From contig DASTZB010000250.1 of NCBI GenBank assembly GCA_035764525.1, forward strand, positions 1 to 59,824: DNA of 59,824 nucleotides. The letters are read 5' to 3'. The notes beneath the pieces are model-generated. The model had not been told where the DNA came from. It searched no databases and was given only the letters and a program-made list of their open reading frames with translations. This document shows positions 1 to 59,824 of the stretch, piece after piece. Positions within the stretch are counted from its first letter, which is position 1. The number at the start of each line of letters is the position of its first letter. This stretch comes from Chitinophagaceae bacterium (lineage in GTDB: Bacteria; Bacteroidota; Bacteroidia; Chitinophagales; Chitinophagaceae). The translations under genes were made by a program, and so were the position numbers.

Positions 1-1463
1 GAATGCTGTAACATTCCTTTTACAATAGTATCAGCTCTTTTACCGTGATGATTTATTTTTTCTTCATTATCTATAACATCCTTCGCAATCGCCTTTACAT
101 CATCATAATTTCCTTTTTCAATTTCACCATTCATTTCTGCAAGTAATTCTTTATTTACATCTGAAAAATTATTGACAAAGTTTAATGGGTTTTGTATCTC
201 ATGTGCAATGCCGGCGGTTAGTTCGCCTAGTGAAGCCATCTTTGCGGATTGTATAAGTTGTGCCTGGGTGGATCTTAGCTCTATCAAAGTTTCTTCCACT
301 TTTTTCTTCTGCATTTCCAAAGCCAGGTTTGCTTTTTGTTTGCTTCGGTTATTCCTATAAAGACCAAACAGTCCCAATAGTAATATGCCTATCCCAGCCA
401 GTAAAGCATATTGCCTAACCCTTCCCCGGTAAGCCTTTTTTTCGTAATCCAATTCGGTCTGTTGTTCCTTTTCTTTAAATACCAGTGCCTGGGCCGATTG
501 CATTTTTTGAATATTGTAAGCACTGTCCTTGGCCGCCTCAGCGATCTTGAGATAACGAAGAGCTTCAGCAGGATCGCCTGGTTCTAATAAGGTTGACAAC
601 AAACCCGCGGGGATATACACTGATGCAAAATGCCGGGGCCGGTACAGCTCATATGCTTTCTTTGCATAATAAATGGCCGAGTCATTTTGTTTGATGTCCC
701 TGAACAAGTAAGCAAGCCCCATATAGCCTTTTGCAATATCTACATCCTCGTTGATTCTTTTCGCTGCAGCTATCCGCTGGAGATAATGTTGCTTTGCAAG
801 TTCTTTATTTCCACTGAACTCATATATCCTTCCCATAGCATGCAGCGCCCCGCCAAGTACGAAGTCGTTTTTCATGCCGATAGCCGAATCATAAGCGATC
901 TTAGCCATATAAAAAGCGGAGTCTGATTTCTTCATGCTCAAATAAGTGTTAGAAAGCCAGATATACGATATAGTGTGAAAGAAAGGATGCACACCTTGCG
1001 ATGATACCTGGTTACTCCTTTGGAAACAATTGAAGGCTTCCTGTGTATTTCCTAATGTAAGATGAACAGTACCCAGCCTTATTAAACAACCGGCCTCGTA
1101 ATCTTTGAAACGATACTTCCTGGTAATGTCCAATGCATTCTGGCCTGTTTCCAGAGCCTTGGGAAAATCAATCCCGTTAAATTGGAAATAATGGCAAAGA
1201 ACAAAGTAGGCCCGCATCTCCCCGAACGGGAAATTGATACTACGTGAAAGTTGCAGTGCCAGGTCTGCAAAATACAAGGTGGAATCCGGCTTTGCTGCCC
1301 GGTAAGCTTCGGCAAGCTCGGCCAATATTTTTGCCCGGCTGGTATCCTGTTTAGCCCGAGCCAGTTCTTGTCTTAAACTATCAGCTTGCCGTATGTTGAC
1401 AGTCTGCGAAAATGTCATGCCTACGATAAACAAAGTAGCGCAAATTAGAATGGTTCTCTTCAT
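1..1463 (-). CDS. TPR-domain sensor histidine kinase; 3' end cut by the window edge (about 487 N-terminal codons present)
   Basis: Absent from the ORF track because no stop codon lies in the window. Hand translation of the minus strand from ATG at 1463-1461 gives [20 protein letters not shown] (signal peptide), then a TPR-like region. A TM segment follows, ending ...[15 protein letters not shown]. Then comes [39 protein letters not shown]...[16 protein letters not shown], which runs off position 3. The frame was checked codon by codon at both ends. Confidence 0.8.
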
Positions 1464-1527
1464 AATTTTTTTCTATCCTATGATTATTCTTAATCATTGT
1501 TGTCATCATTTCAATTTGCCTCACTTA

Positions 1528-3450
1528 TCAAAAAGGCAAGGAGATAATAAATTCGGATCCCCTGCCCTCCAGAGTTTCTACCTTCAACTCCCCACCATGT
1601 GCTTTTACAATATCATAAGCTAATGATAAACCCAAACCGGTACCTTGTCCTGTGGGCTTTGTTGTAAAGAAGGGTTGAAATATTTTATCCAATACTTTTT
1701 GTGGAATGCCATTACCATTATCACTCACTTTTATTTCAACCTTACCGTTATCCTTTTTTGTACTTAACGAAACAATCGGTTCATAACTATTTTGGTTCAT
1801 TTTCTTTTTTTCATCAACCGCATAAAAAGCATTGTTGATCAAATTGAGAATCACTCTTCCAATTTCCTGTGGCACTACATTTATTTTCCCCATCAATAAA
1901 TCAAAATCTGTTTTTGTATTAACATTAAACGATTTGTCTCTTGCCCGAAGACCATGATAAGCTAATCTTAAATATTCGTCTGCTAATGCATTAATATCTG
2001 TTGGCTCCTTTACACCGCTGCTACTGCGGCTGTGTTGCAGCATGCCTTTTACAATGGCATCGGCTCTTTTGCCATGATGATTTATTTTCTGCTCATTTTC
2101 TTTTAGGTCATTCAAAATTGTTTTAGCCTCTTTCGTATTCCCTTTATCTATTTCCTGTTTTGCTTCATCAATCAATTCTGTATTTACATCAGAAAAGTTA
2201 TTGACAAAATTCAATGGGTTTTGAATCTCGTGTGCAATGCCTGCAGTAAGTTCTCCAAGTGAAGCCATTTTTTCTGATTGAATCAGCTGGGTCTGGGTTG
2301 ATCTTAATTCTGATAGTGTTTTTTCCAGAACCTTATTGACCTTATTTTTCTGCTGGTTATTTCTCAACAAGATGCCTGCAATTATTAAAAGAACAAGAAG
2401 GCCACCCAGCAGCAAGTACATTCTTAACCGGTTTTGATATTGTTTTTCCGCTGCTTCAATTTCTTTCTGTTTCTCCTGTTCTTTAAAACCAAGGTTTTGA
2501 ATTGCCATCGTTTTTTCCCGGCTAAATAGACTATCCTTTACATTAAGTGCGATCCTTAAATATTTTAATGAGCTGTCTGCCTTATGTTGCGATCCATAAA
2601 TATCTGCAAGCAAATTGGAGGCTCTTAGCAAACCAAGCGGGTACCTTCTTTCTATTTTTTCTGATAGCACTTCTTTTGAATACCAGGCAGCAGAGTCTAA
2701 ATTATTCGTTGCTTTGTACACATCGGCAATTCCATTATAATTATCAATCAGATCTGTTTCTATATGATTTTTTAGTGAAACGGAAATACCATGCCGGTAA
2801 AGAACCAGCGCTGAATCATAATTAGCCTTACTAGTATAGGCATCTCCTAAAATACTAAGTATGTTCCCTTCTCCTGTAGCCTTAAATTGTTCGTATGCTT
2901 TTTTTGCATATAGCAAGGCTGAATCTGGCTCATTTAACTTGTAATACCCCATCGAGAGATCTCTCCATCCGTAAGGCAACTCCGAAGGTGTTGCTAATTT
3001 GATAGCTTCATCTGTATATTTCAAAAAAGTAGTATACTCACCGAGGTAATAATAAGAGTAAGATACAAGGCTGATTGCCCAAGGTATCGCCGAAGGGTCG
3101 ATCTTTTTAGCAAGCGATAATGTTTTAAATGCGTAGTCTAATCCCAGCGGGTAATTCCCTGCGTTTTGTAAGGAAATCGACAGGATCCCCTCTGAGAAAA
3201 GAATTCCATTTTCATAATTCAACTTTTCTGACAATTGCAAAGCCTGTTGTCCATAGGTTATTGCTGTATCTGCATGATAGACCGAATACAAATTGCATAA
3301 CGTAGCAAGTATTTCTACTTTATTGGTATCCTCTTTTGCAATAGTTAATTCGTGTTTCAAACTATCAATATAGAATTGATTTACTTGCTGTGCTTCAGCA
3401 ACAATTATTGATGAAATTGTTATCAGAATGGCGGCTAAGTTTTTCATCAT
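1528..3450 (-). CDS. Sensor histidine kinase (signal peptide, TPR, TM, DHp/HATPase)
   Basis: 640 aa ORF. Signal peptide MMKNLAAILITISSIIVAEAQ, then TPR-like repeats. TM helix MYLLLGGLLVLLIIAGILL followed by RNNQQK. H-box [28 protein letters not shown]-box LNLINNAFYAV, G1 DNGNGIP, G2 GQGTGLGLS. Confidence 0.92.
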   Translation of the reverse strand: MMKNLAAILITISSIIVAEAQQVNQFYIDSLKHELTIAKEDTNKVEILATLCNLYSVYHADTAITYGQQALQLSEKLNYENGILFSEGILSISLQNAGNYPLGLDYAFKTLSLAKKIDPSAIPWAISLVSYSYYYLGEYTTFLKYTDEAIKLATPSELPYGWRDLSMGYYKLNEPDSALLYAKKAYEQFKATGEGNILSILGDAYTSKANYDSALVLYRHGISVSLKNHIETDLIDNYNGIADVYKATNNLDSAAWYSKEVLSEKIERRYPLGLLRASNLLADIYGSQHKADSSLKYLRIALNVKDSLFSREKTMAIQNLGFKEQEKQKEIEAAEKQYQNRLRMYLLLGGLLVLLIIAGILLRNNQQKNKVNKVLEKTLSELRSTQTQLIQSEKMASLGELTAGIAHEIQNPLNFVNNFSDVNTELIDEAKQEIDKGNTKEAKTILNDLKENEQKINHHGKRADAIVKGMLQHSRSSSGVKEPTDINALADEYLRLAYHGLRARDKSFNVNTKTDFDLLMGKINVVPQEIGRVILNLINNAFYAVDEKKKMNQNSYEPIVSLSTKKDNGKVEIKVSDNGNGIPQKVLDKIFQPFFTTKPTGQGTGLGLSLAYDIVKAHGGELKVETLEGRGSEFIISLPF

Positions 3451-3471
3451 TGTAAATTATATATTACTCTT

Positions 3472-5466
3472 TCAGGACAATCTAATTATAAACTCACTTC
3501 CATCACCTTCTTTCGTTTCAACCTCTAACTCCCCACCATGTGCTTTTACAATATCATACGCCAATGATAAACCCAAACCCGTTCCCTGCCCCGTGGGTTT
3601 GGTTGTAAAGAAAGGCTGAAAGATTTTATCCAATACTTTTTGAGGAATACCGTTGCCATTATCCCCCACTTGTATTTCGACTTTACCATTTGCCTTTTTA
3701 GTACTTACTGAAACTGTTGGCTCATAACCATCGACTACCTGTTTCTTCTTTTCATCAACTGCATAAAATGCGTTGTTGATCAAATTGAGAATAACGCGGC
3801 CAATATCCTGAGGGATGATATTGATTTTTCCAATCGAATCATCAAGATCCGTTTTGATAATCGCCTTGAAAGATTTGTCTTTTGCCCGCATGCCATGATA
3901 AGCCAGTCTTAGATATTCATCAGTCAATGCATTGATATCTGTTGGTTCCTTTTGTCCACTGCTTGTTCTTGAATGTTGCAGCATTCCCTTAACTATGGAA
4001 TCGGCCCTCCTTCCGTGATGATTTATCTTTTCCGAATTGAATGCAATATCATTGGCAATTGCTTTTACTTCTTCCAAATTTCCTTTTTCTGCTTCAGTTT
4101 TTAATTCTTTAAGCAATTCATCATTAACTTCCGAAAAATTATTCACGAAGTTTAATGGATTTTGGATTTCATGTGCAATGCCTGCCGTAAGCTCTCCAAG
4201 AGAAGCCATTTTTGCTGATTGGATGAGTTGGGATTGGGCGGCTTTAAGTTCATCTAAGGTTTGCTCGACTTTTGCTTTTTGGCTATCAGTTTCTTTTTTT
4301 TGTTCCTGGAGTAAAGCATAGGCTTTTTTCCTGTTAACATTATTACGCCAAAGAATAACACCCAGCGCTAAAAAAACAACTGCTGCCGCCAGCAAGCCAT
4401 AGATTTTTACCCGGCTTTTATACTGTGCCTGGGCATTCTCCACTTCCTGTTCCTCGAAATCCAGGTTGAATTTATAGCTTGATATCTGCCGCTGTTTTTC
4501 CTGGTTGTACAGCGTGTCTCTTGCGATCATTGTCTGTTTGTAATAATATAACGCACTATCTGTATTATAAGATTCATAGATCTTTGATAATAGCACATTG
4601 GCTTCCAGTATTTCCATGGCAAAATTTTTAGATCGGGAAACACCCAATGATTTGTGTAAATAAAAAATGGCCGAGTCTCTTCGGCTCATATCGTCGAAAA
4701 CGGCGGCGATATAATTATAGGCTACGGCCAAACCTTTTAAAGTTTGTTTTACTTGCTGGAAACGCTGAATGCTTTGCCGGAAAAAATATAAAGCAGAATC
4801 ATAGTTTTTCAATTCTGTCTGGATTCGGCCCGCTAGTGCAAAACCAGCAGCGTTAACACCTTCCAGTTTCGGGAACGGTGGATAGGAGAATGCAATATGT
4901 ATGTACTTTTGTGCGGAATCCAATTGGTGCTTTTCCAGGTAAATAGAAGCAAGACCGGTATAAATCGCTCTACAAGTCCAGCAAGGCTTCTGCGGGAAAC
5001 GGCGCATGTACTGCTCCCTCAAACCAATGGACTTATTTACATACTTCAATGCTTCTTCATAGTCACCCTGGTCCCTGTAAGTACCGCCCAGTTCTGCATA
5101 ATATTTCCCCTTTAGCTCGATGTCATTTGATGCATCAACATAGTTTATATTAGATAAAAGCAATTTAATGGCAGTTGAATAATCACCTTTTGTACGCCAC
5201 GCTACTGCTAAGCTGGTGGATTGTTCAACTTCGCCTTTCAAAAAATGAATTTGCCTTGCCAATTTCAGTCCTTCCTGGGCTAAAGGAATAGCCGAATCGG
5301 GATCAGACCTTGCAAGTTCATTAGTCAATTGGGTTGACACCAATATCCGGGTGGTATCTTCCCGCGCAACAGCGAGTAAGTTTCTCAGGCTGTCGATATC
5401 TAGTCCCTGTGCATTGGTTATTATTGTTTCAAAAAGGAGAACTACGATGGTGATGATTTTTTTCAT
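3472..5466 (-). CDS. Sensor histidine kinase (signal peptide, TPR, TM, DHp/HATPase)
   Basis: 664 aa ORF. Signal peptide MKKIITIVVLLFETIITNAQG, then TPR-like repeats. TM helix IYGLLAAAVVFLALGVILW-RNN. Same H, N, G1 and G2 boxes as the neighbours. Its ATG overlaps the upstream gene's stop (ATGA at 5463-5466). Confidence 0.92.
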   Translation of the reverse strand: MKKIITIVVLLFETIITNAQGLDIDSLRNLLAVAREDTTRILVSTQLTNELARSDPDSAIPLAQEGLKLARQIHFLKGEVEQSTSLAVAWRTKGDYSTAIKLLLSNINYVDASNDIELKGKYYAELGGTYRDQGDYEEALKYVNKSIGLREQYMRRFPQKPCWTCRAIYTGLASIYLEKHQLDSAQKYIHIAFSYPPFPKLEGVNAAGFALAGRIQTELKNYDSALYFFRQSIQRFQQVKQTLKGLAVAYNYIAAVFDDMSRRDSAIFYLHKSLGVSRSKNFAMEILEANVLLSKIYESYNTDSALYYYKQTMIARDTLYNQEKQRQISSYKFNLDFEEQEVENAQAQYKSRVKIYGLLAAAVVFLALGVILWRNNVNRKKAYALLQEQKKETDSQKAKVEQTLDELKAAQSQLIQSAKMASLGELTAGIAHEIQNPLNFVNNFSEVNDELLKELKTEAEKGNLEEVKAIANDIAFNSEKINHHGRRADSIVKGMLQHSRTSSGQKEPTDINALTDEYLRLAYHGMRAKDKSFKAIIKTDLDDSIGKINIIPQDIGRVILNLINNAFYAVDEKKKQVVDGYEPTVSVSTKKANGKVEIQVGDNGNGIPQKVLDKIFQPFFTTKPTGQGTGLGLSLAYDIVKAHGGELEVETKEGDGSEFIIRLS

Positions 5467-7400
5467 TCGTTTACCTTGGCTTTGTTATTTGGTAGATTGA
5501 TAATAAATTCCGCACCTTCTCCTTTTTTCGTTTCTACTTTCAACTCGCCACCATGTGCTTTTACAATATCATAACTCAATGATAGACCCAACCCTGTTCC
5601 CTGTCCAGCTGGTTTTGTGGTAAAGAAGGGTTGAAATATTTTATCCAATATTTTTTGTGGAATACCGGTGCCGTTATCTGCAACTTTTATTTCAACCTTA
5701 CCAGTTATTTTTTTTGTACTTATTGAGATAGTCGGTTCGTAATTCTCAATTCCCGATTTCCTTTTTTCATCCACTGCATAAAAAGCATTGTTGATCAAAT
5801 TGAGAATGACTCTCCCAATATCCTGAGGAATGATATTGATTTTTCCAGCGCTATCATCAAAATCAGTTTTAATATCAGCTTTAAACGATCGGTCTTTTGC
5901 TTTTGATCCATGATGCGCAAGACGTAAATATTCATCAGCCAGTGCATTGATATCAGTAAGTTCTTTTTGCCCGCTGCTTGTTCTTGAGTGTTGCAGCATT
6001 CCTTTTACGATGGCATCGGCTCTTTTACCATGGTGATTTATTTTCTGCTCATTTTCCTGGATATCATTTAAGATAGCTTTTGCCTCACTTGTATTTCCTT
6101 TATCTATTTCCTGTTTAGCTTCATCAATCAATTCTGTATTCACATCAGAAAAATTGTTGACAAAGTTTAGCGGATTTTGAATCTCATGCGCAATACCCGC
6201 AGTGAGTTCACCAAGGCTCGCCATTTTTTCTGATTGGATTAGTTGCGCCTGTGTAGATTTTAAATCTGTGTATGCCTTTTCAATTTTGGTTTTTGCTTTT
6301 TGTTTCTGCCTGTTATTCCGGAAAAGTATTATCGCAACGATCAAAAAGAAACCCACTGTGGTAATTAAAGCAAGTGATTTCGTTTTATTTTTATACCGTT
6401 CCTTCTCTTGCAGCACTTCCTGCTGCCGCTTCTGTTCTTTCAGCGTCAAAAGCTGTAGTTGCCTGAGTTTATTCGGACCATATAAACTGTCATTCATGTC
6501 GATCGAAATGTCCTGGTAATAAATAACACTATCAGGCATGCCGCTGTTCCTGAACAATTTTCCCAGCAGGTTGCTGGCACTGAGTATTTGTTTTTTGAGA
6601 TAAGATTGTTTGCCACTTGCAAATGCGAGACGAGCATAATACAAACTCGAGTCCATTTTATTTAATGCAAAGAATGATTCAGCCATCAGATGCTGAACAA
6701 TACTTGGCATAGCAACAGATTTAAGCGCCTTTTGATAAACTTGCAAAGCCTCTTCATATTTTCCTGAGTGGGCATATGCCGTTCCAAGTCTTCCAAAAAT
6801 CAAACCCTGTAAAGGAACATGATTAAACTCAACCGATTTTGTCAATGCCTGTTGCTGAAAAAATAAGGCCGAGTCCAACAGCTTCATTCCTTCATAAGCA
6901 CTTCCAAGGTTAGACAAATTGAAAGTGCTGTAAAACGGATCCGAAAAACTTTCGTACAATACTTTTGACTCGTTCAGATAATTTAATGCCTGTCTGTATT
7001 CATTCAGATCTATATAGACAAATCCAATATAACTCAAGGTCAGCGCCTCTCCCTTTTTATCTCCTTTGCTTTTGTTTATTTCAAGAGCCCGGAAATGCAT
7101 TTCTAAAGACTGGGGATAATCGCCGAGAAAATGAAATGCTTCACCAGCCATGTTTAATGCAACTAATTCACCACTACTGAATTTCAGTTGGTGTGCCAGC
7201 TCAATAGCTTCGCTACTTAACAGGAGACATGAATCCGGTTTCGTAAAGAAATAGGACTGCGCTCGCTGGAGAAGTCGATTTACCTGGTTAGTATCTGGAT
7301 TTTGCGATAAATTTTTCGCATTCCCGGTTTGCTGTCCCTGACTGACAGACACTCCCATTATTGACAACGCAAACAAGAGATTTATGTACAATGACCTCAT
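5463..7400 (-). CDS. Sensor histidine kinase (signal peptide, TPR, TM, DHp/HATPase)
   Basis: 645 aa ORF. N-terminal signal peptide, then a TPR-like region. TM helix LALITTVGFFLIVAIILF-RNNRQKQKA. H-box [25 protein letters not shown], followed by a HATPase_c domain with DNGTGIP and GQGTGLGLS. Confidence 0.92.
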   Translation of the reverse strand: MRSLYINLLFALSIMGVSVSQGQQTGNAKNLSQNPDTNQVNRLLQRAQSYFFTKPDSCLLLSSEAIELAHQLKFSSGELVALNMAGEAFHFLGDYPQSLEMHFRALEINKSKGDKKGEALTLSYIGFVYIDLNEYRQALNYLNESKVLYESFSDPFYSTFNLSNLGSAYEGMKLLDSALFFQQQALTKSVEFNHVPLQGLIFGRLGTAYAHSGKYEEALQVYQKALKSVAMPSIVQHLMAESFFALNKMDSSLYYARLAFASGKQSYLKKQILSASNLLGKLFRNSGMPDSVIYYQDISIDMNDSLYGPNKLRQLQLLTLKEQKRQQEVLQEKERYKNKTKSLALITTVGFFLIVAIILFRNNRQKQKAKTKIEKAYTDLKSTQAQLIQSEKMASLGELTAGIAHEIQNPLNFVNNFSDVNTELIDEAKQEIDKGNTSEAKAILNDIQENEQKINHHGKRADAIVKGMLQHSRTSSGQKELTDINALADEYLRLAHHGSKAKDRSFKADIKTDFDDSAGKINIIPQDIGRVILNLINNAFYAVDEKRKSGIENYEPTISISTKKITGKVEIKVADNGTGIPQKILDKIFQPFFTTKPAGQGTGLGLSLSYDIVKAHGGELKVETKKGEGAEFIINLPNNKAKVNE

Positions 7401-7411
7401 TGCATAATAAT

Positions 7412-9424
7412 TTAATTGACTGGTAACTGAATAATAAATTTACTCCCTTCGCCTTCCTTCGTTTCAACTTTCAATTCACCACCGTGTGCTTTTACAATAT
7501 CATAACTCAATGATAAACCCAATCCCGTTCCCTGTCCGGTTGGCTTAGTAGTAAAGAATGGTTGAAATATTTTATCCAATAGTTTTTGAGGAATACCATT
7601 ACCATTGTCACTCACTTTTATTTCAACTTTTTCATTTACTTTTTTTGTACTTACTGAAACTGTTGGTTCGTATCCATCTTGATTCTGTTTCTTTTTTTCA
7701 TCAACCGCATAAAAAGCATTATTGATCAAGTTCAAAACAACTCTTCCAATATCCTGTGGAATGATATTTATTTTTCCAATATCATTATGAAAATCGCTCT
7801 TGATATCCGCATTAAAGGATTTGTCTTTTGCACGAAGGCCATGATAGGCCAATCTTAAATATTCATCTGCTAATTCATTGATGTCAGTTGGTTCCTTACG
7901 TCCACTGCTTGATCTTGAATGCTGAAGCATTCCCTTTACGATCGTATCAGCTCTTTTACCGTGATGAGCTATTTTTTCTGAATTGAATGCAATGTCATTG
8001 GCTATTGTTTTAACTTCTTCAAGATTTCCTTTAGCTGCTTCATTTTTTAAGTCGTTAACCAATTCTTCGTTTACCTCTGAAAAATTGTTGACGAAGTTTA
8101 ACGGGTTTTGAATTTCATGGGCAATGCCGGCCGTGAGCTCACCCAGTGAAGCCATTTTTTCTGATTGGATAAGTTGTTGCTGTGTAGCCTTCAGATCATC
8201 ATAAGCCTGTTCAATTTTTACTTTCGCCTTATGCTTTTGCCTGTTATTTCTATAAAAAATTATTGCAAGCAGTAGCAATACGCCAATACCCGCAATTAAC
8301 AAATATGTTCTGACCTTATTTTGAAAAGCAATTTTATCTTTTTCTGCTTCCCTCAAACGGATCTGTTCACTGAAATTGAGATTTTGAAATTCAGTAAGAT
8401 TTTTGATTCTTACCTGGTTCAAACTGTCTTTCGTTACAAGTGCAAGACCCTGGTATTTAAAAGCGCTGTCAAATTGGTTATTGAGTTTATAGCTTAAACA
8501 CACGTATTCATAGGCGATCCCCATGTTGGTTTCCGTTCCTGCAACAGCTCCCATTAATTGAATGGCGGCAAGATTTTGTTTTGAATAATATAAAGCTAAA
8601 TCCTTATTTCCTTCGGTAAGGTGATACCGGGAAAGTCGTAAATAGATCCTGCTTCTGACTCCAAGATTGTTCCATTTGATCGCAGCCGCTAACCCATTGT
8701 AATAATATTGCAGTGCCAGTGCCGGCTGGCCGGTTGCCATATAGATATCTCCCAGTGTCATCTTAATATGACCAGAATATTTTTCAAACTGCGATTGTGA
8801 TTGAAGCCGGTCGGCTTCTCTTTCATAAAGCAATGCGGAATCATATTTATTTATTGATACGTAAGACTGTCCTAGGTTCATATTGGCAAGTATCATACGC
8901 GGCAAGTAGCCGATCTCGGTGCCGATCTTTCCTGCTTCTTTGAAATGAATAAGTTGTTGTTCAGTGTTTCCTGTTCTTAGCATCAGTATCGCAAATATGT
9001 GATGTGCATAAGATAGAGCCAGTAGCCGGTTACTACCTTTAAATCCTAATAATGATATATCCCAATAGGGTTCTTTTTCTGTCCGAGGATCTTCAGCTAT
9101 AGCAAAAGCCTCTTGTAAACATTTAAGCGCATCTGCGAACCGACCCAATTGAGTCAATTGATATCCTTTGTTTGACAAAGACATGGATTCAGCGGCTTTA
9201 TAATGATTCTTCTGCGCAATTAACAAACCCTGCCCGGCATAGTAAAGCGCAGAATCCCTGTTTGATTCTTCATATTCATTATAAATATCCTTTGCGATCT
9301 TAAATTGGACCTGTCCATCGGTTGAATTCTTCAATGCATTATTTAAACTATCAAGAAGGCTTTGCTGTGCATTCACAATAAATGGAAACAGGATAAGCAG
9401 CAATAGTTTCAAGCAGTATTTCAT
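7412..9424 (-). CDS. Sensor histidine kinase (signal peptide, TPR, TM, DHp/HATPase)
   Basis: 670 aa ORF. Signal peptide MKYCLKLLLLILFPFIVNAQ, then TPR-like repeats. TM helix YLLIAGIGVLLLLAIIFY-RNNRQKHKA. Same kinase cassette as the neighbours. Its ATG overlaps the upstream stop by 1 nt (TAATG at 9422-9426). Confidence 0.92.
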   Translation of the reverse strand: MKYCLKLLLLILFPFIVNAQQSLLDSLNNALKNSTDGQVQFKIAKDIYNEYEESNRDSALYYAGQGLLIAQKNHYKAAESMSLSNKGYQLTQLGRFADALKCLQEAFAIAEDPRTEKEPYWDISLLGFKGSNRLLALSYAHHIFAILMLRTGNTEQQLIHFKEAGKIGTEIGYLPRMILANMNLGQSYVSINKYDSALLYEREADRLQSQSQFEKYSGHIKMTLGDIYMATGQPALALQYYYNGLAAAIKWNNLGVRSRIYLRLSRYHLTEGNKDLALYYSKQNLAAIQLMGAVAGTETNMGIAYEYVCLSYKLNNQFDSAFKYQGLALVTKDSLNQVRIKNLTEFQNLNFSEQIRLREAEKDKIAFQNKVRTYLLIAGIGVLLLLAIIFYRNNRQKHKAKVKIEQAYDDLKATQQQLIQSEKMASLGELTAGIAHEIQNPLNFVNNFSEVNEELVNDLKNEAAKGNLEEVKTIANDIAFNSEKIAHHGKRADTIVKGMLQHSRSSSGRKEPTDINELADEYLRLAYHGLRAKDKSFNADIKSDFHNDIGKINIIPQDIGRVVLNLINNAFYAVDEKKKQNQDGYEPTVSVSTKKVNEKVEIKVSDNGNGIPQKLLDKIFQPFFTTKPTGQGTGLGLSLSYDIVKAHGGELKVETKEGEGSKFIIQLPVN

Positions 9425-11733
9425 TACGATGACTGATTTGGCAATTGAATAATGAACTCGCTTCCTTCTCCTTCTTTTGTTTCCACTTTCAACTCTCCAC
9501 CATGTCCTTTTGTAATTATATCATAAGCCAATGATAAACCTAAACCAGTTCCTTCGCCGGTTGGCTTAGTTGTAAAGAAAGGTTGAAATATTTTGTCCAG
9601 CACTTTTTGAGGAATGCCATTGCCATTGTCTTTCACTCTTATCTCAACCTTTCCATTTTGTTTTGTTGTACTGACAGAAACAGTTGGTTCGTATCCGTTT
9701 GAATTCTGTTTCTTTTTTTCATCCACTGCATAGAAAGCATTATTGATCAAATTGAGAACTACTCTTCCTATATCCTGCGGGATGATATTGATGTTGCCAA
9801 TGCTTTCATCAAAATCAGTTTTCATAGTTGCATTGAATGATTTGTCTTTTGCTCTTAGCCCATGATAACTCAATCGGAGATATTCATCCGTCAGCGCATT
9901 GATGTTGGTTGGCTCTTTTACTCCACTGCTACTTCTTGAGTGCTGCAACATATTTTTCACAATTGCATCGGCTCGTTTACCATGATGATTTATCTTTTCA
10001 AGATTTTGCTTTATTTCTGCTGCAATTACTTTTGCTTCATTCGTATCGCCTTTGTTCAATTCCACACTCATTTCATCAATCATTTCATTGCTTACCTCTG
10101 AAAAATTATTCACGAAGTTTAGTGGGTTTTGTATCTCATGTGCGATGCCTGCAGTGAGTTCACCCAGTGAAGCCATTTTTTCAGACTGAATTAATTGTGC
10201 CTGTGTAGATTTCAACTCCCCATAAGCCTGTTCAATTTTTATTTTGTCCCTCTGCTTCCTTCGATTGTTTCGCCATAACATTCCTGCCAATAGCAAAAGA
10301 AAACCGATTCCTGTCAATAATCCAATAAAACGAATCCTATTCTTAAATGCAGTTTTATCCGTTTCTATATCTTGTATTTTTTTTTGTTCATCAAAACCTG
10401 CTTTTTGCAGATCCATTTGTTTTTGCATTTCCATTTCCGCCACCTGTTCATTGCTTGTCAGCTTGTCGAGACTATCTCTTAACGTCCATGCTTTATTCAA
10501 ATATTCATAAGCCGAATCGTATTCATGCTTTGCCCCAAAAATGCGGCTTAATCTGCGTGACCAACGCCGGGCATTAGCAATGTCTCCTGCTTTTTCAGCA
10601 TCTTTTAAAACTTGCCTTGACAGGGATAGTGCTTTGTTATAATCTTTTCTCTTCAAAAAATACTCAGCCGATAAAGTATTAGCAGTTTCTCCTAATTGCT
10701 GTGCGATCAGGATATAACGGCCTGCAGAATCCAATTCGTCCGCATCCCAATACACTTGTGCTTTGTTGATTGCTACAAGCTTTCGTGGCAAAATCAAAGT
10801 GTTATTAAAATTGTTATCTAATGTCTGGATAAATTGTTTTAGTGTAATTAGTCCAATGTTATATTTATTCCAAAGCCAATAGAATTGGAAAAAGGTATTA
10901 GCCTGTAATGAGTCCTTGAGTTTTTCAGCTTCTTCAAAATATGCTTTTGCTTTTTCCTTGTTACCTAGCCTGCTATAAAGAATTGCAGTTTGCGAAACAA
11001 CCAGCAGAAGTTTATTAGGTTCTTTAATTCTTTTTAAATATTCGTACTCTTTTTGAAGCCACGGAAACGCTTTTTTCTCCTGTCCATCCCATTCAAAATA
11101 TAAGCTCCATAAAGATCCCACGGCCTGCATTCTCAGTGATTCATAATTACCGTTTGTAGCATAATCCTGCATTAATTGGAGAAATTGGGATGTTTTGATG
11201 CCATCTTTTTTATGAATATAGGCGTGAGCAAATCGGTAATAAATTTCCACTCTCACAGAATCTTTGCCTAGAGTATCTTTTTTCCAATCCCCGAGTACAG
11301 TTTGTGCGTCTAGGGCGTTTTGCTCGGCAAGAAAAAGATCCTGATGAATATTAACATCCGACAAGGTCAAATAAGCTGAGATCTTATCTTGTAGTAGATT
11401 ATACTTCTCTGCGTACTGTAAATAAAGCTCTGCTTTTTCTTTATTTGATTCAAAACTTACATCCCAGCCGAGAGATCTTGCTACTAATTGATGATCGTTC
11501 GAGTCTTTTATGAAACCGGGTATCTTTTTGATAAATAGATCTGCCAGGCTATCCTTAAAATGTCTTTTATAATATACAGCCAGCGACCCTGTGGCATCCA
11601 TTTGCTCTGTAATTGTTTTGGCATTTTGCAAAATCTTTTGCAAATCCTTTTCGGAATAAAAATCTTCATATCCCACCTGCGCTGATACCTTCAGGGCAAC
11701 AAGCAGAAATAAAAAAAACAAATATTTTCTCAT
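9424..11733 (-). CDS. Sensor histidine kinase (signal peptide, helical-repeat sensor, TM, DHp/HATPase)
   Basis: 769 aa ORF. Signal peptide MRKYLFFLFLLVALKVSAQ, then a long TPR-like helical region. TM helix FIGLLTGIGFLLLLAGMLW-RNNRRKQ. Carries the H-box. The C-terminal box is the DIITKGHGGELKVET variant. Confidence 0.9.
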   Translation of the reverse strand: MRKYLFFLFLLVALKVSAQVGYEDFYSEKDLQKILQNAKTITEQMDATGSLAVYYKRHFKDSLADLFIKKIPGFIKDSNDHQLVARSLGWDVSFESNKEKAELYLQYAEKYNLLQDKISAYLTLSDVNIHQDLFLAEQNALDAQTVLGDWKKDTLGKDSVRVEIYYRFAHAYIHKKDGIKTSQFLQLMQDYATNGNYESLRMQAVGSLWSLYFEWDGQEKKAFPWLQKEYEYLKRIKEPNKLLLVVSQTAILYSRLGNKEKAKAYFEEAEKLKDSLQANTFFQFYWLWNKYNIGLITLKQFIQTLDNNFNNTLILPRKLVAINKAQVYWDADELDSAGRYILIAQQLGETANTLSAEYFLKRKDYNKALSLSRQVLKDAEKAGDIANARRWSRRLSRIFGAKHEYDSAYEYLNKAWTLRDSLDKLTSNEQVAEMEMQKQMDLQKAGFDEQKKIQDIETDKTAFKNRIRFIGLLTGIGFLLLLAGMLWRNNRRKQRDKIKIEQAYGELKSTQAQLIQSEKMASLGELTAGIAHEIQNPLNFVNNFSEVSNEMIDEMSVELNKGDTNEAKVIAAEIKQNLEKINHHGKRADAIVKNMLQHSRSSSGVKEPTNINALTDEYLRLSYHGLRAKDKSFNATMKTDFDESIGNINIIPQDIGRVVLNLINNAFYAVDEKKKQNSNGYEPTVSVSTTKQNGKVEIRVKDNGNGIPQKVLDKIFQPFFTTKPTGEGTGLGLSLAYDIITKGHGGELKVETKEGEGSEFIIQLPNQSS

Positions 11734-11763
11734 CGGCGAAAGTTGGTTCGTTAATCATTTTTT

Positions 11764-14433
11764 TTAAACTGACGGCAATTGGATCACAAAAGCACTTCCT
11801 TCACCTTCTTTGGTTTCAACTCTCAACTCTCCACCATGTCCTTTTGTAATTATATCATAGCTTAATGATAAACCTAAACCAGTTCCTTCACCGGTTGGTT
11901 TAGTGGTAAAGAATGGTTGAAATATTTTATCCAGCACTTTTTGAGGAATGCCATTGCCATTATCTTTTACACTCACTTCAACTTTGCCAGCAATTTTCTT
12001 TGTGGTAACAGTAACAGTTGGTTCATACCCATTACTTGTTTGCTTTCGTTTCTCACTTACTGCATAAAAAGCGTTATTGATCAAATTGACCAGCACCCGG
12101 CCAATATCCTGTGGAATCATATTTACTTTATCAATGCTATTATCGAAATTGGTTTTAAAACTTGCATTGAAGGATTTGTCTTTTGCCCGTAAACCATGAT
12201 ACGCCAAGCGCAGGTATTCATCTGCCAGGGTATTAATATCAACAAGTTCTTTTTGCCCGCTACCGCTGCGGCTATGTTGCAACATACCTTTGACGATCGC
12301 ATCGGCCCTTTTGCCATGATGAATTATTTTTTGTTCGTTTTCTTTTATGTCTTTTGCAAGTGATCTTATTTCATCCAAATTCCCTTTACTGATCTCTTGC
12401 TCCAATTCGTCAATTAATTCCGCATTTACTTCTGAAAAATTATTTACGAAGTTCAACGGGTTTTGTATCTCATGTGCAATGCCAGCCGTGAGCTCGCCCA
12501 ACGAAGCCATCTTTTCTGATTGTATCAATTGTGATTGAGTTTTCTTCAGGCTATCAACAGTTTGATTCAATTTTTTGTACGACTCTGCATTTTCAAGTGC
12601 GATGGCTGCATAAATAGCAATGTTGCGAAGCATATAAACATGATACTCAGAAAATGCATTCTTATTAAAGCTTTGAACGGTAATGACCCCTAATGCTTTC
12701 TCCTTTGCTCTCAGTGGAAGATAGATGAGTGATACGGGTTGTTGTCCTTGTTTTGGCACAAGCACATCCTGTAAAAAGTTCTTGTACTCCGATTGCAGAT
12801 CTCCCATGATGATCTCTTTGCCACTAATAAAACACAAACTCGCAAACCTGTTTTCTTCATAAATGGAATTGGCATATGCAGGTAACGCCACACCATCCTC
12901 GTATGTGGCAGGAAATTCAATTTGTTTTGTGTCTTCGTGATAAATGCCGATACCAAATACCGATGCATCCATTAATGCGTTTACATTATCGTATACAGTA
13001 CCTATGATCGTTTCAACAGAAAGTGATGAAGTGATCTTTCGCCCTATATCGCCCAATAATTCTATGTTCTTATAAGATTGTTCAAGATTATCTTTTTGTT
13101 CCGCAAGCTCATCCGCCTTTTTATCAATCTCCTTTTTTTGCTTCTGGAGTAAAAGATTTGCTTTTTGCTTTTGCCGGTTGTTGCGAAATAGAATCGCCGA
13201 AATGAGGATCACGGAAAGAAGACCGCCCAATACCATCACCAGCAAGGCCCGATCTTTACGGATCCTTGCTTTTTGCAATTCGATCTCAGTCTGTTTTTTA
13301 TCAAGGTCGTAATTCGCCTGTAGCATGGCCGTCCTGCGGGACATTGCTTCGCCATTCAAACTGTCTTTGTAATGTGTGGAAAGCAACAGGTAATCATAAG
13401 CAGTATCATATTTTTTTAATTTGGCTGCTGATGCAGCTATCAGTTCGGTCATTTCCCGCAGGTATTGCCGGTAATTTGCCCGCCGCGCAAGCAATAAACT
13501 GTGATTGGCATAATAGAAGCCGCTATCAGCATTTCCTGAGTGAAGAAAGGCCTTTCCCAACAACCATTCGCCCCATGATGTTCTGTCTTCGACTTTCTGT
13601 TTGGACCGGTAAAACGCGAGGAACCGGTTAATATTTTCAAATGCTTCGGGATAGCTACCCATCCTTTCATATACATCACCGATATTTCCATAAGCGATAG
13701 CAATTGATTCCGGTCTTTTTTCTTCTATGTCGAGGTCCAGACCCTTTTTGTATGCGTCCAGCGACTCTGTGTATTTGCCCTCGGTCTTAAATGTCTTTCC
13801 CATGGCATTATATGCGCCAGACATTCCGGCTTTGTACCCGATCTTAATTGATTGATCCAGTGCTTCCGTGTAATAGGGAATAGCCTTGTTGTCATCCCCG
13901 ATCACATTGTACAGGTAACCAACATTGCTTTTTACGTCAATGGAAAGTTTGGTGTTCCCAACTTCATCAGCCAGTTTGATGGCTTTCAAATAATCATCCA
14001 GCGTTTCTACGTACTTCCCTTCGTCCAGGTAAGCTCTTCCACGGTATCTTAAGAGTATCGCTTGTCCCTCTTTGTCATCGACCCGCTCTAAAATCTTTTG
14101 AGCTTTTTCAAATTCCGCAAACACGTTACTAAAATCCAGGCTATCATAAGCGATGAGTGCTTTATTCGTCATGGCCCGGCCTTCTCCTTTTTCATAATTC
14201 AGTTTCCTGGAAAGCTGAAGGGCTTCCTCTGTATATGGGATCATTTGTTTGCGATCCATGCGCCTTATATCAAGTGCGAGAGTATTCAGGAGATTCACCC
14301 TTGCGGTATCTTGTTGCATGTGACGGCTCAACTTATTTTTCAAACTGTCGATAGCAGGGTTCTGACCAAAAAGCAAATTACCGCCCAATGTGCAAGTTGT
14401 AATCAGACCTATCAGTCTCTTTCTCATTTGCAA
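11764..14433 (-). CDS. Sensor histidine kinase (signal peptide, TPR, TM, canonical GAF, DHp/HATPase)
   Basis: 889 aa ORF with TPR repeats. TM helix ALLVMVLGGLLSVILISAILF-RNNRQKQKA. A clear GAF-type segment runs LGDIGRKITSSLSVETIIGTVYDNV...SLIYLPLRAKEKALGVITVQSFNKNAFSEYHVYMLRNIAIYAAIALENAESY. The standard kinase cassette follows. Confidence 0.9.
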   Translation of the reverse strand: MQMRKRLIGLITTCTLGGNLLFGQNPAIDSLKNKLSRHMQQDTARVNLLNTLALDIRRMDRKQMIPYTEEALQLSRKLNYEKGEGRAMTNKALIAYDSLDFSNVFAEFEKAQKILERVDDKEGQAILLRYRGRAYLDEGKYVETLDDYLKAIKLADEVGNTKLSIDVKSNVGYLYNVIGDDNKAIPYYTEALDQSIKIGYKAGMSGAYNAMGKTFKTEGKYTESLDAYKKGLDLDIEEKRPESIAIAYGNIGDVYERMGSYPEAFENINRFLAFYRSKQKVEDRTSWGEWLLGKAFLHSGNADSGFYYANHSLLLARRANYRQYLREMTELIAASAAKLKKYDTAYDYLLLSTHYKDSLNGEAMSRRTAMLQANYDLDKKQTEIELQKARIRKDRALLVMVLGGLLSVILISAILFRNNRQKQKANLLLQKQKKEIDKKADELAEQKDNLEQSYKNIELLGDIGRKITSSLSVETIIGTVYDNVNALMDASVFGIGIYHEDTKQIEFPATYEDGVALPAYANSIYEENRFASLCFISGKEIIMGDLQSEYKNFLQDVLVPKQGQQPVSLIYLPLRAKEKALGVITVQSFNKNAFSEYHVYMLRNIAIYAAIALENAESYKKLNQTVDSLKKTQSQLIQSEKMASLGELTAGIAHEIQNPLNFVNNFSEVNAELIDELEQEISKGNLDEIRSLAKDIKENEQKIIHHGKRADAIVKGMLQHSRSGSGQKELVDINTLADEYLRLAYHGLRAKDKSFNASFKTNFDNSIDKVNMIPQDIGRVLVNLINNAFYAVSEKRKQTSNGYEPTVTVTTKKIAGKVEVSVKDNGNGIPQKVLDKIFQPFFTTKPTGEGTGLGLSLSYDIITKGHGGELRVETKEGEGSAFVIQLPSV

Positions 14434-14539
14434 AGTTTTATTTCAATAAATGAATATTTCGTGTTCTCGTAGAGTATAATTAATGAGCCGCTAAGGGGTT
14501 GAAGTTTTCCGGATATTTAAATTAATCAATAAAAAAATC

Positions 14540-17500
14540 TTAAATGTTCAACTGAATAATAAATTCACTTCCTTCTCCTTCTTTCGTTTCAACCTTCAAC
14601 TCACCACCATGTGCTTTTACAATATCATAACTCAGCGATAAACCTAAACCTGTTCCTTGTCCAGTTGGTTTGGTAGTAAAGAAGGGTTGAAATATTTTAT
14701 CCAATACTTTTTGCGGAATTCCATTTCCATTATCCTTCACTTTGATCTCGATCTTCTCATCTATTTTTTTGGTATATACAGTTACGGTCGGTTCATATCC
14801 ATTTGACTCTTGCTTTTTCTTTTCACTTACTGCATAAAAAGCATTGTTGATCAGGTTGACCAATACTCTGCCCATATCCTGTGAAATAATATTTACTTTT
14901 CCAATGCTGTTATCAAACTCGGTTTCAAATTTTGCATTGAAAGATTTATCCTTTGCCCGCAACCCATGATAAGCGAGCCGTAAATATTCATCAGCTAAAC
15001 CATTAATGTCTGTCGGTTCTTTTTTGCCACTGCTGCTGCGACTATGTTGCAGCATGCTTTTCACTATTGCATCTGCTCTTTTACCATGATGATTTATTTT
15101 TTCTAAATTCTGTATTACATCGTCAGCAATATCTTTTGCATCTTCAGTATTGCCGGTCTCCAATTCTGTTTTCATTTCATCCAGTAGCTCTTTACTTACT
15201 TCAGAAAAATTATTGACGAAGTTCAAGGGGTTTTGAATTTCATGTGCAATGCCTGCGGTCAACTCACCCAATGACGCCATTTTTTCTGATTGCACCAACT
15301 GCGTTTGTGCCTGCTTCAGATCGGTCAATGTATTTTCGACTTGTTGTTTGGCGGCTTCCAGCTTATTGAAATCTTCATAACGGGCATAGGCGGTAGAAAA
15401 TGCATCCGCGACATGTTGTATCAATTCTATTTGTTCTTCATTCAATTGTTCAGTATTACCTACATACAGCATACCCTGGAGGAAGGGAAGAAAATGCAAA
15501 TAGAATCCTCCTTGTGGAATTGTTTTTAAATATTGTTCTCTTGACGCAAGTGATCCTTGCTTCATTAGAATATCAGCAAACTGTATAAACTCTTCTTCAC
15601 CCCAGTGATCGACGTAGATTTTTTTATGCCGCCAATTAGCTACCACCTTCGAAATATTACCTGGTGTATCATATGGCAAATGAAATGCTGCTATTGCTTT
15701 GCCATCAGGCGTTGAAAGAAATGTATGAAGGAGTTGTTGATCTTCATCCATGATAAATACGCCGCAACGAATAAACGGAATACTTAAAGTTTTCAATTCG
15801 TTCCATATTAAGGGAGTAATCCTGTCAAGGTCACTAACACTACGCATGGATGCAATGTCAGCACGAACTCTATCCAATGCAGCTTGCTTCACTGCTTCTC
15901 TTGCATTGGCTTCCGATTTTTGCAATTCAAAATATCTTCTGAATGTAAGGTCAATGATGCCTTTAAAACGATTCAGGATATTTATTTCATTTTCTGAATA
16001 AGACTTATCTGTCCAGGAATAAAGAAAGCCCAGGGAAAAAGCAAAATAATAGCCATGCTCTTCCTGCTTGTTTTGAATATCCGTAACAGCCCAATGAGAC
16101 ATTTTCGAATAAAGTGCCGCATAATAAGACGTTAGATCTCCGCCGCGAAGAACAGTAAAATAGTTTTTATTATTTAACCAGGATTCATATTGCTTATCAA
16201 ACTCGGGGTGACCAGATAATTCGCTTTCACCTATCAAAGACAGTAAGTCATCTTGCTGCTTAGCCGTCGCAGAATACCACAAAACTCTCCTGGAATTTTT
16301 TGTTAGGAGTCCTACTCCACAACGGATAGAATTGATCCCAAGTTTTCTTAATTCGGTAAACACCATACTTGCAGTAATAGAAAGATCATTACTATTATGC
16401 ATCGCCATCGCTTTGCCTCTCACTTTTTCCAAAGCAGCTTCAATGGTTGCCTCTTTTGCCTGAGCTTCTGCTTTTTTCAGATCCTGGTAACGACGGAAGG
16501 TCAATGAAAACACAGAAGCAAATCTTTTCATTATTTGTTTTTCCTCTTCAGTGTGTGGCGTTAATGAATTGGTCCACACTCCCCCTTCACTAAAAGAATA
16601 TACCTGGAAATGCACATCCGGAAATTGCTGAATTGCCTGGGGCAGGTAGCCCTGGTTGGCATTTAATATTTTAATATAGTCTTCTTTTTCTTTACCGCTA
16701 AGGAAAGTATATACAAAATCCTTTTTGTTTTCCCACTCTTTATACATGAGTTGCCAGAAAGGATGATCATCCATATTGAATCTGCCAACAGCTTTTACGG
16801 CTTTTCCTTCTGCCAGGTTGTTGACGGACCAGACATCCTGTGTGCGGTCAGGATGTATATTGGTAATACCACCACGGAAATTTTCAATTCCTAATCTTTC
16901 TAATTCGGTGAACATTGTAGCAGTAGCGGCACCTACATCCTCGCTGCTATGCATAGCCATTGTTTTGGCACGAACTCTTTCAAGACCTGCTTCTACCTGA
17001 GCTTCTCTCGCCTGTGCTTCGGCTTTTTGAAGATCAAGGTATCGACGATAGGTTTGACCAAATACTCCTGCAAAACGTTTGAAAATTTTAGAGTGCTCTT
17101 CTGCAACCGGATCGTTGGTAAAAGAAAATACAGCGCCTTCAGGAAAAAAGAAATCGTTATGAAATTCTTTTACCGGCAATGCTTTTAAATCAAACTTCAC
17201 GGGGTAATATTCTGAGCGGTTGATGGCTTCATAATAACGGACGATATCATCACCCTGCAGGACATATTGATGTAATGATCTTTTATCATTCCATGCCCTA
17301 TAGGCCGAGCTCAACAAATCATGAACACTCAGATCCAGTTTGCCAATTATCAAAGTAGCTTTTCCTTCAGAATTGGATTTTGCAGTCCAAACTTCTGCTG
17401 AATTTTCATTGTCGAAGATCAGAATGCCGCAACGGTTCGTATGAATGTCAAGGTTTACAAATTCAGCAAACATTGTTGCCACCGTTTCTCCCACGTCCTT

Positions 17501-20500
17501 GCTGTTATGCATTGCCATCGTTTTACTTCTCACCCTTTCCAATGAAGTTTCAATTTGAGCTTCCCTTGCCTGCGCTTCGGCTTTTTGCAGATCGAGAAAA
17601 CGGGTATAAGCCTGGTCGAAAACTTTAGAAAATCTTACCAGGATCCCATTTGCCTCATCTGAAAACGCTTCACCATTGTAATTATGAATGAAGATGGAAG
17701 AATGTTTGGCGATGCCTGTAGCAACAGAATAAGCATGGCCATTTAAAATGAGTTTTTTTCTTTCTTCAGGCAAATATTTGTTATCGGAATGCTCAAACAT
17801 GTATTCGAAATACTTATTCTTTAAGTCGTGATCATAAATGGCTTTGTGAATAGATTCTCTTTTCTTAACTGCGTTGAAAAAATCGTTGGCGATCGGGTGA
17901 TCAAGATAAGGGAGATGAAAATTAGTTGTATAATCCTGTCCGGCGGCTGCTAACCATAGATCAAAATCTCGGGAGCCTTCATGAAAAATATTGATATTGA
18001 CAGAATCAATATTTTGCAATCCCAATGAGCGGAAATTCTCAAACACAACTTTCACTACATCTTTGAGTTCTTCGCTTTTATGCATAGCCAATGAGCTGGA
18101 CCGAACTCTCTCAAGTGCTGCTTCAATCTGTGCTTCTCTGGCCTGGGCTTCGGCTTTTTGCAGATCAAGAAAACGACGATAAGTAAGATTGAATACAGAG
18201 GCAAACCGTTCTAATATTTGAATGGTTTCTGCAGATTGTGGTTCATGCGATGTTACCAGTATCCAACCATGTGAAAAGAAAGCAAGATTCTGGGCACGGC
18301 GGTCTTTTATGAATTCATCTTTTACGGCTACGCCCATTTCCTCCCGCGCAAATTTTATCCATTCTTTTACATCATCCCCATGCAAATCGATCACCATTGA
18401 TCTTTTATTGTCTTTCCACGCCTGGTAACTTTTTGAAATAACAATTCTCTCATTTAATCTTGCCTTAACGCTTTTATCAATATGACTGCCCAACTGATCA
18501 GTTGTCCAGAAATTTACAACACCGTCAGTTTCATCCACAATACCGATGGAGATACGATCAGGAATGCCGCCAAGCTCCTGTAACTGGTGAAATAGGAGCT
18601 GAGCAGTTTCGGCCAATTCTTCGCTTCGGTGCATGGCCATTGTTCTTGCACGAACTCTTTCCAATGCCAGTTCAATTTGTGCTTCTCTTGCCTGGGCTTC
18701 GGCTTTTTGAAGATCTAAGAAACGAGTATATGTTTGTTCGAAAACTTTAGCAAATCGTCTCAAAATATCATTTTCACCTTCTGTGAATTTCCTTCCATGA
18801 TGATTTATAATAAATATGCTGGTATATTTTGAAACAGCAACAGAACGGGTATATCCGCCCGAACTTGAAAGAGTTTCTTTTTTCTGTTCATCATTAAGTT
18901 CCGACCATGGCTTATGCTTAAATAATTGTGTGAAGTATTCATTTTTTTCTTTTTGTGAAAATTCTTCCGTAAAAAATCCTGTTCCTCTTTTTATGCCATT
19001 GATCAGGTCTGTACAAAAAGGCATATTAAAATTTGGTACATAGACTTCTTCTGATGTATCAGCTGTACCTCCTGCACCCCAGCAACGCAACTCAGGTCCA
19101 ACATCTTCGTTAATGACTACAAACGATCCTCCGTCAATCGAAAGGTTGAGATTCAGGAGTTCTTTATGAACTGTGTGGATCACCTCTTGCAATTCGGAAG
19201 TTTGGTGCATAGCCATCGTCCGGCTTCTTACTCTTTCCAGGGCAGCTTCTATCTGGGCTTCTTTTGCCTGTGCCTCGGCTTGTTTCAAATCGAGGAAACG
19301 TGTATAAGTAAGATCAAATACACCAGCAAATCGTTCAAGCAAGCGCCTGCTTTCTTCGGGACGTGGTATTGGAGAAGAATAAGCAATTACTCCTTTGGAA
19401 AATGCAGCGGCAGTGATCACTCTTCTACCCAATGTATCCATGCTGCTTACGGTTATACCACTCGCTTCATTACGGTAACGAATCCAATCTTCCAATTCTT
19501 TACCGGTGAGATCAACCACTATGGAAAGTGTTTGCTCTTTCCATGCTTTGTAAAACTTACTGATCAATGATGGCTCATCAATACTTAACTTAAATGAACG
19601 ATCTACTTGTAATCCGCTACCACTCCAATCAGTAACGTTAAAATCAAAAACTCTTTCCTCTTCATTCATAACACCAATCGTCATCTGCATCAGGTCGTCA
19701 CCAAGATCTTGAAATTGCTTGAACAGTACAGCAGCTGTTTCGGATAGCTCATCACTTTTTTGCATTGCCATTGTTCTTGCACGAACTCTTTCCAGCGCCA
19801 ATTGTATTTGTGATTCTTTTGTTTGCTCTTCTGCTTTTTTCAGATCGAGAAACCTTGTGAAGGTGAGATCAAAAACATAGGAAAACCTTTCTAACAGTTT
19901 TATTGCTTCATCAGTTGCCGGAGTATCAGAAGATATACCTATCATTCCCCTGGAGAAAAAAACAGCATCTACATGCCACGCTTGTTGCTGAACAGCGTCC
20001 GAATCATCCCATCCTTTTTTTCCAATGAGGTTATTTCTCCATTTATTATATTCCTGTAATTCTTTCCCTTTGATAGTCGCAGAGAAATTTTTTTGCTTAT
20101 CCAGGAAAGCTTTTTTTGCTTTCTTCATTACGAAACTTTCCTTTTCAATTTCCATAGGGAATGAACGATCAATTTTCTCTCCTCTTAATGTCACAAACAT
20201 TTCTCCCATTTTTGTTGCCTCATCAAAAATGCAGAGGGAAACCTGCGCCGTTGTTGCTCCTAAGGCTTTGAATTGTTGAAATAAAACCAGTGTGGTTTCC
20301 TGCAGCTCAGCACTATGCTGCATCGCCATCGTTCTTGCACGAACTCTTTCCAATGCCAATTGAATTCTTGATTCTTTCGCCTGGGCTTCTGCTTGCTTTA
20401 AATCATTGAAACGAGTATAAGTAAGATCAAAAACTTTTGCAAAGCGAAGCAGTATATCAAAATGCTCATCAGATAACGGCTCGAGGCTTGCAACATTTAT

Positions 20501-23500
20501 TCCTCCGAAATTGTTGAACGAAGCTGATAGCAAAACTCTTTCAGGTGCACGCATACCATTCTTTACAACATCTGGCAGATTCACCAGTTCAGTTTCATTA
20601 AAAAGAATATCATCCCAGGAAATTTTATCTTGCCCCTTAAGATCATAGACAAACTTTACATTTTGCTTTTTCCATTCTTGTAAAAATGTAAGATAAGCTG
20701 GGTGCTTGTGATACTTTATTAAAAAGTTCATAGGATTAGAAGGCTCTTCGCTATTAGCCATCCACCATCTTGGTTCACTTGTTGCCGGATCAAAGACCCA
20801 AATGACACACCGGGTAAGAACAAGATCGAGTTTTGTTAATTCTGTAAATACATTACCGATGAGCACATTTAATTCTTCAGAAGTTTGCATTGCCATTGCA
20901 CGAGCCCTTACTCTTTCCAATCCAGCTTCAATCTGTGCTTCTCTTGTCTGCGCTTCGGCTTTTTGCAAATCAAGGAAACGGATATAAGATTGCTCAAAGA
21001 CCTTTGTAAACCGCTTCAATATTTCCTGCTGATCTTTTGAAAGTAAATTTTCTGTGCTTGTTGGAACAACGAGAGCAGAGTTTTTAGCAAAAGCCGCCGA
21101 AATTCCAAAATTTGCGCTTCCCAGGATTGCACTCTTTATAACATCCGGGATATTTTTATAATCAGAATGTTCAAAAAGAAAGTTGAAGTAGTCATTCTTC
21201 TCTTCCAAAGAATAAAGCTTTGAAAAAAATTCGGCACCATTTTCCCTGGCATCAAAAATATCTGATGATATGGAGTGGTTCGAATATGGAATTTTAAAAG
21301 GTATAGGATAGGATTGGTACCAATCTGCTATCCATTGAATATGATCTTTTGTCCCTTCACTAAATATCATAATAATGGCAGCTCCCTTATCCACTGAAAA
21401 ATTCAATTCTTTTAATTTGTCAAACACAATTGCAACAACTTCCCCGAGCTCATCACTGCGATGCATTGCAAGTGAACGTGACCGTACTTTTTCCAATGCT
21501 GCTTCTATTCTGGCTTCCATTGCCTGTGCTTCGGCTTTTTGAAGATCGAGAAAACGGGTATATGCCTGGCCAAATGCGTTTCCAAATTTTCTTAAGATCG
21601 CATGCTGTTCATCAGTAAAATTTGTTATATCGAATTTTCCAATAGAAAGCCATGTATCCTTTAATGCTAAATTGGAAGTAGTATAACCAGGTTTTGCATA
21701 TTGAATAGTTCTATACTCCCCCGGTACATCCTTAAAAACTGTTTTGGTAAAAAGATGATCAAGCCAGCGGTCTTTATCATCTTTGCCGAAAGCTAATATG
21801 AAAAAATCATGGCCGGTTCGGCGATATTCATTAAGCTCTTCAACTGCTTTATTAAATAATAGGTGGTCAAAGTATGGAATAAAAACCCTGGCAGATATGG
21901 GATCGCCACCAGGAATAATAGCAAAATTCCAAATGTCAATACCTTCAGAAATATCCAATCCATTTGCGCCAAAATTGGCCCATTCAATATCAAACCCAAG
22001 ATGTATAAATTGTTCACCTATTACATTGATCACCTCTAAAAATTCCGATGGCTTTTGCATTGCCATCGTTTTTGCCCGAACTCTTTCTAATGCCAGCTCT
22101 ATTTCTGCTTCTCTTGTCTGCGCTTCGGCTTTTTGGAGATCGAGAAAACGGATATAGGCTTGTTCGAAAACATTTGCGAAGCGTTTAAATACAGCATTTT
22201 CTTCTAAGGTATAAGAAAAGCCTTCATAGTTGGAAATGACCAACCAGAGATCCTTCATTAAGAATAATGACCGTGCAAAACCTTTGCTATTTAATACAAA
22301 TTGTTTTCTTGATTCCGGTGCATTTTTTGCGATCGTGTTTTTAAAGAAGTGACGGAAAAATTTATTTGATTCTTTCTTATCATATACATCAGTAAAAAAA
22401 TCAAGTTTTTTAGCTATTATGTCTTTTAATTGATTAAAAATTTTGTGATCTAAATAGGGAACATAGATCCTGTCGGGGTATGATTGCTCGGGAGTAGAAA
22501 GCCAAAGATCCCAACTGCCATCTGAATATACTTTGGCAAAATTTGCAGTATTAAATTTGAATCCAAGCAACATAAGCTGCTCGGTGACAACTTTGATCAC
22601 TTGCTGCAGATCGTTACTATGATGCATGGCCATTGACCTGGATCTCACTCTTTCCAATGCTGCTTCGATCTGTGCTTCTCTTGCTTGTGCTTCTGCCTTT
22701 TTCAGATCATTGAATCGTGTATAGCTGAGATCAAATACTTTTCCAAAACGATGAAGGATATCAAACTTTTCGTCTGTTAGTGCTTCTGTTTCTACAATTT
22801 CCAATGCGCCGAAATTGTTGAACGATGCTGAAAAGGCTACTTGCTTTGGGTTAATTAACGCTTTGCGCAGAGCATCTGGAAGGTCAGGCAATTCTTTAAA
22901 GAAAGCTTTTTCAAATGTCTTTTTTGCCTGTCCTTTTAATGTGTAGGTCCATTTTTGATCTCTCGCCTTCCATGCTTGAGTGATGGATCTGAAAAAAGAA
23001 TTATGGAATGGTTGAATGCGGAAAGGCTTTGCTGGTTTATTCGCTTTTGCACTTGCGATCCATAAGGTATCAGTGGCGTTATGATGATCGTGTATCCAGA
23101 TGATGCTACTGGTCAATGCAAAACCAAGCGCCGTAAGTTCTTTAAATACTGTTGCAACGAGATCCGCCAATTCATCAGAATGTTGCATAGACATAGCCCT
23201 TGCACGAACTCTTTCCAGGGCTGCTTCAATTTCTAACTTACGATTTTTTTCATCTAATTCAATAGTACGTTTCGTCATTGCATCTCGAAGCTGTATATTC
23301 TCAGCCTTTATTTTTTCCGTACTTACTCGTTCTCCTCCTTCTGTTTTTGAATCAGGAAAAGATCCATGTTGGTAGATCACTTTCCATTTATTTTTTTTAT
23401 TATGAAATAGGCTTGATATCCGTGCCGCACCATAAAATGCCCATTGATCATCTATGAGCAAGTAAAAATCTGATTCCTCATTTACCATAAAACCTTTATC

Positions 23501-23746
23501 AGCAGGCATCACGTTGATCTTCCTGTTCCGGAATTCTGCCTTCCCCGTTATCTGTTCGGCAGTAGACTTATAATATTTAACAGCTGATTTTTTATTGTTG
23601 AATACTTCGCCGGCAGCTGAACCAATTATATAACAGTTATTATCCAGAATGGACGCAAAGGTTCGCATATCACCACTGAGATAAGCGTGCCACACATCAT
23701 TGTATGCTTTCAAAACGTCTGCTTCCAATTTTTTGGTCAGTGTCAT
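14540..23746 (-). CDS. Giant soluble multi-module sensor histidine kinase (NTF2/SnoaL-like cap, 14 tandem GAF-like modules, DHp/HATPase)
   Basis: One uninterrupted ORF; the track lists 14540..23797 (3085 aa). I prefer the ATG at 23746 (MTLTKKLEADVLKAY...). It aligns with the start of the upstream paralogue (MKLTKKLEAEVLKVY...) and sits 1 nt after that gene's stop (TAGAATG). No TM segment is visible. ERVR-type connector motifs occur 14 times. The C-terminus carries the shared kinase cassette. Confidence 0.9.
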   Translation of the reverse strand: MTLTKKLEADVLKAYNDVWHAYLSGDMRTFASILDNNCYIIGSAAGEVFNNKKSAVKYYKSTAEQITGKAEFRNRKINVMPADKGFMVNEESDFYLLIDDQWAFYGAARISSLFHNKKNKWKVIYQHGSFPDSKTEGGERVSTEKIKAENIQLRDAMTKRTIELDEKNRKLEIEAALERVRARAMSMQHSDELADLVATVFKELTALGFALTSSIIWIHDHHNATDTLWIASAKANKPAKPFRIQPFHNSFFRSITQAWKARDQKWTYTLKGQAKKTFEKAFFKELPDLPDALRKALINPKQVAFSASFNNFGALEIVETEALTDEKFDILHRFGKVFDLSYTRFNDLKKAEAQAREAQIEAALERVRSRSMAMHHSNDLQQVIKVVTEQLMLLGFKFNTANFAKVYSDGSWDLWLSTPEQSYPDRIYVPYLDHKIFNQLKDIIAKKLDFFTDVYDKKESNKFFRHFFKNTIAKNAPESRKQFVLNSKGFARSLFLMKDLWLVISNYEGFSYTLEENAVFKRFANVFEQAYIRFLDLQKAEAQTREAEIELALERVRAKTMAMQKPSEFLEVINVIGEQFIHLGFDIEWANFGANGLDISEGIDIWNFAIIPGGDPISARVFIPYFDHLLFNKAVEELNEYRRTGHDFFILAFGKDDKDRWLDHLFTKTVFKDVPGEYRTIQYAKPGYTTSNLALKDTWLSIGKFDITNFTDEQHAILRKFGNAFGQAYTRFLDLQKAEAQAMEARIEAALEKVRSRSLAMHRSDELGEVVAIVFDKLKELNFSVDKGAAIIMIFSEGTKDHIQWIADWYQSYPIPFKIPYSNHSISSDIFDARENGAEFFSKLYSLEEKNDYFNFLFEHSDYKNIPDVIKSAILGSANFGISAAFAKNSALVVPTSTENLLSKDQQEILKRFTKVFEQSYIRFLDLQKAEAQTREAQIEAGLERVRARAMAMQTSEELNVLIGNVFTELTKLDLVLTRCVIWVFDPATSEPRWWMANSEEPSNPMNFLIKYHKHPAYLTFLQEWKKQNVKFVYDLKGQDKISWDDILFNETELVNLPDVVKNGMRAPERVLLSASFNNFGGINVASLEPLSDEHFDILLRFAKVFDLTYTRFNDLKQAEAQAKESRIQLALERVRARTMAMQHSAELQETTLVLFQQFKALGATTAQVSLCIFDEATKMGEMFVTLRGEKIDRSFPMEIEKESFVMKKAKKAFLDKQKNFSATIKGKELQEYNKWRNNLIGKKGWDDSDAVQQQAWHVDAVFFSRGMIGISSDTPATDEAIKLLERFSYVFDLTFTRFLDLKKAEEQTKESQIQLALERVRARTMAMQKSDELSETAAVLFKQFQDLGDDLMQMTIGVMNEEERVFDFNVTDWSGSGLQVDRSFKLSIDEPSLISKFYKAWKEQTLSIVVDLTGKELEDWIRYRNEASGITVSSMDTLGRRVITAAAFSKGVIAYSSPIPRPEESRRLLERFAGVFDLTYTRFLDLKQAEAQAKEAQIEAALERVRSRTMAMHQTSELQEVIHTVHKELLNLNLSIDGGSFVVINEDVGPELRCWGAGGTADTSEEVYVPNFNMPFCTDLINGIKRGTGFFTEEFSQKEKNEYFTQLFKHKPWSELNDEQKKETLSSSGGYTRSVAVSKYTSIFIINHHGRKFTEGENDILRRFAKVFEQTYTRFLDLQKAEAQAREAQIELALERVRARTMAMHRSEELAETAQLLFHQLQELGGIPDRISIGIVDETDGVVNFWTTDQLGSHIDKSVKARLNERIVISKSYQAWKDNKRSMVIDLHGDDVKEWIKFAREEMGVAVKDEFIKDRRAQNLAFFSHGWILVTSHEPQSAETIQILERFASVFNLTYRRFLDLQKAEAQAREAQIEAALERVRSSSLAMHKSEELKDVVKVVFENFRSLGLQNIDSVNINIFHEGSRDFDLWLAAAGQDYTTNFHLPYLDHPIANDFFNAVKKRESIHKAIYDHDLKNKYFEYMFEHSDNKYLPEERKKLILNGHAYSVATGIAKHSSIFIHNYNGEAFSDEANGILVRFSKVFDQAYTRFLDLQKAEAQAREAQIETSLERVRSKTMAMHNSKDVGETVATMFAEFVNLDIHTNRCGILIFDNENSAEVWTAKSNSEGKATLIIGKLDLSVHDLLSSAYRAWNDKRSLHQYVLQGDDIVRYYEAINRSEYYPVKFDLKALPVKEFHNDFFFPEGAVFSFTNDPVAEEHSKIFKRFAGVFGQTYRRYLDLQKAEAQAREAQVEAGLERVRAKTMAMHSSEDVGAATATMFTELERLGIENFRGGITNIHPDRTQDVWSVNNLAEGKAVKAVGRFNMDDHPFWQLMYKEWENKKDFVYTFLSGKEKEDYIKILNANQGYLPQAIQQFPDVHFQVYSFSEGGVWTNSLTPHTEEEKQIMKRFASVFSLTFRRYQDLKKAEAQAKEATIEAALEKVRGKAMAMHNSNDLSITASMVFTELRKLGINSIRCGVGLLTKNSRRVLWYSATAKQQDDLLSLIGESELSGHPEFDKQYESWLNNKNYFTVLRGGDLTSYYAALYSKMSHWAVTDIQNKQEEHGYYFAFSLGFLYSWTDKSYSENEINILNRFKGIIDLTFRRYFELQKSEANAREAVKQAALDRVRADIASMRSVSDLDRITPLIWNELKTLSIPFIRCGVFIMDEDQQLLHTFLSTPDGKAIAAFHLPYDTPGNISKVVANWRHKKIYVDHWGEEEFIQFADILMKQGSLASREQYLKTIPQGGFYLHFLPFLQGMLYVGNTEQLNEEQIELIQHVADAFSTAYARYEDFNKLEAAKQQVENTLTDLKQAQTQLVQSEKMASLGELTAGIAHEIQNPLNFVNNFSEVSKELLDEMKTELETGNTEDAKDIADDVIQNLEKINHHGKRADAIVKSMLQHSRSSSGKKEPTDINGLADEYLRLAYHGLRAKDKSFNAKFETEFDNSIGKVNIISQDMGRVLVNLINNAFYAVSEKKKQESNGYEPTVTVYTKKIDEKIEIKVKDNGNGIPQKVLDKIFQPFFTTKPTGQGTGLGLSLSYDIVKAHGGELKVETKEGEGSEFIIQLNI
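15340..23290 (-). repeat. In-frame tandem array of 14 protein modules, about 555-600 nt each, inside the giant kinase gene
   Basis: The reverse-complemented (E/D)(R/K)VR codons lie near 15870, 16425, 16980, 17535, 18110, 18658, 19235, 19788, 20345, 20910, 21485, 22083, 22650 and 23210. These positions were located by eye and are approximate. Each is preceded by a near-identical tract of the type gcctgtgcttcggctttttgcagatcgagaaaacgggtata. Confidence 0.9.
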
Positions 23747-23747
23747 T

Positions 23748-26700
23748 CTAGTTGTTAGCCGGTAAAAAAATGATAAACTCTGATCCTTTCCCTTCATTCG
23801 TTTCTACTTTCAGCTCTCCATTATGTGCTTTTACAATGTCATAACTCAATGACAGGCCCAAACCTGTTCCCTGTCCTGTGGGTTTTGTTGTAAAGAATGG
23901 TTGAAATATTTTATCCAATACTTTCTGCGGAATGCCATTGCCATTATCCGCCACTCTTATTTCTATTTTACCATTTATTCTTTTTGTTGTGACTGTCACT
24001 GTTGGTTCATACCCTTCAGCACTTTGTTTTTTCTTTTCCGACACAGCATAAAACGCATTAGTAATTAAATTAAGAACAGAACGACCGACATCCTGCGGCA
24101 CAATATCTATTTTACCGATCGTTTCATCAAAATCGGTTTTCATCGTTGCATTGAACGATTTGTCTTTTGCTCGTAAACCATGATAAGCTAATCGTAAATA
24201 CTCATCTGCCAAAACATTTATATCTGATGGTTCCTTTACCCCACTGCTGCTTCTTGAATGTTGCAGCATTCCTTTTACGATCGCATCTGCCCGTTTACCA
24301 TGATGATTTATTTTTTCTTCGTTATCAATAACATCTTTTGCAAGTGCTTTTACTTCTTCCATGTTTCCTTTTTCGATTTCTTCATTCATTTCAGCAAGCA
24401 ATTCTTTGTTCACTTCAGAAAAATTATTCACGAAATTTAACGGGTTCTGTATCTCATGTGCAATGCCTGCAGTAAGTTCGCCCAACGAAGCCATTTTTTC
24501 TGATTGCACCAACTGTGCCTGTGTCTGCTTCAGGTCAACCAATGTGTTTTCGATCTGTTCTTTGGCTAATTCCAGTTTATTGAAATCTTCATACCGTGCA
24601 TAAGCAATAGCAAATGCATCGGCAAGGTTTTGCACCAATTGCAATTCATCATCACTCAACGGAGTTTCATTGCCTACATACAAAATGCCTTGCAGGAAAG
24701 GAAGTAAATGCAAATAAAGATTCTTTGGCCGGTTTTCGGTAAGATAAGTATTCGTTGATGAGACGGCGCCCTGTTCTACCAGGTGTTTGGTTTGCTCTAT
24801 AAATGTTGCCTCATCCCAATGCGCTTTATACATTTCTTTCCTGCGCCAATAGGGCAATGCTTCTGTTATAATTGACACCGTGGAAATAGCTGAAGTGAAA
24901 GATGCATTTGCTTTTCCATCAGGAGTAGATAAAAAAGTATGCACCTGTTGCTGCTCTTCATCAATAATAAAAACGCCACAGCGTATAAAAGGCACGCCAA
25001 GAGTTTTTAATTCATTCCATATTAATGGTGTGATCCTTTCAAGGTCACTTGTAGTACGCATAGAAGCTATTTCTGCGCGAACCCTGTCAACCGATGCCTG
25101 CTTAACAGCTTCTCTTGCCTGTGCTTCCGCTTTTTGAAGATCAAGAAATCTCGTATAGGTTTGGTCAAAAACTTTTGCGAAGCGTTTAAATATGTCATGC
25201 ATTTCGGGGAAATGCTCATAGGTAATGAACACAAGGTTGCCGTGAGAAAAATTAACAATATGATCAATTTGAAAAGTAGGAAACTGAATGCCGGCATCTA
25301 ACCTGTCCTGCAACAACTTCCCTAGAACCGGAAGTGAAAGCATATACTTGTAATGGTCTGCTTGCATTTCACCTGTTTTCTCATAAATATAAAGTCCATC
25401 GTTTCTCTTTCTGGATTCATTAAATTGGATAAAAACGGGATGTTCCGTTAGTGGAATTTTGCACGGTGGCAGTATATCACCATCCTCGCTTCCCTGGTAC
25501 CAAATAAATTCTTTATCGTCGATTTCAAAAATACCAAACCCACAGGTCCATTGGGGCACACCTAATGCTTTTACCTGTTGGAAAAGAACAGTGGCCACTT
25601 CCGCCAGTTCTGCGCTTCGCTGCATAGCCATTGTTCTTGAACGAACTTTTTCTAATGCTGCTTCGATCTTTGCTTCTCTTACCTGTGCTTCTGCTTTTTG
25701 CAGATCAAGGAAACGAGTGTAGGTCTGTTCAAAAACATTTGTAAACCGTTTGAAAATAATATGAGCTTCGGGAACCTTCTCATAAGTAATGAACAACAAA
25801 AAGCCTTGAGAAAAATAAACACAATGAAATATTTGAAAAACAGGTAAGGGATGGCCCGCTGCAATAATGGAATCTAAAATTTCTCCAACTACAGGCAGCG
25901 TACGCATATAATTGTAATGTGTTACCAATGCTTCGCCGCCAAGTTCTTCCACATGAAATGCATCTCCCCTTTCATAAGCCTCCCTCATATGTATAAATGA
26001 TGGGTCTTCTGTACAAGGTGCATGAGCAGATGGTTGCATAACACCCTCGCTGCTCATCCAAAACGTAATGCCTTTTTTATCTTCATCCCAAATACAATAA
26101 CCGGCACTCCATGCTGGTATTTCTAGTGCCTGTACCTGCAAGAAAAGATTGTTCGCCGCTTCTGGTAACTCTTCGCTTCGCTGCATGGCCATTGTTCTGC
26201 TTCTGACTTTTTCCAATGCATTTTCTATTCTTGCTTCTCTTGCCTGTGCTTCTGCTTTTTGCAGATCAAGAAATCTTGTATAGGTCTGTTCAAATACCGC
26301 TGCAAACCTTTTAAATACACCATGAAATTCAGGACAAGGTTCCAGTGTAATAAACAACAAATTACCCTGCGAAAAATTAGCGAGGTGATGTATTTGTGTT
26401 TCGGGCAGATCGAAACCCACACTTATTGCATGGTCGAAATATGCTTTAAAAGCCGGGATCGTTTTAAGATATTCATAATGTTGCTGCATTTTTTCGCCAC
26501 GAAGCTCCAAAACAAAAAATTGTTCGCCTCTTTCTCTCGACTCAGCAAAACGGATAAAATTAGCGTCTTCAGTCAGCGGAATATTCTGCACCGCATTGAA
26601 GTCGCTACCATCCTGTGTACTCATCCAGGAGGTAAAAGTTGTTTCATCTTTTTCCCAGATATTATAACCGCAACTATACGCAGGTACTCCTAATGCTTTT

Positions 26701-28406
26701 ACCTGCTGAAATAATAGTGCCGCTGCATCTTTTAATTCATCACTATGCTGCATGGCCATTGTTCTTGCACGAACTCTTTCTAATGCTAATTGAATTTGCG
26801 ATTCCCTTGCCTGCTCTTCTGCCTGTTTCAGATCATTAAAACGGGTATAGGTTTGCTCAAATACAGCTGCAAATCTTTTTAGCAGATCAAATGTTTCATC
26901 GGATATGTCTTCATTACAAGAGAAGGACAACCATCCTTTGGAAAAGAAAATAATATTGACGATCCAACGATCTTCAGGAAAATTTACTTTCGTTTCAAAA
27001 AAACTATTACGGTGTTCATTATAGTTTTTTAATTCCTGTCCTGCAAACTCCAATTTCAGCGATTTACTTTTTGCTTTCCATGCGGCAACTGCTTTAGCCA
27101 TCACATAGGGGTCATTGATCGGAACATTAAGGGTATGTGGCAAATGGTGGCCCTGAACTGTTGTAGATAATTCCACAAATCCTGCATCCTCATTAACGAT
27201 TCCAATAGAATTTTGTACAGCCGTCAAACCTAATTCTTTTACTTGTTGAAAGAGCAGGTATGATGTTTCTGGAAGTTCATTACTTTTTTGCATAGCCATT
27301 GTTCTTGCACGAACCCTTTCAAGAGCCAATTGGATCTGAGATTCTCTTGCCTGTGCTTCAGCTTTTTCAATATCCAAATACCTGCGATAAGCCAGTCCAA
27401 AAACTTTCAGAAACCTTTTGAATAATGTTGTTCCCTCTTCTGTTAACGGATGATAGGTTGAAATGCCCAACGCAACTGGCCCCAGGGAATACCAATAATA
27501 GCTGAGCGATGATGCGGTGTATAAATATTTATCAATAAAAACATTTATCGTTTTTTGAAATGCCACCCATTCTCGTACTTTCTGATTCCCTTTGATATGC
27601 GCAATTGAAACTGATCCTTTTCCTTTCAACATCTTCGCGGCAAATGCCTTGTCAATTTTATGACCGGTATAACTTGAATCGGTGACTATTGCTTTTCGGT
27701 GTTTGACATAATATTGATAATTCATGTATTTGCCACGATCCTTATAAAAGATAGCGGTCATCACATTGCGGATCTCTTTTACCCCCAGGCCTTTTAATTC
27801 TGATGAAATGGTTTTGCATACATCCATCATATCAGCGGCTTTATTCATCGCCATAGCAACGGCTCTCACTCTTTCTAATGCTGATTCAATTTCCAGTTCA
27901 CGATTTTTTTCTTCCAGTTCAATTGTTCTTCTCTTTACTGCATCACGCAATTGAATATTTTCAGCTTTAATTTTTTCTGCAGCAAGTTGTTCACCTTCCT
28001 CAGCTCTCATATCAGGAAAAGAACCATGTTGATGTACCAGTTTCCATCCTGTCTTTGTATGTTTAAGTATCGCTGAAGCACGAATATTGCCATAAAATGT
28101 CCATTTCTTTTCCATTAAAATATAGAGATCACAATGTTCGTTGATCAAAATGTTTTCATTAAGCGCATGTACAGTGATGTGCCTTTTTCGGAATTGAGCT
28201 TTACCTACCAGCTGATCAGCTGTAGCTTTATAAAATTTGAGTGTTTCTTTTTTGCTATTAAAAATCTCACTGACAGCTGTCCCAATTATAATAATTTCAT
28301 CATCCAGAAAAGAAGCAAATGTTTTCATATCTCCACTGAAATAGGCATCCCAATAGGCTTTATATACCTTCAAAACTTCTGCTTCCAGTTTTTTAGTGAG
28401 TTTCAT
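23748..28406 (-). CDS. Giant soluble multi-module sensor histidine kinase (NTF2/SnoaL-like cap, 6 GAF-like modules, DHp/HATPase)
   Basis: 1552 aa ORF. The first approximately 135 aa look like an NTF2/SnoaL/DUF4440-type fold (YWDAYFSGDMKTFASFLDDEIIIIGT...GWKLVHQHGSFP). Six connector motifs follow (ALERVRA.., ALEKVRSRTMAMQRS.., SVDRVRAEIASMRTT). Then comes the shared kinase cassette. No TM segment. Confidence 0.92.
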   Translation of the reverse strand: MKLTKKLEAEVLKVYKAYWDAYFSGDMKTFASFLDDEIIIIGTAVSEIFNSKKETLKFYKATADQLVGKAQFRKRHITVHALNENILINEHCDLYILMEKKWTFYGNIRASAILKHTKTGWKLVHQHGSFPDMRAEEGEQLAAEKIKAENIQLRDAVKRRTIELEEKNRELEIESALERVRAVAMAMNKAADMMDVCKTISSELKGLGVKEIRNVMTAIFYKDRGKYMNYQYYVKHRKAIVTDSSYTGHKIDKAFAAKMLKGKGSVSIAHIKGNQKVREWVAFQKTINVFIDKYLYTASSLSYYWYSLGPVALGISTYHPLTEEGTTLFKRFLKVFGLAYRRYLDIEKAEAQARESQIQLALERVRARTMAMQKSNELPETSYLLFQQVKELGLTAVQNSIGIVNEDAGFVELSTTVQGHHLPHTLNVPINDPYVMAKAVAAWKAKSKSLKLEFAGQELKNYNEHRNSFFETKVNFPEDRWIVNIIFFSKGWLSFSCNEDISDETFDLLKRFAAVFEQTYTRFNDLKQAEEQARESQIQLALERVRARTMAMQHSDELKDAAALLFQQVKALGVPAYSCGYNIWEKDETTFTSWMSTQDGSDFNAVQNIPLTEDANFIRFAESRERGEQFFVLELRGEKMQQHYEYLKTIPAFKAYFDHAISVGFDLPETQIHHLANFSQGNLLFITLEPCPEFHGVFKRFAAVFEQTYTRFLDLQKAEAQAREARIENALEKVRSRTMAMQRSEELPEAANNLFLQVQALEIPAWSAGYCIWDEDKKGITFWMSSEGVMQPSAHAPCTEDPSFIHMREAYERGDAFHVEELGGEALVTHYNYMRTLPVVGEILDSIIAAGHPLPVFQIFHCVYFSQGFLLFITYEKVPEAHIIFKRFTNVFEQTYTRFLDLQKAEAQVREAKIEAALEKVRSRTMAMQRSAELAEVATVLFQQVKALGVPQWTCGFGIFEIDDKEFIWYQGSEDGDILPPCKIPLTEHPVFIQFNESRKRNDGLYIYEKTGEMQADHYKYMLSLPVLGKLLQDRLDAGIQFPTFQIDHIVNFSHGNLVFITYEHFPEMHDIFKRFAKVFDQTYTRFLDLQKAEAQAREAVKQASVDRVRAEIASMRTTSDLERITPLIWNELKTLGVPFIRCGVFIIDEEQQQVHTFLSTPDGKANASFTSAISTVSIITEALPYWRRKEMYKAHWDEATFIEQTKHLVEQGAVSSTNTYLTENRPKNLYLHLLPFLQGILYVGNETPLSDDELQLVQNLADAFAIAYARYEDFNKLELAKEQIENTLVDLKQTQAQLVQSEKMASLGELTAGIAHEIQNPLNFVNNFSEVNKELLAEMNEEIEKGNMEEVKALAKDVIDNEEKINHHGKRADAIVKGMLQHSRSSSGVKEPSDINVLADEYLRLAYHGLRAKDKSFNATMKTDFDETIGKIDIVPQDVGRSVLNLITNAFYAVSEKKKQSAEGYEPTVTVTTKRINGKIEIRVADNGNGIPQKVLDKIFQPFFTTKPTGQGTGLGLSLSYDIVKAHNGELKVETNEGKGSEFIIFLPANN
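24550..27960 (-). repeat. In-frame tandem array of 6 protein modules, about 540-567 nt each
   Basis: Connector (RVR) codons lie near 25085, 25650, 26210, 26777, 27317 and 27870 (approximate). The conserved nucleotide tract is the same as in the 14-module gene. Confidence 0.9.
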
Positions 28407-30457
28407 TTTTCGTTGTTTACCGGTAAACTGATGATAAACACAGAGCCTTCTCCTTCCTTCGTTTCTACCTTCAATTCACCACCATGCCCTTTTGTGATTA
28501 TGTCATAGCTTAACGATAAACCGAGACCTGTTCCTTGTCCGGCTGGCTTGGTGGTGAAGAATGGCTGAAATATCTTATCCAATACTTTTTGCGGAATACC
28601 ATTTCCGTTGTCCCTGACACTGATCTCCACTTTATCGGCTGCTTTTTTTGTACTCACAGTAACTATTGGTTCGTAGTTATCTCCTTGCTGTTGCTTCTTT
28701 TCAGAAACAACATAAAATGCATTGGTAATTAAATTCAGGATCACACGGCCGATATCCTGCTGTATCACATTTACTTTTTCAATTGTAGTATCAAATTCAG
28801 ACTTCACATCAACATTAAAAGATTTCTCCTTTGCCTTCATGCCATGGTAAGCAAGCCGCAGATACTCATCAGCCAATACATTAATATCTGTCAATTCTTT
28901 TTTACTCGTGCTGCTTCGTGAATGCTGCAGCATGCTTTTTACAATTGCATCGGCCCTTTTTCCGTGAAAAATTATCTTTTCTTCATTCTCCTTTATGTCT
29001 TTTGCTATTTCTATTGCCTGTTGTTTATTGTCTTTTTCCAGTTCTGTCTCTAATTCGTCGATCAATTCTGCATTTACTTCGGAAAAATTATTGACAAAAT
29101 TCAATGGGTTTTGAATTTCATGTGCAATACCGGCTGTCAATTCACCCAATGAAGCCATCTTTTCGGATTGCACCAATTGATTTTGCGTTGTCTTTAATGT
29201 TGCCAACGTAGTCTCCAGTTCATTTTTCTGTTTTGATAAAAGAATGTTTGCTTTTTTTCGTTGAAGACTGTTACGATATAAAATAATCGCAATGAATAAA
29301 AAAATTGTAAGTCCTGTGATCAATGCATACATCCTGAACTTTACACGATAAGCTTGTTGCGCTGCTTCAATTTGTTGCTGGCGTTGCTGTGCTTCAAAAT
29401 CGATGTTTTGAAATTCCTGCGCATTTTTTGAATTGTAAAGATTATCTTTTATCTTAATGATCAGCGATTGGTATTTTACGGTACTATCATTATTGCCTTT
29501 TATTTTATAAAAATCTGCAAGCGCCGTATAAGAACGCATAAAGAGATCAGGAGAATTTAAATAACTGGCAACAGGCAATCCATTTCGAACGAAGTATAAG
29601 ATCGAATCGATATACCCGGAATTTTTACTAAGTTCTGCCAGGGCGAGATTGCTTGCCACCACACCGCGATAATAAAAATGCTCTTCGCTTTCAGCCAATC
29701 CTCTTCTAAAATATTCTTTTGCTTTTTCAGTATTTCCTTCAGCTACATACACTCTGCCGATATTCAATAAAATGCTCCCGATATACCTGTTATAATTTGC
29801 AATGACAGCATTGTCATAAGCTTTTTGCAAATAGTATAAAGCAGAATCCGGTTGTTTCAATGATAAGTACGTACGACCAAGTGTAGCATATGTAATACTT
29901 AACATCCGTGAGTTATTAGTTTGTTCTCCTACCATCAGGGACAGCCTGTAATAAGAAATTGCTTTTTCATAGATCGCAGCATTTTGATACACAATGCCGA
30001 GATATTGCTGTGTCCTGCTCAGTCTTGTGAGTCGTTGCATGCGGGGTGACACCGAACGGTCAGAAAACTCGTCAATAGGTTCTATTGTTGATGGCAACAA
30101 ATTTTTTTCACTTGCGGGATCTTCACCGATAGCAATTGATGAAAGGATGTTTTGTAATGCCCGCGGTTGATTGCCCTTATTCAATAACGCATATCCCATT
30201 TGATTCAATGCAATACTTTCCTCAAGTTTTAGATGCAATTTCTTTGTAATAGCCTGCATTTTTTCGGCATAGTAGTAAGCACTGTCAGGGTCGATCTCAG
30301 AATAGATATCAGCTGTTTTTCCGTAAAGGATCATGCAGACCGTATCATTTTTACACTTGCTGATCGAATTTTTAAGACTGTCAATATATGATTGTTGTGC
30401 AACAATAAAGTTTGCAAGAAAAAGATAAAACACTATATGGATAATCCGTCTTGTCAT
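28403..30457 (-). CDS. Sensor histidine kinase (signal peptide, TPR, TM, DHp/HATPase)
   Basis: 684 aa ORF. Signal peptide-like N-terminus (IVFYLFLANFIVAQ), then TPR-like repeats. TM helix MYALITGLTIFLFIAIILY-RNS. Carries the H-box and the DIITKGHGGELKVET variant. Its stop overlaps the next gene's ATG (ATGA at 28403-28406). Confidence 0.92.
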   Translation of the reverse strand: MTRRIIHIVFYLFLANFIVAQQSYIDSLKNSISKCKNDTVCMILYGKTADIYSEIDPDSAYYYAEKMQAITKKLHLKLEESIALNQMGYALLNKGNQPRALQNILSSIAIGEDPASEKNLLPSTIEPIDEFSDRSVSPRMQRLTRLSRTQQYLGIVYQNAAIYEKAISYYRLSLMVGEQTNNSRMLSITYATLGRTYLSLKQPDSALYYLQKAYDNAVIANYNRYIGSILLNIGRVYVAEGNTEKAKEYFRRGLAESEEHFYYRGVVASNLALAELSKNSGYIDSILYFVRNGLPVASYLNSPDLFMRSYTALADFYKIKGNNDSTVKYQSLIIKIKDNLYNSKNAQEFQNIDFEAQQRQQQIEAAQQAYRVKFRMYALITGLTIFLFIAIILYRNSLQRKKANILLSKQKNELETTLATLKTTQNQLVQSEKMASLGELTAGIAHEIQNPLNFVNNFSEVNAELIDELETELEKDNKQQAIEIAKDIKENEEKIIFHGKRADAIVKSMLQHSRSSTSKKELTDINVLADEYLRLAYHGMKAKEKSFNVDVKSEFDTTIEKVNVIQQDIGRVILNLITNAFYVVSEKKQQQGDNYEPIVTVSTKKAADKVEISVRDNGNGIPQKVLDKIFQPFFTTKPAGQGTGLGLSLSYDIITKGHGGELKVETKEGEGSVFIISLPVNNEK

Positions 30458-30468
30458 TTGTATAATAA

Positions 30469-33400
30469 TTATTTCATAGGTAAACTTATTATAAATGATG
30501 ACCCCTCACCTTCTTTAGTTTCTACTTTTATTTCACCATCATGTCCTTTTGTAACAATATCATAACTCAACGATAAGCCTAATCCTGTTCCCTGGCCCGT
30601 CGGCTTGGTGGTATAGAATGGTTGAAATATTTTATCCAAATCTTTTTGGGGAATACCGTTACCATTATCAATTACCCTGATCTCAACAACCCCCAAACCC
30701 CCTAAAGGGGGCTTTACAGCTTTAGTAGTGACGATAACCATTGGCTCATAGCCGTTACCCGTCTTCTTTTTCTTTTCACTTACTGCGTAGAAAGAATTAT
30801 TGATCAGGTTAAGAATCACTCTACCTATTTCCTGCGGAACGATATTTATTTTGGCTATGGATCGGTCAAGATCTGTGTCAAATTTTGCATTAAAGAATTT
30901 ATCCTTTGCTCTTAATCCATGATAAGCAAGCCTGAGATATTCTTCTGCTAATGTATTTATATCTGTCAGCTCTTTTTGTCCCCCGCTGCTTCGGCTATGT
31001 TGTAACATCCCTTTTACAATTGCATCTGCCCGTTTGCCGTGGTGTAAGATCTTTTCTAAATTTTCTTTTACATCGAGTGCAATTTCTTTTGCTCCTTCTG
31101 TATTTCCTTTTTCAAGCTCGGTTTTCATTTCTTCCAATAGCTCATTGCTTACATCAGAAAAATTATTTACAAAGTTCAACGGGTTTTGAATTTCATGTGC
31201 AATACCAGCAGTCAATTCACCAAGAGATGCCATCTTCTCGGATTGTATCAATTGTTTTTGTGTAGCCTGTAATTCTGTAAGTGCATCTTCGGCTCTTTTC
31301 TTTTCTTCTTTTAGTTTTATTAAGTCAGTTCGTGCCTGCGTTAGATCTTTAAAACGTGAATACGCTAAAGAAAAAACGGAAGCTGCTCTTCTCAGCATAC
31401 GCCAACTTTCTTCTGAAATATCACCTGCTGCTGCAGCCCCGATAGCCCCATGCGAAAACTTATACAAATGATAAGTTCTGTCAGGAATCACTTCTCCATA
31501 ATATCCCCGCAAAAGAGCAGAGTTTTCTTCACAGTAACGGATCCATTCCTTCCTGTTAGCTCCCTGCATCACAATGGAGATCTGTTTTTTGGGTGATCGG
31601 TAAAATTGCAACATCTCCCTACCCACCCAGGTATCATTGAGATTGAGTGCAAAATGATCATTCACTAATTTCTTTCCTTCAGCCTTTATATCTTTCAATG
31701 CGTACCAGCATTCAGCTTTTTCAGCACTTTCATCATTAATATAAATACTGCATGTCTCCAATTCTTCCACACCCAGTAATCCCATTTCCACTCTTAATAC
31801 TTCTGCTACCTCTTTTAACTCTTCTGGTTCCTGCATCGCCAATGCTCTTGCCCGAACTCTTTCCAGTGCGGTTTCAATTTTTGCTTCTCTTGCCTGTGCT
31901 TCGGCTTTTTGCAGATCAAGAAAACGGGTATAGGCTCTTTCAAACTCTATTGCAAAACGGCATTGAATATTTTTTTCTTCGTCAGTTGCAGGTTTACAGA
32001 TGCAAATACCAAATGAACCATACTTCATCATGGCATCGTAATAATATACACCTTTAGAAAAAGTATCAAAGACCATTACTCTTTTTGCTTCACCACCTGC
32101 ATTATCGGCAATACGCTGAAATGTATCGAGCCAATTCTGTACTCTTTCCGGCGGTACATAGTTGTCATGAATTTTTACTCCGGCCCGCCATGATATAAGA
32201 CAATCATTAAAATATTGTTCTGCTTCTGCCAACGTATAAGAAGTAAAACTTGTTTTATGATCCGGCCAGGTTATCCAGAATGTATTTTCATTTTTTGCTT
32301 CATCCACCAACCAGAAATAGGAGAACTGCCATTCAATACCTAATTTTCTTAATTGCTCTCCAAAAACCAGTGATGTCTCATTCAGATCCTTTGAATTCGA
32401 CATGGCCATCACCTTTGCTCTCACTTTTTCTAATGCTGCTTCGATCTGTGCATCTCTTGCCTGTGCTTCGGCTTGCTTTAGATCATTGAAACGTGTATAC
32501 GTGAGATCAAAAACTTTTGCAAAACGACTAACAATATCCATTTGCTCTGCAGATAATTCAACAGGGCCTGATGCTTCAAGCAAACCAAAATTGTTGAACG
32601 ATCCGGAAACAATAGTATGCTCGGAATTTAGTATCCCGTTCTTAACAGCATCGGGAAGATGAGACAATTCCGTTTCGTTCAGCAATAATTTATCTATTGT
32701 TTTTTTCTCATCACCTTTCAGATCATACACCCATTTTGGATCTTTTTCCTTCCATCCCTTAATGACCGCTTCATAATAAGAGTGCTGAAGTCTTTTAATA
32801 TAATAACTCTCAGCTGATCTTTTATCTTCTGAATTTGCCATCCATAATCTTGCTGATAATGTATCGTTATCAAATATCCAGATGATACAACGGGCAAGTA
32901 TTAGATCGAGCTTTGTGAGTTCTTCAAATAAAATTTCAACAAGATCATTCAGCTCATCAGAATTTTGCATCGCCATGGCTCTTGCTCTCACTCTTTCCAG
33001 TCCCAATTCAATCTGCGCCTCTCTTGCCTGTGCTTCGGCTTTTTGCAGATCGAGGAAACGGGTATAGGTTCTTTCAAATTCATTAGCAAAGCGGCTGAGG
33101 GTCTTTTTTTCATCTTTCGTTAAATCGGCTGCAGCCATTACACCAAAGCAGCCATATTTCATGAAAGCTTCTACATAATACAAGCCACCCGAAAAATATT
33201 CCGGTTTCAGTTTTTCAACTCCATCAATCAACTCTTGCCATGCAGCAAAATAATTTTCAACAGCAGCAGGTGGTACACGATATGAATAAACAGGCTCATT
33301 GCTTTTCCAGTCAACAAGACATTGTGCTGTGGCAGGCTCGTTTCTGTCAAGCGGATAATTAATGGCCTTACTTTTAAAAACCGTTGAGCCGTTTTTATCT

Positions 33401-35940
33401 TCTCCCCAGGCAGCCCAAAAAATATGACGGTCTTTGTCTTCATCAGGAAGCCATAAAAATGAAAATGCTGAATTGATACCAAGCAATAGCACCTGCTGGT
33501 GAAAGACACGTAAGGTATCATCCAGTTCTTTCGAATGCTGCATGATCATACTTTGCGTACGGGTACGTTCCAGTGCTGTTTCGATCTTTGCTTCTCTTGC
33601 CTGTGCTTCGGCTTTTTGAAGATCAAGAAAACGGGTGTATGCCTGATCAAATACGTTTGCAAATCTTTTAACGATTTGGTTATCCTGATCAGAAAATGAT
33701 TTTTTAGAATAACTGGTAATATGAATACCCGTATTTCTTGCCAGGGCTACCGACATCGTAGCGAGCTCAGCTTCCAATAGAAATTGCTTTTGCTTTTCGG
33801 GAACATATTTAAAATCAGTATTTTCAAAAAGATGATGAAACAGTTCATTCTTTTCATCAAAAGGATAGCATTTTGAAAGCAAGTCACCTCCATTTTCCCT
33901 TATTTTAAACAGGTCGTTGAAATATGAAATGTGGGTATAAGGAACTAATATCTTCGGGTATTGTTGATTTGCCTTGCTTTCAAGCCACCAAATGATATCC
34001 TTTGAGTCTTCTGTAAAAAGAATAATTATGGCTGTATAAAAATCAACATTTAGTTCCTTTAATCGTTCAAAAACTGTATGAACCACTTCCTGCAGCTCAT
34101 CGCTCTTATGCATCGCTAAAGAACGGGAACGAACTTTTTCAACAGCCGCTTCTATTTGTGCTTCTCTTGCCTGGGCTTGTGCTTTTTCAATATCCTGGTA
34201 TCTGCGATACGCTAATTCAAATACATTTCGAAAACGTTTGAACAGGTCGATCTCATTTTCATTTAATGGAACATATGTGGACATACCCAATGCCACAGGT
34301 CCCAATGAATACCAGTAATAATTAAGCGAGTCAGAGGTTTCCAGGTAAGTATCAATAAATACATTAGTTGATCGTTGGTAGTCGAGCCAGTCTTTCACTT
34401 CTTCTCCTTTAAACCCATGTGTCCAAACCTGGTTGGGTCCTTTGAGCATTTGGTTGGCAAATTTTTCTGCTACCGGGTGATTATTATAATCTACCTCTGT
34501 GACCAACAGCTTATCATGCTTTGCATAATATTCATAATTCATGTAAGAGCTCTTCTCTTCATAGAAGATCGCTGTCTGTATATTGCGGATCTTCTTTACA
34601 TCCAGAATCTCCAATTGATCTGAAATGATCTTACACACATCCAGCATATCAGCCGGTTCTTTCATCGCCATGGCGGCAGTACGTACTCTTTCTAATGATC
34701 TTTCTATTTTTAATTCTTCATTTGCTTTTTCGATCTTTTCATTTAGCTCAGTCAATTCTTTATTACGCTGACTTACTACCTCTGCTTTGTGAGAAATTTC
34801 AAGATTGGCAATTTTTTGATTTATACTGTTTTTATGAAGTTCCTTTTCTATTTGAAAATGAGCTTCCAGCTGAACAAGCGATTCTTTAAAATCACCCTTT
34901 TGCTGGTAATACTCATGCAAATTATAATACGTATTGCTCAAGAGGTCCTGTGCCTTTATTTCATCAGCAATTTTCAAGGCGCCGGAAAGCCATTCAAAAA
35001 TTTGATGATCTTCAACATCGTTTCGGTTCTTATACAGATTGGCAAGAAATATTAACACTTCTGCTTCTCCTCTTTTGTCTCCCCTTGCTTTTCTTATTTC
35101 AAGGCTTTCATTCGAAAATTTTGAAGCTTGTTTAATATCACCAGCCTGCTCATATATTTCTGCCAGGTGAAGCAGCGCATTGGCTTCTCCTTTTTTATCA
35201 CCTGAATTTTGACTTATTATCAAACTTTGCTTGCAATAATCAATTGCCTTATCAAGGTCATTAAGTTTAAGATAGGTGAAACCGATATTGTCCAGGCTTC
35301 CTGCTTCTCCCCATTTATCATTAGACTCCTGGCGGATAACAAGACCCCGCTGGTAACAATCCAATGCATGATTATAGTCTCCATTATCAAAATAGATGGA
35401 ACCGATAATATTAGTGGCATATGCTTCCATTAAGATATTCCCCGAGCTTTTCGCAATTGCAAGAGCTTTATATAAATAATCCAGGGCGTTTTCATGATTG
35501 CCAAGATGTTTATAGGTAACTCCTATGTGATAACAACATGTTACCTCAATTTCTAATGAACCTATTTGTTGTATTAAAGCATATCCTTTTAGCAAAAGTT
35601 CTAATGAGGTACCTAAGTTTCCCCAATTACGTTCGATAATTCCTAGGTATTCGTAAACAACCGCCTGGCCCTTAATATCATTTAGGGATTGAAACAAAGA
35701 AAGAGCCTCCCTAAGGAGTGGAGCTGCTTCATCGTTTTTAAACAGCCTGACATTGCCGAATCCTAACGAGCGAAGTCCTTCGGCCAATCCTTTGGTATAA
35801 TTAATGTTTCTTGCCAGTTTTACAGATTCTTCGCTTAGCTGAAAAGCTTTGGGAAAATCGGTGACCCGTGCCTCCCATGCTTGCTGGTTAAGCTCATCAA
35901 TTTTTTCCTTCAGTGATTGTATAGCAATTTCATTACTCAT
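30469..35940 (-). CDS. Giant soluble multi-module sensor histidine kinase (cytoplasmic TPR region, 6 GAF-like modules, DHp/HATPase)
   Basis: 1823 aa ORF with no signal peptide and no TM segment. The first approximately 340 aa are TPR_12-like repeats (GEAGSLDNIGFTYLKLNDLDKAIDYCKQSL, GEANALLHLAEIYEQAGDIKQA). Six connector motifs follow (SLERVRTAAMAM, AVEKVRSRSLAMH, ALERTRTQSMIMQ, GLERVRARAMAMQ, ALEKVRAKVMAMS, ALERVRARALAMQ). The kinase cassette ends the protein. Confidence 0.92.
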   Translation of the reverse strand: MSNEIAIQSLKEKIDELNQQAWEARVTDFPKAFQLSEESVKLARNINYTKGLAEGLRSLGFGNVRLFKNDEAAPLLREALSLFQSLNDIKGQAVVYEYLGIIERNWGNLGTSLELLLKGYALIQQIGSLEIEVTCCYHIGVTYKHLGNHENALDYLYKALAIAKSSGNILMEAYATNIIGSIYFDNGDYNHALDCYQRGLVIRQESNDKWGEAGSLDNIGFTYLKLNDLDKAIDYCKQSLIISQNSGDKKGEANALLHLAEIYEQAGDIKQASKFSNESLEIRKARGDKRGEAEVLIFLANLYKNRNDVEDHQIFEWLSGALKIADEIKAQDLLSNTYYNLHEYYQQKGDFKESLVQLEAHFQIEKELHKNSINQKIANLEISHKAEVVSQRNKELTELNEKIEKANEELKIERSLERVRTAAMAMKEPADMLDVCKIISDQLEILDVKKIRNIQTAIFYEEKSSYMNYEYYAKHDKLLVTEVDYNNHPVAEKFANQMLKGPNQVWTHGFKGEEVKDWLDYQRSTNVFIDTYLETSDSLNYYWYSLGPVALGMSTYVPLNENEIDLFKRFRNVFELAYRRYQDIEKAQAQAREAQIEAAVEKVRSRSLAMHKSDELQEVVHTVFERLKELNVDFYTAIIILFTEDSKDIIWWLESKANQQYPKILVPYTHISYFNDLFKIRENGGDLLSKCYPFDEKNELFHHLFENTDFKYVPEKQKQFLLEAELATMSVALARNTGIHITSYSKKSFSDQDNQIVKRFANVFDQAYTRFLDLQKAEAQAREAKIETALERTRTQSMIMQHSKELDDTLRVFHQQVLLLGINSAFSFLWLPDEDKDRHIFWAAWGEDKNGSTVFKSKAINYPLDRNEPATAQCLVDWKSNEPVYSYRVPPAAVENYFAAWQELIDGVEKLKPEYFSGGLYYVEAFMKYGCFGVMAAADLTKDEKKTLSRFANEFERTYTRFLDLQKAEAQAREAQIELGLERVRARAMAMQNSDELNDLVEILFEELTKLDLILARCIIWIFDNDTLSARLWMANSEDKRSAESYYIKRLQHSYYEAVIKGWKEKDPKWVYDLKGDEKKTIDKLLLNETELSHLPDAVKNGILNSEHTIVSGSFNNFGLLEASGPVELSAEQMDIVSRFAKVFDLTYTRFNDLKQAEAQARDAQIEAALEKVRAKVMAMSNSKDLNETSLVFGEQLRKLGIEWQFSYFWLVDEAKNENTFWITWPDHKTSFTSYTLAEAEQYFNDCLISWRAGVKIHDNYVPPERVQNWLDTFQRIADNAGGEAKRVMVFDTFSKGVYYYDAMMKYGSFGICICKPATDEEKNIQCRFAIEFERAYTRFLDLQKAEAQAREAKIETALERVRARALAMQEPEELKEVAEVLRVEMGLLGVEELETCSIYINDESAEKAECWYALKDIKAEGKKLVNDHFALNLNDTWVGREMLQFYRSPKKQISIVMQGANRKEWIRYCEENSALLRGYYGEVIPDRTYHLYKFSHGAIGAAAAGDISEESWRMLRRAASVFSLAYSRFKDLTQARTDLIKLKEEKKRAEDALTELQATQKQLIQSEKMASLGELTAGIAHEIQNPLNFVNNFSDVSNELLEEMKTELEKGNTEGAKEIALDVKENLEKILHHGKRADAIVKGMLQHSRSSGGQKELTDINTLAEEYLRLAYHGLRAKDKFFNAKFDTDLDRSIAKINIVPQEIGRVILNLINNSFYAVSEKKKKTGNGYEPMVIVTTKAVKPPLGGLGVVEIRVIDNGNGIPQKDLDKIFQPFYTTKPTGQGTGLGLSLSYDIVTKGHDGEIKVETKEGEGSSFIISLPMK
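31340..34760 (-). repeat. In-frame tandem array of 6 protein modules, about 552-573 nt each
   Basis: Connector codons lie near 31860, 32428, 32993, 33566, 34138 and 34690 (approximate). Confidence 0.9.
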
Positions 35941-36141
35941 TTATAAATGAGAACAACAGTTTGTCTCGTTTTGTTTTTACTAGCTGAAATTAATGATTTC
36001 TTAAAGACTTATAAAATAAACAGATACGATGGGACTTAATCGGTTTCCAGTAATTGCATCAGCAAAAAACAGGCAGTAATCTTAACACCAGCCTCTATTT
36101 TATATAAAACTCCCAGGCGATTCCGGTTGGGGTTCTTAAAA

Positions 36142-37719
36142 TCAATGTGTGTAGAGCTGATGAATGGTTTCCAATTGCAAAACTTCAACTGCTTTACTAT
36201 AATATTCTTTTGCTTTTTCGGCTGAGGAGCCAATACAAACAACACCTATTTTTCCATATTGAGATAAAGCGCCAATAAGATGAAACATGACACCTTCCTG
36301 TAAAGTACCATCATAATGCAGATCGTGTAACATGGCAATATCTATAAGGTCAGGGGGAGTCAGGCCATGAAATTGTTCACTGCGAAGATTATCTGAGCAA
36401 AAATAAAATCGTTTTTGACCGGTAGCAGTGAGATATTCTCCTTTTTCAGCATTATAATCGCCGTCTGTTAGAAACTGGAGCATGATATAAGGATGAGTAG
36501 TGCCCCCTTTTCTCAAATTAATTTCGATGGGATAATGTGTCCAGCCATTTTTATTTTTTACAGAAATAAAATCAACGGCGAATCTACCAAGCACTCCTTT
36601 ATCACGTAATGCTTCTGCTACTTTTAGCCCCATTTTACCAATATCGATAGCATACTCGCGGTTTGCCGGGAAATAGGCGCCAAGAAATACCTGGCCGCTT
36701 TCACCGCCAAGTTCCTGGTCATGTGTTGAAATAATAACACATTTACCTTTTGGATTTACGCGGCATTGAACCGACGGAGAAGTCTTGATCTCACCTTCCA
36801 CAAATTCTTCAACTATACCTCCCATGTCTTGAAACTTTGCGAGAAATTCTTTTAAGTCAAGATCAGTAGCAACTGTTTTCAATCTTGCATAGAAATAGCT
36901 GTTTATCTTATGGGGGACATCATCTTTTTCTTTCACACCGTCATAAGAGAAGATCGCATTTCCATCTCCTGAAAAACCATCATTTAATTTTACAACAGCT
37001 TTGCGCAATGAAGGGTTTTGTTTTTTTAATTCAATCAGGGCATTTATAATTTCTTTTTCTGAATAGAGATCTTCAAAACCCGCAGGAACATTTAAACCGC
37101 ATGATTTAAAAATTTTTCTGCCATTACTTTTGTTTCCTAATTCAAAAAGGTCAGGGTCACAACCGTAAATCGGGAACCCAAGCTCTACCGATAATCTTCT
37201 TTCTTTATTCGTAACATTAAAACAAGCCATGTGTGCAAGGTGATCGTCCGGAATTGCCTGTTTTATTCGTTCGATCAATCGTGGTCTCTCGAGAATTTTT
37301 TCTGTAAGCGATCTTGTTGAATTATCATAACAACTGAACAAATGCAATCTTTTACTTGCATGATGGCCAGTGATACCCGGAAGCAGATGCAAATAGTAGT
37401 CGATAATTACCGGGTCAATGGGCATACTCGTTACATATATAACATGAGTTCGGGGCATACGAAGCAGCAGTAAAAAACATAATAACCTTTCTTCATAATG
37501 AGTTATTCCCGGGATCTTGGAAAGTATCTCCTGGTCCATGGTAAGCGATGGAATAATTATTACGGTTTTAGGAGCCAGTTTATCAGGGAATGCTTTATCA
37601 AATTGTTCGGCAAAACAGCTTTGTATCTTTTTAAATTTAGATCTTTCATCTTCCAAAAGCAATTTACCAGCGCCATTCGTCGGGGCTGCAGAAATTTCTT
37701 TTTTCTTTATTGCTTTCAT
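36142..37719 (-). CDS. ATP-grasp fold carboxylate-amine/peptide ligase-like protein (PGM1-like architecture)
   Basis: 525 aa ORF with ATP-grasp-type motifs. These are VVKLNDGFSGDGNAIF (P-loop-like Gly-rich strand), IVEEFVEGE, and FAVDFISVKNKNGWTHYPIEINLRKGGTTHP (catalytic C-terminal subdomain). A long N-terminal pre-ATP-grasp region precedes them. The substrate is unknown. Confidence 0.6.
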   Translation of the reverse strand: MKAIKKKEISAAPTNGAGKLLLEDERSKFKKIQSCFAEQFDKAFPDKLAPKTVIIIPSLTMDQEILSKIPGITHYEERLLCFLLLLRMPRTHVIYVTSMPIDPVIIDYYLHLLPGITGHHASKRLHLFSCYDNSTRSLTEKILERPRLIERIKQAIPDDHLAHMACFNVTNKERRLSVELGFPIYGCDPDLFELGNKSNGRKIFKSCGLNVPAGFEDLYSEKEIINALIELKKQNPSLRKAVVKLNDGFSGDGNAIFSYDGVKEKDDVPHKINSYFYARLKTVATDLDLKEFLAKFQDMGGIVEEFVEGEIKTSPSVQCRVNPKGKCVIISTHDQELGGESGQVFLGAYFPANREYAIDIGKMGLKVAEALRDKGVLGRFAVDFISVKNKNGWTHYPIEINLRKGGTTHPYIMLQFLTDGDYNAEKGEYLTATGQKRFYFCSDNLRSEQFHGLTPPDLIDIAMLHDLHYDGTLQEGVMFHLIGALSQYGKIGVVCIGSSAEKAKEYYSKAVEVLQLETIHQLYTH

Positions 37720-37792
37720 ATATTGAATTGCAAATCTATTTTGTTTATGAATGATGTTTTATGAAGCTGAACCAAAATAAAACTGATAATTA

Positions 37793-38290
37793 TCATCCCT
37801 CTTGTCCTAACCATATAGCGCCACCAATGCTGCTGCGTTTTGCGCCGGTAACGGAAGATAAAAAATTATATTCTTCCCGCCAGCGAAGAATACCCATAAA
37901 AGCTATGCAGATCGTTTTATTTAACTCATTCATGTTCTCACTCGCAATTTTTAGCTTTTTTGAAATGTTGCCATAAAATTCTCCGTTGCCACCCAGTGCA
38001 ATATCAAGAGCTGATAGATCAGTAATAACCGGCAGACCGGTTGCAGCAGCGATGGAAGCTCCGCTAAATAATATGCCTTTCGATTCTGCATGAACAGCGA
38101 TCAACGCAACCTGGTATTGTAAATTATTTTCTTCAATAAATTTTTCAATTAATGAAATGCCATTCCCTGTGGGATATGAACGATTTGTTTTTAATTCAAA
38201 TGTCCATACTCCGGCATTTTCATGAAACTCAGAAAAGGCAATTGAATACCCGGAATCGGAAAACAAGACACCTAATGCACGATAAATCAT
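37793..38290 (-). pseudogene. Shortened anhydro-N-acetylmuramic acid kinase (AnmK)-like ORF; possible in-frame deletion remnant
   Basis: 165 aa ORF. DLSALDIALGGNGEF resembles the AnmK DFR..D.ALGGQGAPL motif. The C-terminus, AFMGILRWREEYNFLSSVTGAKRSSIGGAIW, resembles the AnmK C-terminus (FAWLAWR...N.PSVTGA....LGAI). Typical AnmK proteins are about 350-400 aa. The central part appears missing, and the N-terminal SGTS.DG motif is degenerate (FSDSGYS). Confidence 0.4.
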
Positions 38291-38330
38291 TCTTATTTAG
38301 ATTTTAGATTGCAGATTTAAGATTTTAGAT

Positions 38331-39005
38331 TTGTTGCACCAAATTCCCCCGAACGTGATTGTAAATTTAAGCGAACAGCATTCTCTTGTCAGCAACTGGA
38401 TAAATGAACTGCGTGATCTGAATATTCAACAAGACAGGATGCGGTTTCGACATAATCTTGAACGTATAGCCGAGATAGCGGCTTATGAGATAAGTAAAGT
38501 TTTACCATTTGTAGAAATAGAAGTTGAAACCCCCCTTGGAACAGCTACCAGTAAAGTTTTAAAAGATCAACCTGTACTTGCTACTATTCTTCGTGCGGGT
38601 TTACCCATGCACAACGGTTTGCTTAATTATTTTGATAAAGCAGATAATGCTTTTGCCGCTGCTTATCGGAAACACGAAAAAGATGGCACTTTCGAGATCA
38701 GTCTTGAATACATGAGCTGTCCTGATCTTGAAGGGAGAATCCTTATTATATCTGATCCAATGCTGGCAACCGGCGCTTCACTCGTAAAAACGATTCATTT
38801 TTTAAAAGAAGAAGGGCCTCCAAAAGAAATACATGTTGTTTGCGCCATCGCCTGCACCGTAGGAATTGAATATGTTAAAAGAGAAGACCCTTCTGTTACC
38901 ATTTGGTGCGGCGATATAGATGAAGAGCTGACTGCCAAAGGTTATATTGTGCCCGGCCTGGGCGATGCCGGAGACCTTGCCTATGGCAGCAAAAGCCAGA
39001 GTTAA
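38331..39005 (+). CDS. upp: Uracil phosphoribosyltransferase
   Basis: 224 aa ORF. Motifs: LATILRAGLPM, the PRPP-binding loop ILIISDPMLATGAS, and the C-terminal GYIVPGLGDAGDLAYG. The track start is a TTG at 38331. An in-frame GTG a few codons downstream (VIVNLSEQ) is an alternative start. Confidence 0.92.
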   Translation: MLHQIPPNVIVNLSEQHSLVSNWINELRDLNIQQDRMRFRHNLERIAEIAAYEISKVLPFVEIEVETPLGTATSKVLKDQPVLATILRAGLPMHNGLLNYFDKADNAFAAAYRKHEKDGTFEISLEYMSCPDLEGRILIISDPMLATGASLVKTIHFLKEEGPPKEIHVVCAIACTVGIEYVKREDPSVTIWCGDIDEELTAKGYIVPGLGDAGDLAYGSKSQS

Positions 39006-39069
39006 AAAGCAGCTAATTTTAAGTTTCATAGGTCTCTGAAAAAATGTACTTTTATCTTCTTATTCATTT

Positions 39070-40095
39070 GTGATGAAGAAACTCCTCTTAGCCCTATTGT
39101 TATTGACAAGCTTTGCTTTCGTGTCTTTGGCGCAGGATCCAAATTTTTCTCAATTTTTTGCTTCACCACTTACTTTGAACCCGGCATTAACCGGGAAGTT
39201 TGATGGCACTTTCCGGCTCGCAGGCAATTACAGGAACCAATGGCCTTCTATTAATAATGCATTTGTTACCAAAACTGGTTCTGCAGATTTTCATTTATTG
39301 ACAGATAATTTGCCTGATATTGATCGCTGGGGTTTTGGTGTATTATTTCTGAACGATAAAAATGGCAATGGTGCTTTAACTACCAACCAATTTTCACTTT
39401 CCACTGCCTATCATAAAGGACTTGATGAAAATGGTTACCACCAGATAGGCGTAGGTTTCCAGGGAACATACACAGACAAAAGACTTAATGTAAATATCCT
39501 GGATTTTGAAGATGAATTGACAGCATTAGGTTTTACCGGTCAGACAAGCGAGATCTTCCCTCAAAATGACTTGCAAGTAAAGTACCTGGACATTAATGCC
39601 GGGATATTATATAACGGAAGCACCAACGGTTATAATAATATTTATCTCGGCGCATCTATGTATCATATTAACAGACCTAAGGAAACGTTCCAGGGTGGGC
39701 AGTTTTATTTGAATTCAAGAACAACTTTGCAAGCTGGCGGTCGTTTACCAACTAATCAGTACGATGCTTTTCATTTTAGCGCTAACTATAGTTTCCAGGC
39801 AAATGCCAACAACCTGATGTTTGGCGGCGCCTATGCAATGAATCTTAATTATGATGAAGAAAACCCCGTAAATGTTTATATGGGTGCATGGGCAAGATTT
39901 AATAATGTTACTGATGCACTTATTCCTTATGTTGGGTTGGAATTTGGTGATGTCCAGATCGGTGCTTCGTACGATGTAAATATTTCAAGCCTGCAACCGG
40001 CATCTAATATGCGTGGTGGCATAGAGCTTTCTGTTATCTATATCAAAAAGCCTGTTGACAGGAGTTTGAAGAAACTGAATTGTCCTAGATTCTAA
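39070..40095 (+). CDS. Type IX secretion system membrane protein, PorP/SprF family
   Basis: 341 aa ORF with a signal peptide. The family-typical N-terminus is present: AQDPNFSQFFASPLTLNPALTGKFDG..RLAGNYRNQW. The remainder has beta-barrel-like composition. Confidence 0.85.
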   Translation: MMKKLLLALLLLTSFAFVSLAQDPNFSQFFASPLTLNPALTGKFDGTFRLAGNYRNQWPSINNAFVTKTGSADFHLLTDNLPDIDRWGFGVLFLNDKNGNGALTTNQFSLSTAYHKGLDENGYHQIGVGFQGTYTDKRLNVNILDFEDELTALGFTGQTSEIFPQNDLQVKYLDINAGILYNGSTNGYNNIYLGASMYHINRPKETFQGGQFYLNSRTTLQAGGRLPTNQYDAFHFSANYSFQANANNLMFGGAYAMNLNYDEENPVNVYMGAWARFNNVTDALIPYVGLEFGDVQIGASYDVNISSLQPASNMRGGIELSVIYIKKPVDRSLKKLNCPRF

Positions 40096-40121
40096 TTCAA
40101 CGACACAATATTTTTTTATAA

Positions 40122-40150
40122 AAGCGTTGCTAATTGCAACGCTTTTTATT
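40122..40150 (+). terminator. Rho-independent terminator after the PorP/SprF gene
   Basis: The 9-bp stem aagcgttgc / gcaacgctt has a 5-nt loop (taatt) and is followed by tttatttc. It lies 27 nt after the stop codon. Confidence 0.75.
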
Positions 40151-40187
40151 TCTCAGATAAGTTTTTATCTTGTCACAAATTCAATCT

Positions 40188-40733
40188 ATGAAAAGACTAA
40201 CCACCATTTTTTTCCTTGTATTTCTTTTTAGCGCTTCCCATGCACAAATGGAAGTGGGATATAACACCACCGATGTTGGCGCTGAATTTCAATGGTATAA
40301 AGACGGAAAGTTTATCGGGCTCCACCTTGCTACCAATGCAAAGCTTCATCATTCCTTTCATGCTACGATCGGATATTACATTGCAGGTGATCCGACAGCT
40401 TCCTTTTATTATAATCAAAGTAATGGCGGGTTGGGGGCAGGATTAGGCTATCGTTATTATATTCGGCTTAGACCACACGGTTTTTTCATTGGCGCAAAGG
40501 CTGATCTATTTACCTATAAGATAATAATGGACACACAAACATCCGAAGACACTTATACTTCCATGATCTTTATTCCTTCATTGCAAACAGGCTATATGAT
40601 CCTGATTAATGATATGTTTTTTATTACTCCAACGGCAAGCTATGGCTATAAAACAAACCTGCAGAGCAAAATGAGTGCAGATGAAAAAAAATCGGTGGCG
40701 TTGTTTGGTATTAGTATTGGTGCAAAGTTTTAA
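40188..40733 (+). CDS. Hypothetical secreted/outer-membrane beta-barrel-like protein
   Basis: I prefer the ATG at 40188 (MKRLTTIFFLVFLFSASHAQ, a signal peptide) over the TTG at 40170 used by the track. The protein shows alternating aromatic/Gly-rich beta-strand-like patterns (GLGAGLGYRYYI) and ends in GAKF. Confidence 0.6.
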   Translation: MKRLTTIFFLVFLFSASHAQMEVGYNTTDVGAEFQWYKDGKFIGLHLATNAKLHHSFHATIGYYIAGDPTASFYYNQSNGGLGAGLGYRYYIRLRPHGFFIGAKADLFTYKIIMDTQTSEDTYTSMIFIPSLQTGYMILINDMFFITPTASYGYKTNLQSKMSADEKKSVALFGISIGAKF

Positions 40734-40783
40734 TCTACAAATATTGCCGAAGATCTAAAATTTGCGGAGGCTTGAAAAAGGGA

Positions 40784-41146
40784 TCATTGCTCATAACCAC
40801 TTTTAATAATGGTCGAGATCATCTTAAACCGACCGTTTGGCTTTATGAAATTCGGCGAATGTGCAGGTATTATTATTCCCTGGCCTGACCCGAGTAAATT
40901 GGATTCTTTATCAATAACGATCTCCGCCTTGCCTTCAATGATCTGGACAAAGGTGTCAAAAGGGGAGGTTTTTTCTGTTAACCCTTCACCACTATCAAAA
41001 GACATTACACTTATATTTCCGGTGGACTTTTTGATGATCGTTTTGATCACTACAGAATTTGTCATATACTCAATAATTTCAACGATGATATGTGCTTTTG
41101 ATTTCTCCAGTTCGAAGCTATTCGTTTTTTTATCTTCATTTTTCAT
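40784..41146 (-). CDS. Cupin domain protein
   Basis: 120 aa ORF. It shows a cupin_2-like pattern: FDTFVQIIEGKAEIVIDKESNLLGSGQGIIIPAHSPNFIKPNGRFKM. It is preferred over the antisense ORF at 40809..41159. Confidence 0.7.
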   Translation of the reverse strand: MKNEDKKTNSFELEKSKAHIIVEIIEYMTNSVVIKTIIKKSTGNISVMSFDSGEGLTEKTSPFDTFVQIIEGKAEIVIDKESNLLGSGQGIIIPAHSPNFIKPNGRFKMISTIIKSGYEQ

Positions 41147-41206
41147 ACCATACTTTTAAAAGTTTCTTCCACACAAGCAACGATTTAATCCTTCTGCTAA
41201 CTGCGA

Positions 41207-41395
41207 TTACAGTGATTCCATTATTTTTTCGAGTTCTTCTTTGGTTTTCCCTAATTTAACCGCGAGTTTTCCCATCATCTCACCTCTCTTACCATCTTCA
41301 AACACCAGATCATCATCTTTAAGTATTGCAAATTTTTGTTTGAGCTTTTCTTTCTCCTGATTCCAGTTTCCTTTTAACCTGATAATCTTTGTCAT
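41207..41395 (-). CDS. CsbD-like general stress protein
   Basis: 62 aa ORF. Pattern: GNWNQEKEKLKQKFAILKDDDLVFEDGKRGEMMGKLAVKLGKTKEELEKIM. This matches the CsbD/YjbJ pattern GNW.Q.KG..K..W..LTDDDL....G....L.GK.Q..YG..KE. Confidence 0.75.
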   Translation of the reverse strand: MTKIIRLKGNWNQEKEKLKQKFAILKDDDLVFEDGKRGEMMGKLAVKLGKTKEELEKIMESL

Positions 41396-41457
41396 TTTGT
41401 TCTTAATTTACTTTTACTAATAATTCATTGTAAAGATGAATTTCTTTTACCCGGTAA

Positions 41458-41495
41458 ATGTTATACAATTGAATAAAAAGATTACATCATTCACA
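41458..41495 (-). promoter_or_regulatory. Shared 38-bp promoter motif, copy h (upstream of the CsbD-like gene)
   Basis: In gene orientation the sequence is TGTGAATGATGTAATCTTTTTATTCAATTGTATAACAT. The layout is 7-2-6-15-8. The motif ends 62 nt before the ATG at 41395. Confidence 0.55.
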
Positions 41496-41525
41496 TATTG
41501 CAGCAAAAAATAAGTGATCAAATGA

Positions 41526-41551
41526 ACAGTCCCTGTAAAGACAGGGACTGT
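41526..41551 (-). terminator. Perfect 11-bp hairpin downstream of the 95-aa gene (candidate terminator)
   Basis: The stem acagtccctgt / acagggactgt has a 4-nt loop (aaag). It lies about 50 nt after the stop at 41600. A T-run on the minus strand follows only after about 15 nt, so this is not a textbook terminator. It separates that gene from motif copy h. Confidence 0.5.
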
Positions 41552-41599
41552 AAACCAAAACCTACGCTATAGAAAATCAATTATATACTTGAACCACTA

Positions 41600-41887
41600 T
41601 TACCGTGTAAACTGTAAATTTTTTTTGTATTCAATGATCGTATGCAATACTTTAAGCTTTTGAATAATTTTATTTTTCAGGTCGCGGTGAAACCTGTTCT
41701 TTTGAACTTCACTCAGCGCATTTTCATAATTTATTATGGCTTCATCAAAATGCCCGTTATTTTCATATTTAAGCCCCTCCACAAATAATTCGACAGGTAG
41801 ATCTTTCTTCTTAAGAAAAAAGGAGCTGATTATTGATGCTATTAGTAATGATATCATAATAAAAGGTAAATACTGGTAAATTGTCAT
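41600..41887 (-). CDS. Hypothetical small membrane-anchored protein
   Basis: 95 aa ORF. It has an N-terminal TM helix (LPFIMISLLIASIISSFFL) and a short TPR-like helical tail (GHFDEAIINYENALSEV). Motif copy g precedes it. Confidence 0.5.
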   Translation of the reverse strand: MTIYQYLPFIMISLLIASIISSFFLKKKDLPVELFVEGLKYENNGHFDEAIINYENALSEVQKNRFHRDLKNKIIQKLKVLHTIIEYKKNLQFTR

Positions 41888-41938
41888 AAAAGGGTTTTTA
41901 TGCTATTTGTATAAAGATGAGGTCATTCAAATTCATAA

Positions 41939-41976
41939 TTGTTACAAGAATACAGTAGAATGTTACATCTTTCACA
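41939..41976 (-). promoter_or_regulatory. Shared 38-bp promoter motif, copy g (upstream of the 95-aa gene; overlaps the AraC stop codon)
   Basis: In gene orientation the sequence is TGTGAAAGATGTAACATTCTACTGTATTCTTGTAACAA. The motif ends 51 nt before the ATG at 41887. Confidence 0.55.
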
Positions 41977-42532
41977 GGTTTTCAAGCATGTTGAGTCTCT
42001 TATCACGAAGCTGTTTGAAGTGTGACGGAGTAAGGCCAGTTACTTTTTTAAACTGGGCAGAAAGATGCGCAACACTGCTATAATGCATCAGATAGGCAAT
42101 TTCAGTAAGGTTAAGCTCATTATAAACCAATAGCTCTTTTACCCGTTCAATTTTATGTGCAATAATGAATTTTTCAATCGTAGTACCCTGTACTTCTGAA
42201 AAAAGATTAGCGAGGTAAGTATAATTGTGGTTTAATTTCTGGCTTAAATGATCAGAAAAATTGATCGCTAAAGGTTCTTCTGAATAATGGATCAATTCTA
42301 CAATAACATTCTTTATTTTCTGGATCAACACACTTTTCTTGTCATCCAGTAATTCAAGTCCTGATTTCAGCAAAGCCTCTTTGAACTGATCATGCTGTTG
42401 CTCTGAAATACTTTCCATTATTTCCGCTTCGCCTAATTCCACAACAATATAATGCAGTCCCAATTTTTCCAATTCCGCTTTTACTACCATTTTGCAGCGG
42501 ATGCAAACCATGTTTTTAATATATAATTTCAA
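41972..42532 (-). CDS. AraC-family transcriptional regulator with an HMA-like N-terminal domain
   Basis: 186 aa ORF. The C-terminal AraC HTH reads LNLTEIAYLMHYSSVAHLSAQFKKVTGLTPSHFKQL. The N-terminus, MKLYIKNMVCIRCKMVVKAELEKLGL, resembles the beta-alpha-beta start of a heavy-metal-associated fold and has a C..C pair. The start codon is TTG. Confidence 0.85.
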   Translation of the reverse strand: MKLYIKNMVCIRCKMVVKAELEKLGLHYIVVELGEAEIMESISEQQHDQFKEALLKSGLELLDDKKSVLIQKIKNVIVELIHYSEEPLAINFSDHLSQKLNHNYTYLANLFSEVQGTTIEKFIIAHKIERVKELLVYNELNLTEIAYLMHYSSVAHLSAQFKKVTGLTPSHFKQLRDKRLNMLENL

Positions 42533-42683
42533 AAGACCTGCTTTGTTTGTAAATGATTCCGATTTTTAATCCCTGTTAATGAGTCATAATGCTTACTGCT
42601 GCCGACAAAACCACCTTGAATTTACTTAAAACTTTCCACACCTGATTTCTTTTTGGATTCTTTACGTATTTATATACATGAGT

Positions 42684-42716
42684 GAAAAAAAGCCGCCTTG
42701 ATTAACCAGGGCGGCT
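42684..42716 (-). terminator. Rho-independent terminator after the 201-aa secreted protein gene
   Basis: The minus strand reads agccgccctggttaatcaaggcggct followed by ttttttt. The stem is about 10 bp including one G-U pair, with a 6-nt loop. It lies 14 nt after the stop at 42730. Confidence 0.8.
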
Positions 42717-42729
42717 CTAATATTTAAAA

Positions 42730-43335
42730 TCAATAATTATATTTTACCAGTTGGCCATCACTATTATAATAGAAATATGCTGGTTTCCCTCCCAGAATAT
42801 CCTTGACCCGGAATATATTTTTTACAGTATTTGGCACTTCAATCTTTATCATATCGTCGAGCCTGGTACCCGGGCTGCGTTTGAAAATTGCATCTACAAC
42901 ATTTTGTGGCATTTCATTCCTTGTAATCAATGTTCTTGTATCTCTTCTGTCCCCATTTGCATGGTATAATGCAGTTGATCTGTAAAATCCATTTCCAAAA
43001 CTTGCTGTCCAATCTCCACGGTATTTACTCCAGCTAACATTGCCTGCATTAGGATAATCTCTTTGAAATGCAGCTCGTACTTTGGCTGGTTGATTTTTGG
43101 AATATACAGGACTCTTTCCTCCTTTATCTGAAGTGCCATCCCAGATTTTTTTATTATGCTCATCTTGTTGGTGCTTTTCATTTGCCGCTTTCTGCTTTTG
43201 GTCGCTACTTCCAGGGCTCGCTGGTTTTTCATTCTTTGATTTATCATTTCCCTTTCCGTTATCATTACTTTTTCCCTGGGAGATCATTGTTAAACTAAAT
43301 ATGAATCCCATACTTATCAAAAAAAACTTTTTCAT
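42730..43335 (-). CDS. Hypothetical secreted protein (PepSY-like C-terminal region)
   Basis: 201 aa ORF with a signal peptide (MKKFFLISMGFIFSLTMISQG). A low-complexity Lys/Asn/Gln-rich linker follows. The C-terminal region has repeated YPNA..V.W / V.....P....I patterns typical of PepSY-like lipoprotein domains. Confidence 0.55.
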   Translation of the reverse strand: MKKFFLISMGFIFSLTMISQGKSNDNGKGNDKSKNEKPASPGSSDQKQKAANEKHQQDEHNKKIWDGTSDKGGKSPVYSKNQPAKVRAAFQRDYPNAGNVSWSKYRGDWTASFGNGFYRSTALYHANGDRRDTRTLITRNEMPQNVVDAIFKRSPGTRLDDMIKIEVPNTVKNIFRVKDILGGKPAYFYYNSDGQLVKYNY

Positions 43336-43345
43336 ATTATTATTT

Positions 43346-44038
43346 TTAAAACCTGTAACCTAAAGAAAAACCAAAGCCGGTGTTTTTGGCAGAAGTTTTA
43401 TCATTCGACGAACCTTCATATTCAGGGTTGATCTTAGTAAGGCCTAATTGTGTATTTAATTGAAACGAAACTTTGTTACCAAATTCATAACCTACCAGCA
43501 TGTTAGCTCCTGCATCCATCGGCCTGATATAAACCACATCATCAGGATCGGAATTCTTCACTGTTTTTTGAAACTTTATTTTTTCACTAAGGTCGGATCC
43601 GCCACCGTCATATGTTGCCTTACCACCAATGCCAAATGCAACATAAGGACCAAATCCAAGTATCAGGTGTCCGTTTCCCAACATAGGCTTGTAAAGAAAA
43701 TTAAGTGGTAATTCCAGGTATGAAATTTTTAAAGTTGTATTAAAGGATTGGCCAAGTATAACATCTTCGCTTTTTGCACCTTTAATTGTGTAAAGCAACC
43801 CTGGTTGAAAATAAAAATCAATTCCCACCGGAATTTCTGCATTGATACCAACATTAAAACCGATCAACATATCACTTTTTAATTTATCGTCATTTTCATC
43901 CCTGCCATTAATATTCTGAAAGTTTACTCCGGCACGAAGACCAAAACTTGTACCGCCTGTATGAGACGTTTTTTGCTGCGCCTGGGAAAATATTGTTCCT
44001 AAAACCATTACTGCAATTAAACTGATTCTTTTTTTCAT
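43346..44038 (-). CDS. Outer membrane beta-barrel (porin-family) protein
   Basis: 230 aa ORF with signal peptide MKKRISLIAVMVLGTIFSQAQ. It shows alternating beta-strand patterns and ends in the OMP signature GFSLGYRF. Confidence 0.75.
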   Translation of the reverse strand: MKKRISLIAVMVLGTIFSQAQQKTSHTGGTSFGLRAGVNFQNINGRDENDDKLKSDMLIGFNVGINAEIPVGIDFYFQPGLLYTIKGAKSEDVILGQSFNTTLKISYLELPLNFLYKPMLGNGHLILGFGPYVAFGIGGKATYDGGGSDLSEKIKFQKTVKNSDPDDVVYIRPMDAGANMLVGYEFGNKVSFQLNTQLGLTKINPEYEGSSNDKTSAKNTGFGFSLGYRF

Positions 44039-44111
44039 TTTATTTTGTTTGATCTATTTTGTTAAAAAAATTGTCTTTAAAACTCATTTGATAAATAGCA
44101 TGTGATCTTTT

Positions 44112-44795
44112 TTATTTACCACCATTCTTTTCTGCTTCTTTCGCAGCCTCTGCTTTCATTTTTTCATTGGCTGAAACGAGGAATTCTACCCTACGATTTT
44201 GTGCCTGGCCATCGTCTGTGTCATTGGTATACTTAGGCGATGTTTCACCAAATCCATGAATGGTGAGTCGTGAAGTAGTGATCGCTTTTCCGGATAAATA
44301 ATAGGAAACAGTGGAAGCTCTTTCTTCTGATAATTTCTGGTTGTAACGGGTGGTTCCTTTACTGTCTGTGTGCCCCTGTACTTCAATGTTTGTATCGGGG
44401 TATTTTTGCAGAATGGCTACTAATTTATCTAAGTTTGTGCGGGCATCAGTTGTAAGATTGGATTGATCAAAGCCAAATAAGATCTTACTGTTAAACTCTA
44501 TGACGATCCCTTCTCCTACCCTAACCACTTCTGCGTCCGGAATTGCTTTTTTCATTTCTTCTGCCTGCTTATCCATTTGGTGCCCGATAACGGCACCGGT
44601 CACTCCACCTGCTGCTGCTCCAATAATAGCACCCATCGCTGTGTTACCCGCTGCTTTACCAATAACTGCGCCTACTGCCGCACCACCGGCTGTTCCTATT
44701 ACAGCTCCTTTTTGTGACTTATTCATTGTTTTACATCCTGCAGAAAAAATAGCTACTACCAAAAAACTGGTCACTAAGATTTTAAATGTTTTCAT
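44112..44795 (-). CDS. OmpA-family lipoprotein with a glycine-zipper N-terminal region
   Basis: 227 aa ORF with a lipobox (FSAGC). The Gly-zipper is GAVIGTAGGAAVGAVIGKAAG...GAIIGAAAGGVTGAVIG. The OmpA_C-like domain reads ILFGFDQSNL...IEVQGHTDSKGTTRYNQKLSEERA..V..YL...GFGE..P......GQAQNRRVEF. Confidence 0.88.
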   Translation of the reverse strand: MKTFKILVTSFLVVAIFSAGCKTMNKSQKGAVIGTAGGAAVGAVIGKAAGNTAMGAIIGAAAGGVTGAVIGHQMDKQAEEMKKAIPDAEVVRVGEGIVIEFNSKILFGFDQSNLTTDARTNLDKLVAILQKYPDTNIEVQGHTDSKGTTRYNQKLSEERASTVSYYLSGKAITTSRLTIHGFGETSPKYTNDTDDGQAQNRRVEFLVSANEKMKAEAAKEAEKNGGK

Positions 44796-44906
44796 TATGC
44801 TTGTTTAAATTGTTAATACAGTATTTTTTTACTAATAAATTTTCTTACTTGTCTCTCTGATCTTTTAATTAGAATTTCAAAACTGAGCCTGATATAAAAA
44901 TGCTAG

Positions 44907-45713
44907 TTAATTTCTTACAGGATTATAAAACTTCAATGCCTGCGGCATATATGATCTGATATTTGCAATTCTTGTTTCATCAGAAGGGTGACTGCTTAAA
45001 AACTCTGGCGGCTTTGCTCCGCCGGCCGCAGCCATCCTTTCCCAAAATGGAATTGCTTCCTGTGGATTATACCCTGCCATAGCTGAAAAGTATAGTCCGA
45101 ATTTATCCGCTTCTGTTTCTTCTTTACGTGAAAAAGGTAATGTGCCTCCCACCGTGCTTCCAATGCCATAAGCCGTCATAAAAAGATTTTGTGTTTCGGC
45201 TGGCTTACTTGACACGGCTACCTGTAATGCAACACCACCTAATTGTTGTAATAACCCCTGGCTCATTCTTTCGCTTCCATGTTGTGCAACTGCGTGGGCA
45301 ATCTCATGTCCTAATACGACAGCCAATGCAGCTTCATTTCTTGTAATAGGTAATAAACCAGTATATACTACCACTTTTCCGCCGGGCATGCACCATGCGT
45401 TTACTTCTTTATTATCTACCAGGTTAAATGCCCACTGGTATCCTTCCAGGATCGACGTTTGTCCCTGACTATCATAATATGTTTTAATAGCAGCAGCAAT
45501 ACGAGATCCCACACGGCGAACCATTTCAGCATCTTTATTGGTATTTGCATTGACAACACTATTGGCAGTCAAAAAGGTTTGATATTCTACTTTCGCCATG
45601 GATTGTAATTCAGTCTCTGATACCAGGCTTAATTGTTTACGGCCTGTTACCATGTTTTCTGTACAACTGATAAAAACAAAAACAACTAAAAGGAAAGTAA
45701 ATAATTTTTTCAT
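44907..45713 (-). CDS. M48-family zinc metallopeptidase (lipoprotein)
   Basis: 268 aa ORF with a lipobox (FISC). The zinc motif is VVLGHEIAHAVAQH, with a downstream E..AD. The layout resembles the LoiP/YcaL class. Confidence 0.85.
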   Translation of the reverse strand: MKKLFTFLLVVFVFISCTENMVTGRKQLSLVSETELQSMAKVEYQTFLTANSVVNANTNKDAEMVRRVGSRIAAAIKTYYDSQGQTSILEGYQWAFNLVDNKEVNAWCMPGGKVVVYTGLLPITRNEAALAVVLGHEIAHAVAQHGSERMSQGLLQQLGGVALQVAVSSKPAETQNLFMTAYGIGSTVGGTLPFSRKEETEADKFGLYFSAMAGYNPQEAIPFWERMAAAGGAKPPEFLSSHPSDETRIANIRSYMPQALKFYNPVRN

Positions 45714-45842
45714 TTCTAAAATTTGATTTTATAAGAAGGATGAAGTTGTCGCGAAAGCCGTTGAAGAAATACGGAAGTAATAACTATATCAACTTATATT
45801 AAATTAAGCGAGAAACGAAGATGATTCTCTTTGTGCAGAAGA

Positions 45843-45880
45843 GTGTTATACAATTAAAAAGAATAGTTGCAAGATTCACA
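45843..45880 (-). promoter_or_regulatory. Shared 38-bp promoter motif, copy i (upstream of the M48 peptidase gene)
   Basis: In gene orientation the sequence is TGTGAATCTTGCAACTATTCTTTTTAATTGTATAACAC. The motif ends 129 nt before the ATG at 45713. It is divergent from copy a, which lies 40 bp away. Confidence 0.55.
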
Positions 45881-45920
45881 GGTTTAAATAAGTATGAAAA
45901 GAACCGTAATCCCTGGAATA

Positions 45921-45958
45921 TGTGAATTGTGTAACTTATTTGCAAAACCCTGTAACAC
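45921..45958 (+). promoter_or_regulatory. Shared 38-bp promoter motif, copy a (upstream of the 97-aa membrane protein gene)
   Basis: Sequence: TGTGAATTGTGTAACTTATTTGCAAAACCCTGTAACAC. A TTTTG lies about 25 nt downstream at 45981-45985. The ATG is at 46064. Confidence 0.55.
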
Positions 45959-46063
45959 TCCTACACAGAAAGCACCTCAATTTTGTGCCATTAATAAGAA
46001 AACTCTTCATAAAAGTTGAAAAGTTAGACGACCAGGAGAAAGTCAACTTTTAAAAACCAAACA

Positions 46064-46357
46064 ATGAGTATAAAAAAAACTCTAAGGATTGGATCGCTCG
46101 TTTTGTTCATGGCGATCACTTTGCCAGCTAATTCTTCTTTAATTGCCCCTGACGCTAACTCAAGAGCTCAACAACTGGAGCAAAGACTAGAAGAAATCAA
46201 GAATCTTGATAAATCTAAAATAACAAGACTTGAAAAGAAAAATCTACGGAAAGAAGTAAAAGGAATTAAAAAAGAGTCTAAAGAGCTAAGCGGTGGAGTT
46301 TATCTTTCTGTTGCAGCTATCATCATCATTATTTTATTACTGATTTTGCTTTTATAA
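46064..46357 (+). CDS. Hypothetical small membrane protein (signal/anchor, coiled-coil, C-terminal TM)
   Basis: 97 aa ORF. It has an N-terminal hydrophobic segment (LVLFMAITLPA) and a charged helical middle (QLEQRLEEIKNLDKSKITRLEKKNLRKEVKGIKKE). The C-terminal TM segment is YLSVAAIIIIILLLILLL. Confidence 0.5.
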   Translation: MSIKKTLRIGSLVLFMAITLPANSSLIAPDANSRAQQLEQRLEEIKNLDKSKITRLEKKNLRKEVKGIKKESKELSGGVYLSVAAIIIIILLLILLL

Positions 46358-46500
46358 GATAAGTTGTAAAAACATTTAACCTGTCTTTCTGATAGTCAGC
46401 ATTTGAAAGCAACGATTCAGCTCCTTATGAAGCAAACATTACCTATGTAAATTAGAGCTCCGAATACCCGATTAAACGTTAGTCCTTTCCCTTGAGCTAT

Positions 46501-46535
46501 GACCACCTTGGTAAAAACGGGGTGGTTTCTTTTTT
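46501..46535 (+). terminator. Candidate rho-independent terminator
   Basis: Sequence: gaccacc-ttggtaaaaacgg-ggtggtt followed by tcttttttat. The loop is long, so confidence is moderate. Confidence 0.45.
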
Positions 46536-46598
46536 ATCTGCACTCAACTTTTAATTTGCCGTCGGTACTAGTCTTAACATCCATTTTATGCTATCATA

Positions 46599-46636
46599 TA
46601 TGAATGATGTAATTTATTTCAATGATTGTATAACAA
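46599..46636 (+). promoter_or_regulatory. Shared 38-bp promoter motif, copy b (in the 725-nt gene-poor gap)
   Basis: Sequence: TATGAATGATGTAATTTATTTCAATGATTGTATAACAA. Only small ORFs follow it. Confidence 0.5.
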
Positions 46637-46649
46637 TTATACTTAACAG

Positions 46650-46865
46650 GTGACAGACCTTTACCTAGATCTTTTAAAAAATCATTATTACTCCTCTTCT
46701 TCCTATTTTAATTGCTTTGGGTGTGGTTGGCGTAATTCTTGGCTTATTAACAACTACATTCCTATGGAACATAAAATTAAAGACATCTTAGATGTAGTTG
46801 CCGTGATTGTTGGTACTGCTGCAGGTATTTGGGGTATTAGTTCCCTGAAAAATCATTGTGTTTAA
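46650..46865 (+). CDS. Doubtful small ORF; if real, more likely the 33-aa peptide starting at ATG 46764 (MEHKIKDILDVVAVIVGTAAGIWGISSLKNHCV)
   Basis: The track ORF starts at a GTG only 14 nt after motif copy b, which would leave no room for a promoter or 5' UTR. The internal ATG yields a short peptide with one hydrophobic helix. No homology is recognised. Confidence 0.25.
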   Translation: MTDLYLDLLKNHYYSSSSYFNCFGCGWRNSWLINNYIPMEHKIKDILDVVAVIVGTAAGIWGISSLKNHCV

Positions 46866-47083
46866 AAATGAACGCTTTGTTTTTAAAAAAATTTCAATTT
46901 AAAATGCAATTCCTGCGCAGAAAATTGAAGATCATTTGTTGATTAAATTCAAAAAATATGAAACGATTTACTTTTCCTGGCTTTGTTATCGCACTGGTTT
47001 TTTCAGTTCTGTTTCTCATTGCATCATTTATCCTTCTTTTCCGTGATCCCGGTTAAGTATAGAAACCTTTAAAAAAATAAAAA

Positions 47084-47842
47084 TTGGTTATCAATTTAAA
47101 AAATGGTTTTGCAGAAGCAGGTAATGCTACATTATTTGTTGCGCGGTTTTTTAGAGAAGCTATTAAACCTCCTTATGAAATAAAAGAATTCTTAAGGCAA
47201 TGCTATATTATAGGATATAAATCCATGCCGTTAGTGGCAATTACTGGTTTTATCATGGGATTGGTATTAACCATTCAGTCACGTCCTACATTGGCAGAGT
47301 TTGGCGCAGAATCCTGGTTGCCAGGTATGGTGGCACTTTCATTGATACGTGAAATTGCTCCAGTGATCACAGCATTAATCTGTGCCGGAAAAATTTCTTC
47401 GGGCATTGGCGCAGAATTAGGTTCTATGAAAGTAACCGAGCAAATAGATGCGATGGAAGTATCTGCTATAAACCCTTATAAATATTTGGTAGTCACAAGA
47501 GTGCTGGCTACCACACTGATGGTGCCGCTGTTAGTTGTGTTTGCGGATGGAATTGGAATTTTAGGCGGTTATGCTGGGATTAATATTCATAGTGATGTTA
47601 CCATGTATCGCTACTTTTCACAGGTGTTATCCTCACTTGAGTTTTTGGATATTGTACCGGCTACCATTAAAACTTTTTTCTTTGGATTTTTCATTGGTTT
47701 GATTGGTTGTTACAAAGGATTTACCGCAGCCAATGGCACGGAAAGTGTTGGCAAGGCTGCTAACTCTGCGGTAGTAACCGCATCCCTTGCAATATTTATT
47801 ATAGATATGATGGCTGTACAATTAACTGACCTTTTTTTCTGA
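47084..47842 (+). CDS. mlaE: MlaE-family ABC transporter permease
   Basis: 252 aa ORF that is polytopic. Typical MlaE/YrbE segments are present: LIREIAPVITALICAGKISSGIGAELGSMKVTEQIDAMEVSAINPYKYLVVTRVLA. The start codon is TTG. Confidence 0.85.
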   Translation: MVINLKNGFAEAGNATLFVARFFREAIKPPYEIKEFLRQCYIIGYKSMPLVAITGFIMGLVLTIQSRPTLAEFGAESWLPGMVALSLIREIAPVITALICAGKISSGIGAELGSMKVTEQIDAMEVSAINPYKYLVVTRVLATTLMVPLLVVFADGIGILGGYAGINIHSDVTMYRYFSQVLSSLEFLDIVPATIKTFFFGFFIGLIGCYKGFTAANGTESVGKAANSAVVTASLAIFIIDMMAVQLTDLFF

Positions 47843-47849
47843 AATAAAA

Positions 47850-48653
47850 ATGATACAAGTAGAAACAAATACAATAAAACAATCGGTAACTGATCACCCG
47901 GGTTTTGAAATAAATAACAAACCCGGACCTGTGATAAATATAAAAGGACTGTATAAATCATTCGGAAAAAATACAGCTATATTAAAAGGGGTAGATCTTA
48001 TTGTAAAAAAAGGTGAGAACCTGGTAGTGTTAGGAAAGTCGGGTTCAGGTAAATCAGTATTAATAAAATGCCTTGTTGGTTTAGTTGCTGCCGATATGGG
48101 CGAATTAAAAGTGTTTGACACAGACATCACTAAACTGAATAACCAACAACTGAATGCAATAAGGATCAGGATCGGTTTTCTTTTTCAAAATTCAGCGTTG
48201 TATGATTCTATGACGGTGAGAGAAAATCTTTCATTTCCTTTAAAACGACATTCAAAAAAATTAACGAACAAAGAAGTTGAGCATTCGGTAAATGAAGCAT
48301 TGGAAAGTGTTGGGCTAAAACAAGCAATTGATAAAATGCCTTCCGAGTTATCGGGTGGTATGCGCAAAAGGATCGGGCTGGCACGTACACTTATATTACG
48401 TCCTGAGATCATCCTTTATGACGAACCAACAACGGGTCTGGATACAATCACTTCAAGGGAAATAAGTGAATTGATATTGCACATTCAAAAAAAATATAAA
48501 ACAACCTCGATCATCATTACTCATGATATGGCTTGTGCAAAACTTACCGGTGACAGGTTGGTGATTTTAAAAGATGGAGTGATGGTGGCAGAAGGCAAGT
48601 ATGAAACATTGGAAAATAGCGATGATGCATGGGTGCGTTCATTTTTTATTTGA
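47850..48653 (+). CDS. mlaF: ABC transporter ATP-binding protein (MlaF-like)
   Basis: 267 aa ORF. Walker A is GKSGSGKS, the signature motif is LSGGMRKR, Walker B is ILYDEPTTGLD, and the H-loop is ITHD. Confidence 0.88.
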   Translation: MIQVETNTIKQSVTDHPGFEINNKPGPVINIKGLYKSFGKNTAILKGVDLIVKKGENLVVLGKSGSGKSVLIKCLVGLVAADMGELKVFDTDITKLNNQQLNAIRIRIGFLFQNSALYDSMTVRENLSFPLKRHSKKLTNKEVEHSVNEALESVGLKQAIDKMPSELSGGMRKRIGLARTLILRPEIILYDEPTTGLDTITSREISELILHIQKKYKTTSIIITHDMACAKLTGDRLVILKDGVMVAEGKYETLENSDDAWVRSFFI

Positions 48654-48674
48654 TCATTTATAAAAAAATAAGTT

Positions 48675-49562
48675 ATGCGTAAAGAATCTGGAGGAGCATG
48701 GAAATTGGGAATTTTTGTAGTACTGGGATTAGTGCTATTTCTTTCGACCATTTATTTTGTTGGCAAGCAAAAAAATATATTTGGAAATACTTTTCACTTA
48801 AAAGCACAGTTCAAAACAGTAAGTGGCTTAAAAGTGGGAAACAATGTTCGCTTTTCGGGTATCAATATTGGCAATGTAAATGAAGTGGAATTATTAACGG
48901 ATACCTCTGTAATGGTGGACCTTGTGATCCGGAAGAAATACCAGGAGTTTATTAAAAAAGATGCAAGGGCCAGCATTGGTTCCGATGGACTGATGGGCGA
49001 CAAAGTATTAACCATTTCTCCCGGTACATCCGATAAAAGCCCGGTAAACAACGGAGATATTATCCTCACAAAAAATGCGATTGAAATGGAGGATGTAATG
49101 CTGAGCGCAAAAACCAGTGTAGATAACGCTGGCATTATTACAGCACAGCTTGCAGAATTTACCACTAAGATGAATACGGGAAATGGCGCCCTCTCAAAAC
49201 TGATCAGTGATGAAAAATTCTCTAATAGTCTGCAAAGTACACTTGTCAATCTTCAGACAGCATCTAACGAATTTGCCATGTTTACAGCCAAAATTAATAG
49301 TGGAGGATTGAGTGAATCACTTGACACGACCATGCGTAATATACAGGGAGCCACTAAAGGGCTCAACGAAAATATGGAAGCAGCAAAAAGTAATTTTTTA
49401 TTAAAAGGTTTTTTTAATAAAAAGAAAAAATCCGATGCTAAGAAAGCGGCCGAATTAAAAAAGGAGGAAGACAAAAGGAAAAAACAGCAAATTAAAAATG
49501 AGGCTGATTCAATAAAAACTGCTACGCTACTAATTCCGGTAAAAAAGATCCCAGGCGATTGA
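48675..49562 (+). CDS. mlaD: MlaD/MCE-domain protein
   Basis: 295 aa ORF with an N-terminal TM helix (LGIFVVLGLVLFLSTIYFV). The MCE domain reads FKTVSGLKVGNNVRFSGINIGNVNEVEL. A helical, Lys-rich tail follows. Confidence 0.82.
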   Translation: MRKESGGAWKLGIFVVLGLVLFLSTIYFVGKQKNIFGNTFHLKAQFKTVSGLKVGNNVRFSGINIGNVNEVELLTDTSVMVDLVIRKKYQEFIKKDARASIGSDGLMGDKVLTISPGTSDKSPVNNGDIILTKNAIEMEDVMLSAKTSVDNAGIITAQLAEFTTKMNTGNGALSKLISDEKFSNSLQSTLVNLQTASNEFAMFTAKINSGGLSESLDTTMRNIQGATKGLNENMEAAKSNFLLKGFFNKKKKSDAKKAAELKKEEDKRKKQQIKNEADSIKTATLLIPVKKIPGD

Positions 49563-49647
49563 GATCAATGATCTTATATTAATTGATCACCAGGTAAAAG
49601 CCTGTTCGAAATCCCTTACACATTGGGAAATCTATTCCCCATAAATG

Positions 49648-49685
49648 TGTGAATCATGTAATTTATTTTAAAAACTGTGTAACAC
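49648..49685 (+). promoter_or_regulatory. Shared 38-bp promoter motif, copy c (upstream of the alpha/beta hydrolase gene)
   Basis: Sequence: TGTGAATCATGTAATTTATTTTAAAAACTGTGTAACAC. A CTTTG lies at 49708-49712. The ATG is at 49751. Confidence 0.55.
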
Positions 49686-49750
49686 TTCTGCCTGAAAGAG
49701 TATTCAACTTTGAGTGATATTAAATCAATCATTACTCAATTAACAAAATC

Positions 49751-50611
49751 ATGCGCCTTATTGGTAATAATATCAACATAACTATCAATAATCTTACGGT
49801 CAGTTACAGTGACCACGGACCCGATGATGCTCCTGTTATTATCTTCATTCATGGGTTTCCGTTAAATAGATCTATGTGGGACATGCAGGTAGAAGCGCTA
49901 AAGGACAATTACAGAGTGATAGCATATGATATCCGCGGGCATGGAAACTCTGAAGCGGGTATTGATGAATTCTTTATTGACCTTTTTGTTAACGACCTTC
50001 TGCGGTTCATGAAAAAATTAAGGATTGAAAAATCAATTTTATGTGGCTTATCCATGGGCGGATACATTGCATTAAATGCAGTTTTAAGATATCCCGATCG
50101 TTTTGACGGCCTTATTTTAAATGATACACAATGTATAGCTGATACACCCGAAATAAAAGAAAACCGGTGCCAGGCAATTATCCGTATTATGAAAAATGGA
50201 GTGGAAGAGTATGCTGATGAAATTATAAATAATCTTTTTGCACCAGAATCTTTCACAAATAAGAAAAGTGCAATTTTCGCAGTAAAGAAGATGATCATAG
50301 GTACTACGAAACAATCTCTCTGTAATGCCCTGCATGCTTTGGCGGAACGCAAGGAGACCTGCGACCATCTACCGGAAATAAATATTCCTGTGCTTATCAT
50401 GGTTGGTAAAGAAGATAAAATAACGCCAATTGCCGCCGCGCAGCTAATGCATGAAAGGATATTGAATTCGAAATTGGAAATTATTCAACATGCAGGTCAT
50501 CTAAGCAACCTCGAGAATCCAACCGCATTCAATACTCATTTGGTGACTTTTTTAGAGATCGTCGGCAAAAAACCGTTTTTAATTAAGCGGTACAGATGGG
50601 AATTAAATTAA
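49751..50611 (+). CDS. Alpha/beta-fold hydrolase
   Basis: 286 aa ORF. The oxyanion region is VIIFIHGFPLN, the nucleophile elbow is GLSMGG, and the C-terminal His region is IQHAGHLSNLENP. Confidence 0.85.
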   Translation: MRLIGNNINITINNLTVSYSDHGPDDAPVIIFIHGFPLNRSMWDMQVEALKDNYRVIAYDIRGHGNSEAGIDEFFIDLFVNDLLRFMKKLRIEKSILCGLSMGGYIALNAVLRYPDRFDGLILNDTQCIADTPEIKENRCQAIIRIMKNGVEEYADEIINNLFAPESFTNKKSAIFAVKKMIIGTTKQSLCNALHALAERKETCDHLPEINIPVLIMVGKEDKITPIAAAQLMHERILNSKLEIIQHAGHLSNLENPTAFNTHLVTFLEIVGKKPFLIKRYRWELN

Positions 50612-50700
50612 TGACTACATATTTTCATCTGGGTGGCAATAGCAGTTTTTAGTGGAACGCCGCACTTAATCTGCACTAATTCTCCTGGATTCATTTAATG

Positions 50701-50738
50701 TGTGAATTGTGTAACTTATTTGAAGGATTATATAACAT
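50701..50738 (+). promoter_or_regulatory. Shared 38-bp promoter motif, copy d (upstream of the second AraC paralogue, hybrid kinase and response regulator)
   Basis: Sequence: TGTGAATTGTGTAACTTATTTGAAGGATTATATAACAT. The stretch atgtgaattgtgtaacttatttg (23 nt, beginning 2 nt upstream of the motif) is identical to the corresponding stretch at copy a. The motif ends 56 nt before the TTG start at 50795. Confidence 0.55.
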
Positions 50739-50794
50739 CTCCCGAGGCAAAATGACTCATCTTTAGCGGTACCCGGTATAAAAAGAGGAGCTAT

Positions 50795-51421
50795 TTGAAA
50801 ATATTCATTAAACACATGGTAAGCAACCGCTGTAAGATGGCGGTGAAAGAAGAGCTGAGAAAGCTTGGGCTTCATTTTATAGTCGTCGATTTAGGTGAGG
50901 TAGAGATCATGGAAAATATTTCTGCGGAACAACGTGAGCAAATGAAAGCCGCATTGTTGATTTCAGGATTTGAGTTAATGGACGACAAAAAAGCTATACT
51001 GATTGAAAAAATTAAAACTGCCGTTATTGAAATGGTTCATCATTCAGATGAAAACATTAAAATAAATTTCTCTGATTACCTGAGTGAAAAATTAAGTCAT
51101 AATTATACGTACCTGGCAAATTTGTTTTCCGAAGTACAGGGAACCTCGATCGAGCATTTCATCATTGCACACAAAATTGAGCGGATAAAAGAATTGATCA
51201 TTTATGATGAGTTGAACATTACGGAAATTGCGTGGAAGTTAAATTACAGCAGCGTTGCCCATTTATCCAATCAATTTAAGAAAGTTACTGGTCTCACTCC
51301 TTCTCATTTTAGACAACTGAAAGATAAAAGACGAAGCTCGATTGAAGACATCGGGATCCCGATCCCTTCCGGGGCAAATGGCATTGACAAAACCAAATTG
51401 ACCATTACAAAAAAACTTTAA
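50795..51421 (+). CDS. AraC-family transcriptional regulator with an HMA-like N-terminal domain (paralogue of 41972..42532)
   Basis: 208 aa ORF. It is collinear with the other paralogue (MKIFIKHMVSNRCKMAVKEELRKLGL...NYTYLANLFSEVQGTSIEHFIIAHKIERIKEL...YSSVAHLSNQFKKVTGLTPSHFRQL). The start codon is TTG. The first Cys of the C..C pair is replaced by Ser. Confidence 0.85.
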   Translation: MKIFIKHMVSNRCKMAVKEELRKLGLHFIVVDLGEVEIMENISAEQREQMKAALLISGFELMDDKKAILIEKIKTAVIEMVHHSDENIKINFSDYLSEKLSHNYTYLANLFSEVQGTSIEHFIIAHKIERIKELIIYDELNITEIAWKLNYSSVAHLSNQFKKVTGLTPSHFRQLKDKRRSSIEDIGIPIPSGANGIDKTKLTITKKL

Positions 51422-51431
51422 AACAAATAAA

Positions 51432-53435
51432 GTGGAAACCTCGAAAACACAGAAATCACAATATGCCAGGAGTTTGATAGAAGCAAGCCTGGATCCGCTG
51501 GTAACTGTCAGTACTGAAGGTAAGATCACTGACATGAATGAAGCGATGGCGAGTATTACAGGTATGACCCGCGAAAAACTTACCGGCACCGATTTCTTCG
51601 ATTACTTTACTGAACCACAAAAGGCCCGTGAAGTTTACCAGGAAGTATTTGCAAAAGGATTTGTAGCAGACTACCCTTTAACGATAAAAGATCATAAACA
51701 AACAGATGTGCTATTTAACGGCTCCGTTTATAAAGATGAGCAGGGAAGTGTACTGGGTGCAGTGGTAGTGGCAAGAGATATTACTGAACAAAAAAAGAAT
51801 GAAAAAGAATTAATAGAAGCAAAAGTGTTTGCTGAGCTGGCAACATTAATCGCTGAAGAAGCAAAAGGAAAAGCCGAAACCGCTACAGGGATAGCAGAAG
51901 ATGCTGTGAAAGCAAAACAGCAGTTTTTGTCAAACATGAGTCATGAGATCCGCACACCCATGAATGCGATTATCGGGTTTACAAAAGTGTTATTGAAAAC
52001 TGAGTTGACTGCAAAGCAAAAAGAATATCTGACTGCCATAAAATTGAGTGGCGATGCATTAATTGTGTTGATCAATGATATACTCGACCTCGCAAAAGTA
52101 GATGCAGGAAAAATGACATTTGAAGAAACACCGTTTAAAATGGCATTATCCATATCGGCCATGCTTCATATGTTTGAACCAAAGATCCAGGAAAAGAATT
52201 TAGAACTGGTAAAAGAGTATGACAACAGTATCCCTGAAGTATTGCTGGGCGACCCGGTACGTTTACACCAGATCATCTTAAATCTTGTAAGTAATGCAGT
52301 AAAGTTTACAGCAAAAGGAAAAATTACGGTAAGCGTTAATTTAATTCATGAAGATGAACAGAAAGTTACGATCGAATTTGCAGTGACCGATACTGGGATT
52401 GGAATACCAGCAGATAAAATAGAAAAGATCTTTGAAAATTTTCAGCAGGCATCCAGCCGAACATCAAGATTGTATGGAGGAACGGGATTAGGCCTTTCAA
52501 TTGTTAAACAATTAATAGAGCCGCAGGGTGGAAGCATTACTGTAAAAAGTAAAATTGATGAGGGCTCCGTTTTCAGCTTCATTTTAAATTTTCAAAAAAC
52601 AAATGCTGAAGTTGAAGCAGAAGCAGAAATACTTGAGCTGGATACAGAAATTAAAAATATTAAAGTATTGGTGGTTGAAGATATTGCCCTTAACCAGCTA
52701 CTGATGAAAACATTGTTGGATGATTTTGGATTTGAACAGGATATTGCTGCCAATGGAAAAATAGCGATCGAAAAGCTAACGTCTAAATCATATGATATTG
52801 TCCTGATGGATCTGCAGATGCCGGAAATGAATGGATTTGAGACGACTGAGTTCATCCGCAAAACCATGAATTCTAAAATCCCCATTATTGCTTTAACGGC
52901 GGATGTAACCACGGCTGACCTGGCAAAATGCAAAGCGGTTGGTATGAATGATTACATCGCAAAGCCAGTTGATGAAAGAATTTTGTATAGTAAAATAATC
53001 GGGTTAGTAAGAAAACCTGCGCTGATAAAATATAGTGAAGATAAAAGGAATGAAAACGGTCAATGCGAAAGAATAAAATGTACTGACCTCGCTTACCTGG
53101 TCCGCCGTACCAAATCTGATCCGAAACTGATGATGGAAATGATCTCACTTTACCTGGAGCAAACCCCACCCCTGATCACTATAATGAAAAAGGCCTTCAG
53201 GGATAAAGACTGGGGTTCATTGCATGCAGCTGTACATAAAATGATCCCTTCCTTTTCAATAATGGGTATCAGTACAGATTTCGAAAATATGGCAAAAAAA
53301 ATTCAGGACTATGCAAGCACACAACAATTGGCAGATGGAATACCTGACATGGTTTTACAACTTGAAAATATCTGTGCACAGGCATGTAAAGAATTGGCAG
53401 AAGAATTTAATTCGATCAAAAACGCTGGCTCATGA
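51432..53435 (+). CDS. Hybrid sensor histidine kinase (PAS, HisKA, HATPase, REC, HPt)
   Basis: 667 aa ORF. The PAS domain reads SLIEASLDPLVTVSTEGKITDMNEAMASITG. The H-box is FLSNMSHEIRTPMNAI. HATPase boxes are NLVSNAVKFT, DTGIGIP and GGTGLGLSI. The receiver reads VLVVEDIALNQ...DIVLMDLQMPEMNG...ALTA. The HPt-like tail reads LHAAVHKMIPSFSIMG. The start codon is GTG. Confidence 0.9.
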   Translation: METSKTQKSQYARSLIEASLDPLVTVSTEGKITDMNEAMASITGMTREKLTGTDFFDYFTEPQKAREVYQEVFAKGFVADYPLTIKDHKQTDVLFNGSVYKDEQGSVLGAVVVARDITEQKKNEKELIEAKVFAELATLIAEEAKGKAETATGIAEDAVKAKQQFLSNMSHEIRTPMNAIIGFTKVLLKTELTAKQKEYLTAIKLSGDALIVLINDILDLAKVDAGKMTFEETPFKMALSISAMLHMFEPKIQEKNLELVKEYDNSIPEVLLGDPVRLHQIILNLVSNAVKFTAKGKITVSVNLIHEDEQKVTIEFAVTDTGIGIPADKIEKIFENFQQASSRTSRLYGGTGLGLSIVKQLIEPQGGSITVKSKIDEGSVFSFILNFQKTNAEVEAEAEILELDTEIKNIKVLVVEDIALNQLLMKTLLDDFGFEQDIAANGKIAIEKLTSKSYDIVLMDLQMPEMNGFETTEFIRKTMNSKIPIIALTADVTTADLAKCKAVGMNDYIAKPVDERILYSKIIGLVRKPALIKYSEDKRNENGQCERIKCTDLAYLVRRTKSDPKLMMEMISLYLEQTPPLITIMKKAFRDKDWGSLHAAVHKMIPSFSIMGISTDFENMAKKIQDYASTQQLADGIPDMVLQLENICAQACKELAEEFNSIKNAGS

Positions 53436-53866
53436 AAAAAGAAAACAAAATGCACCTGTTCCTCGTTGATGATGATGCTTTATTTCTGAAATCCCTGGAA
53501 ATTGAATTTCATCATCATACGGACTTCACTGTTGAAACCTTTGCGACAGGTGAACTTTGCATTGAAAATTTATCGCACAACCCTGATGTAATTATTTTAG
53601 ATTATCATTTGAATGGCATAGATAAAAACGCAATGAATGGTATAGAAACCCTGGATAAAATAAAAGCATTAAAACCGGATATCCCTATTGTAATGTTATC
53701 CTCACAGGACAAAATAGATGTGGCGATCAGTTGCATGCATCACCGTGCTTTTGATTATGTAGTGAAAAGCGAAACGGCTTTCCTTCGTTTGCAAAAAAAT
53801 ATTACTGCCTTTTTTCATTACGAAAAAATAGAAAAAGAATTGAACTGGTATATGGCGAGAATGTAG
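53432..53866 (+). CDS. Single-domain response regulator (REC only)
   Basis: 144 aa ORF. Motifs: LFLVDDD, VIILDYHL (phospho-acceptor Asp context), IVMLSS and FDYVVK. Its ATG overlaps the kinase stop (ATGA). Confidence 0.85.
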   Translation: MKKENKMHLFLVDDDALFLKSLEIEFHHHTDFTVETFATGELCIENLSHNPDVIILDYHLNGIDKNAMNGIETLDKIKALKPDIPIVMLSSQDKIDVAISCMHHRAFDYVVKSETAFLRLQKNITAFFHYEKIEKELNWYMARM

Positions 53867-53884
53867 TCATGATATTTCCAGGAA

Positions 53885-53922
53885 TGTAAATGATGCAACT
53901 CGCACCAGCTCCCCGGGGCAAA
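53885..53922 (+). promoter_or_regulatory. Partial or weak copy (f) of the shared motif
   Basis: Sequence: TGTAAATGATGCAACTCGCACCAGCTCCCCGGGGCAAA. The first two boxes match, but the third box (TRTAACA) is absent. It lies upstream of the lipoprotein gene at 53977. Confidence 0.25.
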
Positions 53923-53976
53923 TGAATCATTCCTTATTTCGAAAATTCTCTTAACAAACAAAATAAAAATTGAAAA

Positions 53977-54651
53977 ATGAAAAAAATTAAATTAGTGATG
54001 ACTGTAGCTTTTGTGATAATGGGGTTTATTGCCTGTAAGAACTCTCCTACAATAGCAGAACAAGATGCGATGAATTTAAATAATTATGTTGATTCAGTAG
54101 AAACCCTCACCCCGGTGTATACAGCTGTTTACTTGTCCGAACTGGACAATGGTTACCAGCTAAGACTTAACAAAACGAATGATACAAAAGCTACACTGGA
54201 AGCATCGGATAAAACAAAAGTAGAGGAAAGCGAAGCACAATACGCTGTTTTAAAAAACACTTACGAAATAAAAATCAAAGAGGCGGAAAAAACTGCGGTG
54301 GTCACGACCTCGGATTACAGGCAATCACTAAGAAACAATTTATTTGGAGAAGGTATGATCGGTACCGATATGAGTTTCGGTTTTGCTAATGCCAATAATT
54401 TATTGAGCATCTACAGAAAGTTTGTGAATACGGTTGCGGATAATAGAAATAGTTATAGTCGTGAAGATTGGGATGAAATAAAAGTATTGTACGAGGCATT
54501 AGATACCCGGAAAAATACAGTTGAAAAACAACTTCCCGATGGTGATAATACAAAAATAGCCGGGTTGAAAATAAAGTTCTCTGCTATAAAAGCAACTCAC
54601 AGAGGTGGAACAAAGGGAGAAGAAAATAAAGCAGCAAAAGAAAAAGCATAA
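53977..54651 (+). CDS. Hypothetical lipoprotein
   Basis: 224 aa ORF with a signal peptide and lipobox (VIMGFIAC). The mature part is helical and charged. No family is recognised. Confidence 0.6.
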   Translation: MKKIKLVMTVAFVIMGFIACKNSPTIAEQDAMNLNNYVDSVETLTPVYTAVYLSELDNGYQLRLNKTNDTKATLEASDKTKVEESEAQYAVLKNTYEIKIKEAEKTAVVTTSDYRQSLRNNLFGEGMIGTDMSFGFANANNLLSIYRKFVNTVADNRNSYSREDWDEIKVLYEALDTRKNTVEKQLPDGDNTKIAGLKIKFSAIKATHRGGTKGEENKAAKEKA

Positions 54652-54760
54652 GAATATTTGTTATCGTAATCGTTTGCAGGGGTGGTGATGAACCCAGCAG
54701 CAATTAACGATAACTATTGTATTCACATTTTTTATCCTTCTGTAAATCGAAAGGAAAACA

Positions 54761-54798
54761 TGTGAATGATGTAAGTTTTTTCCATAGTTATATAACAC
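54761..54798 (+). promoter_or_regulatory. Shared 38-bp promoter motif, copy e (upstream of the TSP3/OmpA gene)
   Basis: Sequence: TGTGAATGATGTAAGTTTTTTCCATAGTTATATAACAC. A CTTTG lies at 54821-54825. The motif ends 65 nt before the ATG at 54864. Confidence 0.55.
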
Positions 54799-54863
54799 TT
54801 ACCATTACAGATACACCAACCTTTGTAGTTATTAATTTTTTCACAAATACTAAAACTGATATT

Positions 54864-55928
54864 ATGTATTTTATAAAAATTGCAAGGCTATTTAGTGTTA
54901 TAGTTCTTGTGGCTGTGTGTTTGCCTGTGTATTCACAATCCGAGACACCTTCAAAATTTGAAATGAAAAAAGATGGTGATGGCGATGGCGTTAAAAACAA
55001 AAGAGATAAATGTGCTTCCACTCCGCCTGGGGTCGCTGTAGATGGCACCGGTTGCCCGGTTGATACTGATAAAGATGGTGTAGCAGATTATTTAGATAAG
55101 TGTCCTTCTGTACCAGGTGCAGCAGGTATGAATGGCTGCCAGGATAAAGATAAAGATGGCGTAAGTGATAATAATGATCTATGTCCCGATGTGCCAGGTG
55201 ATGCAAGATTTAAAGGTTGCCCTGATAGTGATGGTGATGGCATAGAAGATTCAAAAGACAAATGCCCGAATGCAAAAGGATCTGATATATTCATGGGTTG
55301 TCCTGATACAGACAAAGATGGTGTACAGGATGCAAATGATAAATGTGCAGACACTAAAATTGGAGTTAAAGTAGATGCAAACGGATGTCCTGCTGATACA
55401 GATAAAGATGGTATCCTTGATGCCGATGATAAATGTCCTGATACAAAAATGGGAGATAAAGTAAATGCAACAGGATGTCCTGCTGATACAGATGGAGATG
55501 GTGTATTGGATGCAGACGATAAATGTCCTGGCGTGATAGGTGATGCAGGTAATTACGGATGCCCAATTGCAAAAAAAGAGACTCCAAAAAGGTTAGAGTT
55601 TGCTACACGTAAGATTAGTTTTGAAAAAGGAAACGCATTATTAAAAACTAGTTCTTATCCAATGCTCGATGAAATAGCCAATATCCTGAAAGAGTATCCG
55701 GACTATAACGTAAGAATAGGTGGCCATGCAGATGGAATTGAGAAAAACCCAACTACTATTTCCGAAAGCCGTGCAGAAGCAGTAAAATCATATTTGTTGA
55801 GTAAAGGTGTGGCTGATAGCAGAACTGCAACAACCGGATTTAGTAAAACAAGACCTGCTGCTTCAAACGCAAACGAAACCGGCAGAGGACAAAACAGGAG
55901 AGTTGAATTAGAATTGTATGTAAGATAA
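54864..55928 (+). CDS. OmpA-family protein with thrombospondin type-3 (calcium-binding) repeats
   Basis: I prefer the ATG at 54864 (MYFIKIARLFSVIVLVAVCLPVYSQ, a signal peptide) over the track start at 54717, which would read through motif copy e. The protein has repeated D.D.DG..D..D.CP units. The C-terminal OmpA domain reads ISFEKGNA...IGGHAD...SESRAEAVKSYL...GFSKTRP...GRGQNRRVEL. Confidence 0.85.
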   Translation: MYFIKIARLFSVIVLVAVCLPVYSQSETPSKFEMKKDGDGDGVKNKRDKCASTPPGVAVDGTGCPVDTDKDGVADYLDKCPSVPGAAGMNGCQDKDKDGVSDNNDLCPDVPGDARFKGCPDSDGDGIEDSKDKCPNAKGSDIFMGCPDTDKDGVQDANDKCADTKIGVKVDANGCPADTDKDGILDADDKCPDTKMGDKVNATGCPADTDGDGVLDADDKCPGVIGDAGNYGCPIAKKETPKRLEFATRKISFEKGNALLKTSSYPMLDEIANILKEYPDYNVRIGGHADGIEKNPTTISESRAEAVKSYLLSKGVADSRTATTGFSKTRPAASNANETGRGQNRRVELELYVR

Positions 55929-55970
55929 GGAACAGCTCCATTCATAAAATTATGTATACCCATGAAACTT

Positions 55971-55998
55971 ATAACCACTGGTAATAATCAGTGGTTAT
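55971..55998. terminator. Perfect 10-bp hairpin between convergent genes (candidate bidirectional terminator)
   Basis: The stem ataaccactg / cagtggttat has an 8-nt loop (gtaataat). It overlaps the stop codon of the antiporter gene (55995-55997) and lies 43 nt after the OmpA-family stop. Confidence 0.5.
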
Positions 55999-57632
55999 TC
56001 TTCTTTCGGAACTTTCAGTTCTAATTTCAGTTCATCAATATCCATTTCCCGTTCTACTCTTTTGATAGCCTCATCACTAAACTCACCTTCTTTGTGAATC
56101 TTTATCAATAACTCTCTTTTAAATTTACTGATCTCTAATTGGGCATTTACGAGATCATTGGGCGGTGGTGCTTTTATTTCTTCATCACTATGTTTTGCTT
56201 TTTTCTGACGCTTAATTTCTTTTGTGAGATCATTGATCTTTTGTTCATACCTCTTTTTTAGTTGCTCCTGTAATTTATTATCCAACTCCATAGGAAAGTC
56301 CTGCTCAATAAAACTAAGTGTATTGGTGGCAAGATATAATTGCAATTCTTTTTCTTCTTCTATGGTATTGTCCTGTGGCTTTATTTTTAACCAGCGTATT
56401 AACAACGGAAGAGAAAGTCCCTGCACCACCAGTGTTACAAAAATGACAACAAAAGCAAGAAATATGATGGAATTTCTTTTAGGAAAAGCTGTTCCATTTT
56501 CTAAAACCAATGGCAATGCCAGCGCTGCGGCCAATGATATCACTCCTCTTGTTCCTGTCCACGCAACTACCAATACATTTTTCCAGGTACTGTCCTGGTT
56601 GTCGCTCGCAGACACCTTGTCTTTTTTCTTTATTTTTTTCTGAAAAAAAGTTTGAGAAGAAACGCCGGCAAAAACCCAGATAATGCGGACGACAATCGTA
56701 ACTGCGCTGATGAGTAAACCATAACCAAGTATCTGGGAGAAAGGATAATTACCAAGGCCTTTAATGATTGAAGGCAATTGAAGCCCGATAAGGATAAACA
56801 CAAAGCCATGTAATAAAAAAACCAGTGTTTCCCATAACCCTCTTATCCTCATTCTTGCCCGGTAAGAAAAAACTTCCGGTGATCTCCATGATACAACCAA
56901 GCCGGTGGTTACTACGGCAAGCACACCAGACATATGGAACTGCTCCGCTGCCAGGTAAGATACATAAGGAGAAAGCAGTGTAAGACTCGTTTCAACAACA
57001 ACGTTATCTTCTATTTTTTTATGAGCAAGTACAAACAGGTAACCGACCACGAATCCAATGATGATTCCTACACCCGCCACTAACAGGAACTGAAGACCAG
57101 CTTTCCAGAAAATAAAGGTTCCTGTTGTTACAGCCATTACTGCATAGCGATAAGCGATCAAAGCAGATGCATCATTCACAAGACTTTCACCTTCCAATAT
57201 CGTGATCACTTTTTTATTAAGTCCCAAACCTTTTATGATACCTGAGGCCGCCACTGCATCAGGTGGAGAAACAACAGCTCCTAATACAAAAGCCAACGGC
57301 CAGCTAAAACCCGGAATAAGATAGTGGGCTGTAATTGCCACCGCTACAGTCGTAAAAAAAACTAATGTAATGGCTAAAGCAGATATTGGTCGTATTGCTG
57401 TTCTGAATTCGTGCCATGAAGTTTTAGAAGCGGCATCATATAAAAGCGGCGGAAGAATTATAAGAAAAACGACATCGGGATCCAATGCAAGGTTTGGTAA
57501 TTGTGGTACAAACCCAATGATCAACCCCGCAGCAACTAACAAAATTGGAAATGGAAATTTCTTTTTATTAACGATCGCCGTCAGGCTGATCAGGATAGCC
57601 ATTAAAAAAACAACAATTTTGAAATCTTCCAT
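55995..57632 (-). CDS. Na+/H+ antiporter (CPA1 family)
   Basis: 545 aa ORF. The N-terminal approximately 400 aa are polytopic, with typical segments (ILEGESLVNDASALIAYRYAV, VVAWTGTRGVISLAAAL). A charged cytoplasmic C-terminal tail follows. Confidence 0.85.
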   Translation of the reverse strand: MEDFKIVVFLMAILISLTAIVNKKKFPFPILLVAAGLIIGFVPQLPNLALDPDVVFLIILPPLLYDAASKTSWHEFRTAIRPISALAITLVFFTTVAVAITAHYLIPGFSWPLAFVLGAVVSPPDAVAASGIIKGLGLNKKVITILEGESLVNDASALIAYRYAVMAVTTGTFIFWKAGLQFLLVAGVGIIIGFVVGYLFVLAHKKIEDNVVVETSLTLLSPYVSYLAAEQFHMSGVLAVVTTGLVVSWRSPEVFSYRARMRIRGLWETLVFLLHGFVFILIGLQLPSIIKGLGNYPFSQILGYGLLISAVTIVVRIIWVFAGVSSQTFFQKKIKKKDKVSASDNQDSTWKNVLVVAWTGTRGVISLAAALALPLVLENGTAFPKRNSIIFLAFVVIFVTLVVQGLSLPLLIRWLKIKPQDNTIEEEKELQLYLATNTLSFIEQDFPMELDNKLQEQLKKRYEQKINDLTKEIKRQKKAKHSDEEIKAPPPNDLVNAQLEISKFKRELLIKIHKEGEFSDEAIKRVEREMDIDELKLELKVPKEE

Positions 57633-57701
57633 AACTTTTCAGACTGTGTAAGCAAGAAATATTGTAGAACAAATACCTGACCAAGTACCAAGCCTGGTAA
57701 A

Positions 57702-59186
57702 TTACACTTTTATCAACAATGGTAATAAGAACCAACAGAAAAGTGTTATCAATACTATAGCAACAAGATTTATTACAAACCCTGCTTTCATCATTTCTTT
57801 AATTTTTATATGACCGCTTGCAAATACGATCGCATTGGGTGGCGTACCCATTGGCATCATACTGGCACAACTAGCCGCCAGTGTCATAGCAATACCAAGT
57901 ATCAATGGATTCATGCCCACAGCATTGGCGAGGCTGCATACTACCGGTGAAAAAACAATTACTTGTGCAATATTACTCATCACTTCGCTTATAAAAAGCG
58001 AAATGATCGTTACCATTAATAAAAGTGTAAAACCTCCACCGGCAAATTGCGATAACCAATCTCCCAAATTTTTTATAAGCCCTGTTTTTTCTAATGAGCT
58101 GGCTAATGCTAATCCGCCACCAAAGAGTAATAATATTCCCCATGCCATTTTCTTTGTATCACCCCATTCCAACAAGCTACCTTGAAAATCATGTCCTTCG
58201 ATTTCATCGGTGTGACCAGGATCTTTGAAATTTCCCGAAGGAAAAATAAATAAAGAGACAGCACCGATCAGTGCAATGATATTATCATCAAGTTTTACGA
58301 GGTCCTGAGATTGATTTAAAATATCCTTGAATATCCAAAGCAAAGCAGTACCAGAAAAAATTATCAACACTCGTATTTCAGGAACTGAAATGCGGCCAAG
58401 ACTATTATATTCATCATAAATAAATTTCTTCGCTGCATCATTGGAACGTATATGATTTGGAAAAAGAATTCTTGTTAGTACAAAGTACAAGGTGATCATT
58501 AGCAATAATGCAATGGGCATACACAACAACATCCAATCAACAAATTCAATATTTGTTTTGTATGTTTTTTCGTAATAGCCAACAAAAGCTACATTCGGCG
58601 GTGTGCCGATTATTGTCCCGATGCCACCAAAATTGGATGCATATGCGATCGAAAGCATTAATGAAAGATTAAAATGCCGGCGATTCCCCGCTCCGCCTCC
58701 TTCTTTTATCACATGAATAACCGATAATGCGATCGGGAACATCATCATTGTTGTGGCTGTATTACTGATCCACATGCTGATGAAACCTGTAGCAAGAATA
58801 AATCCCAGTATTATTCGATTGCCGCTTGTGCCTGTAATTTTCACGATACCCAATGCTATGCGACGATGCAAGTTCCATTTTTCAATTGCCAACCCCAGCA
58901 TGAATCCCCCCATAAAAAGAAAGATGACAGGGTCAGTATAATTGGAAGCAACACTTTTAATGTCGGCAATATGTAAAATTTGAAATAAGATCAGCGGCAA
59001 CAGAGCAACAACCGGCATAGGCAGTGCTTCTGTTACCCACCAGGTGATCATTAATACTGCTATGGATAAAACGATAGAAGCATTCTGTCCAACAGAAAAA
59101 GGATTGACAAAATAAAAAAACAGGGCAATCGCAATGCCCGTAAACAATGAAAGGAATTTGTATTGTTGTTTGGAAAGTTTTCGCAA
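57702..59186 (-). CDS. DASS/SLC13-family anion:sodium symporter (sulfate/di- or tricarboxylate type)
   Basis: 494 aa polytopic ORF. Both halves carry the conserved hairpin motifs (SNFGGIGTIIGTPPN and ASCASMMPMGTPPN). The start codon is TTG. Confidence 0.8.
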   Translation of the reverse strand: MRKLSKQQYKFLSLFTGIAIALFFYFVNPFSVGQNASIVLSIAVLMITWWVTEALPMPVVALLPLILFQILHIADIKSVASNYTDPVIFLFMGGFMLGLAIEKWNLHRRIALGIVKITGTSGNRIILGFILATGFISMWISNTATTMMMFPIALSVIHVIKEGGGAGNRRHFNLSLMLSIAYASNFGGIGTIIGTPPNVAFVGYYEKTYKTNIEFVDWMLLCMPIALLLMITLYFVLTRILFPNHIRSNDAAKKFIYDEYNSLGRISVPEIRVLIIFSGTALLWIFKDILNQSQDLVKLDDNIIALIGAVSLFIFPSGNFKDPGHTDEIEGHDFQGSLLEWGDTKKMAWGILLLFGGGLALASSLEKTGLIKNLGDWLSQFAGGGFTLLLMVTIISLFISEVMSNIAQVIVFSPVVCSLANAVGMNPLILGIAMTLAASCASMMPMGTPPNAIVFASGHIKIKEMMKAGFVINLVAIVLITLFCWFLLPLLIKV

Positions 59187-59214
59187 GTGATCAATTTATC
59201 AGGGAAAATACAAT

Positions 59215-59823
59215 CTATTTTGGTTTTCCGCTAACAAAGGGGTTTCCTTTTATATAGAACCTGTAGGGCAGGCTTGCATCATCGCCGGCATAATCCACAC
59301 CAATCCTTGGTGACGAAACAGCATCTTTTTTATTCAAAACAAAATTATCTTCTGCTATAAAAAGATCTTTGCTTAATAATGAGTGACCACTATGATGTTT
59401 GAAAGAAATTCCTAAAGCCTTAGAAACATTTCCCGGACCTCTCGTTAATGTATGATCCAATTGTTTTTTATTGGTTCTTTCCAACATTACATCAATCCCT
59501 TTCAATGGTTCTAAAGCCCGGATAAGAATTGCATGGGGAGTTTCCTGCCCGTTTGTAACTACATTAAATAAATGATGAATGCCATAACACAAATAAACAT
59601 AAGCTACTCCTCCTTTACCATACATTACCTCATTCCGGTTTGTTCTTCTTCCTCCCGATGCGTGTGATGCTTTATCGATAACACCGTTATATGCTTCTAC
59701 CTCTACTATGCGACCAGAAGTTTCTATACCATTCCATTTTGTCACCAATATCTTTCCTAATAACTCTTTAGCTATTTGTAAAACATTGGTTCGTTGATAA
59801 AACTCTATCCCTAATTTCCTCAT
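59215..59823 (-). CDS. DNA-3-methyladenine glycosylase (AAG/Mpg family)
   Basis: 202 aa ORF. Motifs: GRIVEVEAY, ASHASGGRRTNRNEVMYGKGGVAYVYLCYGIHHLFNVVT and ILIRALEP. The ATG is at 59823-59821, one base inside the window end. Confidence 0.88.
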   Translation of the reverse strand: MRKLGIEFYQRTNVLQIAKELLGKILVTKWNGIETSGRIVEVEAYNGVIDKASHASGGRRTNRNEVMYGKGGVAYVYLCYGIHHLFNVVTNGQETPHAILIRALEPLKGIDVMLERTNKKQLDHTLTRGPGNVSKALGISFKHHSGHSLLSKDLFIAEDNFVLNKKDAVSSPRIGVDYAGDDASLPYRFYIKGNPFVSGKPK

Positions 59824-59824
59824 A

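Follow-up and report, generated by a model that had tools for sequence, protein, structure and literature searches.

Eleven tandem histidine kinases with a common transmitter cassette in a Chitinophagaceae bacterium and a candidate receiver-adenylate cyclase partner

The window analyzed here, the whole 59,824-nucleotide stretch of DNA from a Chitinophagaceae bacterium, is one entire contig (DASTZB010000250.1), and its start falls inside a gene. Positions 1-35940 carry 11 co-oriented histidine kinase genes on the minus strand, of which ten are complete and the eleventh is interrupted by the contig end, and this portion represents the upstream 36 kb of a tandem kinase bank. The features are as follows:

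1-1463, minus strand: g01, truncated kinase with signal peptide, periplasmic TPR, one TM segment, and the cassette as far as DHp helix 2
1528-3450, minus strand: g02, TPR-TM-cassette kinase, 640 aa; cassette HMM score 526 bits
3472-5466, minus strand: g03, TPR-TM-cassette kinase, 664 aa
5463-7400, minus strand: g04, TPR-TM-cassette kinase, 645 aa; 4-nt overlap with g03
7412-9424, minus strand: g05, TPR-TM-cassette kinase, 670 aa
9424-11733, minus strand: g06, TPR-TM-cassette kinase, 769 aa; 1-nt overlap with g05
11764-14433, minus strand: g07, TPR-TM-GAF-cassette kinase, 889 aa as listed; GAF_2 at residues 471-614
14540-23797, minus strand: g08, giant cytoplasmic kinase with SnoaL_3, 14 tandem GAF-like modules of ~190 aa, and the cassette; 3085 aa as listed
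23748-28406, minus strand: g09, cytoplasmic kinase with SnoaL_3, 6 GAF-like modules, and the cassette; 1552 aa
28403-30457, minus strand: g10, TPR-TM-cassette kinase, 684 aa; 4-nt overlap with g09
30469-35940, minus strand: g11, first gene of the array, with cytoplasmic TPR, 6 GAF-like modules, and the cassette; 1823 aa
35941-37738, minus strand: upstream boundary, with a 201-nt gap, an ATP-grasp gene (36142-37719), and a TAnnTTTG box (37731-37738)

The ORF calls, Pfam searches, and a cassette HMM bore out the single-orientation array of 11 kinases with a shared cassette that had been reported in a preliminary description of this DNA, and the junctions quoted there were all reproduced from the gene coordinates: neighbouring genes overlap by 4 nt at 5463-5466 and 28403-28406 and by 1 nt at 9424, the sequence TAGAATG stands at 23744-23750, and the intergenic gaps measure 11, 11, 21, 30, 64, and 106 nt. 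For g07 the ATG at 14427 is a likelier start than the listed 14433, and for g08 the ATG at 23746, also chosen in the preliminary description, is likelier than the listed one because the N-terminus of the predicted protein (3068 aa) then matches that of g09. No coding-strand TAnnTTTG box was found in any intergenic gap of the array, the nearest one upstream being that at 37731-37738, and the gaps were likewise free of terminator-like hairpins; together with the gene overlaps and gaps of at most 106 nt, this hints that the array may be co-transcribed. Pfam identified no Response_reg, Hpt, or HTH domain in g01-g11, and a receiver HMM had no match in 1-36 kb, so that the earlier statement that the 36 kb hold no receiver, HPt, or DNA-binding output stands; the upstream boundary region likewise contains no receiver gene.

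The cassette common to all of the array kinases is about 264 aa long and consists of HisKA and HATPase_c, both detected by Pfam at the C-terminus of the ten complete genes, with HisKA alone in the truncated g01, whose C-terminus lies beyond the window start, so that the contig lacks its CA domain. It was also recovered as an 11-copy DNA repeat (family D2). Array genes scored 504-534 bits with the cassette HMM, against 41 bits for an unrelated hybrid kinase at 51432-53435. HisKA bearing the conserved His and HATPase_c bearing the N, G1, F, and G2 boxes are the domains of a class I (HisKA-type) kinase. Across the array all four of these boxes, like the H box, vary little or not at all, and the same applies to the motifs [12 protein letters not shown](N/T)N, DNG.GIP, FQPF(F/Y)TTK, and GTGLGLS. 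By domains and motifs, these are intact histidine kinases with predicted activity. The HisKA portion, which precedes HATPase_c, is AtoS/ZraS-like and has a helical hairpin of unusual length, and the best matches of the cassette were the ZraS structure 9jfj and models of AtoS, EspC, and ZraS.

The DHp and CA sequences had been described as essentially the same in all eleven genes, which holds for the invariant H box and docking helices; whole cassettes are only 69-86% identical in amino acids (mean 76%). Nor is the cassette special to these 11 genes: identity within the array (76%) equals that between arrays of different genomes (75%), so the cassette is not specially shared by this array and is a trait of a very large Bacteroidota family.

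The sensor portions, previously regarded as unrelated or only distantly related, proved to be homologous within two classes, with identities of 22-31% in the first and 33-35% in the second. The first class combines periplasmic TPR with one TM segment and accounts for seven genes, plus one more (g07) that adds a cytoplasmic GAF, a true Pfam GAF_2 domain. The second comprises the three cytoplasmic proteins with stacks of 6-14 GAF-like modules (g08, g09, and g11). For the ~190-aa repeats of the latter, Pfam yields a single weak GAF_2 match, in g11; an AF2 model of the repeat has a pLDDT of 93, and its best PDB matches are GAF domains (1ykd, 1f5m, and phytochromes) with a TM of about 0.5 and E = 3e-3. 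Precomputed matches to PF28559 (TPR_SusR) exist for g01 and many homologs, where our Pfam run gave generic TPR and weak DUF6377 instead, and the signal peptide-TPR-TM topology of the window's TPR sensors fits the SusR type.

At the DNA level the cassettes have diverged considerably: nucleotide identity is 72%, pS is 0.72 (saturated), dN is 0.18, and the longest exact stretch common to the cassettes is 38 nt. An assembly duplication, a very recent tandem amplification, or ongoing gene conversion might be suspected of keeping the cassettes alike, given that the contig ends inside a repeated cassette and that in several gene pairs nucleotide identity climbs to 87-93% in 120-nt windows of the G1-G2 box region. 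That local identity falls on the most constrained residues and involves many pairs with no single donor and recipient, and independent assemblies contain arrays of this kind too; an origin of this sort is barely credible, being refuted by the saturated synonymous sites and short exact matches. The array kinases are old paralogs held by purifying selection, with no gene conversion.

We compared the DHp helices of the window kinases with those of 55 kinases adjacent to receivers elsewhere and 41 other array kinases. Helix 1 ([31 protein letters not shown]) is ~95% or more conserved at nearly every position, and in all three sets most of proximal helix 2 ([18 protein letters not shown]) shows 80-95% or more conservation, a few positions being variable. 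Across the 11 array genes helix 1 is invariant beside the His and the start of helix 2 nearly so, and both match the receiver-adjacent kinases; alignment thus confirmed the near-invariant phospho-acceptor helix noted earlier. Variation within the cassette peaks in the distal half of the hairpin, to either side of the KGN turn. Saturated synonymous sites combined with a dN of 0.18 imply long-term selection keeping the docking surface.

Eleven separate sensors, each with a different unlinked regulator and clustered only by tandem duplication, would be one way to read such a locus. It is common for orphan kinases to have unlinked partners, the sensors have diverged strongly, and the tip of the DHp hairpin varies. 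In other kinases, however, changed DHp docking residues insulate paralogs, and here the same residues are under long-term selection, invariant or nearly so in all 11 genes, and shared with receiver-adjacent kinases, which makes separate systems very improbable. The proximal helices instead present what appears to be the same partner-specificity surface in several kinases, as expected of many-to-one wiring, and the earlier proposal of many inputs and one output fits these helices, with the partner itself predicted from linkage elsewhere. Mixed dimers, which the near-identical dimerisation helices could also allow, would place integration in the kinases themselves, whether or not these share a regulator. 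Points in favour are the invariance of the proximal DHp and the adjacency of the genes, whose possible co-translation would promote co-assembly. Against this, the variable distal hairpin could enforce homodimers (a monomer model of it has low confidence), and membrane-bound and cytoplasmic members are unlikely to pair. We regard heterodimers as unlikely.

A candidate partner emerged from conserved gene linkage in other genomes, where a 124-aa single-domain receiver is followed by a 346-aa fusion of a receiver with a class III adenylate cyclase. Among 80 metagenome loci found with the receiver-cyclase, 73 have the small receiver, and in all of the informative ones, those with at least 1 kb upstream of the small receiver (55/55), a cassette kinase lies immediately upstream on the same strand. 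The kinase-receiver-cyclase order also occurs in five genome loci (L003, L005, L007, L008, and L009) and, by Pfam gene tables only, in L091 and L093; the pair is preceded by anything from 1 kinase to a row of 5 or more, and the receiver-adjacent kinases score 380-508 bits with the cassette HMM. The receiver-cyclase is at least 80% identical across Bacteroidota families, with 191 of 347 alignment columns at least 98% conserved (119 sequences), and its acceptor Asp and cyclase motifs are intact. Among solved structures it is closest to the adenylate cyclases CyaB (3r5g) and OaPAC, and cAMP is the presumed product on the basis of motifs and PDB matches. The two receivers of the pair are 44% identical, and the lineages match, the cassette being closest to ZraS/AtoS and the receiver of the cyclase to the NtrC/ZraR receivers. 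Adjacency suggests that at least the neighbouring kinases pair with these receivers, not necessarily every family member. The absence of a partner reported earlier is true inside the window, and a receiver plus receiver-adenylate cyclase can be proposed as the probable partner of the array kinases.

The closest matches of the window place its source organism among the Cytophagales (Cyclobacteriaceae/Chryseolinea-like). Similar arrays were found in other Cytophagales, in Chitinophagales, and in Sphingobacteriales, with g01 orthologs 75-79% identical. The nearest relative for which a long contig is available has an array of 12 kinases that stops at a strand switch without a receiver gene, so kinase-only arrays exist and linkage to a receiver is not universal for arrays. 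Conservation of the array in relatives, a question raised by the preliminary description, is one of kind: gene order differs between that array and the window's, and synteny with it cannot predict what follows g01 here. An ordinary expanded two-component operon, in which the receiver pair lies directly beyond the window start, is co-transcribed, and works by the same mechanism, had been named as the arrangement that would undo the kinase-only reading. Should the pair adjoin the window start, 'no partner' would be an effect of the contig break. The window does end inside g01, the pair closes arrays of 3-5 or more kinases in L005, L007, L008, and L009 as well as in many metagenome loci, and in L003 the pair lies two genes past the g01 ortholog (75% identical), which is followed by DinB, another cassette kinase, REC, and REC-cyclase. 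In L006/L090, by contrast, six more kinases come after the g01 ortholog (78-79% identical), and then a strand switch without a receiver; in L002 the ortholog is solitary, and gene order is not conserved. Such an operon is a realistic possibility that we nevertheless hold to be somewhat doubtful; in this genome the pair could sit immediately beyond the end of the contig or somewhere else.

We consider it fairly probable that the array forms a network in which many kinases converge on one cyclase and sum their signals into a cAMP output. Each gene couples a sensor of its own to the shared transmitter cassette; all of the array kinases would autophosphorylate on the invariant His, and the same invariant docking surface would direct phosphorylation of one receiver pair; given the H-E-x-x-N motif, the kinases probably also dephosphorylate that pair. 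Many unrelated inputs would in this way be summed into one cAMP output. Phosphotransfer to the receiver pair and many-to-one wiring in this genome are what we infer from sequence and linkage, and we found no published description of such a system in the literature.

The nearest functional parallels are the many-to-one networks of Bacillus subtilis, in which KinA-E act on Spo0F, and of Vibrio, in which LuxN, LuxQ, and CqsS act on LuxU. As in those networks, a single receiver is predicted to serve several kinases that differ in input, and with probably bifunctional H-E-x-x-N kinases the output would balance the inputs. The window kinases differ in being far more numerous (11 in one array, 12 in the relative), tandemly encoded, and invariant in docking surface, and in that the expected output is a nucleotide cyclase and not a transcription factor or HPt relay. 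The cassette and the receiver of the cyclase find their best matches among AtoS/ZraS-type (NtrB-like) kinases and NtrC-family receivers. The resemblance is limited to the transmitter: membership as AtoS or ZraS equivalogs was rejected, whole-protein scores lying far under the curated NCBIfam cut-offs (for g02, 163 against 646 bits for AtoS, NF008468, and 128 against 479 bits for ZraS, NF007688, with other genes similar), the DHp hairpin is ~16 residues longer than in ZraS, and the output of the likely partner is a class III cyclase and not a sigma-54 activator.

In the Bacteroidetes hybrid systems (HTCS) of the same phylum, a single polypeptide carries a Y_Y_Y sensor together with kinase, receiver, and AraC HTH modules. 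Sensor types of these and apparently of the SusR-like TPR membrane regulators are reused by the cassette family, with Reg_prop/Y_Y_Y in L003, L007, and L009 and a SusR-like layout of periplasmic TPR plus one TM in the window genes. Unlike HTCS, the window kinases have neither receiver nor HTH, and membership was rejected as Response_reg and HTH_18 are lacking in g01-g11; the transmitter also belongs to another type, with the hybrid kinase present in the window reaching just 41 bits. Receiver-cyclase fusions are known, for example cyanobacterial CyaC, and the candidate partner likewise fuses a receiver to a class III cyclase domain, its closest solved relatives being the catalytic domains of the adenylate cyclases CyaB and OaPAC. 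In contrast to CyaC-type fusions, it is a minimal 346-aa REC-cyclase, preceded by a single-domain receiver (73/80 loci) and one or more cassette kinases (55/55 informative loci), and copies from different Bacteroidota families remain about 80% identical.

Eleven histidine kinase genes, ten of them complete, lie in a row on the minus strand at 1-35940 according to the ORF list, a six-frame check and the translations, reproducing the single-orientation array of the preliminary description together with its junctions: overlaps of 4 nt (5463-5466, 28403-28406) and 1 nt (9424), and gaps of 11, 11, 21, 30, 64 and 106 nt. The genes are numbered g01 to g11 from the window start. For g08, the start chosen earlier (ATG 23746, in the junction TAGAATG) is preferred over that of the longest ORF (23797) because it brings the N-terminus into register with g09; ATG 14427 is the more likely start of g07. 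Pfam places HisKA and HATPase_c at the C-terminus of each complete gene and HisKA in the truncated g01, and taken singly each gene is an ordinary sensor kinase. The reported lack of a receiver, HPt or DNA-binding output in the 36 kb held in Pfam searches of the array genes, and a receiver HMM found no match over 1-36 kb. With an HMM of the shared transmitter cassette the array genes scored 504-534 bits, compared with 41 bits for a hybrid kinase in a second signalling unit (50795-53866, plus strand), which is unrelated to the array:

50795-51421, plus strand: AraC-type HTH protein
51432-53435, plus strand: PAS-HisKA-HATPase-REC hybrid kinase
53432-53866, plus strand: small ORF weakly matching a receiver

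The upstream end of the array is in view, with a 201-nt gap and then no regulator but an ATP-grasp gene on the same strand (36142-37719; IQCH-like ATP-grasp with a PGM1 C-terminal domain), which may be co-transcribed with the kinases. At the other end, the reading frame of g01 exits the window start past helix 2 of the DHp, the two-helix phospho-acceptor hairpin, and since the database copy of g01 identifies the window as the entire 59,824-bp contig, sequence past g01 is not readable. The database has no entry for g02. The contig end (1-300) falls within the repeated cassette of g01. Assembly may have broken off here in repeated or strain-variable sequence, and the true array is thus probably longer than eleven genes. 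Rfam and tRNA scans gave no matches, and scans for sigma-70 promoters and terminators gave counts that did not exceed those of shuffled sequence; the sigma-70 model is also wrong for this phylum. Matches to the Bacteroidota -7 box TAnnTTTG number 28 in the window where 78 were expected, a depletion of about threefold, and none is on the coding strand of the array's intergenic gaps. Two clear boxes lie beyond the array:

37731-37738, minus strand: TAnnTTTG box upstream of the ATP-grasp gene, the only canonical box near it
38326-38333, plus strand: TAnnTTTG box upstream of the divergent UPRTase gene

The empty gaps, the overlaps and the short spacing would thus fit, if loosely, one or a few long transcripts.

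The cassettes (~264 aa) had been described as essentially the same, which is true of the H-box together with helix 1 ([29 protein letters not shown]), of the first part of helix 2 (HHGKRAD.IVK.MLQHSR) and of the N, G1, F and G2 boxes, all invariant or nearly so in the array, but not of the whole: protein identity is 69-86%, averaging 76%, and DNA identity 72%. The greatest variability flanks a KGN turn on both sides; a low-confidence AF2 monomer model (DHp pLDDT 66), taken only for the position of the turn, puts this stretch at the tip of a long helical hairpin with helices of ~35 and ~36 residues. Synonymous divergence is saturated (pS 0.72) while dN is 0.18, and no two cassettes share an identical DNA run longer than 38 nt, so the cassettes are old duplicates kept by purifying selection. 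The saturated pS, the DNA identity and the short exact matches likewise rule out recent duplication. Gene conversion was also considered, and windows of 87-93% nucleotide identity do exist, but they cover the conserved G1-F-G2 boxes and are common to many gene pairs, which together with the same figures rules it out. The 3' ends of the neighbours g06 and g07 (9464-9648 and 11798-11982) are 90% identical over 185 nt against ~73% overall, and a one-residue insertion variant, DIITKGHGGEL, occurs in g06, g07, g10 and g11. This could represent a subtype or an old local exchange and is not clearly gene conversion.

The sensor portions, previously called unrelated, instead fall into two classes, with within-class identities of 22-31% (TPR) and 33-35% (cytoplasmic). 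Genes g01-g06 and g10 encode a signal peptide, 330-450 aa of TPR and one TM helix, with the cassette ~25 residues on; g07 has the same layout plus a cytoplasmic GAF domain. These periplasmic sensors may detect glycans, by analogy with SusR-type sensors, to which precomputed PF28559 matches suggest a resemblance; SusR-like membrane regulators are discussed in a preprint (10.64898/2026.01.10.698779). The cytoplasmic giants, g08 (14540-23797), g09 (23748-28406) and g11 (30469-35940), lack TM helices and carry tandem repeats of ~190 aa (14, 6 and 6, respectively) with conserved helical ends and hypervariable cores at 20-30% identity. Pfam does not recognise these repeats. A confident AF2 model built from all 26 (pLDDT 93.4, pTM 0.89) found its best PDB matches among GAF domains (the CyaB2 tandem GAFs, 1ykd; 1f5m; phytochromes), at modest significance (E = 3e-3, TM ~0.5), and the repeats are thus predicted to be GAF-like. 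Relatives contain giant counterparts of 3622 and 3377 aa. The giants, with their 6-14 hypervariable GAF-like modules, offer a lead of their own on multi-ligand sensing.

The cassette forms a very large family: of 8,000 candidates scored, over 7,600 had E <= 1e-30. Its members are named in databases as 'tetratricopeptide repeat-containing sensor histidine kinase' or, generically, 'NtrC family sensor kinase'; against NCBIfam the cassette kinases reached no model at its cut-off. The nearest relatives of the window are Cyclobacteriaceae and Chryseolinea MAGs, matching at no more than 79% identity. Several lineages contain arrays built on this cassette:

L001: array of four cassette kinases
L004 (Sphingobacteriales): array of six cassette kinases
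L006/L090 (closest relative with a long contig): twelve cassette kinases over 24 kb, one of them the 3622-aa giant
L092: probable array with the 3377-aa kinase, read from its Pfam gene table

The array itself therefore has parallels in relatives, but its genes are ordered differently in L006. The cassette is not a special property of this array: identity between the window and L006 arrays (75%) equals that within each array (76%), and the cassette is thus a family property. There was no signal of cassette orthology between genomes, and with identity flat at ~75% concerted evolution is not arguable for the window. Some array-specific cassette motifs are carried by L003, another locus from a relative.

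Several pairings were seen within these loci. At L003 7745-9934 and L093 1-3947, FIST-domain genes immediately precede a short cassette kinase of 348 aa that has no sensor, which suggests a split sensor/kinase pair within the family. In two different organisms a small SCO4226-like gene precedes an orthologous cytoplasmic cassette kinase (662-671 aa), a pairing conserved inside arrays that are otherwise shuffled:

L006 19514-19759: SCO4226-like gene
L091 2922-3248: SCO4226-like gene
L093 9613-9939: SCO4226-like gene

A candidate partner for the kinases emerged from the array ends of relatives. Downstream of the g01 ortholog in L003 come, in order, a DinB gene, a Y_Y_Y kinase carrying the cassette, a 124-aa single-domain receiver, a 346-aa fusion of a receiver with a class III cyclase (receiver-cyclase), and a strand switch. 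The same order of cassette kinases, receiver and receiver-cyclase is found in L005 (Sediminibacterium) and in L007, L008 and L009, the last three with 3-5 or more co-oriented kinases each. Identity of the receiver-cyclase does not fall below 80% across Cyclobacteriaceae, other Cytophagales and Chitinophagaceae, with 191 of 347 alignment columns at least 98% conserved. Its receiver is 44% identical to the small one. A metagenome scan with the receiver-cyclase as query gave 80 loci, 73 of which also contain the small receiver. Wherever at least 1 kb was available upstream of the small receiver (55 loci), a cassette kinase (380-508 bits) lies immediately upstream on the same strand, and in the 22 loci with at least 9 kb the contiguous kinase run numbers 1 (13 loci), 2 (1), 3 (4) or 4 (4). 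The cassette is thus linked family-wide to the receiver and receiver-cyclase. Three sets of kinases were compared: those of the window, the 55 next to the receiver and 41 from other arrays. Helix 1 was ~95% or more conserved at nearly every position in each set and proximal helix 2 mostly 80-95% or more; the sets share the same docking helices.

A regulator just past g01, which the preliminary description held would make this an ordinary two-component locus, is present past the g01 ortholog of L003 and not in L006/L090. There the ortholog (78-79% identical) is followed by six further kinases and then, at the strand switch, by a TonB-type receptor gene and two sensor-cyclase fusions, with no receiver. 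The array stops without a receiver-cyclase in the 10 kb walked downstream, and none was among the matches listed for this relative's 1.2-Mb contig. Since the two loci differ, either outcome is possible past the window start; we regard a receiver pair at the array's own 3' end as a plausible but minority expectation. The one-component cyclases beyond the L090 array end (17582-21989; Reg_prop/Y_Y_Y-Guanylate_cyc, 1082 aa, and GAF-Guanylate_cyc, 559 aa) indicate that the same sensor types are both fused to cyclases and routed through cassette kinases.

The array comprises intact kinases of two sensor classes that share a frozen docking surface, and we infer that all of them would phosphorylate the receiver pair. 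Because they carry the H-E-x-x-N motif, the unstimulated kinases would probably dephosphorylate it, so that cyclase output would be the balance of many inputs, with the small receiver perhaps a sink or parallel branch. By inspection, the cyclase domain retains the metal-binding Asp residues, the Lys in IDKFIGD, the Thr in DYTVIGD and the Asn/Arg pair, which points to cAMP as the product. Heterodimerisation, raised earlier, is possible since the proximal DHp is invariant, and could be prevented by the variable hairpin tip. A broader reading would extend this across many Bacteroidota: dozens of bifunctional kinases, often in arrays of 10 or more, would share one invariant docking surface kept for hundreds of millions of years, each adding or removing phosphate at a single receiver/receiver-adenylate cyclase hub, with cAMP reporting the sum of many inputs, periplasmic (TPR) as well as cytoplasmic (multi-GAF), and the hairpin tip setting which kinases may pair. 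That all of these claims hold jointly we consider rather unlikely.

In the literature, with incomplete coverage, we found no description of tandem arrays of at least 10 kinases with one conserved cassette, or of a phylum-wide link of kinase arrays to a receiver/receiver-adenylate cyclase pair. The candidate pair offers a testable partner for the question left by the preliminary description, and would provide a concrete hypothesis for cAMP control in environmental Bacteroidota, where to our knowledge cAMP signalling is little studied. Among known systems, the cassette is nearest ZraS and AtoS, although its hairpin is ~16 residues longer than that of ZraS; the receiver of the receiver-cyclase is nearest NtrC and ZraR, so that kinase and receiver agree in lineage. 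The closest relatives of the cyclase domain are the adenylate cyclases CyaB and OaPAC. Both many-to-one kinase networks and receiver-cyclase fusions have precedents, and kinase-regulator specificity is normally kept private through divergence of the docking surface. If our reading is correct, the family would do the opposite and carry many-to-one wiring to a natural extreme, with one docking surface frozen across eleven or more tandem paralogs and whole orders.

Follow-up and report, generated by a model that had tools for sequence, protein, structure and literature searches.

Three genes on the minus strand of the window, the whole 59,824-nucleotide stretch of Chitinophagaceae DNA that was analysed, encode what are well supported as cytoplasmic sensor histidine kinases (genes A, B and D) with 14, 6 and 6 divergent GAF-fold domains, respectively, as input. 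It is also well supported that the three proteins are members of a large unnamed family from Bacteroidota and Ignavibacteria. The initial annotation had described the three ORFs as soluble kinases carrying tandem ~187-aa modules, 14, 6 and 6 in number, which both the connector motif and the module alignment bear out. Its view of the region 14540-35940 as three giant kinases stands in so far as the three are there, but the span also holds an ordinary TPR-TM kinase gene (28403-30457) that lacks the modules.

Architecture of the kinases and their modules

Gene A (14540..23797, minus strand) encodes a giant soluble sensor histidine kinase in an ORF of 3085 aa. Its translation more likely begins at M18 (coordinate 23746) to give a 3068-aa product, because this start leaves the 168-aa N-terminal region that is usual in the family and places the start codon 1 nt past the stop codon of the upstream gene. 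The protein consists of a SnoaL_3 (NTF2-like) domain (aa 28-149; 23351..23716; Pfam PF13474, E 8.6e-14), a canonical S-helix-like segment, LRDAMTKRTIELDEKNRKLE, between this domain and module 1 (23219..23320; S-helix as defined in PMC1592074), 14 GAF-like modules, and a HisKA plus HATPase_c kinase core (14549..15271), to which the coverage by NCBIfam kinase models is confined. A linker of 46 aa (15242..15382) leads from the "RYEDF" of the last module to the phospho-accepting His2852. Gene B (23748..28406, minus strand; 1552 aa) has the same layout, with a SnoaL_3 domain (28011..28376; E 2.5e-19), an S-helix, six modules (subtypes E, C, A, A, A and G) and a kinase core (23754..24485). Gene D (30469..35940, minus strand; 1823 aa) starts instead with a TPR region (34951..35862), 83% identical to that of the related protein L057_3, followed by a coiled coil, six modules (E, B, F, D, F and H) and a kinase core (30475..31224).

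All three proteins possess the DHp and HATPase_c domains of a HisKA-type sensor histidine kinase. HATPase_c is matched at E 1e-21 to 1e-23 in each of them; HisKA reaches the Pfam gathering cutoff of 26.9 bits in A (30.3 bits) and D (26.9 bits) and falls below it in B (23.2 bits, E 7.4e-5), and an H-box with the phospho-accepting His is found in all three. The absence of transmembrane segments, as first noted from the ORFs, is confirmed by 19-residue Kyte-Doolittle maxima below 1.5 in A, B and D, versus values above 2.1 in the membrane kinases nearby. The genes belong to a histidine-kinase cluster (1..35940, minus strand) of at least 11 co-directional, tightly packed paralogues, the leftmost of which is cut by the window edge, and DHp helix 1 averages 88% identity across the 11 cluster kinases. 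Within the window, whose edge truncates the cluster on its left, no response regulator (REC) gene was found inside the cluster or next to it. In 9-11 of 27 related loci that could be resolved, the kinase cluster ends with a REC gene and a REC-cyclase gene (REC-PP2C in one locus); no partner gene other than the kinases and this REC pair is consistently co-encoded.

The connector motif [LVI][ED][RK][VT]R occurs 14, 6 and 6 times in A, B and D at a spacing of 180-198 aa and is absent from the kinases neighbouring them. All 26 modules, which lie on the minus strand, can be aligned over their entire length and were assigned to subtypes. In gene A they are A1 (subtype D, 22682..23242), A2 (B, 22115..22681), A3 (B, 21521..22114), A4 (B, 20945..21520), A5 (D, 20378..20944), A6 (C, 19820..20377), A7 (C, 19265..19819), A8 (B, 18689..19264), A9 (C, 18140..18688), A10 (B, 17567..18139), A11 (C, 17009..17566), A12 (C, 16457..17008), A13 (C, 15902..16456) and A14 (15347..15901); the last is of the kinase-proximal subtype G and is 55% identical to B6. 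Gene B contains B1 (27348..27902), which is of the commonest first type, E, and is 54% identical to D1, B2 (C, 26808..27347), B3 (A, 26241..26807), B4 (A, 25680..26240), B5 (A, 25116..25679) and the kinase-proximal B6 (G, 24561..25115). The modules of gene D are D1 (E, 34168..34719), D2 (B, 33598..34167), D3 (F, 33025..33597), D4 (D, 32458..33024), D5 (F, 31891..32457) and D6 (H, 31336..31890), the latter joined to the phospho-accepting His by a 53-aa linker.

Mean identity among the 26 modules is 55% in the connectors and 16% in the cores (core range 6-55%), in agreement with the initial description of a near-invariant connector and a variable core. At the DNA level, the arrays appear as repeat families of 19-22 copies with a spacing of ~560 nt and a mere 60-76% identity; connector DNA is ~70% identical and the longest exact match is 32 nt. 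These values identify the repeats as old and diverged rather than as an assembly artefact, and they rule out a recent tandem duplication.

Fold of the module core

Structural modelling identifies the cores as a very divergent GAF fold. Module A9, modelled alone with AF2 (pLDDT 92.5, pTM 0.88), shows the element order H-H-E-E-E-H-E-H-E-E-H, and its best 50 Foldseek matches in the PDB are all GAF domains (E down to 2.7e-5, TM-scores 0.5-0.6), among them cAMP- and bilin-bound ones; a PAS or other fold was rejected on these matches. The GAF fold is a ~6-strand antiparallel sheet with the N- and C-terminal helices on one face and the other helices and loops on the opposite face, and this arrangement is found in the modelled modules. 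A two-module monomer model of A9 and A10 (pLDDT 90.4), in which A10 also has a GAF-like topology, predicts an unbroken inter-domain helix of 48 residues (model residues 165-212; aa 1856-1903 of the protein; 18089..18232, minus strand), made up of the final helix of one GAF and LDLQKAEAQAREAQIEAALERVRSSSL. The best Foldseek matches of this model are tandem GAF structures, with 1ykd at the top (E 3.8e-10) and PDE5A, PDE6 and GAF-PHY structures among them (entries 1ykd, 8w26, 9cxg and 3lfv, E 4e-10 to 8e-9; also 8ufi). The modelling covered subtypes C and B, as monomers; for the other subtypes a GAF fold is suggested by the full-length sequence alignment. The proposal of divergent GAF-like domains on helical connectors is thus sustained, and the structural check of a single module that accompanied it returned a GAF and no other fold.

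The sequence profiles give a different picture. No Pfam or NCBIfam model covers a full module of A, B or D, so the modules do lie outside any named family, as had been supposed. When the 26 modules were scanned singly against Pfam, two or three gave GAF or GAF_2 matches at E 0.02-0.03; in whole-protein scans, the sole match was to GAF_2 in module D3 (D 804-886), at 23.0 bits (E 1e-4), where the cutoff is 28.6. Searching PDB sequence profiles with the alignment of all 26 modules yielded nothing significant, the best match being RhlR (E 0.035). The initial annotation had seen in the modules a sequence mirror of the bona fide GAF domain (GAF_2 family) encoded by the neighbouring gene at 11764..14433; this is statistically undetectable, with an hhalign probability of 5-8% (E 0.004-0.0075) whether the neighbouring GAF was supplied as a single sequence or as a 12-sequence alignment. 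A significant match to a GAF-clan profile was obtained neither with Pfam nor with hhalign, and the GAF assignment therefore rests on the fold. The NKFDE pattern of cyclic-nucleotide-binding (cNMP) GAFs occurs in 0 of the 26 modules and, across the whole family, in 15 of 2148; a conserved bilin-attachment Cys is absent, and 10 of the 26 have no Cys at all; a cNMP-type or bilin-type GAF was rejected on these grounds. Both features mark GAF subfamilies, not the whole superfamily.

According to the models, the arrays are of an already known kind, GAF-fold sensors joined by long helices as in tandem-GAF proteins. They share the GAF fold with the tandem GAF-A/GAF-B of PDE2, 5, 6, 10 and 11 and of CyaB1/CyaB2, which are the best matches of the two-module model (1ykd, 3lfv, 9cxg and 8ufi), and consecutive GAFs are joined in the model, as in PDE, CyaB and phytochrome proteins, by a single long helix, which in each PDE/CyaB GAF pair serves as dimer interface and as signal route to the catalytic output. 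Unlike the modules of A, B and D, the PDE/CyaB GAFs carry the cNMP-binding NKFDE motif; sequence similarity between the two groups is below detection, and there are two GAF domains in PDE/CyaB versus 6 to at least 21 in the module family. The inter-GAF helices of PDE/CyaB are poorly conserved in sequence (PMC1592074), whereas the connector of the module family is near-invariant in both sequence and length. Phytochromes and cyanobacteriochromes, such as the 7-GAF protein PtxD/NpF2164, likewise string GAF arrays on a helical spine leading into a kinase or other output; GAF-PHY structures rank among the top structural matches of the modules, and a further likeness is that the GAFs of one phytochrome or cyanobacteriochrome protein differ in specificity. 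The module family departs from them in its standardised connectors, in having no conserved bilin-binding Cys and in its distribution, which is in Bacteroidota and Ignavibacteria and not in cyanobacteria. PtxD has been called "particularly complex" in a review (PMC5812497), and arrays with between 14 and at least 21 modules surpass it in length by a factor of two to three. Fourteen sensor domains in one polypeptide are therefore extreme among characterised proteins, as the initial annotation had it, but not within the family, where arrays of 20 and of at least 21 modules exist.

The connector helix and the linker to the kinase

The connector has the consensus RF-LDLQKAEAQAREAQIEAALERVRARTMAM, is S-helix-like, and runs on into the helix with which the following domain opens. 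The distance from RF.DL to LERVR is exactly 20 aa in 1828 of 1829 family connectors, and a profile of 1816 copies shows conservation at nearly every position and on all helix faces, which exceeds the needs of a simple coiled coil. Fourier analysis of connector hydrophobicity gives a peak at ~3.6 residues, indicating an amphipathic helix of a generic kind and no clean heptad signal at 3.5 residues.

The S-helix is likewise a conserved helix of ~40-50 residues linking two signalling domains, and is defined by "ERT" at positions c, d and e of its central heptad together with E14, R16 and E23 (PMC1592074). The connector agrees with it in size and position (a 48-residue helix separating GAF cores, against ~40 residues or five heptads), and the connector core E-R-V-x-x-R-T-x-x-M aligns with E-R-V-x-E-R-T-x-E-L of the S-helix. 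The neighbouring E (94%) and the equivalents of R16 (82%) and V17 (88%) are kept. However, the "ERT" signature is absent from the connector profile (n = 1816), in which its E is replaced by A in 51% or S in 43% of copies, its R is present in 62% and its T in 41% (S 29%, A 23%), and the equivalent of the conserved E23 is A in 81%. The connectors further differ from the S-helix in that the predicted helix stops 4 residues past RT and in that conservation extends over all faces, while in the S-helix it is found mainly at a, d, e and g. A canonical S-helix, KRTIELDEKNRKLE, does stand upstream of module 1 in A and B. By its sequence, the connector is related to the S-helix in pattern but non-canonical; of the earlier idea of a signalling-helix-type connector, the resemblance holds, while the defining signature lacks its E.

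Between the last module and the phospho-accepting His, the linker measures 39, 46, 53 or 60 aa in 176 of 176 family proteins, lengths that are always 4 modulo 7 and thus vary in whole heptads only. PAS/GAF-to-DHp linkers of sensor histidine kinases are known from studies of PAS-kinase linkers to have lengths with heptad periodicity. The module family shares with them differences in multiples of 7, as expected for an unbroken coiled coil into the DHp; it differs from such kinases in general in that its quantised linker is preceded by up to 20 further modules of fixed spacing.

The module family, exchange of modules and proposed function

A search with the module profile, as had been suggested from the sequence, retrieved 3303 protein clusters, all from Bacteroidota and Ignavibacteria. 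Array lengths were taken from an exhaustive search of representative proteins, related loci were gathered with a connector-only alignment, and the two-module alignment used non-overlapping module pairs. The arrays start at 1 module and go up to 20 in a complete ORF, with one truncated ORF holding at least 21, and at least 150 clusters have 7-17 modules. The closest related loci come from Chitinophagales and Sphingobacteriales (42-58% identity). Homologues of 2100-3300 aa are present in isolate genomes, for example those of Aquiflexum balticum DSM 16537, Christiangramia fulva and Algoriphagus kandeliae, on contigs of up to 5.99 Mb, and are publicly named "ATP-binding protein", "hypothetical", "NTF2 family protein" or, spuriously, "RNA polymerase subunit N". 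A literature search on giant or multi-GAF Bacteroidota kinases, SnoaL-GAF kinases and module shuffling found nothing relevant. Most family proteins have HisKA/HATPase behind the array, but SpoIIE PP2C (L017) and Guanylate_cyc (L045) also occur; since the same arrays stand ahead of kinase, PP2C and cyclase, the array is a generic signalling input.

The cores fall into ~10 subtypes; these are maintained across orders and are marked by distinct conserved polar and aromatic motifs. In 87 of 160 proteins the module directly ahead of the kinase is of subtype G, which has a linker fixed at 46 aa and is the best conserved of the subtypes in the window (45% within-subtype identity), and subtype E occupies the first position in 50 of 125 proteins. 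The closest cross-genome core pairs give dN/dS values of 0.04-0.15, a sign of purifying selection. On the basis of these conserved subtypes, positional preferences and dN/dS values, the cores are functional and not filler. Homologues differ by permuted module order, and single modules are kept at 81-96% identity within otherwise differing arrays. The core of A5 is 82% identical to that of L002 module 6 with flanking cores at 23-29%, the core of A8 is 81% identical to that of L050 module 3 (flanking cores 22-26%), and the core of B3 is 91% identical to that of L054 module 5 (flanking cores 18-22%); B2 is 91% identical to module 9 of P0288. D and L057_3 share, besides the TPR region, a kinase with 74% identity, but not one orthologous core. 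The exchange of whole modules at the connectors is well supported by these data.

We infer, with moderate confidence, that A, B and D act as dimeric multi-input integrators with a coiled-coil spine. By analogy with tandem-GAF phosphodiesterases and phytochromes, they may form parallel homodimers, in which the connectors would build a segmented coiled-coil spine with the GAF cores alongside; separate cores could recognise distinct small ligands or partners, biasing the conformation of the spine, and the summed signal would pass via the in-register linker to DHp/CA. The heptad-quantised linker into the DHp lends indirect support to dimerisation through the connecting helices. Together with the neighbouring kinases of near-identical DHp, the three proteins probably phosphorylate one shared response regulator, for which the candidate from related loci would be the CheY-like REC and REC-nucleotide-cyclase pair at the end of the kinase cluster. 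The antiparallel dimers formed by the tandem GAFs of the prokaryotic CyaB2 count against the parallel arrangement (PMC1592074). Against the shared regulator count the lack of a response regulator for this cluster in the window and the finding that no more than about a third of the resolvable related loci have the REC pair at their end.

Other explanations account for part of the data. The internal modules might be ligand-free and merely relay the signal or determine how long a rigid dimeric rod becomes, whether as ruler, scaffold or localisation device, with sensing left to the N-terminal NTF2-like or TPR domain, the kinase-proximal subtype G, or both. A connector invariant in length and sequence does suggest a geometric building block, the known GAF ligand motifs are absent, terminal subtype G is the best conserved and has its fixed linker, and array length is free to vary from 1 to at least 21 modules. 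We nevertheless regard this as unlikely: purifying selection on the cores is strong, modules that were nothing but spacers should homogenise or drift rather than keep ~10 motif-bearing subtypes across orders, and single modules are held nearly unchanged in otherwise different arrays. Still less probable, in our judgement, is that each subtype docks its own protein partner and that the giant proteins are scaffolds instead of small-molecule sensors. Conserved subtype-specific surfaces, conserved solvent-facing connector positions, and the at least 11 adjoining paralogous kinases, which might heterodimerise through their near-identical DHp, would all suit such docking; yet the kinases and the REC pair are the only genes that are consistently co-encoded as partners, and small molecules are the usual ligands of the GAF fold in systems that have been characterised.

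It is highly improbable that the gene lengths are artefacts of assembly or repeat expansion, or that the modules are already annotated GAF/PAS repeats. Repetitive genes do misassemble easily, and the GAF_2 match at D 804-886, weak as it is, would fit an ordinary repeat. Against this stand the low identity of the DNA repeats and their short exact matches, the three ORFs, which are unbroken over 4.7-9.3 kb in DNA of 38% GC, the homologues of 2100-3300 aa in isolate genomes, the lack of coverage by Pfam, NCBIfam and PDB sequence profiles, and the public names of the homologues.

Beyond the integrator proposal, a more speculative reading is that the family constitutes a standardised plug-and-play sensor system, in which GAF-like cassettes are recombined at connectors into combinatorial multi-ligand integrators with one REC-cyclase output; we hold it as tentative. 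The invariant connector would preserve frame and phase, and recombination at connectors would swap cassettes among paralogous kinases and occasionally cyclases or phosphatases. The result would be rapidly re-wired cytoplasmic integrators, many kinases converging on one REC-cyclase second messenger, and dimeric rods of ~50-100 nm (a rough estimate from ~4-5 nm per module) that might be the longest sensor-domain arrays known.

The modules expose an annotation gap, since an uncharacterised domain family forms most of thousands of very large signalling proteins of Bacteroidota and Ignavibacteria. A profile built from the modules would mend such annotations as "ATP-binding protein", "hypothetical" and the wrong "RNA polymerase subunit N". 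With arrays on this scale, spanning 14 to at least 21 domains, one must ask by what means a signal could travel their full length and if it does so at all; we know of no precedent for transmission through 14-20 of them. The fixed-length connector and the heptad-quantised linker amount to a natural experiment on signalling along a helical spine. The exchange of single-module cassettes suggests natural standardised junctions that may be usable for chimeric sensors, and it offers a model for the evolution of sensory repertoires.

Three soluble kinases with tandem module arrays

The minus strand of positions 1-35940 carries at least 11 co-directional, closely packed histidine-kinase paralogues, the leftmost of which is cut by the window edge. 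Eight kinases of this cluster have an ordinary architecture of TPR plus one TM segment, and one of these eight, encoded at 11764-14433 (minus strand), has a bona fide GAF_2 domain as well. Genes A (14540-23797; 3085-aa ORF), B (23748-28406; 1552 aa) and D (30469-35940; 1823 aa), all on the minus strand, encode soluble histidine kinases with an input region of GAF-fold domains arrayed along helical joints of fixed length. Their products lack a TM segment, with a peak 19-residue hydropathy below 1.5 versus above 2.1 in the neighbouring kinases. Taken at full length, the ORF of gene A shares 50 nt with the end of gene B (23746-23797); a start at M18 removes this overlap, begins 1 nt past the stop codon of B and leaves a 168-aa N-terminal region as is usual in the family, so the true start is probably M18 (3068 aa). 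Pfam and NCBIfam scans assign a SnoaL_3/NTF2-like domain to the N-termini of A and B, TPR to that of D and HisKA plus HATPase_c to all three C-termini, leaving 1100-2650 residues between the ends unannotated. The ATP-grasp protein encoded directly upstream of D (36142-37719, minus strand) has an IQCH-like ATP-grasp and a PGM1 C-terminal domain.

The initial annotation had counted 14, 6 and 6 tandem modules in these unannotated regions, and the counts are borne out: the connector core [LVI][ED][RK][VT]R occurs 14, 6 and 6 times in A, B and D at a spacing of 180-198 aa, with zero occurrences in the neighbouring kinases, and all 26 modules can be aligned end to end. Mean identity among them is 55% for the connectors and just 16% for the cores. 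The DNA of the repeats is 60-76% identical and the longest exact connector-connector match is 32 nt, values that rule out misassembly and recent expansion alike; judged from this divergence, the array is ancient. Homologues of 2100-3300 aa are also present on megabase contigs of isolate genomes, including Aquiflexum balticum, Christiangramia fulva, Lacibacter, Maribacter and Algoriphagus kandeliae.

Fold of the cores and nature of the connectors

The AlphaFold2 model of A9, the ninth module of A, computed alone with the 26 paralogous modules as alignment input, has a pLDDT of 92.5 and a pTM of 0.88, and its elements follow the order helix-helix-three strands-helix-strand-helix-two strands-long helix. 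The best 50 Foldseek matches of this model in the PDB are all GAF domains (E down to 2.7e-5, TM-scores 0.5-0.6, sequence identity 8-17%), including PtsP, Nlh2, cAMP-bound Lcd1, CyaB2 and phytochromes. In the two-module model of A9-A10 (pLDDT 90.4, pTM 0.71) the last helix of the core is predicted to continue for 48 residues through the connector, followed by a 4-residue break and the first helix of the next core; the closest structures are those of the tandem GAF proteins CyaB2 (1ykd, E 3.8e-10), GAF-PHY (8w26), PDE6C and PDE5A. The GAF-like character proposed from the sequence is upheld at the level of fold but not as a sequence-level relationship: Pfam-type GAF detection run on the 26 modules singly matches only 2-3 of them (E about 0.02), a PDB profile search with the modules gives no match, and hhalign of the module profile against the neighbouring GAF_2 family gives a probability of 5-8%. 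The GAF assignment is thus one of predicted fold, not of sequence. The NKFDE motif is found in none of the 26 modules and Cys is wholly missing in 10 of them, which rules out cNMP-type and bilin-type GAFs as direct models.

The connectors are nearly invariant in length and sequence. The distance from RF.DL to LERVR is exactly 20 residues in 1828 of 1829 family connectors, and across 1816 connectors nearly all positions from -11 to +36 are conserved, including those unconstrained by the search pattern and those expected to face solvent (A7 0.95, E8 0.98, Q10 0.93, E13 0.95, I16 0.91, M30 0.99). The connector core E-R-V-x-x-R-T-x-x-M aligns with E-R-V-x-E-R-T-x-E-L of the S-helix (PMC1592074), whereas A or S stands where the defining ERT has its E; we therefore name the connector S-helix-like rather than S-helix, which narrows the earlier description of signalling-helix-type connectors. 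In A and B, a canonical S-helix ('KRTIELDEKNRKLE') connects the first module with the NTF2-like domain. At the other end of the array, the linker from the RF.DL of the last module to the phospho-accepting His is quantised in heptads: all 176 of the 176 proteins measured have 39, 46, 53 or 60 residues (46 in A and B, 53 in D), and each of these lengths equals 4 modulo 7. This linker provides the strongest sequence-level evidence for an in-register coiled coil that would run from the array into the DHp.

A large family with module mosaicism

An exhaustive search of 1.84 billion representative proteins with the profile built from the 26 modules retrieved 3303 clusters at E <=1e-3 and 1924 at <=1e-30, of which the best 150 have 7-17 modules each and lengths of up to 3880 aa. 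A connector-based genome scan located at least 533 loci, in Bacteroidota (Chitinophagales, Flavobacteriales, Cytophagales, Sphingobacteriales, Bacteroidales/Prolixibacteraceae, Saprospiraceae) and also in Ignavibacteria; the closest related loci, at 42-58% protein identity, come from Chitinophagales and Sphingobacteriales. Complete ORFs among 79 fetched loci have 1-20 modules, with 20 in a 4068-aa protein (L044), and a truncated ORF of more than 4013 aa from Algoriphagus lacus (L049) has at least 21. Fourteen sensor domains in one polypeptide, initially called extreme, lie far past characterised multi-GAF proteins, of which the 7-GAF PtxD has been termed 'particularly complex' (PMC5812497), yet by these module counts are normal within the family. 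Public names of the homologues are 'ATP-binding protein', 'sensor histidine kinase', 'NTF2 family protein' and 'hypothetical'; no Pfam or NCBIfam model covers this large module family, and a literature search found no description of it. That the finding is artefactual, or that the family is an ordinary, already annotated one, is effectively excluded. Pfam scans yield weak, spurious matches of the conserved connector to RNA_pol_N (PF01194) and DUF6139, as in the A8-A9 connector (18700-18800, aa 1683-1722 of A). The JGI label '(DNA-directed) RNA polymerase subunit N' of several homologues arises from the spurious PF01194 match and is an annotation error that has since propagated.

Clustering of 2148 cores yields about 10 subtypes, kept across orders and each with its own motifs, so lettered that A reads DBBBDCCBCBCCCG, B ECAAAG and D EBFDFH. 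Subtype G stands directly before the kinase in 87 of 160 proteins, with a linker always of 46 aa, rarely 39 aa, and subtype E opens the array in 50 of 125; the interior order is free. Subtype J, which occurs outside the window (e.g. in the family proteins P0141, P0169 and L074_5), is unusually conserved (65% identity within the subtype) and has a high content of His, Trp and Asp ('LGHEAhYFWHMrWlPd...'); this variant may bind a metal or a cofactor.

Beyond the initial annotation, the comparison of arrays reveals a module mosaicism that points to evolution by exchange of whole modules. D and its homologue L057_3 are 83% identical over 405 aa of TPR and 74% in the kinase, with no core pair above 36%. 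In module-by-module matrices, A and the family protein P0340 are collinear apart from insertions and replacements, and the matrix of A against P0376 is permuted (P0376 order m6, m8, m7, m5). Modules 2, 5 and 6 of B match modules 9, 11 and 12 of a 12-module protein at 91%, 83% and 95% identity, respectively. Nine cases were tested in which a core is 70-91% identical between two proteins. In seven all flanking cores are merely 17-29% identical, so that identity usually shifts abruptly across connectors; in the other two, both from B, one or two neighbours are moderately similar (44-63%) and the blocks are partly longer. The connector is a plausible recombination joint, since its invariance keeps the modules in reading frame and in helical phase and its synonymous-site conservation is slightly above the codon-usage expectation (0.56 versus 0.42).

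Outputs and proposed mode of action

In the majority of arrays the output is this kinase core, and other outputs occur: 7 modules are fused to a SpoIIE PP2C phosphatase in Ignavibacterium sp. (L017, 8386-13635) and 8 to a class III adenylate/guanylate cyclase in Saprospiraceae (L045, 8209-13491). Variation of this kind is typical of generic signalling inputs. At 9-11 of the 27 resolvable related loci, the last genes of the kinase cluster encode a CheY-like single-domain REC (~130 aa) and a REC-Guanylate_cyc protein (~350 aa), as in L001 (18109-19562), L010 (17915-19364), L019 (15200-16614), L030 (17948-19371), L047 (17282-18744), L051 (11986-13412), L056 (15168-16591) and L074 (16504-18069); in one locus, L053 (12540-14224), a REC-SpoIIE PP2C protein takes the second place. 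In the three loci scanned downstream (L010, L019, L056), the REC pair is followed by YitT and/or HD-domain genes. This gene order hints that the kinases may drive a cyclic-nucleotide output. The window's own kinase cluster, truncated on the left by the window edge, contains no REC gene. Across the window's 11 kinases DHp helix 1 averages 88% identity, which suggests a common partner and possibly heterodimers. Positions 51432-53866 (plus strand) encode an unrelated pair of two-component proteins, first a PAS-HisKA-HATPase-REC hybrid kinase and then a single-domain REC, with an AraC-type regulator just upstream (50795-51421). The window also carries a type IX secretion PorP/SprF gene (39070-40095) and an MlaE/ABC/MlaD transporter (47084-49562), both on the plus strand; the PorP/SprF gene is consistent with Bacteroidota as the source of the window.

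We propose that the kinases form parallel dimers with a segmented coiled-coil spine, in which single cores would bind distinct ligands, their effects being summed at the DHp, and that they and the neighbouring kinases converge on the same response regulators. Alternatively, the internal modules might form a structural rod or ruler, or a protein-docking scaffold. Against the rod or ruler stands the purifying selection on the cores, with a dN/dS of 0.04-0.15 in the closest cross-genome core pairs; the cores are therefore not neutral spacers. The initial annotation is essentially correct after three corrections, to array length, GAF basis and connector class. Multi-GAF sensor proteins are already known; what makes this family of interest to signal-transduction specialists is its scale, its standardised joints and its cassette-like evolution.

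What the first reader, a model, noticed from the sequence alone, without database searches (positions are those of the whole stretch)
15340..34760. Strict ~560-nt periodicity with 25-40-nt near-identical tracts: built-in substrate for in-frame module gain, loss and exchange
The connector codons recur every 540-598 nt across all three genes (approximate positions are listed in the repeat features), even though the module cores have diverged strongly.

At the DNA level the connectors keep long near-identical stretches. Examples are tcttgcctgtgcttcggctttttgcagatcaagaaaacgggtata at about 31890, 33025, 33595, 17575 and 21530. Variants occur at about 18135, 18685, 25685 and 26235.

Unequal crossing-over between any two of these tracts would add, delete or swap whole modules in frame.

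Two observations fit this mechanism:
- The 1552-aa and 3068-aa proteins share the same N-terminal cap and the same last module (DRVRA(D/E)IASMR..SDL(D/E)RITPLIWNELKTL..PFIRCGVFI.DE) but differ in internal copy number (4 versus 12).
- Recognisable module subtypes are interleaved and shared between genes. One subtype has ..IW(I/V)(F/H)D...W(M/I)A(N/S)...SASFNNFG. A second has ..(Y/F)(V/I)PY(L/F)DH...YF..(L/M)FEHSD. A third has ..SIG(I/V)V(N/D)E.., and a fourth has ..CGY.IW(E/D)(K/E)D...FITYE.

The near-constant module length despite core divergence also suggests a structural, ruler-like constraint.
Basis: partly seen in the sequence, partly recalled or inferred. Interest (0 to 1): 0.62.

Follow-up and report, generated by a model that had tools for sequence, protein, structure and literature searches.

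The report
Cassette-shuffled GAF modules in giant kinases
Three giant soil-bacterial sensor kinases are strings of 6-14 GAF-like sensor domains joined by one near-invariant helix, and related genomes show that whole domains were added, lost and swapped in frame at the DNA tract encoding that helix, slowly, between species.

Summary
Twenty-six modules of 180-198 aa (540-594 nt) fill three soluble histidine kinases, and all listed connector positions are correct. The tracts are less alike than implied: the 45-mer recurs 4 times at 3 or fewer mismatches, and the longest exact run shared by two connectors is 32 nt.

Each module is a divergent GAF-fold domain that Pfam misses. A continuous 48-residue helix, never interrupted by an indel, links neighbouring modules.

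The recombination reading is largely borne out on an evolutionary scale.
- Every related genome has a different module number and order (positional orthologue of gene C: 5 to at least 12 modules).
- High-identity blocks between genomes are module-sized.
- Hybrid connectors of single-module indels are visible at nucleotide level, one at the window's own A9/A10 junction.
- Shared codons exceed expectation only in the junction zones.

It is not an active switch.
- No two modules in any genome exceed 58% core identity.
- Connectors are no more alike within a genome than between genomes.
- Four soil metagenomes show no rearranged order.

Whether DNA homology or selection on the protein fixes the junctions remains open.

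The parts
14540..23797 (-). Gene A. Soluble histidine kinase of 3085 aa (3068 aa if it starts at the ATG at 23746): SnoaL_3 cap, 14 modules, HisKA, HATPase_c.
   Evidence: Relatives align from residue 18 of the long ORF.
15290..23218 (-). Module array of gene A, modules A1-A14.
23748..28406 (-). Gene B. 1552-aa soluble histidine kinase: SnoaL_3 cap, 6 modules, HisKA, HATPase_c.
24504..27878 (-). Module array of gene B, modules B1-B6.
30469..35940 (-). Gene C. 1823-aa soluble histidine kinase: TPR N-terminus, 6 modules, HisKA, HATPase_c.
31243..34695 (-). Module array of gene C, modules C1-C6.
22607..22756 (-). Connector A1-2 (150 nt).
22040..22189 (-). Connector A2-3. 5 mismatches to the 45-mer.
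21446..21595 (-). Connector A3-4. 4 mismatches to the 45-mer.
20870..21019 (-). Connector A4-5. 5 mismatches to the 45-mer.
20303..20452 (-). Connector A5-6. 13 mismatches; ESRIQLALERVR variant.
19745..19894 (-). Connector A6-7. 13 mismatches to the 45-mer.
19190..19339 (-). Connector A7-8. 8 mismatches to the 45-mer.
18614..18763 (-). Connector A8-9. 6 mismatches. It shares a 32-nt exact run with connector B2-3.
18065..18214 (-). Connector A9-10. 5 mismatches. Hybrid junction relative to G012, which carries one extra module at this place.
17492..17641 (-). Connector A10-11. 3 mismatches. Identity to G011 drops from about 92% to about 45% nucleotide identity here.
16934..17083 (-). Connector A11-12. 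8 mismatches to the 45-mer.
16382..16531 (-). Connector A12-13. 13 mismatches to the 45-mer.
15827..15976 (-). Connector A13-14. 15 mismatches. It leads into the fixed last module.
27273..27422 (-). Connector B1-2. 11 mismatches to the 45-mer.
26733..26882 (-). Connector B2-3. 9 mismatches to the 45-mer.
26166..26315 (-). Connector B3-4. 4 mismatches. Upstream junction of cassette B4.
25656..26216 (-). Module B4. About 90% nucleotide identity to module 6 of another gene in genome G001, with unrelated modules on both sides.
25605..25754 (-). Connector B4-5. 5 mismatches. Downstream junction of cassette B4.
25041..25190 (-). Connector B5-6. 5 mismatches to the 45-mer.
34093..34242 (-). Connector C1-2. 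14 mismatches to the 45-mer.
33523..33672 (-). Connector C2-3. 2 mismatches. The only literal 'ERT' (LERTR) among the 23 connectors.
32950..33099 (-). Connector C3-4. 2 mismatches to the 45-mer.
32383..32532 (-). Connector C4-5. 8 mismatches to the 45-mer.
31816..31965 (-). Connector C5-6.

Best explanation
The roughly 560-nt period is the repeat length of a signalling module of about 187 aa. Each module is a very divergent GAF-fold sensor domain. A single continuous helix of about 48 residues joins it to the next module. That helix is S-helix-like, has the consensus RFxxVFxxxYTRFLDLQKAEAQAREAQIEAALERVRARTMAM, and never carries an insertion or deletion.

Twenty-six such modules make up three cytoplasmic histidine kinases. 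These presumably work as dimeric rods whose helical spine carries the state of the GAF domains to the DHp/ATPase core (inferred).

Most of the DNA similarity between connectors follows from the conserved peptide.

Over evolutionary time, between species of one uncultured Chitinophagaceae genus, whole modules have been deleted, inserted, replaced and moved between the paralogous genes, always in frame. The junctions are confined to the connector, mostly to the roughly 40-nt tract encoding LQKAEAQAREAQ (shown).

I infer that short-homology-assisted recombination between connector tracts creates these rearrangements. Selection then keeps only register-preserving junctions. Repeated exchange, or selection on the DNA itself, accounts for the local excess of shared codons.

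The process is slow. It is not a population-level switching device.
For: Fold and helix:
- The single-module AlphaFold2 model has pLDDT 91.6. Its best Foldseek matches in the PDB are almost all GAF domains: 3k2n, 3oov, 5w10, 1ykd and phytochromes.
- The two-module model has pLDDT 89.2 and one helix running over residues 145-192 between two GAF folds.
- 166 of 166 connectors keep a fixed register, and module spacing is 187.6 +/- 4.0 aa.
- The same peptide and spacing occur in Cytophagales and Flavobacteriales isolates.

Rearrangement between genomes:
- Module strings differ in every genome.
- The positional orthologue of gene C carries 5, 5, 6, 7, 8, 9 or at least 12 modules.
- Cores of gene A are 28-92% identical to their best G011/G012 counterparts, while the N-terminal cap is 77-79% and the kinase 93% identical. 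The same-codon fraction ranges from 84% (A10) down to about 41%, which is saturation.
- 126 of 146 ends of high-identity blocks lie in the connector (p = 8e-43).
- The junction profile localises the switch to -14..-5 aa from LERVR.
- Hybrid connectors are readable for G011 K-A-B-E against G005 K-A-E and G012 K-B-E, and for the window's A9/A10 junction.
- Cassette B4 is about 90% identical in nucleotides to a module in a foreign context.

Codons and assembly:
- Shared codons exceed expectation only at -18..-5 (0.60-0.67 against 0.44) and at +1..+7.
- Independent contigs from four metagenomes reproduce those junctions of the window that they span.
Against: - The parental connectors of the documented indels share only 8-22-nt exact runs today. 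Only 6% of connector pairs in the window share 25 nt or more. This is marginal for RecA-type recombination.
- The junction zone is also the middle of the inter-domain helix, so selection on the protein alone could place junctions there.
- No recent duplicate exists, so 'gain' by unequal crossing-over is not observed directly.
- All relatives are metagenome-assembled genomes. The junction pairs are not independent events.
- The codon excess could reflect retained ancestral codons or selection on the mRNA.
Confidence: 0.62

Rival explanations
1. Selection only. Rearrangements arise by illegitimate recombination anywhere in the genes. Only junctions in the middle of the inter-domain helix give working proteins, so only those survive. 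On this view the DNA similarity of the tract is an irrelevant by-product of the conserved peptide.
For: - Parental connectors share only 8-22-nt exact runs.
- Overall codon sharing in the connectors (0.536) equals that of the kinase cassettes in the same locus (0.538).
- Connectors are no more alike within a genome than between genomes.
- The junction zone coincides with the domain boundary in the model.
Against: - Shared codons exceed expectation specifically in the junction zones and not in the equally conserved flanks.
- Codon choice is position-specific: CAA at -15 but CAG at -10, GCA in 90% of copies at -9.
- The crossover windows fall in the stretches of highest nucleotide identity.
Confidence: 0.25
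2. Active diversification device. Frequent unequal crossing-over between connectors produces copy-number and order variants within populations, as at contingency loci or in repeat-bearing surface proteins.
For: The periodic direct repeats all lie in one orientation within 21 kb. Architecture differs widely between species.
Against: - No two modules in any genome exceed 58% core identity.
- Four soil metagenomes from four studies carry the same sequence at over 99% identity and show no rearranged order where contigs span connectors.
- The only 'joints' have 40-nt sides that lie inside connectors.
- Exact repeats are at most 32 nt.
Confidence: 0.06
3. Static architecture. The differences between genomes are chimeric joins made by metagenome assemblers at the repeated connectors.
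For: All close relatives are metagenome-assembled genomes. Logan contigs break at connectors. A mis-join at a repeat would also place junctions in the most identical tract.
Against: - Exact repeats (at most 32 nt here, 8-22 nt at the documented junctions) are far shorter than the final k-mers named in the contig titles (k127, k141).
- The two most contiguous relatives, G005 (10 contigs) and G006 (5 contigs), differ as well.
- Independent contigs reproduce many junctions of the window.
- The same architecture occurs in isolate genomes such as Aquiflexum balticum and Maribacter arcticus.
Confidence: 0.04

Closest known systems
Tandem GAF domains joined by a long connecting helix: cyanobacterial adenylyl cyclase CyaB2 (PDB 1ykd), PDE2A/5/6/10, and the GAF-PHY spine of phytochromes
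   Same: The predicted fold is GAF. A continuous helix runs from the last helix of one domain into the first helix of the next. The arrays sit in front of an output enzyme.
   Different: These proteins have 6-21 domains rather than 2. No Pfam GAF model reaches its threshold. The linker peptide is almost invariant across three orders of Bacteroidota, whereas the S-helix paper describes inter-GAF linkers as poorly conserved (PMC1592074).
Signalling helix (S-helix) of Anantharaman, Balaji and Aravind 2006 (PMC1592074)
   Same: It is a conserved helical segment of about 40-48 residues lying between two signalling domains and ahead of the kinase. It has a polar E-R-x motif at its centre.
   Different: The signature here is E-R-V-R. 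The literal 'ERT' occurs in 1 of 23 connectors. The helix is repeated up to 20 times in one protein. Parallel dimeric coiled-coil formation is not tested.
Multi-GAF sensor kinases of cyanobacteria and Chloroflexota (for example cyanobacteriochrome arrays)
   Same: Many GAF domains in series feed a single kinase.
   Different: Those GAF domains are recognised by standard sequence models and have variable linkers. No cassette exchange at a fixed DNA tract has been described for them, as far as my literature searches show.
Module gain, loss and swapping in modular polyketide and non-ribosomal peptide synthases by recombination in conserved inter-module regions (from my own knowledge)
   Same: Divergent functional cores are separated by conserved segments where recombination junctions cluster. 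The result is in-frame reshuffling of whole modules between paralogous genes and between species.
   Different: The proteins here are sensors, not biosynthetic enzymes. The modules are about 0.56 kb, against 3-5 kb. No recent duplicates or gene-conversion tracts are seen here.
Repeat-number variation by unequal crossing-over in bacterial surface proteins (M protein, Alp/Rib family; from my own knowledge)
   Same: In-frame direct repeats allow units to be added or removed.
   Different: Those repeats are nearly identical in DNA over their whole length and vary within populations. Here only about 40 nt are similar, and variation is seen only between species.

Membership tests
GAF domain superfamily | An alpha/beta fold: antiparallel beta-sheet backed by helices, with N- and C-terminal helices on one face. 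| tested here: met
   The AlphaFold2 model has pLDDT 91.6. Foldseek against the PDB gives top hits with probability 1.0, almost all GAF domains, with TM-scores of 0.47-0.58.
GAF domain superfamily | Significant match to curated GAF sequence models. | tested here: not met
   In Pfam only a sub-threshold GAF_2 hit appears, in one module (E = 1e-4, 23 bits against a cutoff of 28.6). A profile search of PDB sequences finds no GAF. hhalign against the canonical GAF of neighbouring gene 11764-14433 gives probability 50%, E = 1.7e-4, collinear.
GAF domain superfamily | A small-molecule binding pocket. | not tested
   No pocket or ligand analysis was done.
S-helix (PMC1592074) | A conserved helix of about 40 residues between two signalling domains. 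| tested here: met
   A 48-residue continuous helix lies between two GAF folds in the two-module model. It is conserved and free of indels in 166 of 166 connectors.
S-helix (PMC1592074) | An 'ERT' signature in the central heptad. | tested here: not met
   The consensus is L-E-R-V-R. A literal ERT occurs only in connector C2-3. The signature is as quoted from the paper.
S-helix (PMC1592074) | A parallel dimeric coiled coil. | not testable with these tools
   Only monomer models were available.
Sensor histidine kinase (HisKA type) | A HisKA phospho-acceptor domain plus an HATPase_c domain at the C-terminus. | tested here: met
   Pfam hits in all three proteins and NCBIfam kinase models.
Arrays that vary by unequal crossing-over within populations (contingency-type repeats) | Recent, near-identical duplicate units and copy-number polymorphism within a population. 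| tested here: not met
   The highest within-genome core identity is 58% among 180 modules. Four metagenomes show no rearranged order. Power is limited, because the contigs are short.
Concerted evolution of repeats by gene conversion | Copies within a genome are more alike at silent sites than copies in different genomes. | tested here: not met
   The same-codon fraction is 0.536 within G000 and 0.52-0.55 between genomes.
Concerted evolution of repeats by gene conversion | Silent-site uniformity beyond what codon usage predicts. | tested here: inconclusive
   An excess is found only at -18..-5 and +1..+7. It is shared by the whole genus and is weaker or shifted in distant taxa. Shared ancestry of the copies was not controlled for.

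The most novel reading that the evidence does not exclude
The roughly 40-nt tract encoding LQKAEAQAREAQ is kept uniform at the nucleotide level, by selection or by the exchanges themselves. It then acts as a universal in-frame 'splice site' for sensor cassettes. This would be a bacterial counterpart of exon shuffling. It would let Bacteroidota draw on a genus-wide, possibly phylum-wide, pool of GAF-like sensor domains and rewire multi-input kinases combinatorially.
Probability: 0.25. Interest if true: 0.8.

Novelty: new variant of a known kind. Interest (0 to 1): 0.6.

Why it matters
Domain shuffling is assumed to drive the evolution of bacterial sensors, but breakpoints are rarely visible. 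Here they can be read at single-nucleotide resolution, in a large and unnamed family of proteins: over 3,500 relatives with 2 to 21 or more hidden GAF-like domains.

The family offers three things:
- A natural experiment on which domain junctions preserve signalling through a long coiled-coil spine.
- A ready-made design rule, namely to swap at the LQKAEAQAREAQ tract, for engineering chimeric sensors.
- A test case for separating homology-driven recombination from selection-driven placement of breakpoints.

It also flags an annotation gap, since the modules are invisible to Pfam and NCBIfam.

Tried and rejected
- Tandem Repeats Finder sees no array, because the cores are too diverged.
- Pfam and NCBIfam give no family for the modules. 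A profile search of PDB sequences gives nothing useful.
- Rfam finds no RNA family in the window. No ORF of 150 aa or more lies on the opposite strand of the three genes.
- Genome-specific homogenisation of the connectors was tested and rejected.
- The apparent population joint 17608 to 25656, seen in two runs, was rejected. Only 40-43 nt lie on its short side, and they fall inside a connector.
- A search for Nanopore runs found none.
- I first concluded that DNA identity is purely a by-product of the conserved peptide. The position-wise codon test showed a local excess, so I revised that view.
- I considered gene B the orthologue of the SnoaL-capped gene of G009 that has 14 or more modules, and dropped the idea. 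The N-terminal caps are only 51% identical.
- The higher identity of module A10 was not taken as proof of recent transfer. Slow evolution of that module could contribute.
- The first two-module alignment was shifted by overlapping rows. It was redone without them.
Full report
**Setting.** The window is an entire 59.8-kb contig of a soil metagenome-assembled genome (5.37 Mb, 634 contigs). It belongs to an uncultured Chitinophagaceae genus (record titles). The minus strand from 3 to 35940 carries eleven consecutive histidine-kinase genes. Three of them are giants without transmembrane segments:
- Gene A, 14540-23797: SnoaL_3 cap, 14 modules.
- Gene B, 23748-28406: SnoaL_3 cap, 6 modules.
- Gene C, 30469-35940: TPR N-terminus, 6 modules.

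Each ends in HisKA plus HATPase_c.

**Checking the observation.**
- The motif LERVR and the connector RFxDLxKAEAQ recur 26 and 23 times, with a spacing of 180-198 aa, or 540-594 nt.
- The repeat finder independently reports a 195-nt family of 19 copies at 62-76% identity with the same spacing.
The other eleven connectors have 8-15 mismatches.
- The longest exact in-register run between two connectors is 32 nt, and 15 of 253 pairs reach 25 nt.

**What the modules are.**
- Pfam and NCBIfam do not recognise them. The only trace is a sub-threshold GAF_2 hit.
- An AlphaFold2 model of module A1, built on the alignment of the 26 copies, is confident (pLDDT 91.6).
- Its best matches in the PDB are almost all GAF domains: 3k2n, 3oov, Lcd1 5w10, CyaB2 1ykd and phytochromes.
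- A profile comparison with the canonical GAF domain of neighbouring gene 11764-14433 is collinear but weak.
- A two-module model (pLDDT 89.2) shows one uninterrupted helix over residues 145-192. It runs from the last helix of one GAF fold through LERVRARTMAM of the next.
- All 166 connectors examined in seven genomes keep the same register without a single indel. Module spacing is 187.6 +/- 4.0 aa.

The helix resembles the S-helix in position and length, but it carries E-R-V-R rather than the defining ERT.

The family is very large: 3,574 hits at E below 1e-20 among the candidates scored. It spans Chitinophagales, Cytophagales and Flavobacteriales, including isolates, and is named only 'ATP-binding protein' or 'sensor histidine kinase'. 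Aquiflexum balticum and Maribacter arcticus keep the same peptide and the same spacing. My literature searches found no description of it.

**Is the DNA similarity more than the conserved peptide would give?**
- Taken over the whole connector, hardly. At identical residues, 0.536 of codons are shared, against 0.41 expected from codon usage.
- The value is the same between genomes as within them (0.52-0.55).
- It also equals the value for the kinase cassettes of the ten paralogues in the window (0.538).
- Hence there is no genome-specific homogenisation.
- Position by position, however, the excess is concentrated in two zones, in every genome taken separately.
  - From -18 to -5 aa relative to the L of LERVR: observed 0.60-0.67, expected 0.44.
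  - From +1 to +7: observed 0.46-0.59, expected 0.33.
- The equally conserved flanks sit at expectation.
- Codon choice is position-specific:

| Position | Residue | Codon | Share in connectors | Share in module cores |
|---|---|---|---|---|
| -9 | Ala | GCA | 90% | 41% |
| -8 | Arg | AGA | 82% | 32% |
| -15 | Gln | CAA | 95% | 59% |
| -10 | Gln | CAG | 78% | 41% |

- In distant orders the preference is weaker or shifted, for example AGG at -8 in Aquiflexum.
- Shared ancestry of the copies is not controlled for, so this is suggestive and not proof.

**Comparative test of the recombination idea.**

I searched a module profile against relatives, fetched the syntenic loci from eight congeneric genomes, and delimited about 200 modules with the profile.

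*Module number and order.*
- Clustering of the cores shows a different module string in every genome.

| Gene A and its counterparts | Module string | Modules |
|---|---|---|
| G000 (this window) | ACHCAEEKECBBBG | 14 |
| G011 | FAACHAJECBBEBG | 14 |
| G012 | FCHDAJECCDBBBBG | 15 |
| G013 | (not shown) | 21 |
| G007 | (not shown) | at least 21 |

- The positional orthologue of gene C lies next to a conserved ATP-grasp gene. It has 5, 5, 6, 7, 8, 9 or at least 12 modules. The last count is in the closest relative, G009, whose flank gene is 88% identical in nucleotides.

*Uneven identity along gene A.*
- Between G000 and G011/G012 the N-terminal cap of gene A is 77-79% identical and the kinase 93%.
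- The cores range from 92% (A10) down to 28%, where no counterpart exists (A1, A4, A6, A8, A11).
- The same-codon fraction ranges from 84% to the saturation value of about 41%.
- This mosaic cannot be explained by rate variation alone.

*Modules in different genes.* Modules of one gene have their best match in a different gene elsewhere.
- C3 matches the X gene of G005 and G001.
- A8 matches the X gene of G005.
- B5 matches the C gene of G011.
- B4 is 96% identical in protein to module 6 of the X gene of G001.

**Where the junctions lie.**
- Blocks of at least 80% nucleotide identity between genomes are about 650-700 nt long or multiples of that. They begin about 32 aa before LERVR and end about 12 aa after it.
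- 126 of 146 block ends fall in the connector, which is 32% of the period (p = 8e-43).
- To get past the blurring caused by the conserved connector, I averaged nucleotide identity by position. I used 111 junctions where only the downstream module is orthologous and 92 where only the upstream one is, and compared them with 10,315 unrelated pairs.
- The orthology signal from the upstream module fades between -14 and -9. The signal from the downstream module appears at about -6.

Individual events can be read base by base.
- The X gene of G011 carries modules K-A-B-E. G005 has K-A-E and G012 has K-B-E.
- The new connectors in G005 and G012 match one parental connector on the 5' side and the other on the 3' side, with the crossover inside the tract.
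- The window's own A9/A10 connector (18065-18214) is such a hybrid relative to G012, which has one more module at that place.
- Module B4 (25656-26216) is about 90% identical in nucleotides to a module with unrelated neighbours on both sides. Its junctions lie at about +8 upstream and about -10 downstream.

**Limits.**
- The parental connectors of these events share only 8-22-nt exact runs today. Classical RecA-dependent crossing-over is therefore not demonstrated. Short-homology recombination, or selection for register-preserving junctions, may be what matters.
- No genome contains two modules with more than 58% core identity (180 modules in 7 genomes). Recent duplications, the expected signature of unequal crossing-over, are absent.
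- Logan contigs from four soil metagenomes of four different studies carry the locus at over 99% identity and show no rearranged order wherever they span connectors. They otherwise break exactly at connectors. No long-read run was found.
- All close relatives are metagenome-assembled genomes. Assembly chimeras are nevertheless unlikely, for four reasons.
  - The repeats are far shorter than the assemblers' final k-mers.
  - The two most contiguous relatives, G005 (10 contigs) and G006 (5 contigs), differ too.
  - The window's junctions are reproduced independently wherever contigs span them.
  - Isolates have the same architecture.

**Earlier notes of this scan.** Three notes (e1-3997712, e1-4152018, e1-3091090) describe the same module family in other genomes as GAF-like and 'shuffled like cassettes'. 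I reached the fold assignment and the shuffling independently here, and I treat those notes only as agreement.

**Verdict.** The periodicity is real and is explained by a GAF-plus-helix module. It is not an active, population-level mechanism. Whether DNA homology or selection on the protein positions the breakpoints remains open.

Noticed in passing
window 3-35940, minus strand: Eleven consecutive histidine-kinase genes share a kinase cassette that is 73-85% identical in protein. Their silent sites are shared at 0.46-0.64, and exact nucleotide runs reach 38 nt. No response-regulator gene was seen among the neighbouring genes I scanned against Pfam.
   Followed up: partly
window 23744-23797: Relatives and paralogue B align to gene A only from residue 18 of the longest ORF. 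The real start is therefore probably the ATG at 23746 (3068 aa), which abuts the stop codon of gene B.
   Followed up: partly
window 36142-37719 and loci L017-L076: A PGM1-like ATP-grasp gene sits directly upstream of gene C throughout the genus. Homologues at 54-55% identity also occur in Alphaproteobacteria (Nitratireductor, Hoeflea), which is unexpected for a Chitinophagaceae gene.
   Followed up: no
G000 contig C240:5915-6445: The only module of this family outside the window in the same genome. It is a single copy inside a 493-aa open frame.
   Followed up: no
L007 (G011:C250) 2007-2038: The X-gene orthologue of G011 is interrupted inside a module (two ORFs, 1-2007 and 2038-3630). This is either a pseudogene or an assembly error.
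   Followed up: no
L005/L006 (G005:C6:320001-360000): In this 10-contig genome the giant kinase genes are broken into several ORFs. Consensus insertion/deletion errors seem a more likely cause than real decay.
   Followed up: no
window connectors, for example 18756, 19790, 20350, 21549: Public short-read contigs (Logan, k = 31) end at the connectors. Short-read assemblies of this gene family will therefore often be fragmented, and module counts in fragmented genomes will be underestimates.
   Followed up: partly
protein P0066: One relative carries an adenylate/guanylate cyclase domain (PF00211) in place of the kinase. The same module array therefore feeds other output enzymes.
   Followed up: no
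window 12480-13110 (gene 11764-14433): The membrane-anchored TPR kinase next to gene A has one canonical GAF domain (Pfam GAF_2, E = 2e-11). It sits exactly where the giants have their last module.
   Followed up: partly

Follow-up and report, generated by a model that had tools for sequence, protein, structure and literature searches.

Eight copies of one short motif lie within 41.4-54.8 kb of the window, by which we mean the whole stretch of 59,824 nucleotides from a Chitinophagaceae bacterium, and the question they raise is whether they are promoters and, if so, what reads them. An initial annotation of the locus had gathered them into a single putative regulon and offered two readings, an operator for an AraC-type activator or the promoter of an alternative sigma factor. 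Judged from the sequence comparisons presented here, the eight repeats are genuine promoters of strictly fixed layout that occur phylum-wide in Bacteroidota; we think it likely that they are sigma-A promoters under tandem AraC-type activation, serving a general-stress-like regulon.

A rigid promoter element in eight copies

Every site fits TGTGAAT-N2-TGTAAC-N15-TRTAACA (boxes 1, 2 and 3) with 0-2 mismatches, against a chance expectation of 0.02 matches (the mean of 100 dinucleotide shuffles, none of which reached eight). The coordinates and strands originally reported are right throughout: 41459-41495, 41940-41976 and 45844-45880 on the minus strand, and 45921-45957, 46599-46635, 49648-49684, 50701-50737 and 54761-54797 on the plus strand. 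A weight matrix trained solely on sites from other genomes returned exactly these eight, with scores of 45-65; nothing else in the window scored 5 or more, and on shuffled sequence the score never rose above 0. The spacing had been described as rigid, which holds both in the window and in 80 loci picked through the regulator protein described below, not through the motif: boxes 1 and 2 are separated by N2 178 times and by any other distance at most twice, and boxes 2 and 3 by N15 105 times and by any other distance at most four times. Half-sites, in which boxes 1 and 2 occur without box 3, are uncommon, making up 13 of 154 box 1+2 units.

The two TGTAAC-like boxes, noted previously as lying 21 bp apart, belong to a 21-bp direct repeat, AATnATGTAAC (positions 5-15) and ARTTRTGTAAC (positions 26-36), whose period is constant across the site sets (264 and 223 sites). 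The distal unit is strong (AA-n-G-TGTGAAT-n-A-TGTAAC) and the proximal unit weaker (A-R-T-T-R-TGTAAC-A); in the regulator-chosen loci, conservation extends to bases outside the search pattern, namely A at -2 (92%), A26 (85%) and T28 (90%). A (C/T)TTT(G/A) element had been placed about 25 nt further on, and this is real and sharper than claimed, being CTTT(G/A) 24 nt past TRTAAC in 136 cases and 23 nt past it in 26, with every other spacing found at most 10 times. It corresponds to the Bacteroidota sigma-A -7 box (n-A-n-C-TTT-G), held at a fixed distance 3' of the repeat, so that the full element is about 68 bp, longer than the initial annotation gave, and extends down to the -7 box. Conservation in this box reaches 91% at A59, 69% at C61, 98% at T62, 100% at T63, 84% at T64 and 66% at G65, and in an independent, motif-selected set T62 is kept in 219 and T63 in 221 of 223 sites. 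The first T (-12) is retained in merely 25% and a C stands at -9 in 69%, a conserved departure from TAnnTTTG. Information content is close to zero immediately outside the boxes, and a search of Rfam gave no match for the element.

Since the flavobacterial sigma-A -7 box TAnnTTTG occupies -12 to -5 (PMC9723704), box 3 would fall at -39 to -33, and the predicted positions of boxes 1 and 2 are -69/-63 and -60/-55. The distal unit would thus lie at about -72 to -55 and the proximal unit at -39 to -33, the usual place of the -33 TTG. No such TTG is present about 19 nt 5' of the -7 box, where motif positions 36-38 read C-A-n, the end of box 3.

Promoters and genes in the window

The elements, with their predicted transcription start sites (TSS) and target genes, and the principal features around them are as follows.

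40784-41146, minus strand: cupin-like protein, 120 aa; weak Pfam Cupin_2 match (E 0.0045), 60 nt 3' of the CsbD gene
41207-41395, minus strand: CsbD-like protein, 62 aa; Pfam CsbD, E 4.4e-06, under the Pfam gathering cut-off
41431-41495, minus strand: promoter element 1, box 1 through -7 box TCATCTTTA; TSS ~41426; CsbD-like gene and probably the cupin-like gene
41600-41887, minus strand: 95-aa membrane protein with a TPR-like segment; homologues behind six sites
41912-41976, minus strand: promoter element 2; TSS ~41907; 95-aa membrane protein
41972-42532, minus strand: AraC-1, AraC-2 paralogue, 69% identical to it
42730-45713, minus strand: four-gene unit behind element 3, listed singly in the next four lines
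42730-43335, minus strand: 201-aa protein
43346-44038, minus strand: OMP beta-barrel
44112-44795, minus strand: Gly-zipper/OmpA lipoprotein
44907-45713, minus strand: M48 peptidase
45816-45880, minus strand: promoter element 3, back to back with element 4; TSS ~45811; M48 peptidase unit
45921-45985, plus strand: promoter element 4; TSS ~45990; 97-aa membrane-anchored protein
46064-46357, plus strand: 97-aa membrane-anchored protein; family behind the motif at 17 sites
46599-46663, plus strand: promoter element 5; TSS ~46668; small Thivi_2564-family membrane protein gene, frameshifted here
49648-49712, plus strand: promoter element 6; TSS ~49717; alpha/beta hydrolase (49751-50611)
50701-50765, plus strand: promoter element 7, putative autoregulatory site; TSS ~50770; AraC-2, hybrid kinase and receiver
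50795-51421, plus strand: AraC-2, 208 aa; HMA-like N-terminal domain, linker helix, double helix-turn-helix AraC domain
51432-53435, plus strand: hybrid histidine kinase; PAS, HisKA, HATPase, REC and Hpt-like domain
53432-53866, plus strand: receiver-only response regulator, 144 aa, no DNA-binding domain
53885-53899, plus strand: degenerate half-site, boxes 1 and 2 only, 5' of a DUF6565 gene (53977-54651)
54761-54825, plus strand: promoter element 8; TSS ~54830; TSP3-repeat/OmpA protein, ending at 55928

The distances to start codons given earlier are roughly right, except that three starts need revision, those of AraC-2 (probably TTG 50795), of the TSP3/OmpA gene (probably ATG 54864) and of the small ORF behind site 5. 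Element 5 probably also drives MlaE, an ABC ATPase and MlaD (47084-49562); no terminator is predicted ahead of 47084, between the element and the Mla genes, and MlaE operons stand directly behind the motif at 11 sites elsewhere. The four-gene unit terminates at a hairpin (42691-42716) followed by a T-run, and a terminator separates AraC-1 from its upstream unit. Box 1 of element 2 includes the TGA stop codon of AraC-1, an arrangement found again in loci L003, L005, L014, L019, L040 and L076. A ninth site had been reported at 53885 (TGTAAATGATGCAAC); it exists, without box 3 and below the score threshold, and is probably a decayed or weak site. Homologues of the DUF6565 gene behind it follow full sites in three other loci, and a full site follows 25 of 61 receiver genes.

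Distribution and downstream genes

The same architecture occurs in 77 of the 80 loci chosen via the regulator protein (257 sites in 1.26 Mb) and in 120 metagenome loci retrieved by the motif alone, although the pattern used for site discovery was derived from the window, so that divergent variants are under-sampled. Loci with the element span Chitinophagia, Flavobacteriia and Bacteroidia, and in more than 100 species of these three classes it precedes unrelated genes. Of 32 motif-selected loci of at least 8 kb, 15 encode the regulator or the kinase. A full-text literature search found no description of this system. The reach of the element to the -7 box, its conservation across the phylum and the inclusion of kinase and receiver genes in a conserved module all go beyond what the initial annotation had recognised.

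Enrichment upstream of genes, another check that had been proposed, is clear: an ORF starts at most 250 nt downstream of 86% of sites, compared with 47% of random positions and 56% when the opposite direction is taken. With 42 sites, CsbD ranks second among the families behind the motif, and others are ice-binding-like proteins (23), a cupin-like family (16, named by resemblance, without a Pfam scan), DUF5670 (15), OmpA (11) and MlaE (11), together with YtxH, Usp, DUF6600 and DUF6565. Hallmark general-stress genes therefore share one promoter signature, and the best reading of these gene contents is that the output is a general-stress-like and envelope regulon. It would comprise CsbD, YtxH, Usp, OmpA-family lipoproteins, Mla lipid transport, M48 peptidase, ice-binding-like proteins, cupins and many small membrane proteins. 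The proposal that the genes behind the motif form a single regulon fits all the tests run, among them the placement of the motif before genes and its linkage to an AraC-type gene in three classes.

A conserved regulator-kinase-receiver module

The sites cluster around a three-gene module of an AraC-type regulator, a PAS hybrid histidine kinase with Hpt and a receiver-only protein, which is 75-80% identical between classes. In the 80 loci the kinase is found in 72 (about 75% identity) and the receiver in 66 (about 74%); gene-family clustering places the AraC-type gene in all 80 and kinase/receiver in 69, with the next family in merely 18. Only the AraC-type gene of the module encodes a DNA-binding protein. 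Within 10 kb of the module these loci have no conserved DNA-binding response regulator, nor is there a conserved sigma or anti-sigma gene nearby, and there is no sigma factor among the 22 most widespread families, as judged from representative sequences. Conservation of the motif upstream of orthologues had been named as possible support, and of 79 regulator genes 60 do carry a same-strand site, whose median distance to a conserved internal Met is 114 nt; the other 19 have no site at up to 3 mismatches.

The DNA-binding domain of the regulator matches HTH_18 (E 2.8e-17 for AraC-2 and 2e-16 for AraC-1), and the C-terminal half of its structural model matches the DNA-binding domains of AdpA, MarA, SoxS and AraC, with target TM-scores of 0.64-0.81. 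The N-terminal domain is predicted to be an HMA-like beta-alpha-beta-beta-alpha-beta ferredoxin fold of 65-70 residues, in which a single conserved cysteine is retained. Both expected recognition-helix segments are invariant across the aligned homologues and the two paralogues in the window, an invariance that parallels that of the DNA motif. The kinase has an N-terminal PAS domain and no noted membrane segment. Locus L007 contains a 54%-identical paralogue with different expected recognition-helix residues, which itself stands behind a perfect site.

A proposed model of AraC-type activation

In proposing how the element works, we infer an AraC protein as the binder, activation as its effect and the identity of the signal. 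Each repeat unit would bind one AraC-type DNA-binding domain, the two sitting in tandem along the same helix face, and both would belong to the conserved regulator of 190-210 aa (AraC-2, its paralogue AraC-1 or the two together). Of this pair, the proximal subunit would replace the missing -33 contact and so recruit RNA polymerase carrying sigma-A. AraC-2 would activate its own operon, giving positive feedback, and the co-transcribed PAS hybrid kinase and receiver-only protein would supply or tune the signal, which could run via the HMA-like N-terminal domain of the regulator.

This is essentially the first of the two readings previously offered, an AraC-type direct-repeat operator over the -33 region with one paralogue autoregulated, and it is consistent with all the tests run. 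It fits because the repeat is direct with a 21-bp period, stands at a fixed distance from the -7 box, is gene-proximal and is linked to an AraC-type gene. The sequence features are those of a class II tandem AraC/XylS operator, with a cognate double helix-turn-helix regulator, a two-turn repeat and a proximal half-site over the -35/-33 region. Within the same phylum, the AraC-type domains of Bacteroides hybrid two-component systems have predicted direct repeats with a period of 20-21 bp (PMC3878776). Some observations count against the model: the sub-boxes inside one unit are 9 bp apart, while about 10-11 bp separate box A from box B in a MarA or AraC half-site; AraC-1 has no motif upstream; and 19 of 79 regulator genes are without a site at up to 3 mismatches. 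A phosphorelay ending in Hpt normally feeds a DNA-binding response regulator, and, because the sole dedicated receiver is without an output domain, a link from the kinase to the AraC-type protein is pure supposition.

Alternative explanations

The strongest competitor, which we nevertheless consider unlikely, is that the repeats are bound by an unlinked LytTR or OmpR/PhoB-type regulator phosphorylated via the Hpt of the kinase, the AraC-type genes being mere members of the regulon. Hpt-bearing hybrid kinases usually end at a DNA-binding regulator, such as the local receiver is not; LytTR regulators recognise direct repeats of roughly 21-bp period that lie upstream of the -35, and PhoB makes up for an absent -35 through contact with sigma region 4. 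The L007 paralogue, with its different recognition-helix residues, shows by its position behind a perfect site that AraC-type genes can be mere targets. Yet the 80 loci show no conserved LytTR or OmpR/PhoB-type regulator inside 10 kb of the module, none is encoded with the kinase, and its dedicated receiver is a 144-aa protein lacking an output domain. The module's only DNA-binding gene is the AraC-type one, preceded by a site in the 60 of 79 cases given above, its DNA-binding domain shows the same invariance as the motif, and direct repeats of this period are those predicted for AraC-type domains in this phylum (PMC3878776).

Less probable again is that the AraC-type protein binds the repeats as a repressor, occluding the -33 region of promoters that would otherwise be constitutive and depend on the -7 box only. 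The predicted overlap of operator and core promoter at -39 to -33 would suit such a role, as would the main reliance of Bacteroidota promoters on the -7 box (PMC9723704). But the distance from operator to -7 box is fixed within 1 bp (N24 136 times and N23 26 times, as counted above), which is expected of a stereospecific contact with RNA polymerase and not of simple occlusion. The conserved deviation of the -7 box, with T at -12 in few sites and C at -9 in most, typically marks weak promoters in need of assistance, and most AraC-family proteins are activators.

The second reading offered originally, in which TGTAAC is the -35 of an ECF-like sigma factor, appears very improbable. The usual -33 TTG is indeed missing, and AAC-containing -35 hexamers are common in ECF promoters. 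However, boxes 2 and 3 are one sequence repeated at 21 bp, not the two different elements about 16-18 nt apart of an ECF promoter, and neither a conserved sigma/anti-sigma gene nor a linked, autoregulated pair of this kind accompanies the module in the 80 loci. The separate downstream element, 24 nt past box 3, is too far away for an ECF spacer. Sigma factors normally contact the -35 region, and boxes 1 and 2, at -55 to -69, lie beyond it and would be left unexplained. The downstream element is moreover of the sigma-A type, A-n-C-TTT-G, without the CGT-type -10 box of flavobacterial ECF-type promoters (PMC9723704).

Finally, a dispersed repeat, MITE or other mobile-element remnant of no regulatory role, which the clustering of many copies in a few kilobases might suggest, is effectively refuted by the loss of all similarity just outside the boxes, by the bias of copies in orientation and position towards gene starts, an absence of which had been named as grounds for this view, and by their spread before unrelated genes through three classes with no Rfam counterpart.

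Comparison with known systems

Under the preferred reading, sigma-A promoters with tandem AraC-type activation, the closest analogues are AraC at araI1-araI2 (E. coli pBAD) and the class II promoters of MarA, SoxS and Rob. These too have a double helix-turn-helix regulator, and araI1-araI2 likewise comprises two half-sites in direct repeat with a 21-bp period, the proximal one weaker and overlapping the -35, at a fixed distance from the core promoter. The system described here differs from AraC in having an N-terminal HMA-like ferredoxin fold instead of a cupin/jelly-roll sugar-binding domain, and in targeting stress and envelope genes instead of a catabolic pathway; it differs from the araI1-araI2 and MarA systems in its Bacteroidota -7 core promoter, its 9-bp sub-box spacing and its operon coupling to a phosphorelay.

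The Bacteroides hybrid two-component systems belong to the same phylum and share the predicted direct repeats of 20-21 bp period (PMC3878776), but each is a single membrane polypeptide running from a periplasmic glycan sensor through kinase and receiver to a fused AraC domain. The module described here consists of three soluble proteins from as many genes; an HMA-like domain adjoins the AraC domain in place of a receiver, a cytoplasmic PAS in a kinase with no noted membrane segment serves as sensor, and the regulon is not a polysaccharide utilization locus; we do not, in consequence, place the module among those systems. They are also species-specific, while the module is about 75-80% identical across classes. 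PhoB/pho-box promoters similarly use tandem direct repeats in place of a missing -35, with an activator thought to contact sigma region 4, but the repeats there are of 11 bp and their activator, PhoB, is a response regulator of the winged-helix class, a type lacking from the module.

In regulon content the resemblance is to sigma-B of Bacillus and PhyR-NepR-EcfG of Alphaproteobacteria, through CsbD, YtxH, Usp, OmpA-like and small membrane proteins. Those regulons also place one rigid promoter signature before many small single-gene units, and their regulator operon is positively autoregulated, as we suppose for AraC-2. They swap sigma factors via partner switching, whereas here the core is sigma-A-like, specificity is predicted to be of AraC type and no sigma or anti-sigma gene is linked. 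As in the alphaproteobacterial system and the RsbK-RsbY pair of B. cereus, histidine kinases and single-domain receivers would act upstream.

Anatomy of the promoter element

The motif consists of three boxes, TGTGAAT-N2-TGTAAC-N15-TRTAACA (numbered here from the first T of box 1), and alignment of its eight sites in the window added a fourth block, CA-n-CTTT-R, placed exactly 20 nt past the last A of box 3. We built a logo by pooling 264 sites, those of the window together with those of 80 loci in other genomes (given L numbers below) that were fetched via the regulator protein and not via the motif; the site searches used a pattern derived from the window. The positions listed below fall outside that pattern, and elsewhere information content is approximately zero, including every position after 65. 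The full promoter signature is 68 bp.

Conserved positions outside the search pattern (264 sites)
Position -2: A, 92%
Position 26: A, 85%
Position 28: T, 90%
Position 29: T, 84%
Position 59: A, 91%
Position 61: C, 69%
Position 62: T, 98%
Position 63: T, 100%
Position 64: T, 84%
Position 65: G, 66%

The 21-bp phasing remarked on in the initial annotation is borne out, in that the unit at positions 5-15 (AAT-n-A-TGTAAC) recurs at 26-36 (A-R-T-T-R-TGTAAC), with an extra TGTG only in the distal copy. Spacing is as rigid as had been claimed: N2 separates boxes 1 and 2 in 178 cases (each other spacing at most 2), N15 separates boxes 2 and 3 in 105 (each other at most 4), and the downstream (C/T)TTT(G/A) element lies at N24 from box 3 to CTTT in 136 and at N23 in 26 (each other at most 10). 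Positions 58-65 match the Bacteroidota sigma-A -7 box, TAnnTTTG, which in Flavobacterium psychrophilum occupies -12 to -5 (PMC9723704); this predicts a start at motif position 70, 4-6 nt past the G of CTTTG and some 33 nt beyond box 3, and hence box 3 at -39 to -33, box 2 at -60 to -55 and box 1 at -69 to -63. The expected position of the -33 TTG reads C-A-n.

A CRP-like palindrome, TGTGA-N6-TCACA, was rejected on inspection of the logo, where its second arm agrees at three of five positions and the best-conserved bases fall in the supposed spacer. A known RNA motif was also rejected; the element lies upstream of the predicted start, its conservation ends at position 65, and a search of 40.5-56.5 kb against Rfam at E up to 1 returned sub-threshold chance matches only, none of them on a site.

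Sites in the window

A search allowing up to three mismatches recovered exactly the eight sites previously claimed, with 0-2 mismatches each; in 100 dinucleotide shuffles of the window the mean was 0.02 matches and eight were never reached. All eight lie within 41.4-54.8 kb, and none in the remaining 46 kb. Under a weight matrix trained solely on sites from other genomes they score 45-65 and everything else in the window below 5, with no weaker sites, including upstream of MlaE and of AraC-1, a paralogue (41972-42532, minus strand) 69% identical to AraC-2, the regulator behind the site at 50701. A ninth half-site reported at 53885 is indeed present, but it has no box 3 and scores below threshold.

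Motif sites, predicted starts and downstream units
41495, minus strand, predicted start 41426: CsbD-like gene, then cupin
41976, minus strand, predicted start 41907: 95-aa membrane protein
45880, minus strand, predicted start 45811: M48 peptidase, OmpA lipoprotein, beta-barrel protein and 201-aa protein, ending at a strong terminator (42691-42716)
45921, plus strand, predicted start 45990: 97-aa protein
46599, plus strand, predicted start 46668: small membrane protein, probably MlaE, ABC ATPase, MlaD
49648, plus strand, predicted start 49717: alpha/beta hydrolase
50701, plus strand, predicted start 50770: AraC-2, kinase, receiver
54761, plus strand, predicted start 54830: TSP3/OmpA protein

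Strong intrinsic terminators, each a 10-bp G+C-rich stem followed by a T-run, bound the M48 unit (42691-42716, minus strand) and the unit of the 97-aa gene (46501-46527, plus strand), and so insulate adjacent motif units from each other. AraC-1 lies behind the first of these terminators and, unlike AraC-2, has no motif of its own upstream. Its TGA stop is part of the TGTGAA of box 1 in the promoter that follows (41972-41976), an overlap kept in six other genomes (L003, L005, L014, L019, L040 and L076). At 45844-45957 two motif promoters stand back to back, 40 bp apart, before divergent genes, a pairing that recurs in other genomes (L016, L028, L060, L120 and L129). Behind the site at 46599, the alignment of the gene for a small Thivi_2564-family membrane protein (46690-46865, plus strand) to its L002 homologue is split over two frames, with residues 2-17 and 46-53 in one and 18-41 in another, reflecting either a pseudogene or homopolymer sequencing errors; a 33-aa hydrophobic ORF (46958-47059) precedes MlaE.

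Genes behind the motif

The suspected enrichment ahead of genes is clear. An ORF of at least 40 aa, called heuristically, begins no more than 250 nt past the predicted start at 394 (86%) of the 459 sites whose downstream sequence is long enough, compared with 47% for random positions and 56% in the opposite direction; the median leader is about 37 nt (first set of 264 sites). This gene-start bias and the zero information outside the boxes exclude a dispersed repeat.

Families directly behind the motif (number of sites)
The regulator itself: 57
CsbD: 42
Ice-binding-like (PF11999): 23
Membrane-anchored, about 116 aa (the 97-aa protein in the window): 17
Cupin-like (assigned by resemblance): 16
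DUF5670: 15
OmpA lipoproteins: 11
MlaE operons: 11

Further families comprise receiver-only proteins, YtxH, Usp, DUF6600, DUF6565, DUF4382 and WXXGXW, together with many small hydrophobic or histidine-rich proteins. This content resembles that of the sigma-B and EcfG general stress regulons, here with an envelope and a cold or desiccation flavour, and suggests a regulon of general-stress character that would be deployed in answer to stress.

Conservation and linkage to the regulatory module

Close relatives of AraC-2 number in the thousands, the top 120 being 77-96% identical, and occur in at least 570 species (one genome per species scanned). The best 80 of these species, all with proteins 75-93% identical to that of the window, belong to three NCBI classes: Chitinophagia (Chitinophagaceae), Flavobacteriia (Flavobacterium, Aequorivita, Chryseobacterium and Crocinitomicaceae) and Bacteroidia (Prolixibacteraceae, Paludibacter and Odoribacter). 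Their loci, 1.26 Mb in all, contain 257 motif matches spread over 77 of the 80, where about 0.4 would be expected by chance (extrapolated from the window shuffles). In L071, from the cultured Sunxiuqinia indica RC1_OXG_1F, sites stand at 9893, 13198 and 14516. Conservation of the motif upstream of orthologues, which the initial annotation had named as possible support, was found in 60 of 79 regulator genes; the site is on the same strand as the gene and precedes a conserved internal methionine by a median of 114 nt (115 in the window). After the regulator comes a hybrid kinase in 72 of the 80 loci and a receiver-only gene in 66, both at about 75% identity; when all ORFs of these loci were clustered, no other widespread neighbour emerged, the next family occurring in 18.

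Queried with the three-box pattern alone, public metagenome contigs yielded at least 120 loci, and the -7 box, which was outside the query, is present there too (T62 in 219 and T63 in 221 of 223 sites). The regulator or kinase is found in 15 of the 32 metagenome loci of at least 8 kb, which is far above expectation for an unlinked gene; about half of sites are away from the module, and the regulon therefore has both a clustered and a dispersed part.

In the Paludibacter locus L007, a perfect motif precedes a 54%-identical paralogue (8101-8682) whose expected recognition-helix segments carry other residues, and the main regulator gene has only one repeat unit (boxes 1 and 2) directly at -33, before TATCTTTG (9801-9843). 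A cascade of regulators may be at work here, together with an uncommon single-unit type of promoter, for which L007:9801 was the one convincing case in a search for boxes 1 and 2 directly at -33.

Regulator, kinase and receiver proteins

Both window paralogues possess an AraC-type double helix-turn-helix domain, and LNHNYTYLANLFSEVQG and NYSSVAHLSNQFKK, the segments expected to form its two recognition helices, show no variation between them or among all aligned homologues. The regulator's most likely translation start lies seven codons before the methionine that is commonly annotated, at a sequence MK[IL][FY]IK kept at the protein level. The structure predicted with these seven residues (pLDDT about 80) comprises a beta-alpha-beta-beta-alpha-beta domain at residues 2-61, then a linker helix and the DNA-binding domain. 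The predicted C-terminal half matches AdpA, MarA, SoxS and AraC structurally, and the predicted N-terminal domain matches the metallochaperones Atx1, GolB and HAH1, with a target TM-score of about 0.7 and weak E-values. Metal-binding HMA domains usually carry a CxxC motif; the regulator's HMA-like domain offers just one conserved cysteine there (R-C-K; Cys13 in the 208-aa form).

The soluble kinase combines PAS, HisKA, HATPase, REC and Hpt-like domains, and the last protein of the module is a receiver without an output domain that, judged by eye, apparently keeps the usual phospho-acceptor residues. NCBIfam has no dedicated family for any of the three, giving generic or far sub-threshold matches only. 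An apparent gap between regulator and kinase in other loci is not an extra gene, being the kinase's own variable coiled-coil repeat region; 20-aa repeats, ANKELAFQN-x-EKEKRAAEL, lie between PAS and HisKA (e.g., L076:10607-11854) and vary in number among orthologues (L004-L080), from none in the window kinase up to more than ten.

Mechanism and rival explanations

The anatomy, rigidity, conservation, linkage and gene bias of the element are established by these comparisons directly. Judged on sequence, the best-supported explanation is tandem AraC-type binding at a sigma-A promoter. Two AraC-type domains would bind in tandem, one per 21-bp unit, with the proximal domain standing in for the missing -33 contact, a replacement like that by AraC at araI1-I2 and by MarA and SoxS at class II promoters. 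The operators predicted for AraC-type hybrid two-component systems in Bacteroides are direct repeats of 16 + 5, 12 + 9 or 14 + 6 bp (PMC3878776), which supports the AraC-type assignment, one of two readings originally offered. The AraC protein is the probable binder and candidate activator, the kinase and receiver would be its controllers, and its own operon would be under positive feedback.

A less likely binder is a LytTR or OmpR-type response regulator encoded away from the module and supplied through the Hpt domain; the clustered ORFs of the 80 loci give it no genomic support. Were the AraC protein bound as proposed, it might still be a repressor; this is unlikely because the distance to the -7 box is fixed. 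The other original reading, in which the boxes are the -35 and -10 of an ECF-like sigma factor, fails on the identity of the elements, on their spacing and on the absence of a linked sigma gene, none having been recognised among the 22 most widespread families of the same ORFs.

Wider significance

No RpoS, sigma-B or EcfG is known from the Bacteroidota, and little has been learned of how this phylum, with its major soil, freshwater, marine and gut members, coordinates its protection against general stress. We raise tentatively, as a possible but rather doubtful extension of tandem AraC-type binding, that the system is a phylum-wide general stress response run without an alternative sigma factor. 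An AraC-type protein whose N-terminal domain has the HMA fold would replace the -33 contact from a rigid tandem operator, and the PAS hybrid kinase, its Hpt domain and the receiver-only protein would gate its activity, either via its single conserved cysteine or by switching protein-protein contacts at the HMA-like domain.

The AraC-type tandem operator is already known as a class of mechanism; the domain architecture, the split phosphorelay module, the phylum-wide invariance and the general-stress-like regulon appear to be new. We found no description of the motif or module in Rfam, NCBIfam or open-access papers and preprints, and none of the six sigma motifs in the F. psychrophilum promoter atlas resembles the element (PMC9723704). 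What is gained is a precise 68-bp promoter signature, a dedicated pair of sensor kinase and receiver, and a candidate for the master regulator, in which the segments expected to contact DNA do not vary across three classes. Regulon membership would be readable straight from any genome of the phylum. The system also gives physiological context to ice-binding-like proteins and to many small uncharacterised proteins (DUF5670, DUF6272-like, DUF6565, DUF6600 and the Thivi_2564 family), and so rigid and portable a promoter might be turned into a tool for inducible expression in Bacteroidota.

Upstream kinase array

Ten consecutive large ORFs of 640-3085 aa occupy 1528-35940 (minus strand) of the window, an array in which no motif copies were found. 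Four were scanned, and each proved to be a soluble histidine kinase with SnoaL_3 or TPR domains at the N-terminus. No DNA-level tandem repeats were found in these genes; at the protein level, the 3085-aa ORF (14540-23797), about 2700 residues of which have no Pfam match, contains repeats of roughly 170-190 aa, each ending in RFLDLQKAEAQ-x-REA-x-IEAALERVR-x-R-x-MAM.
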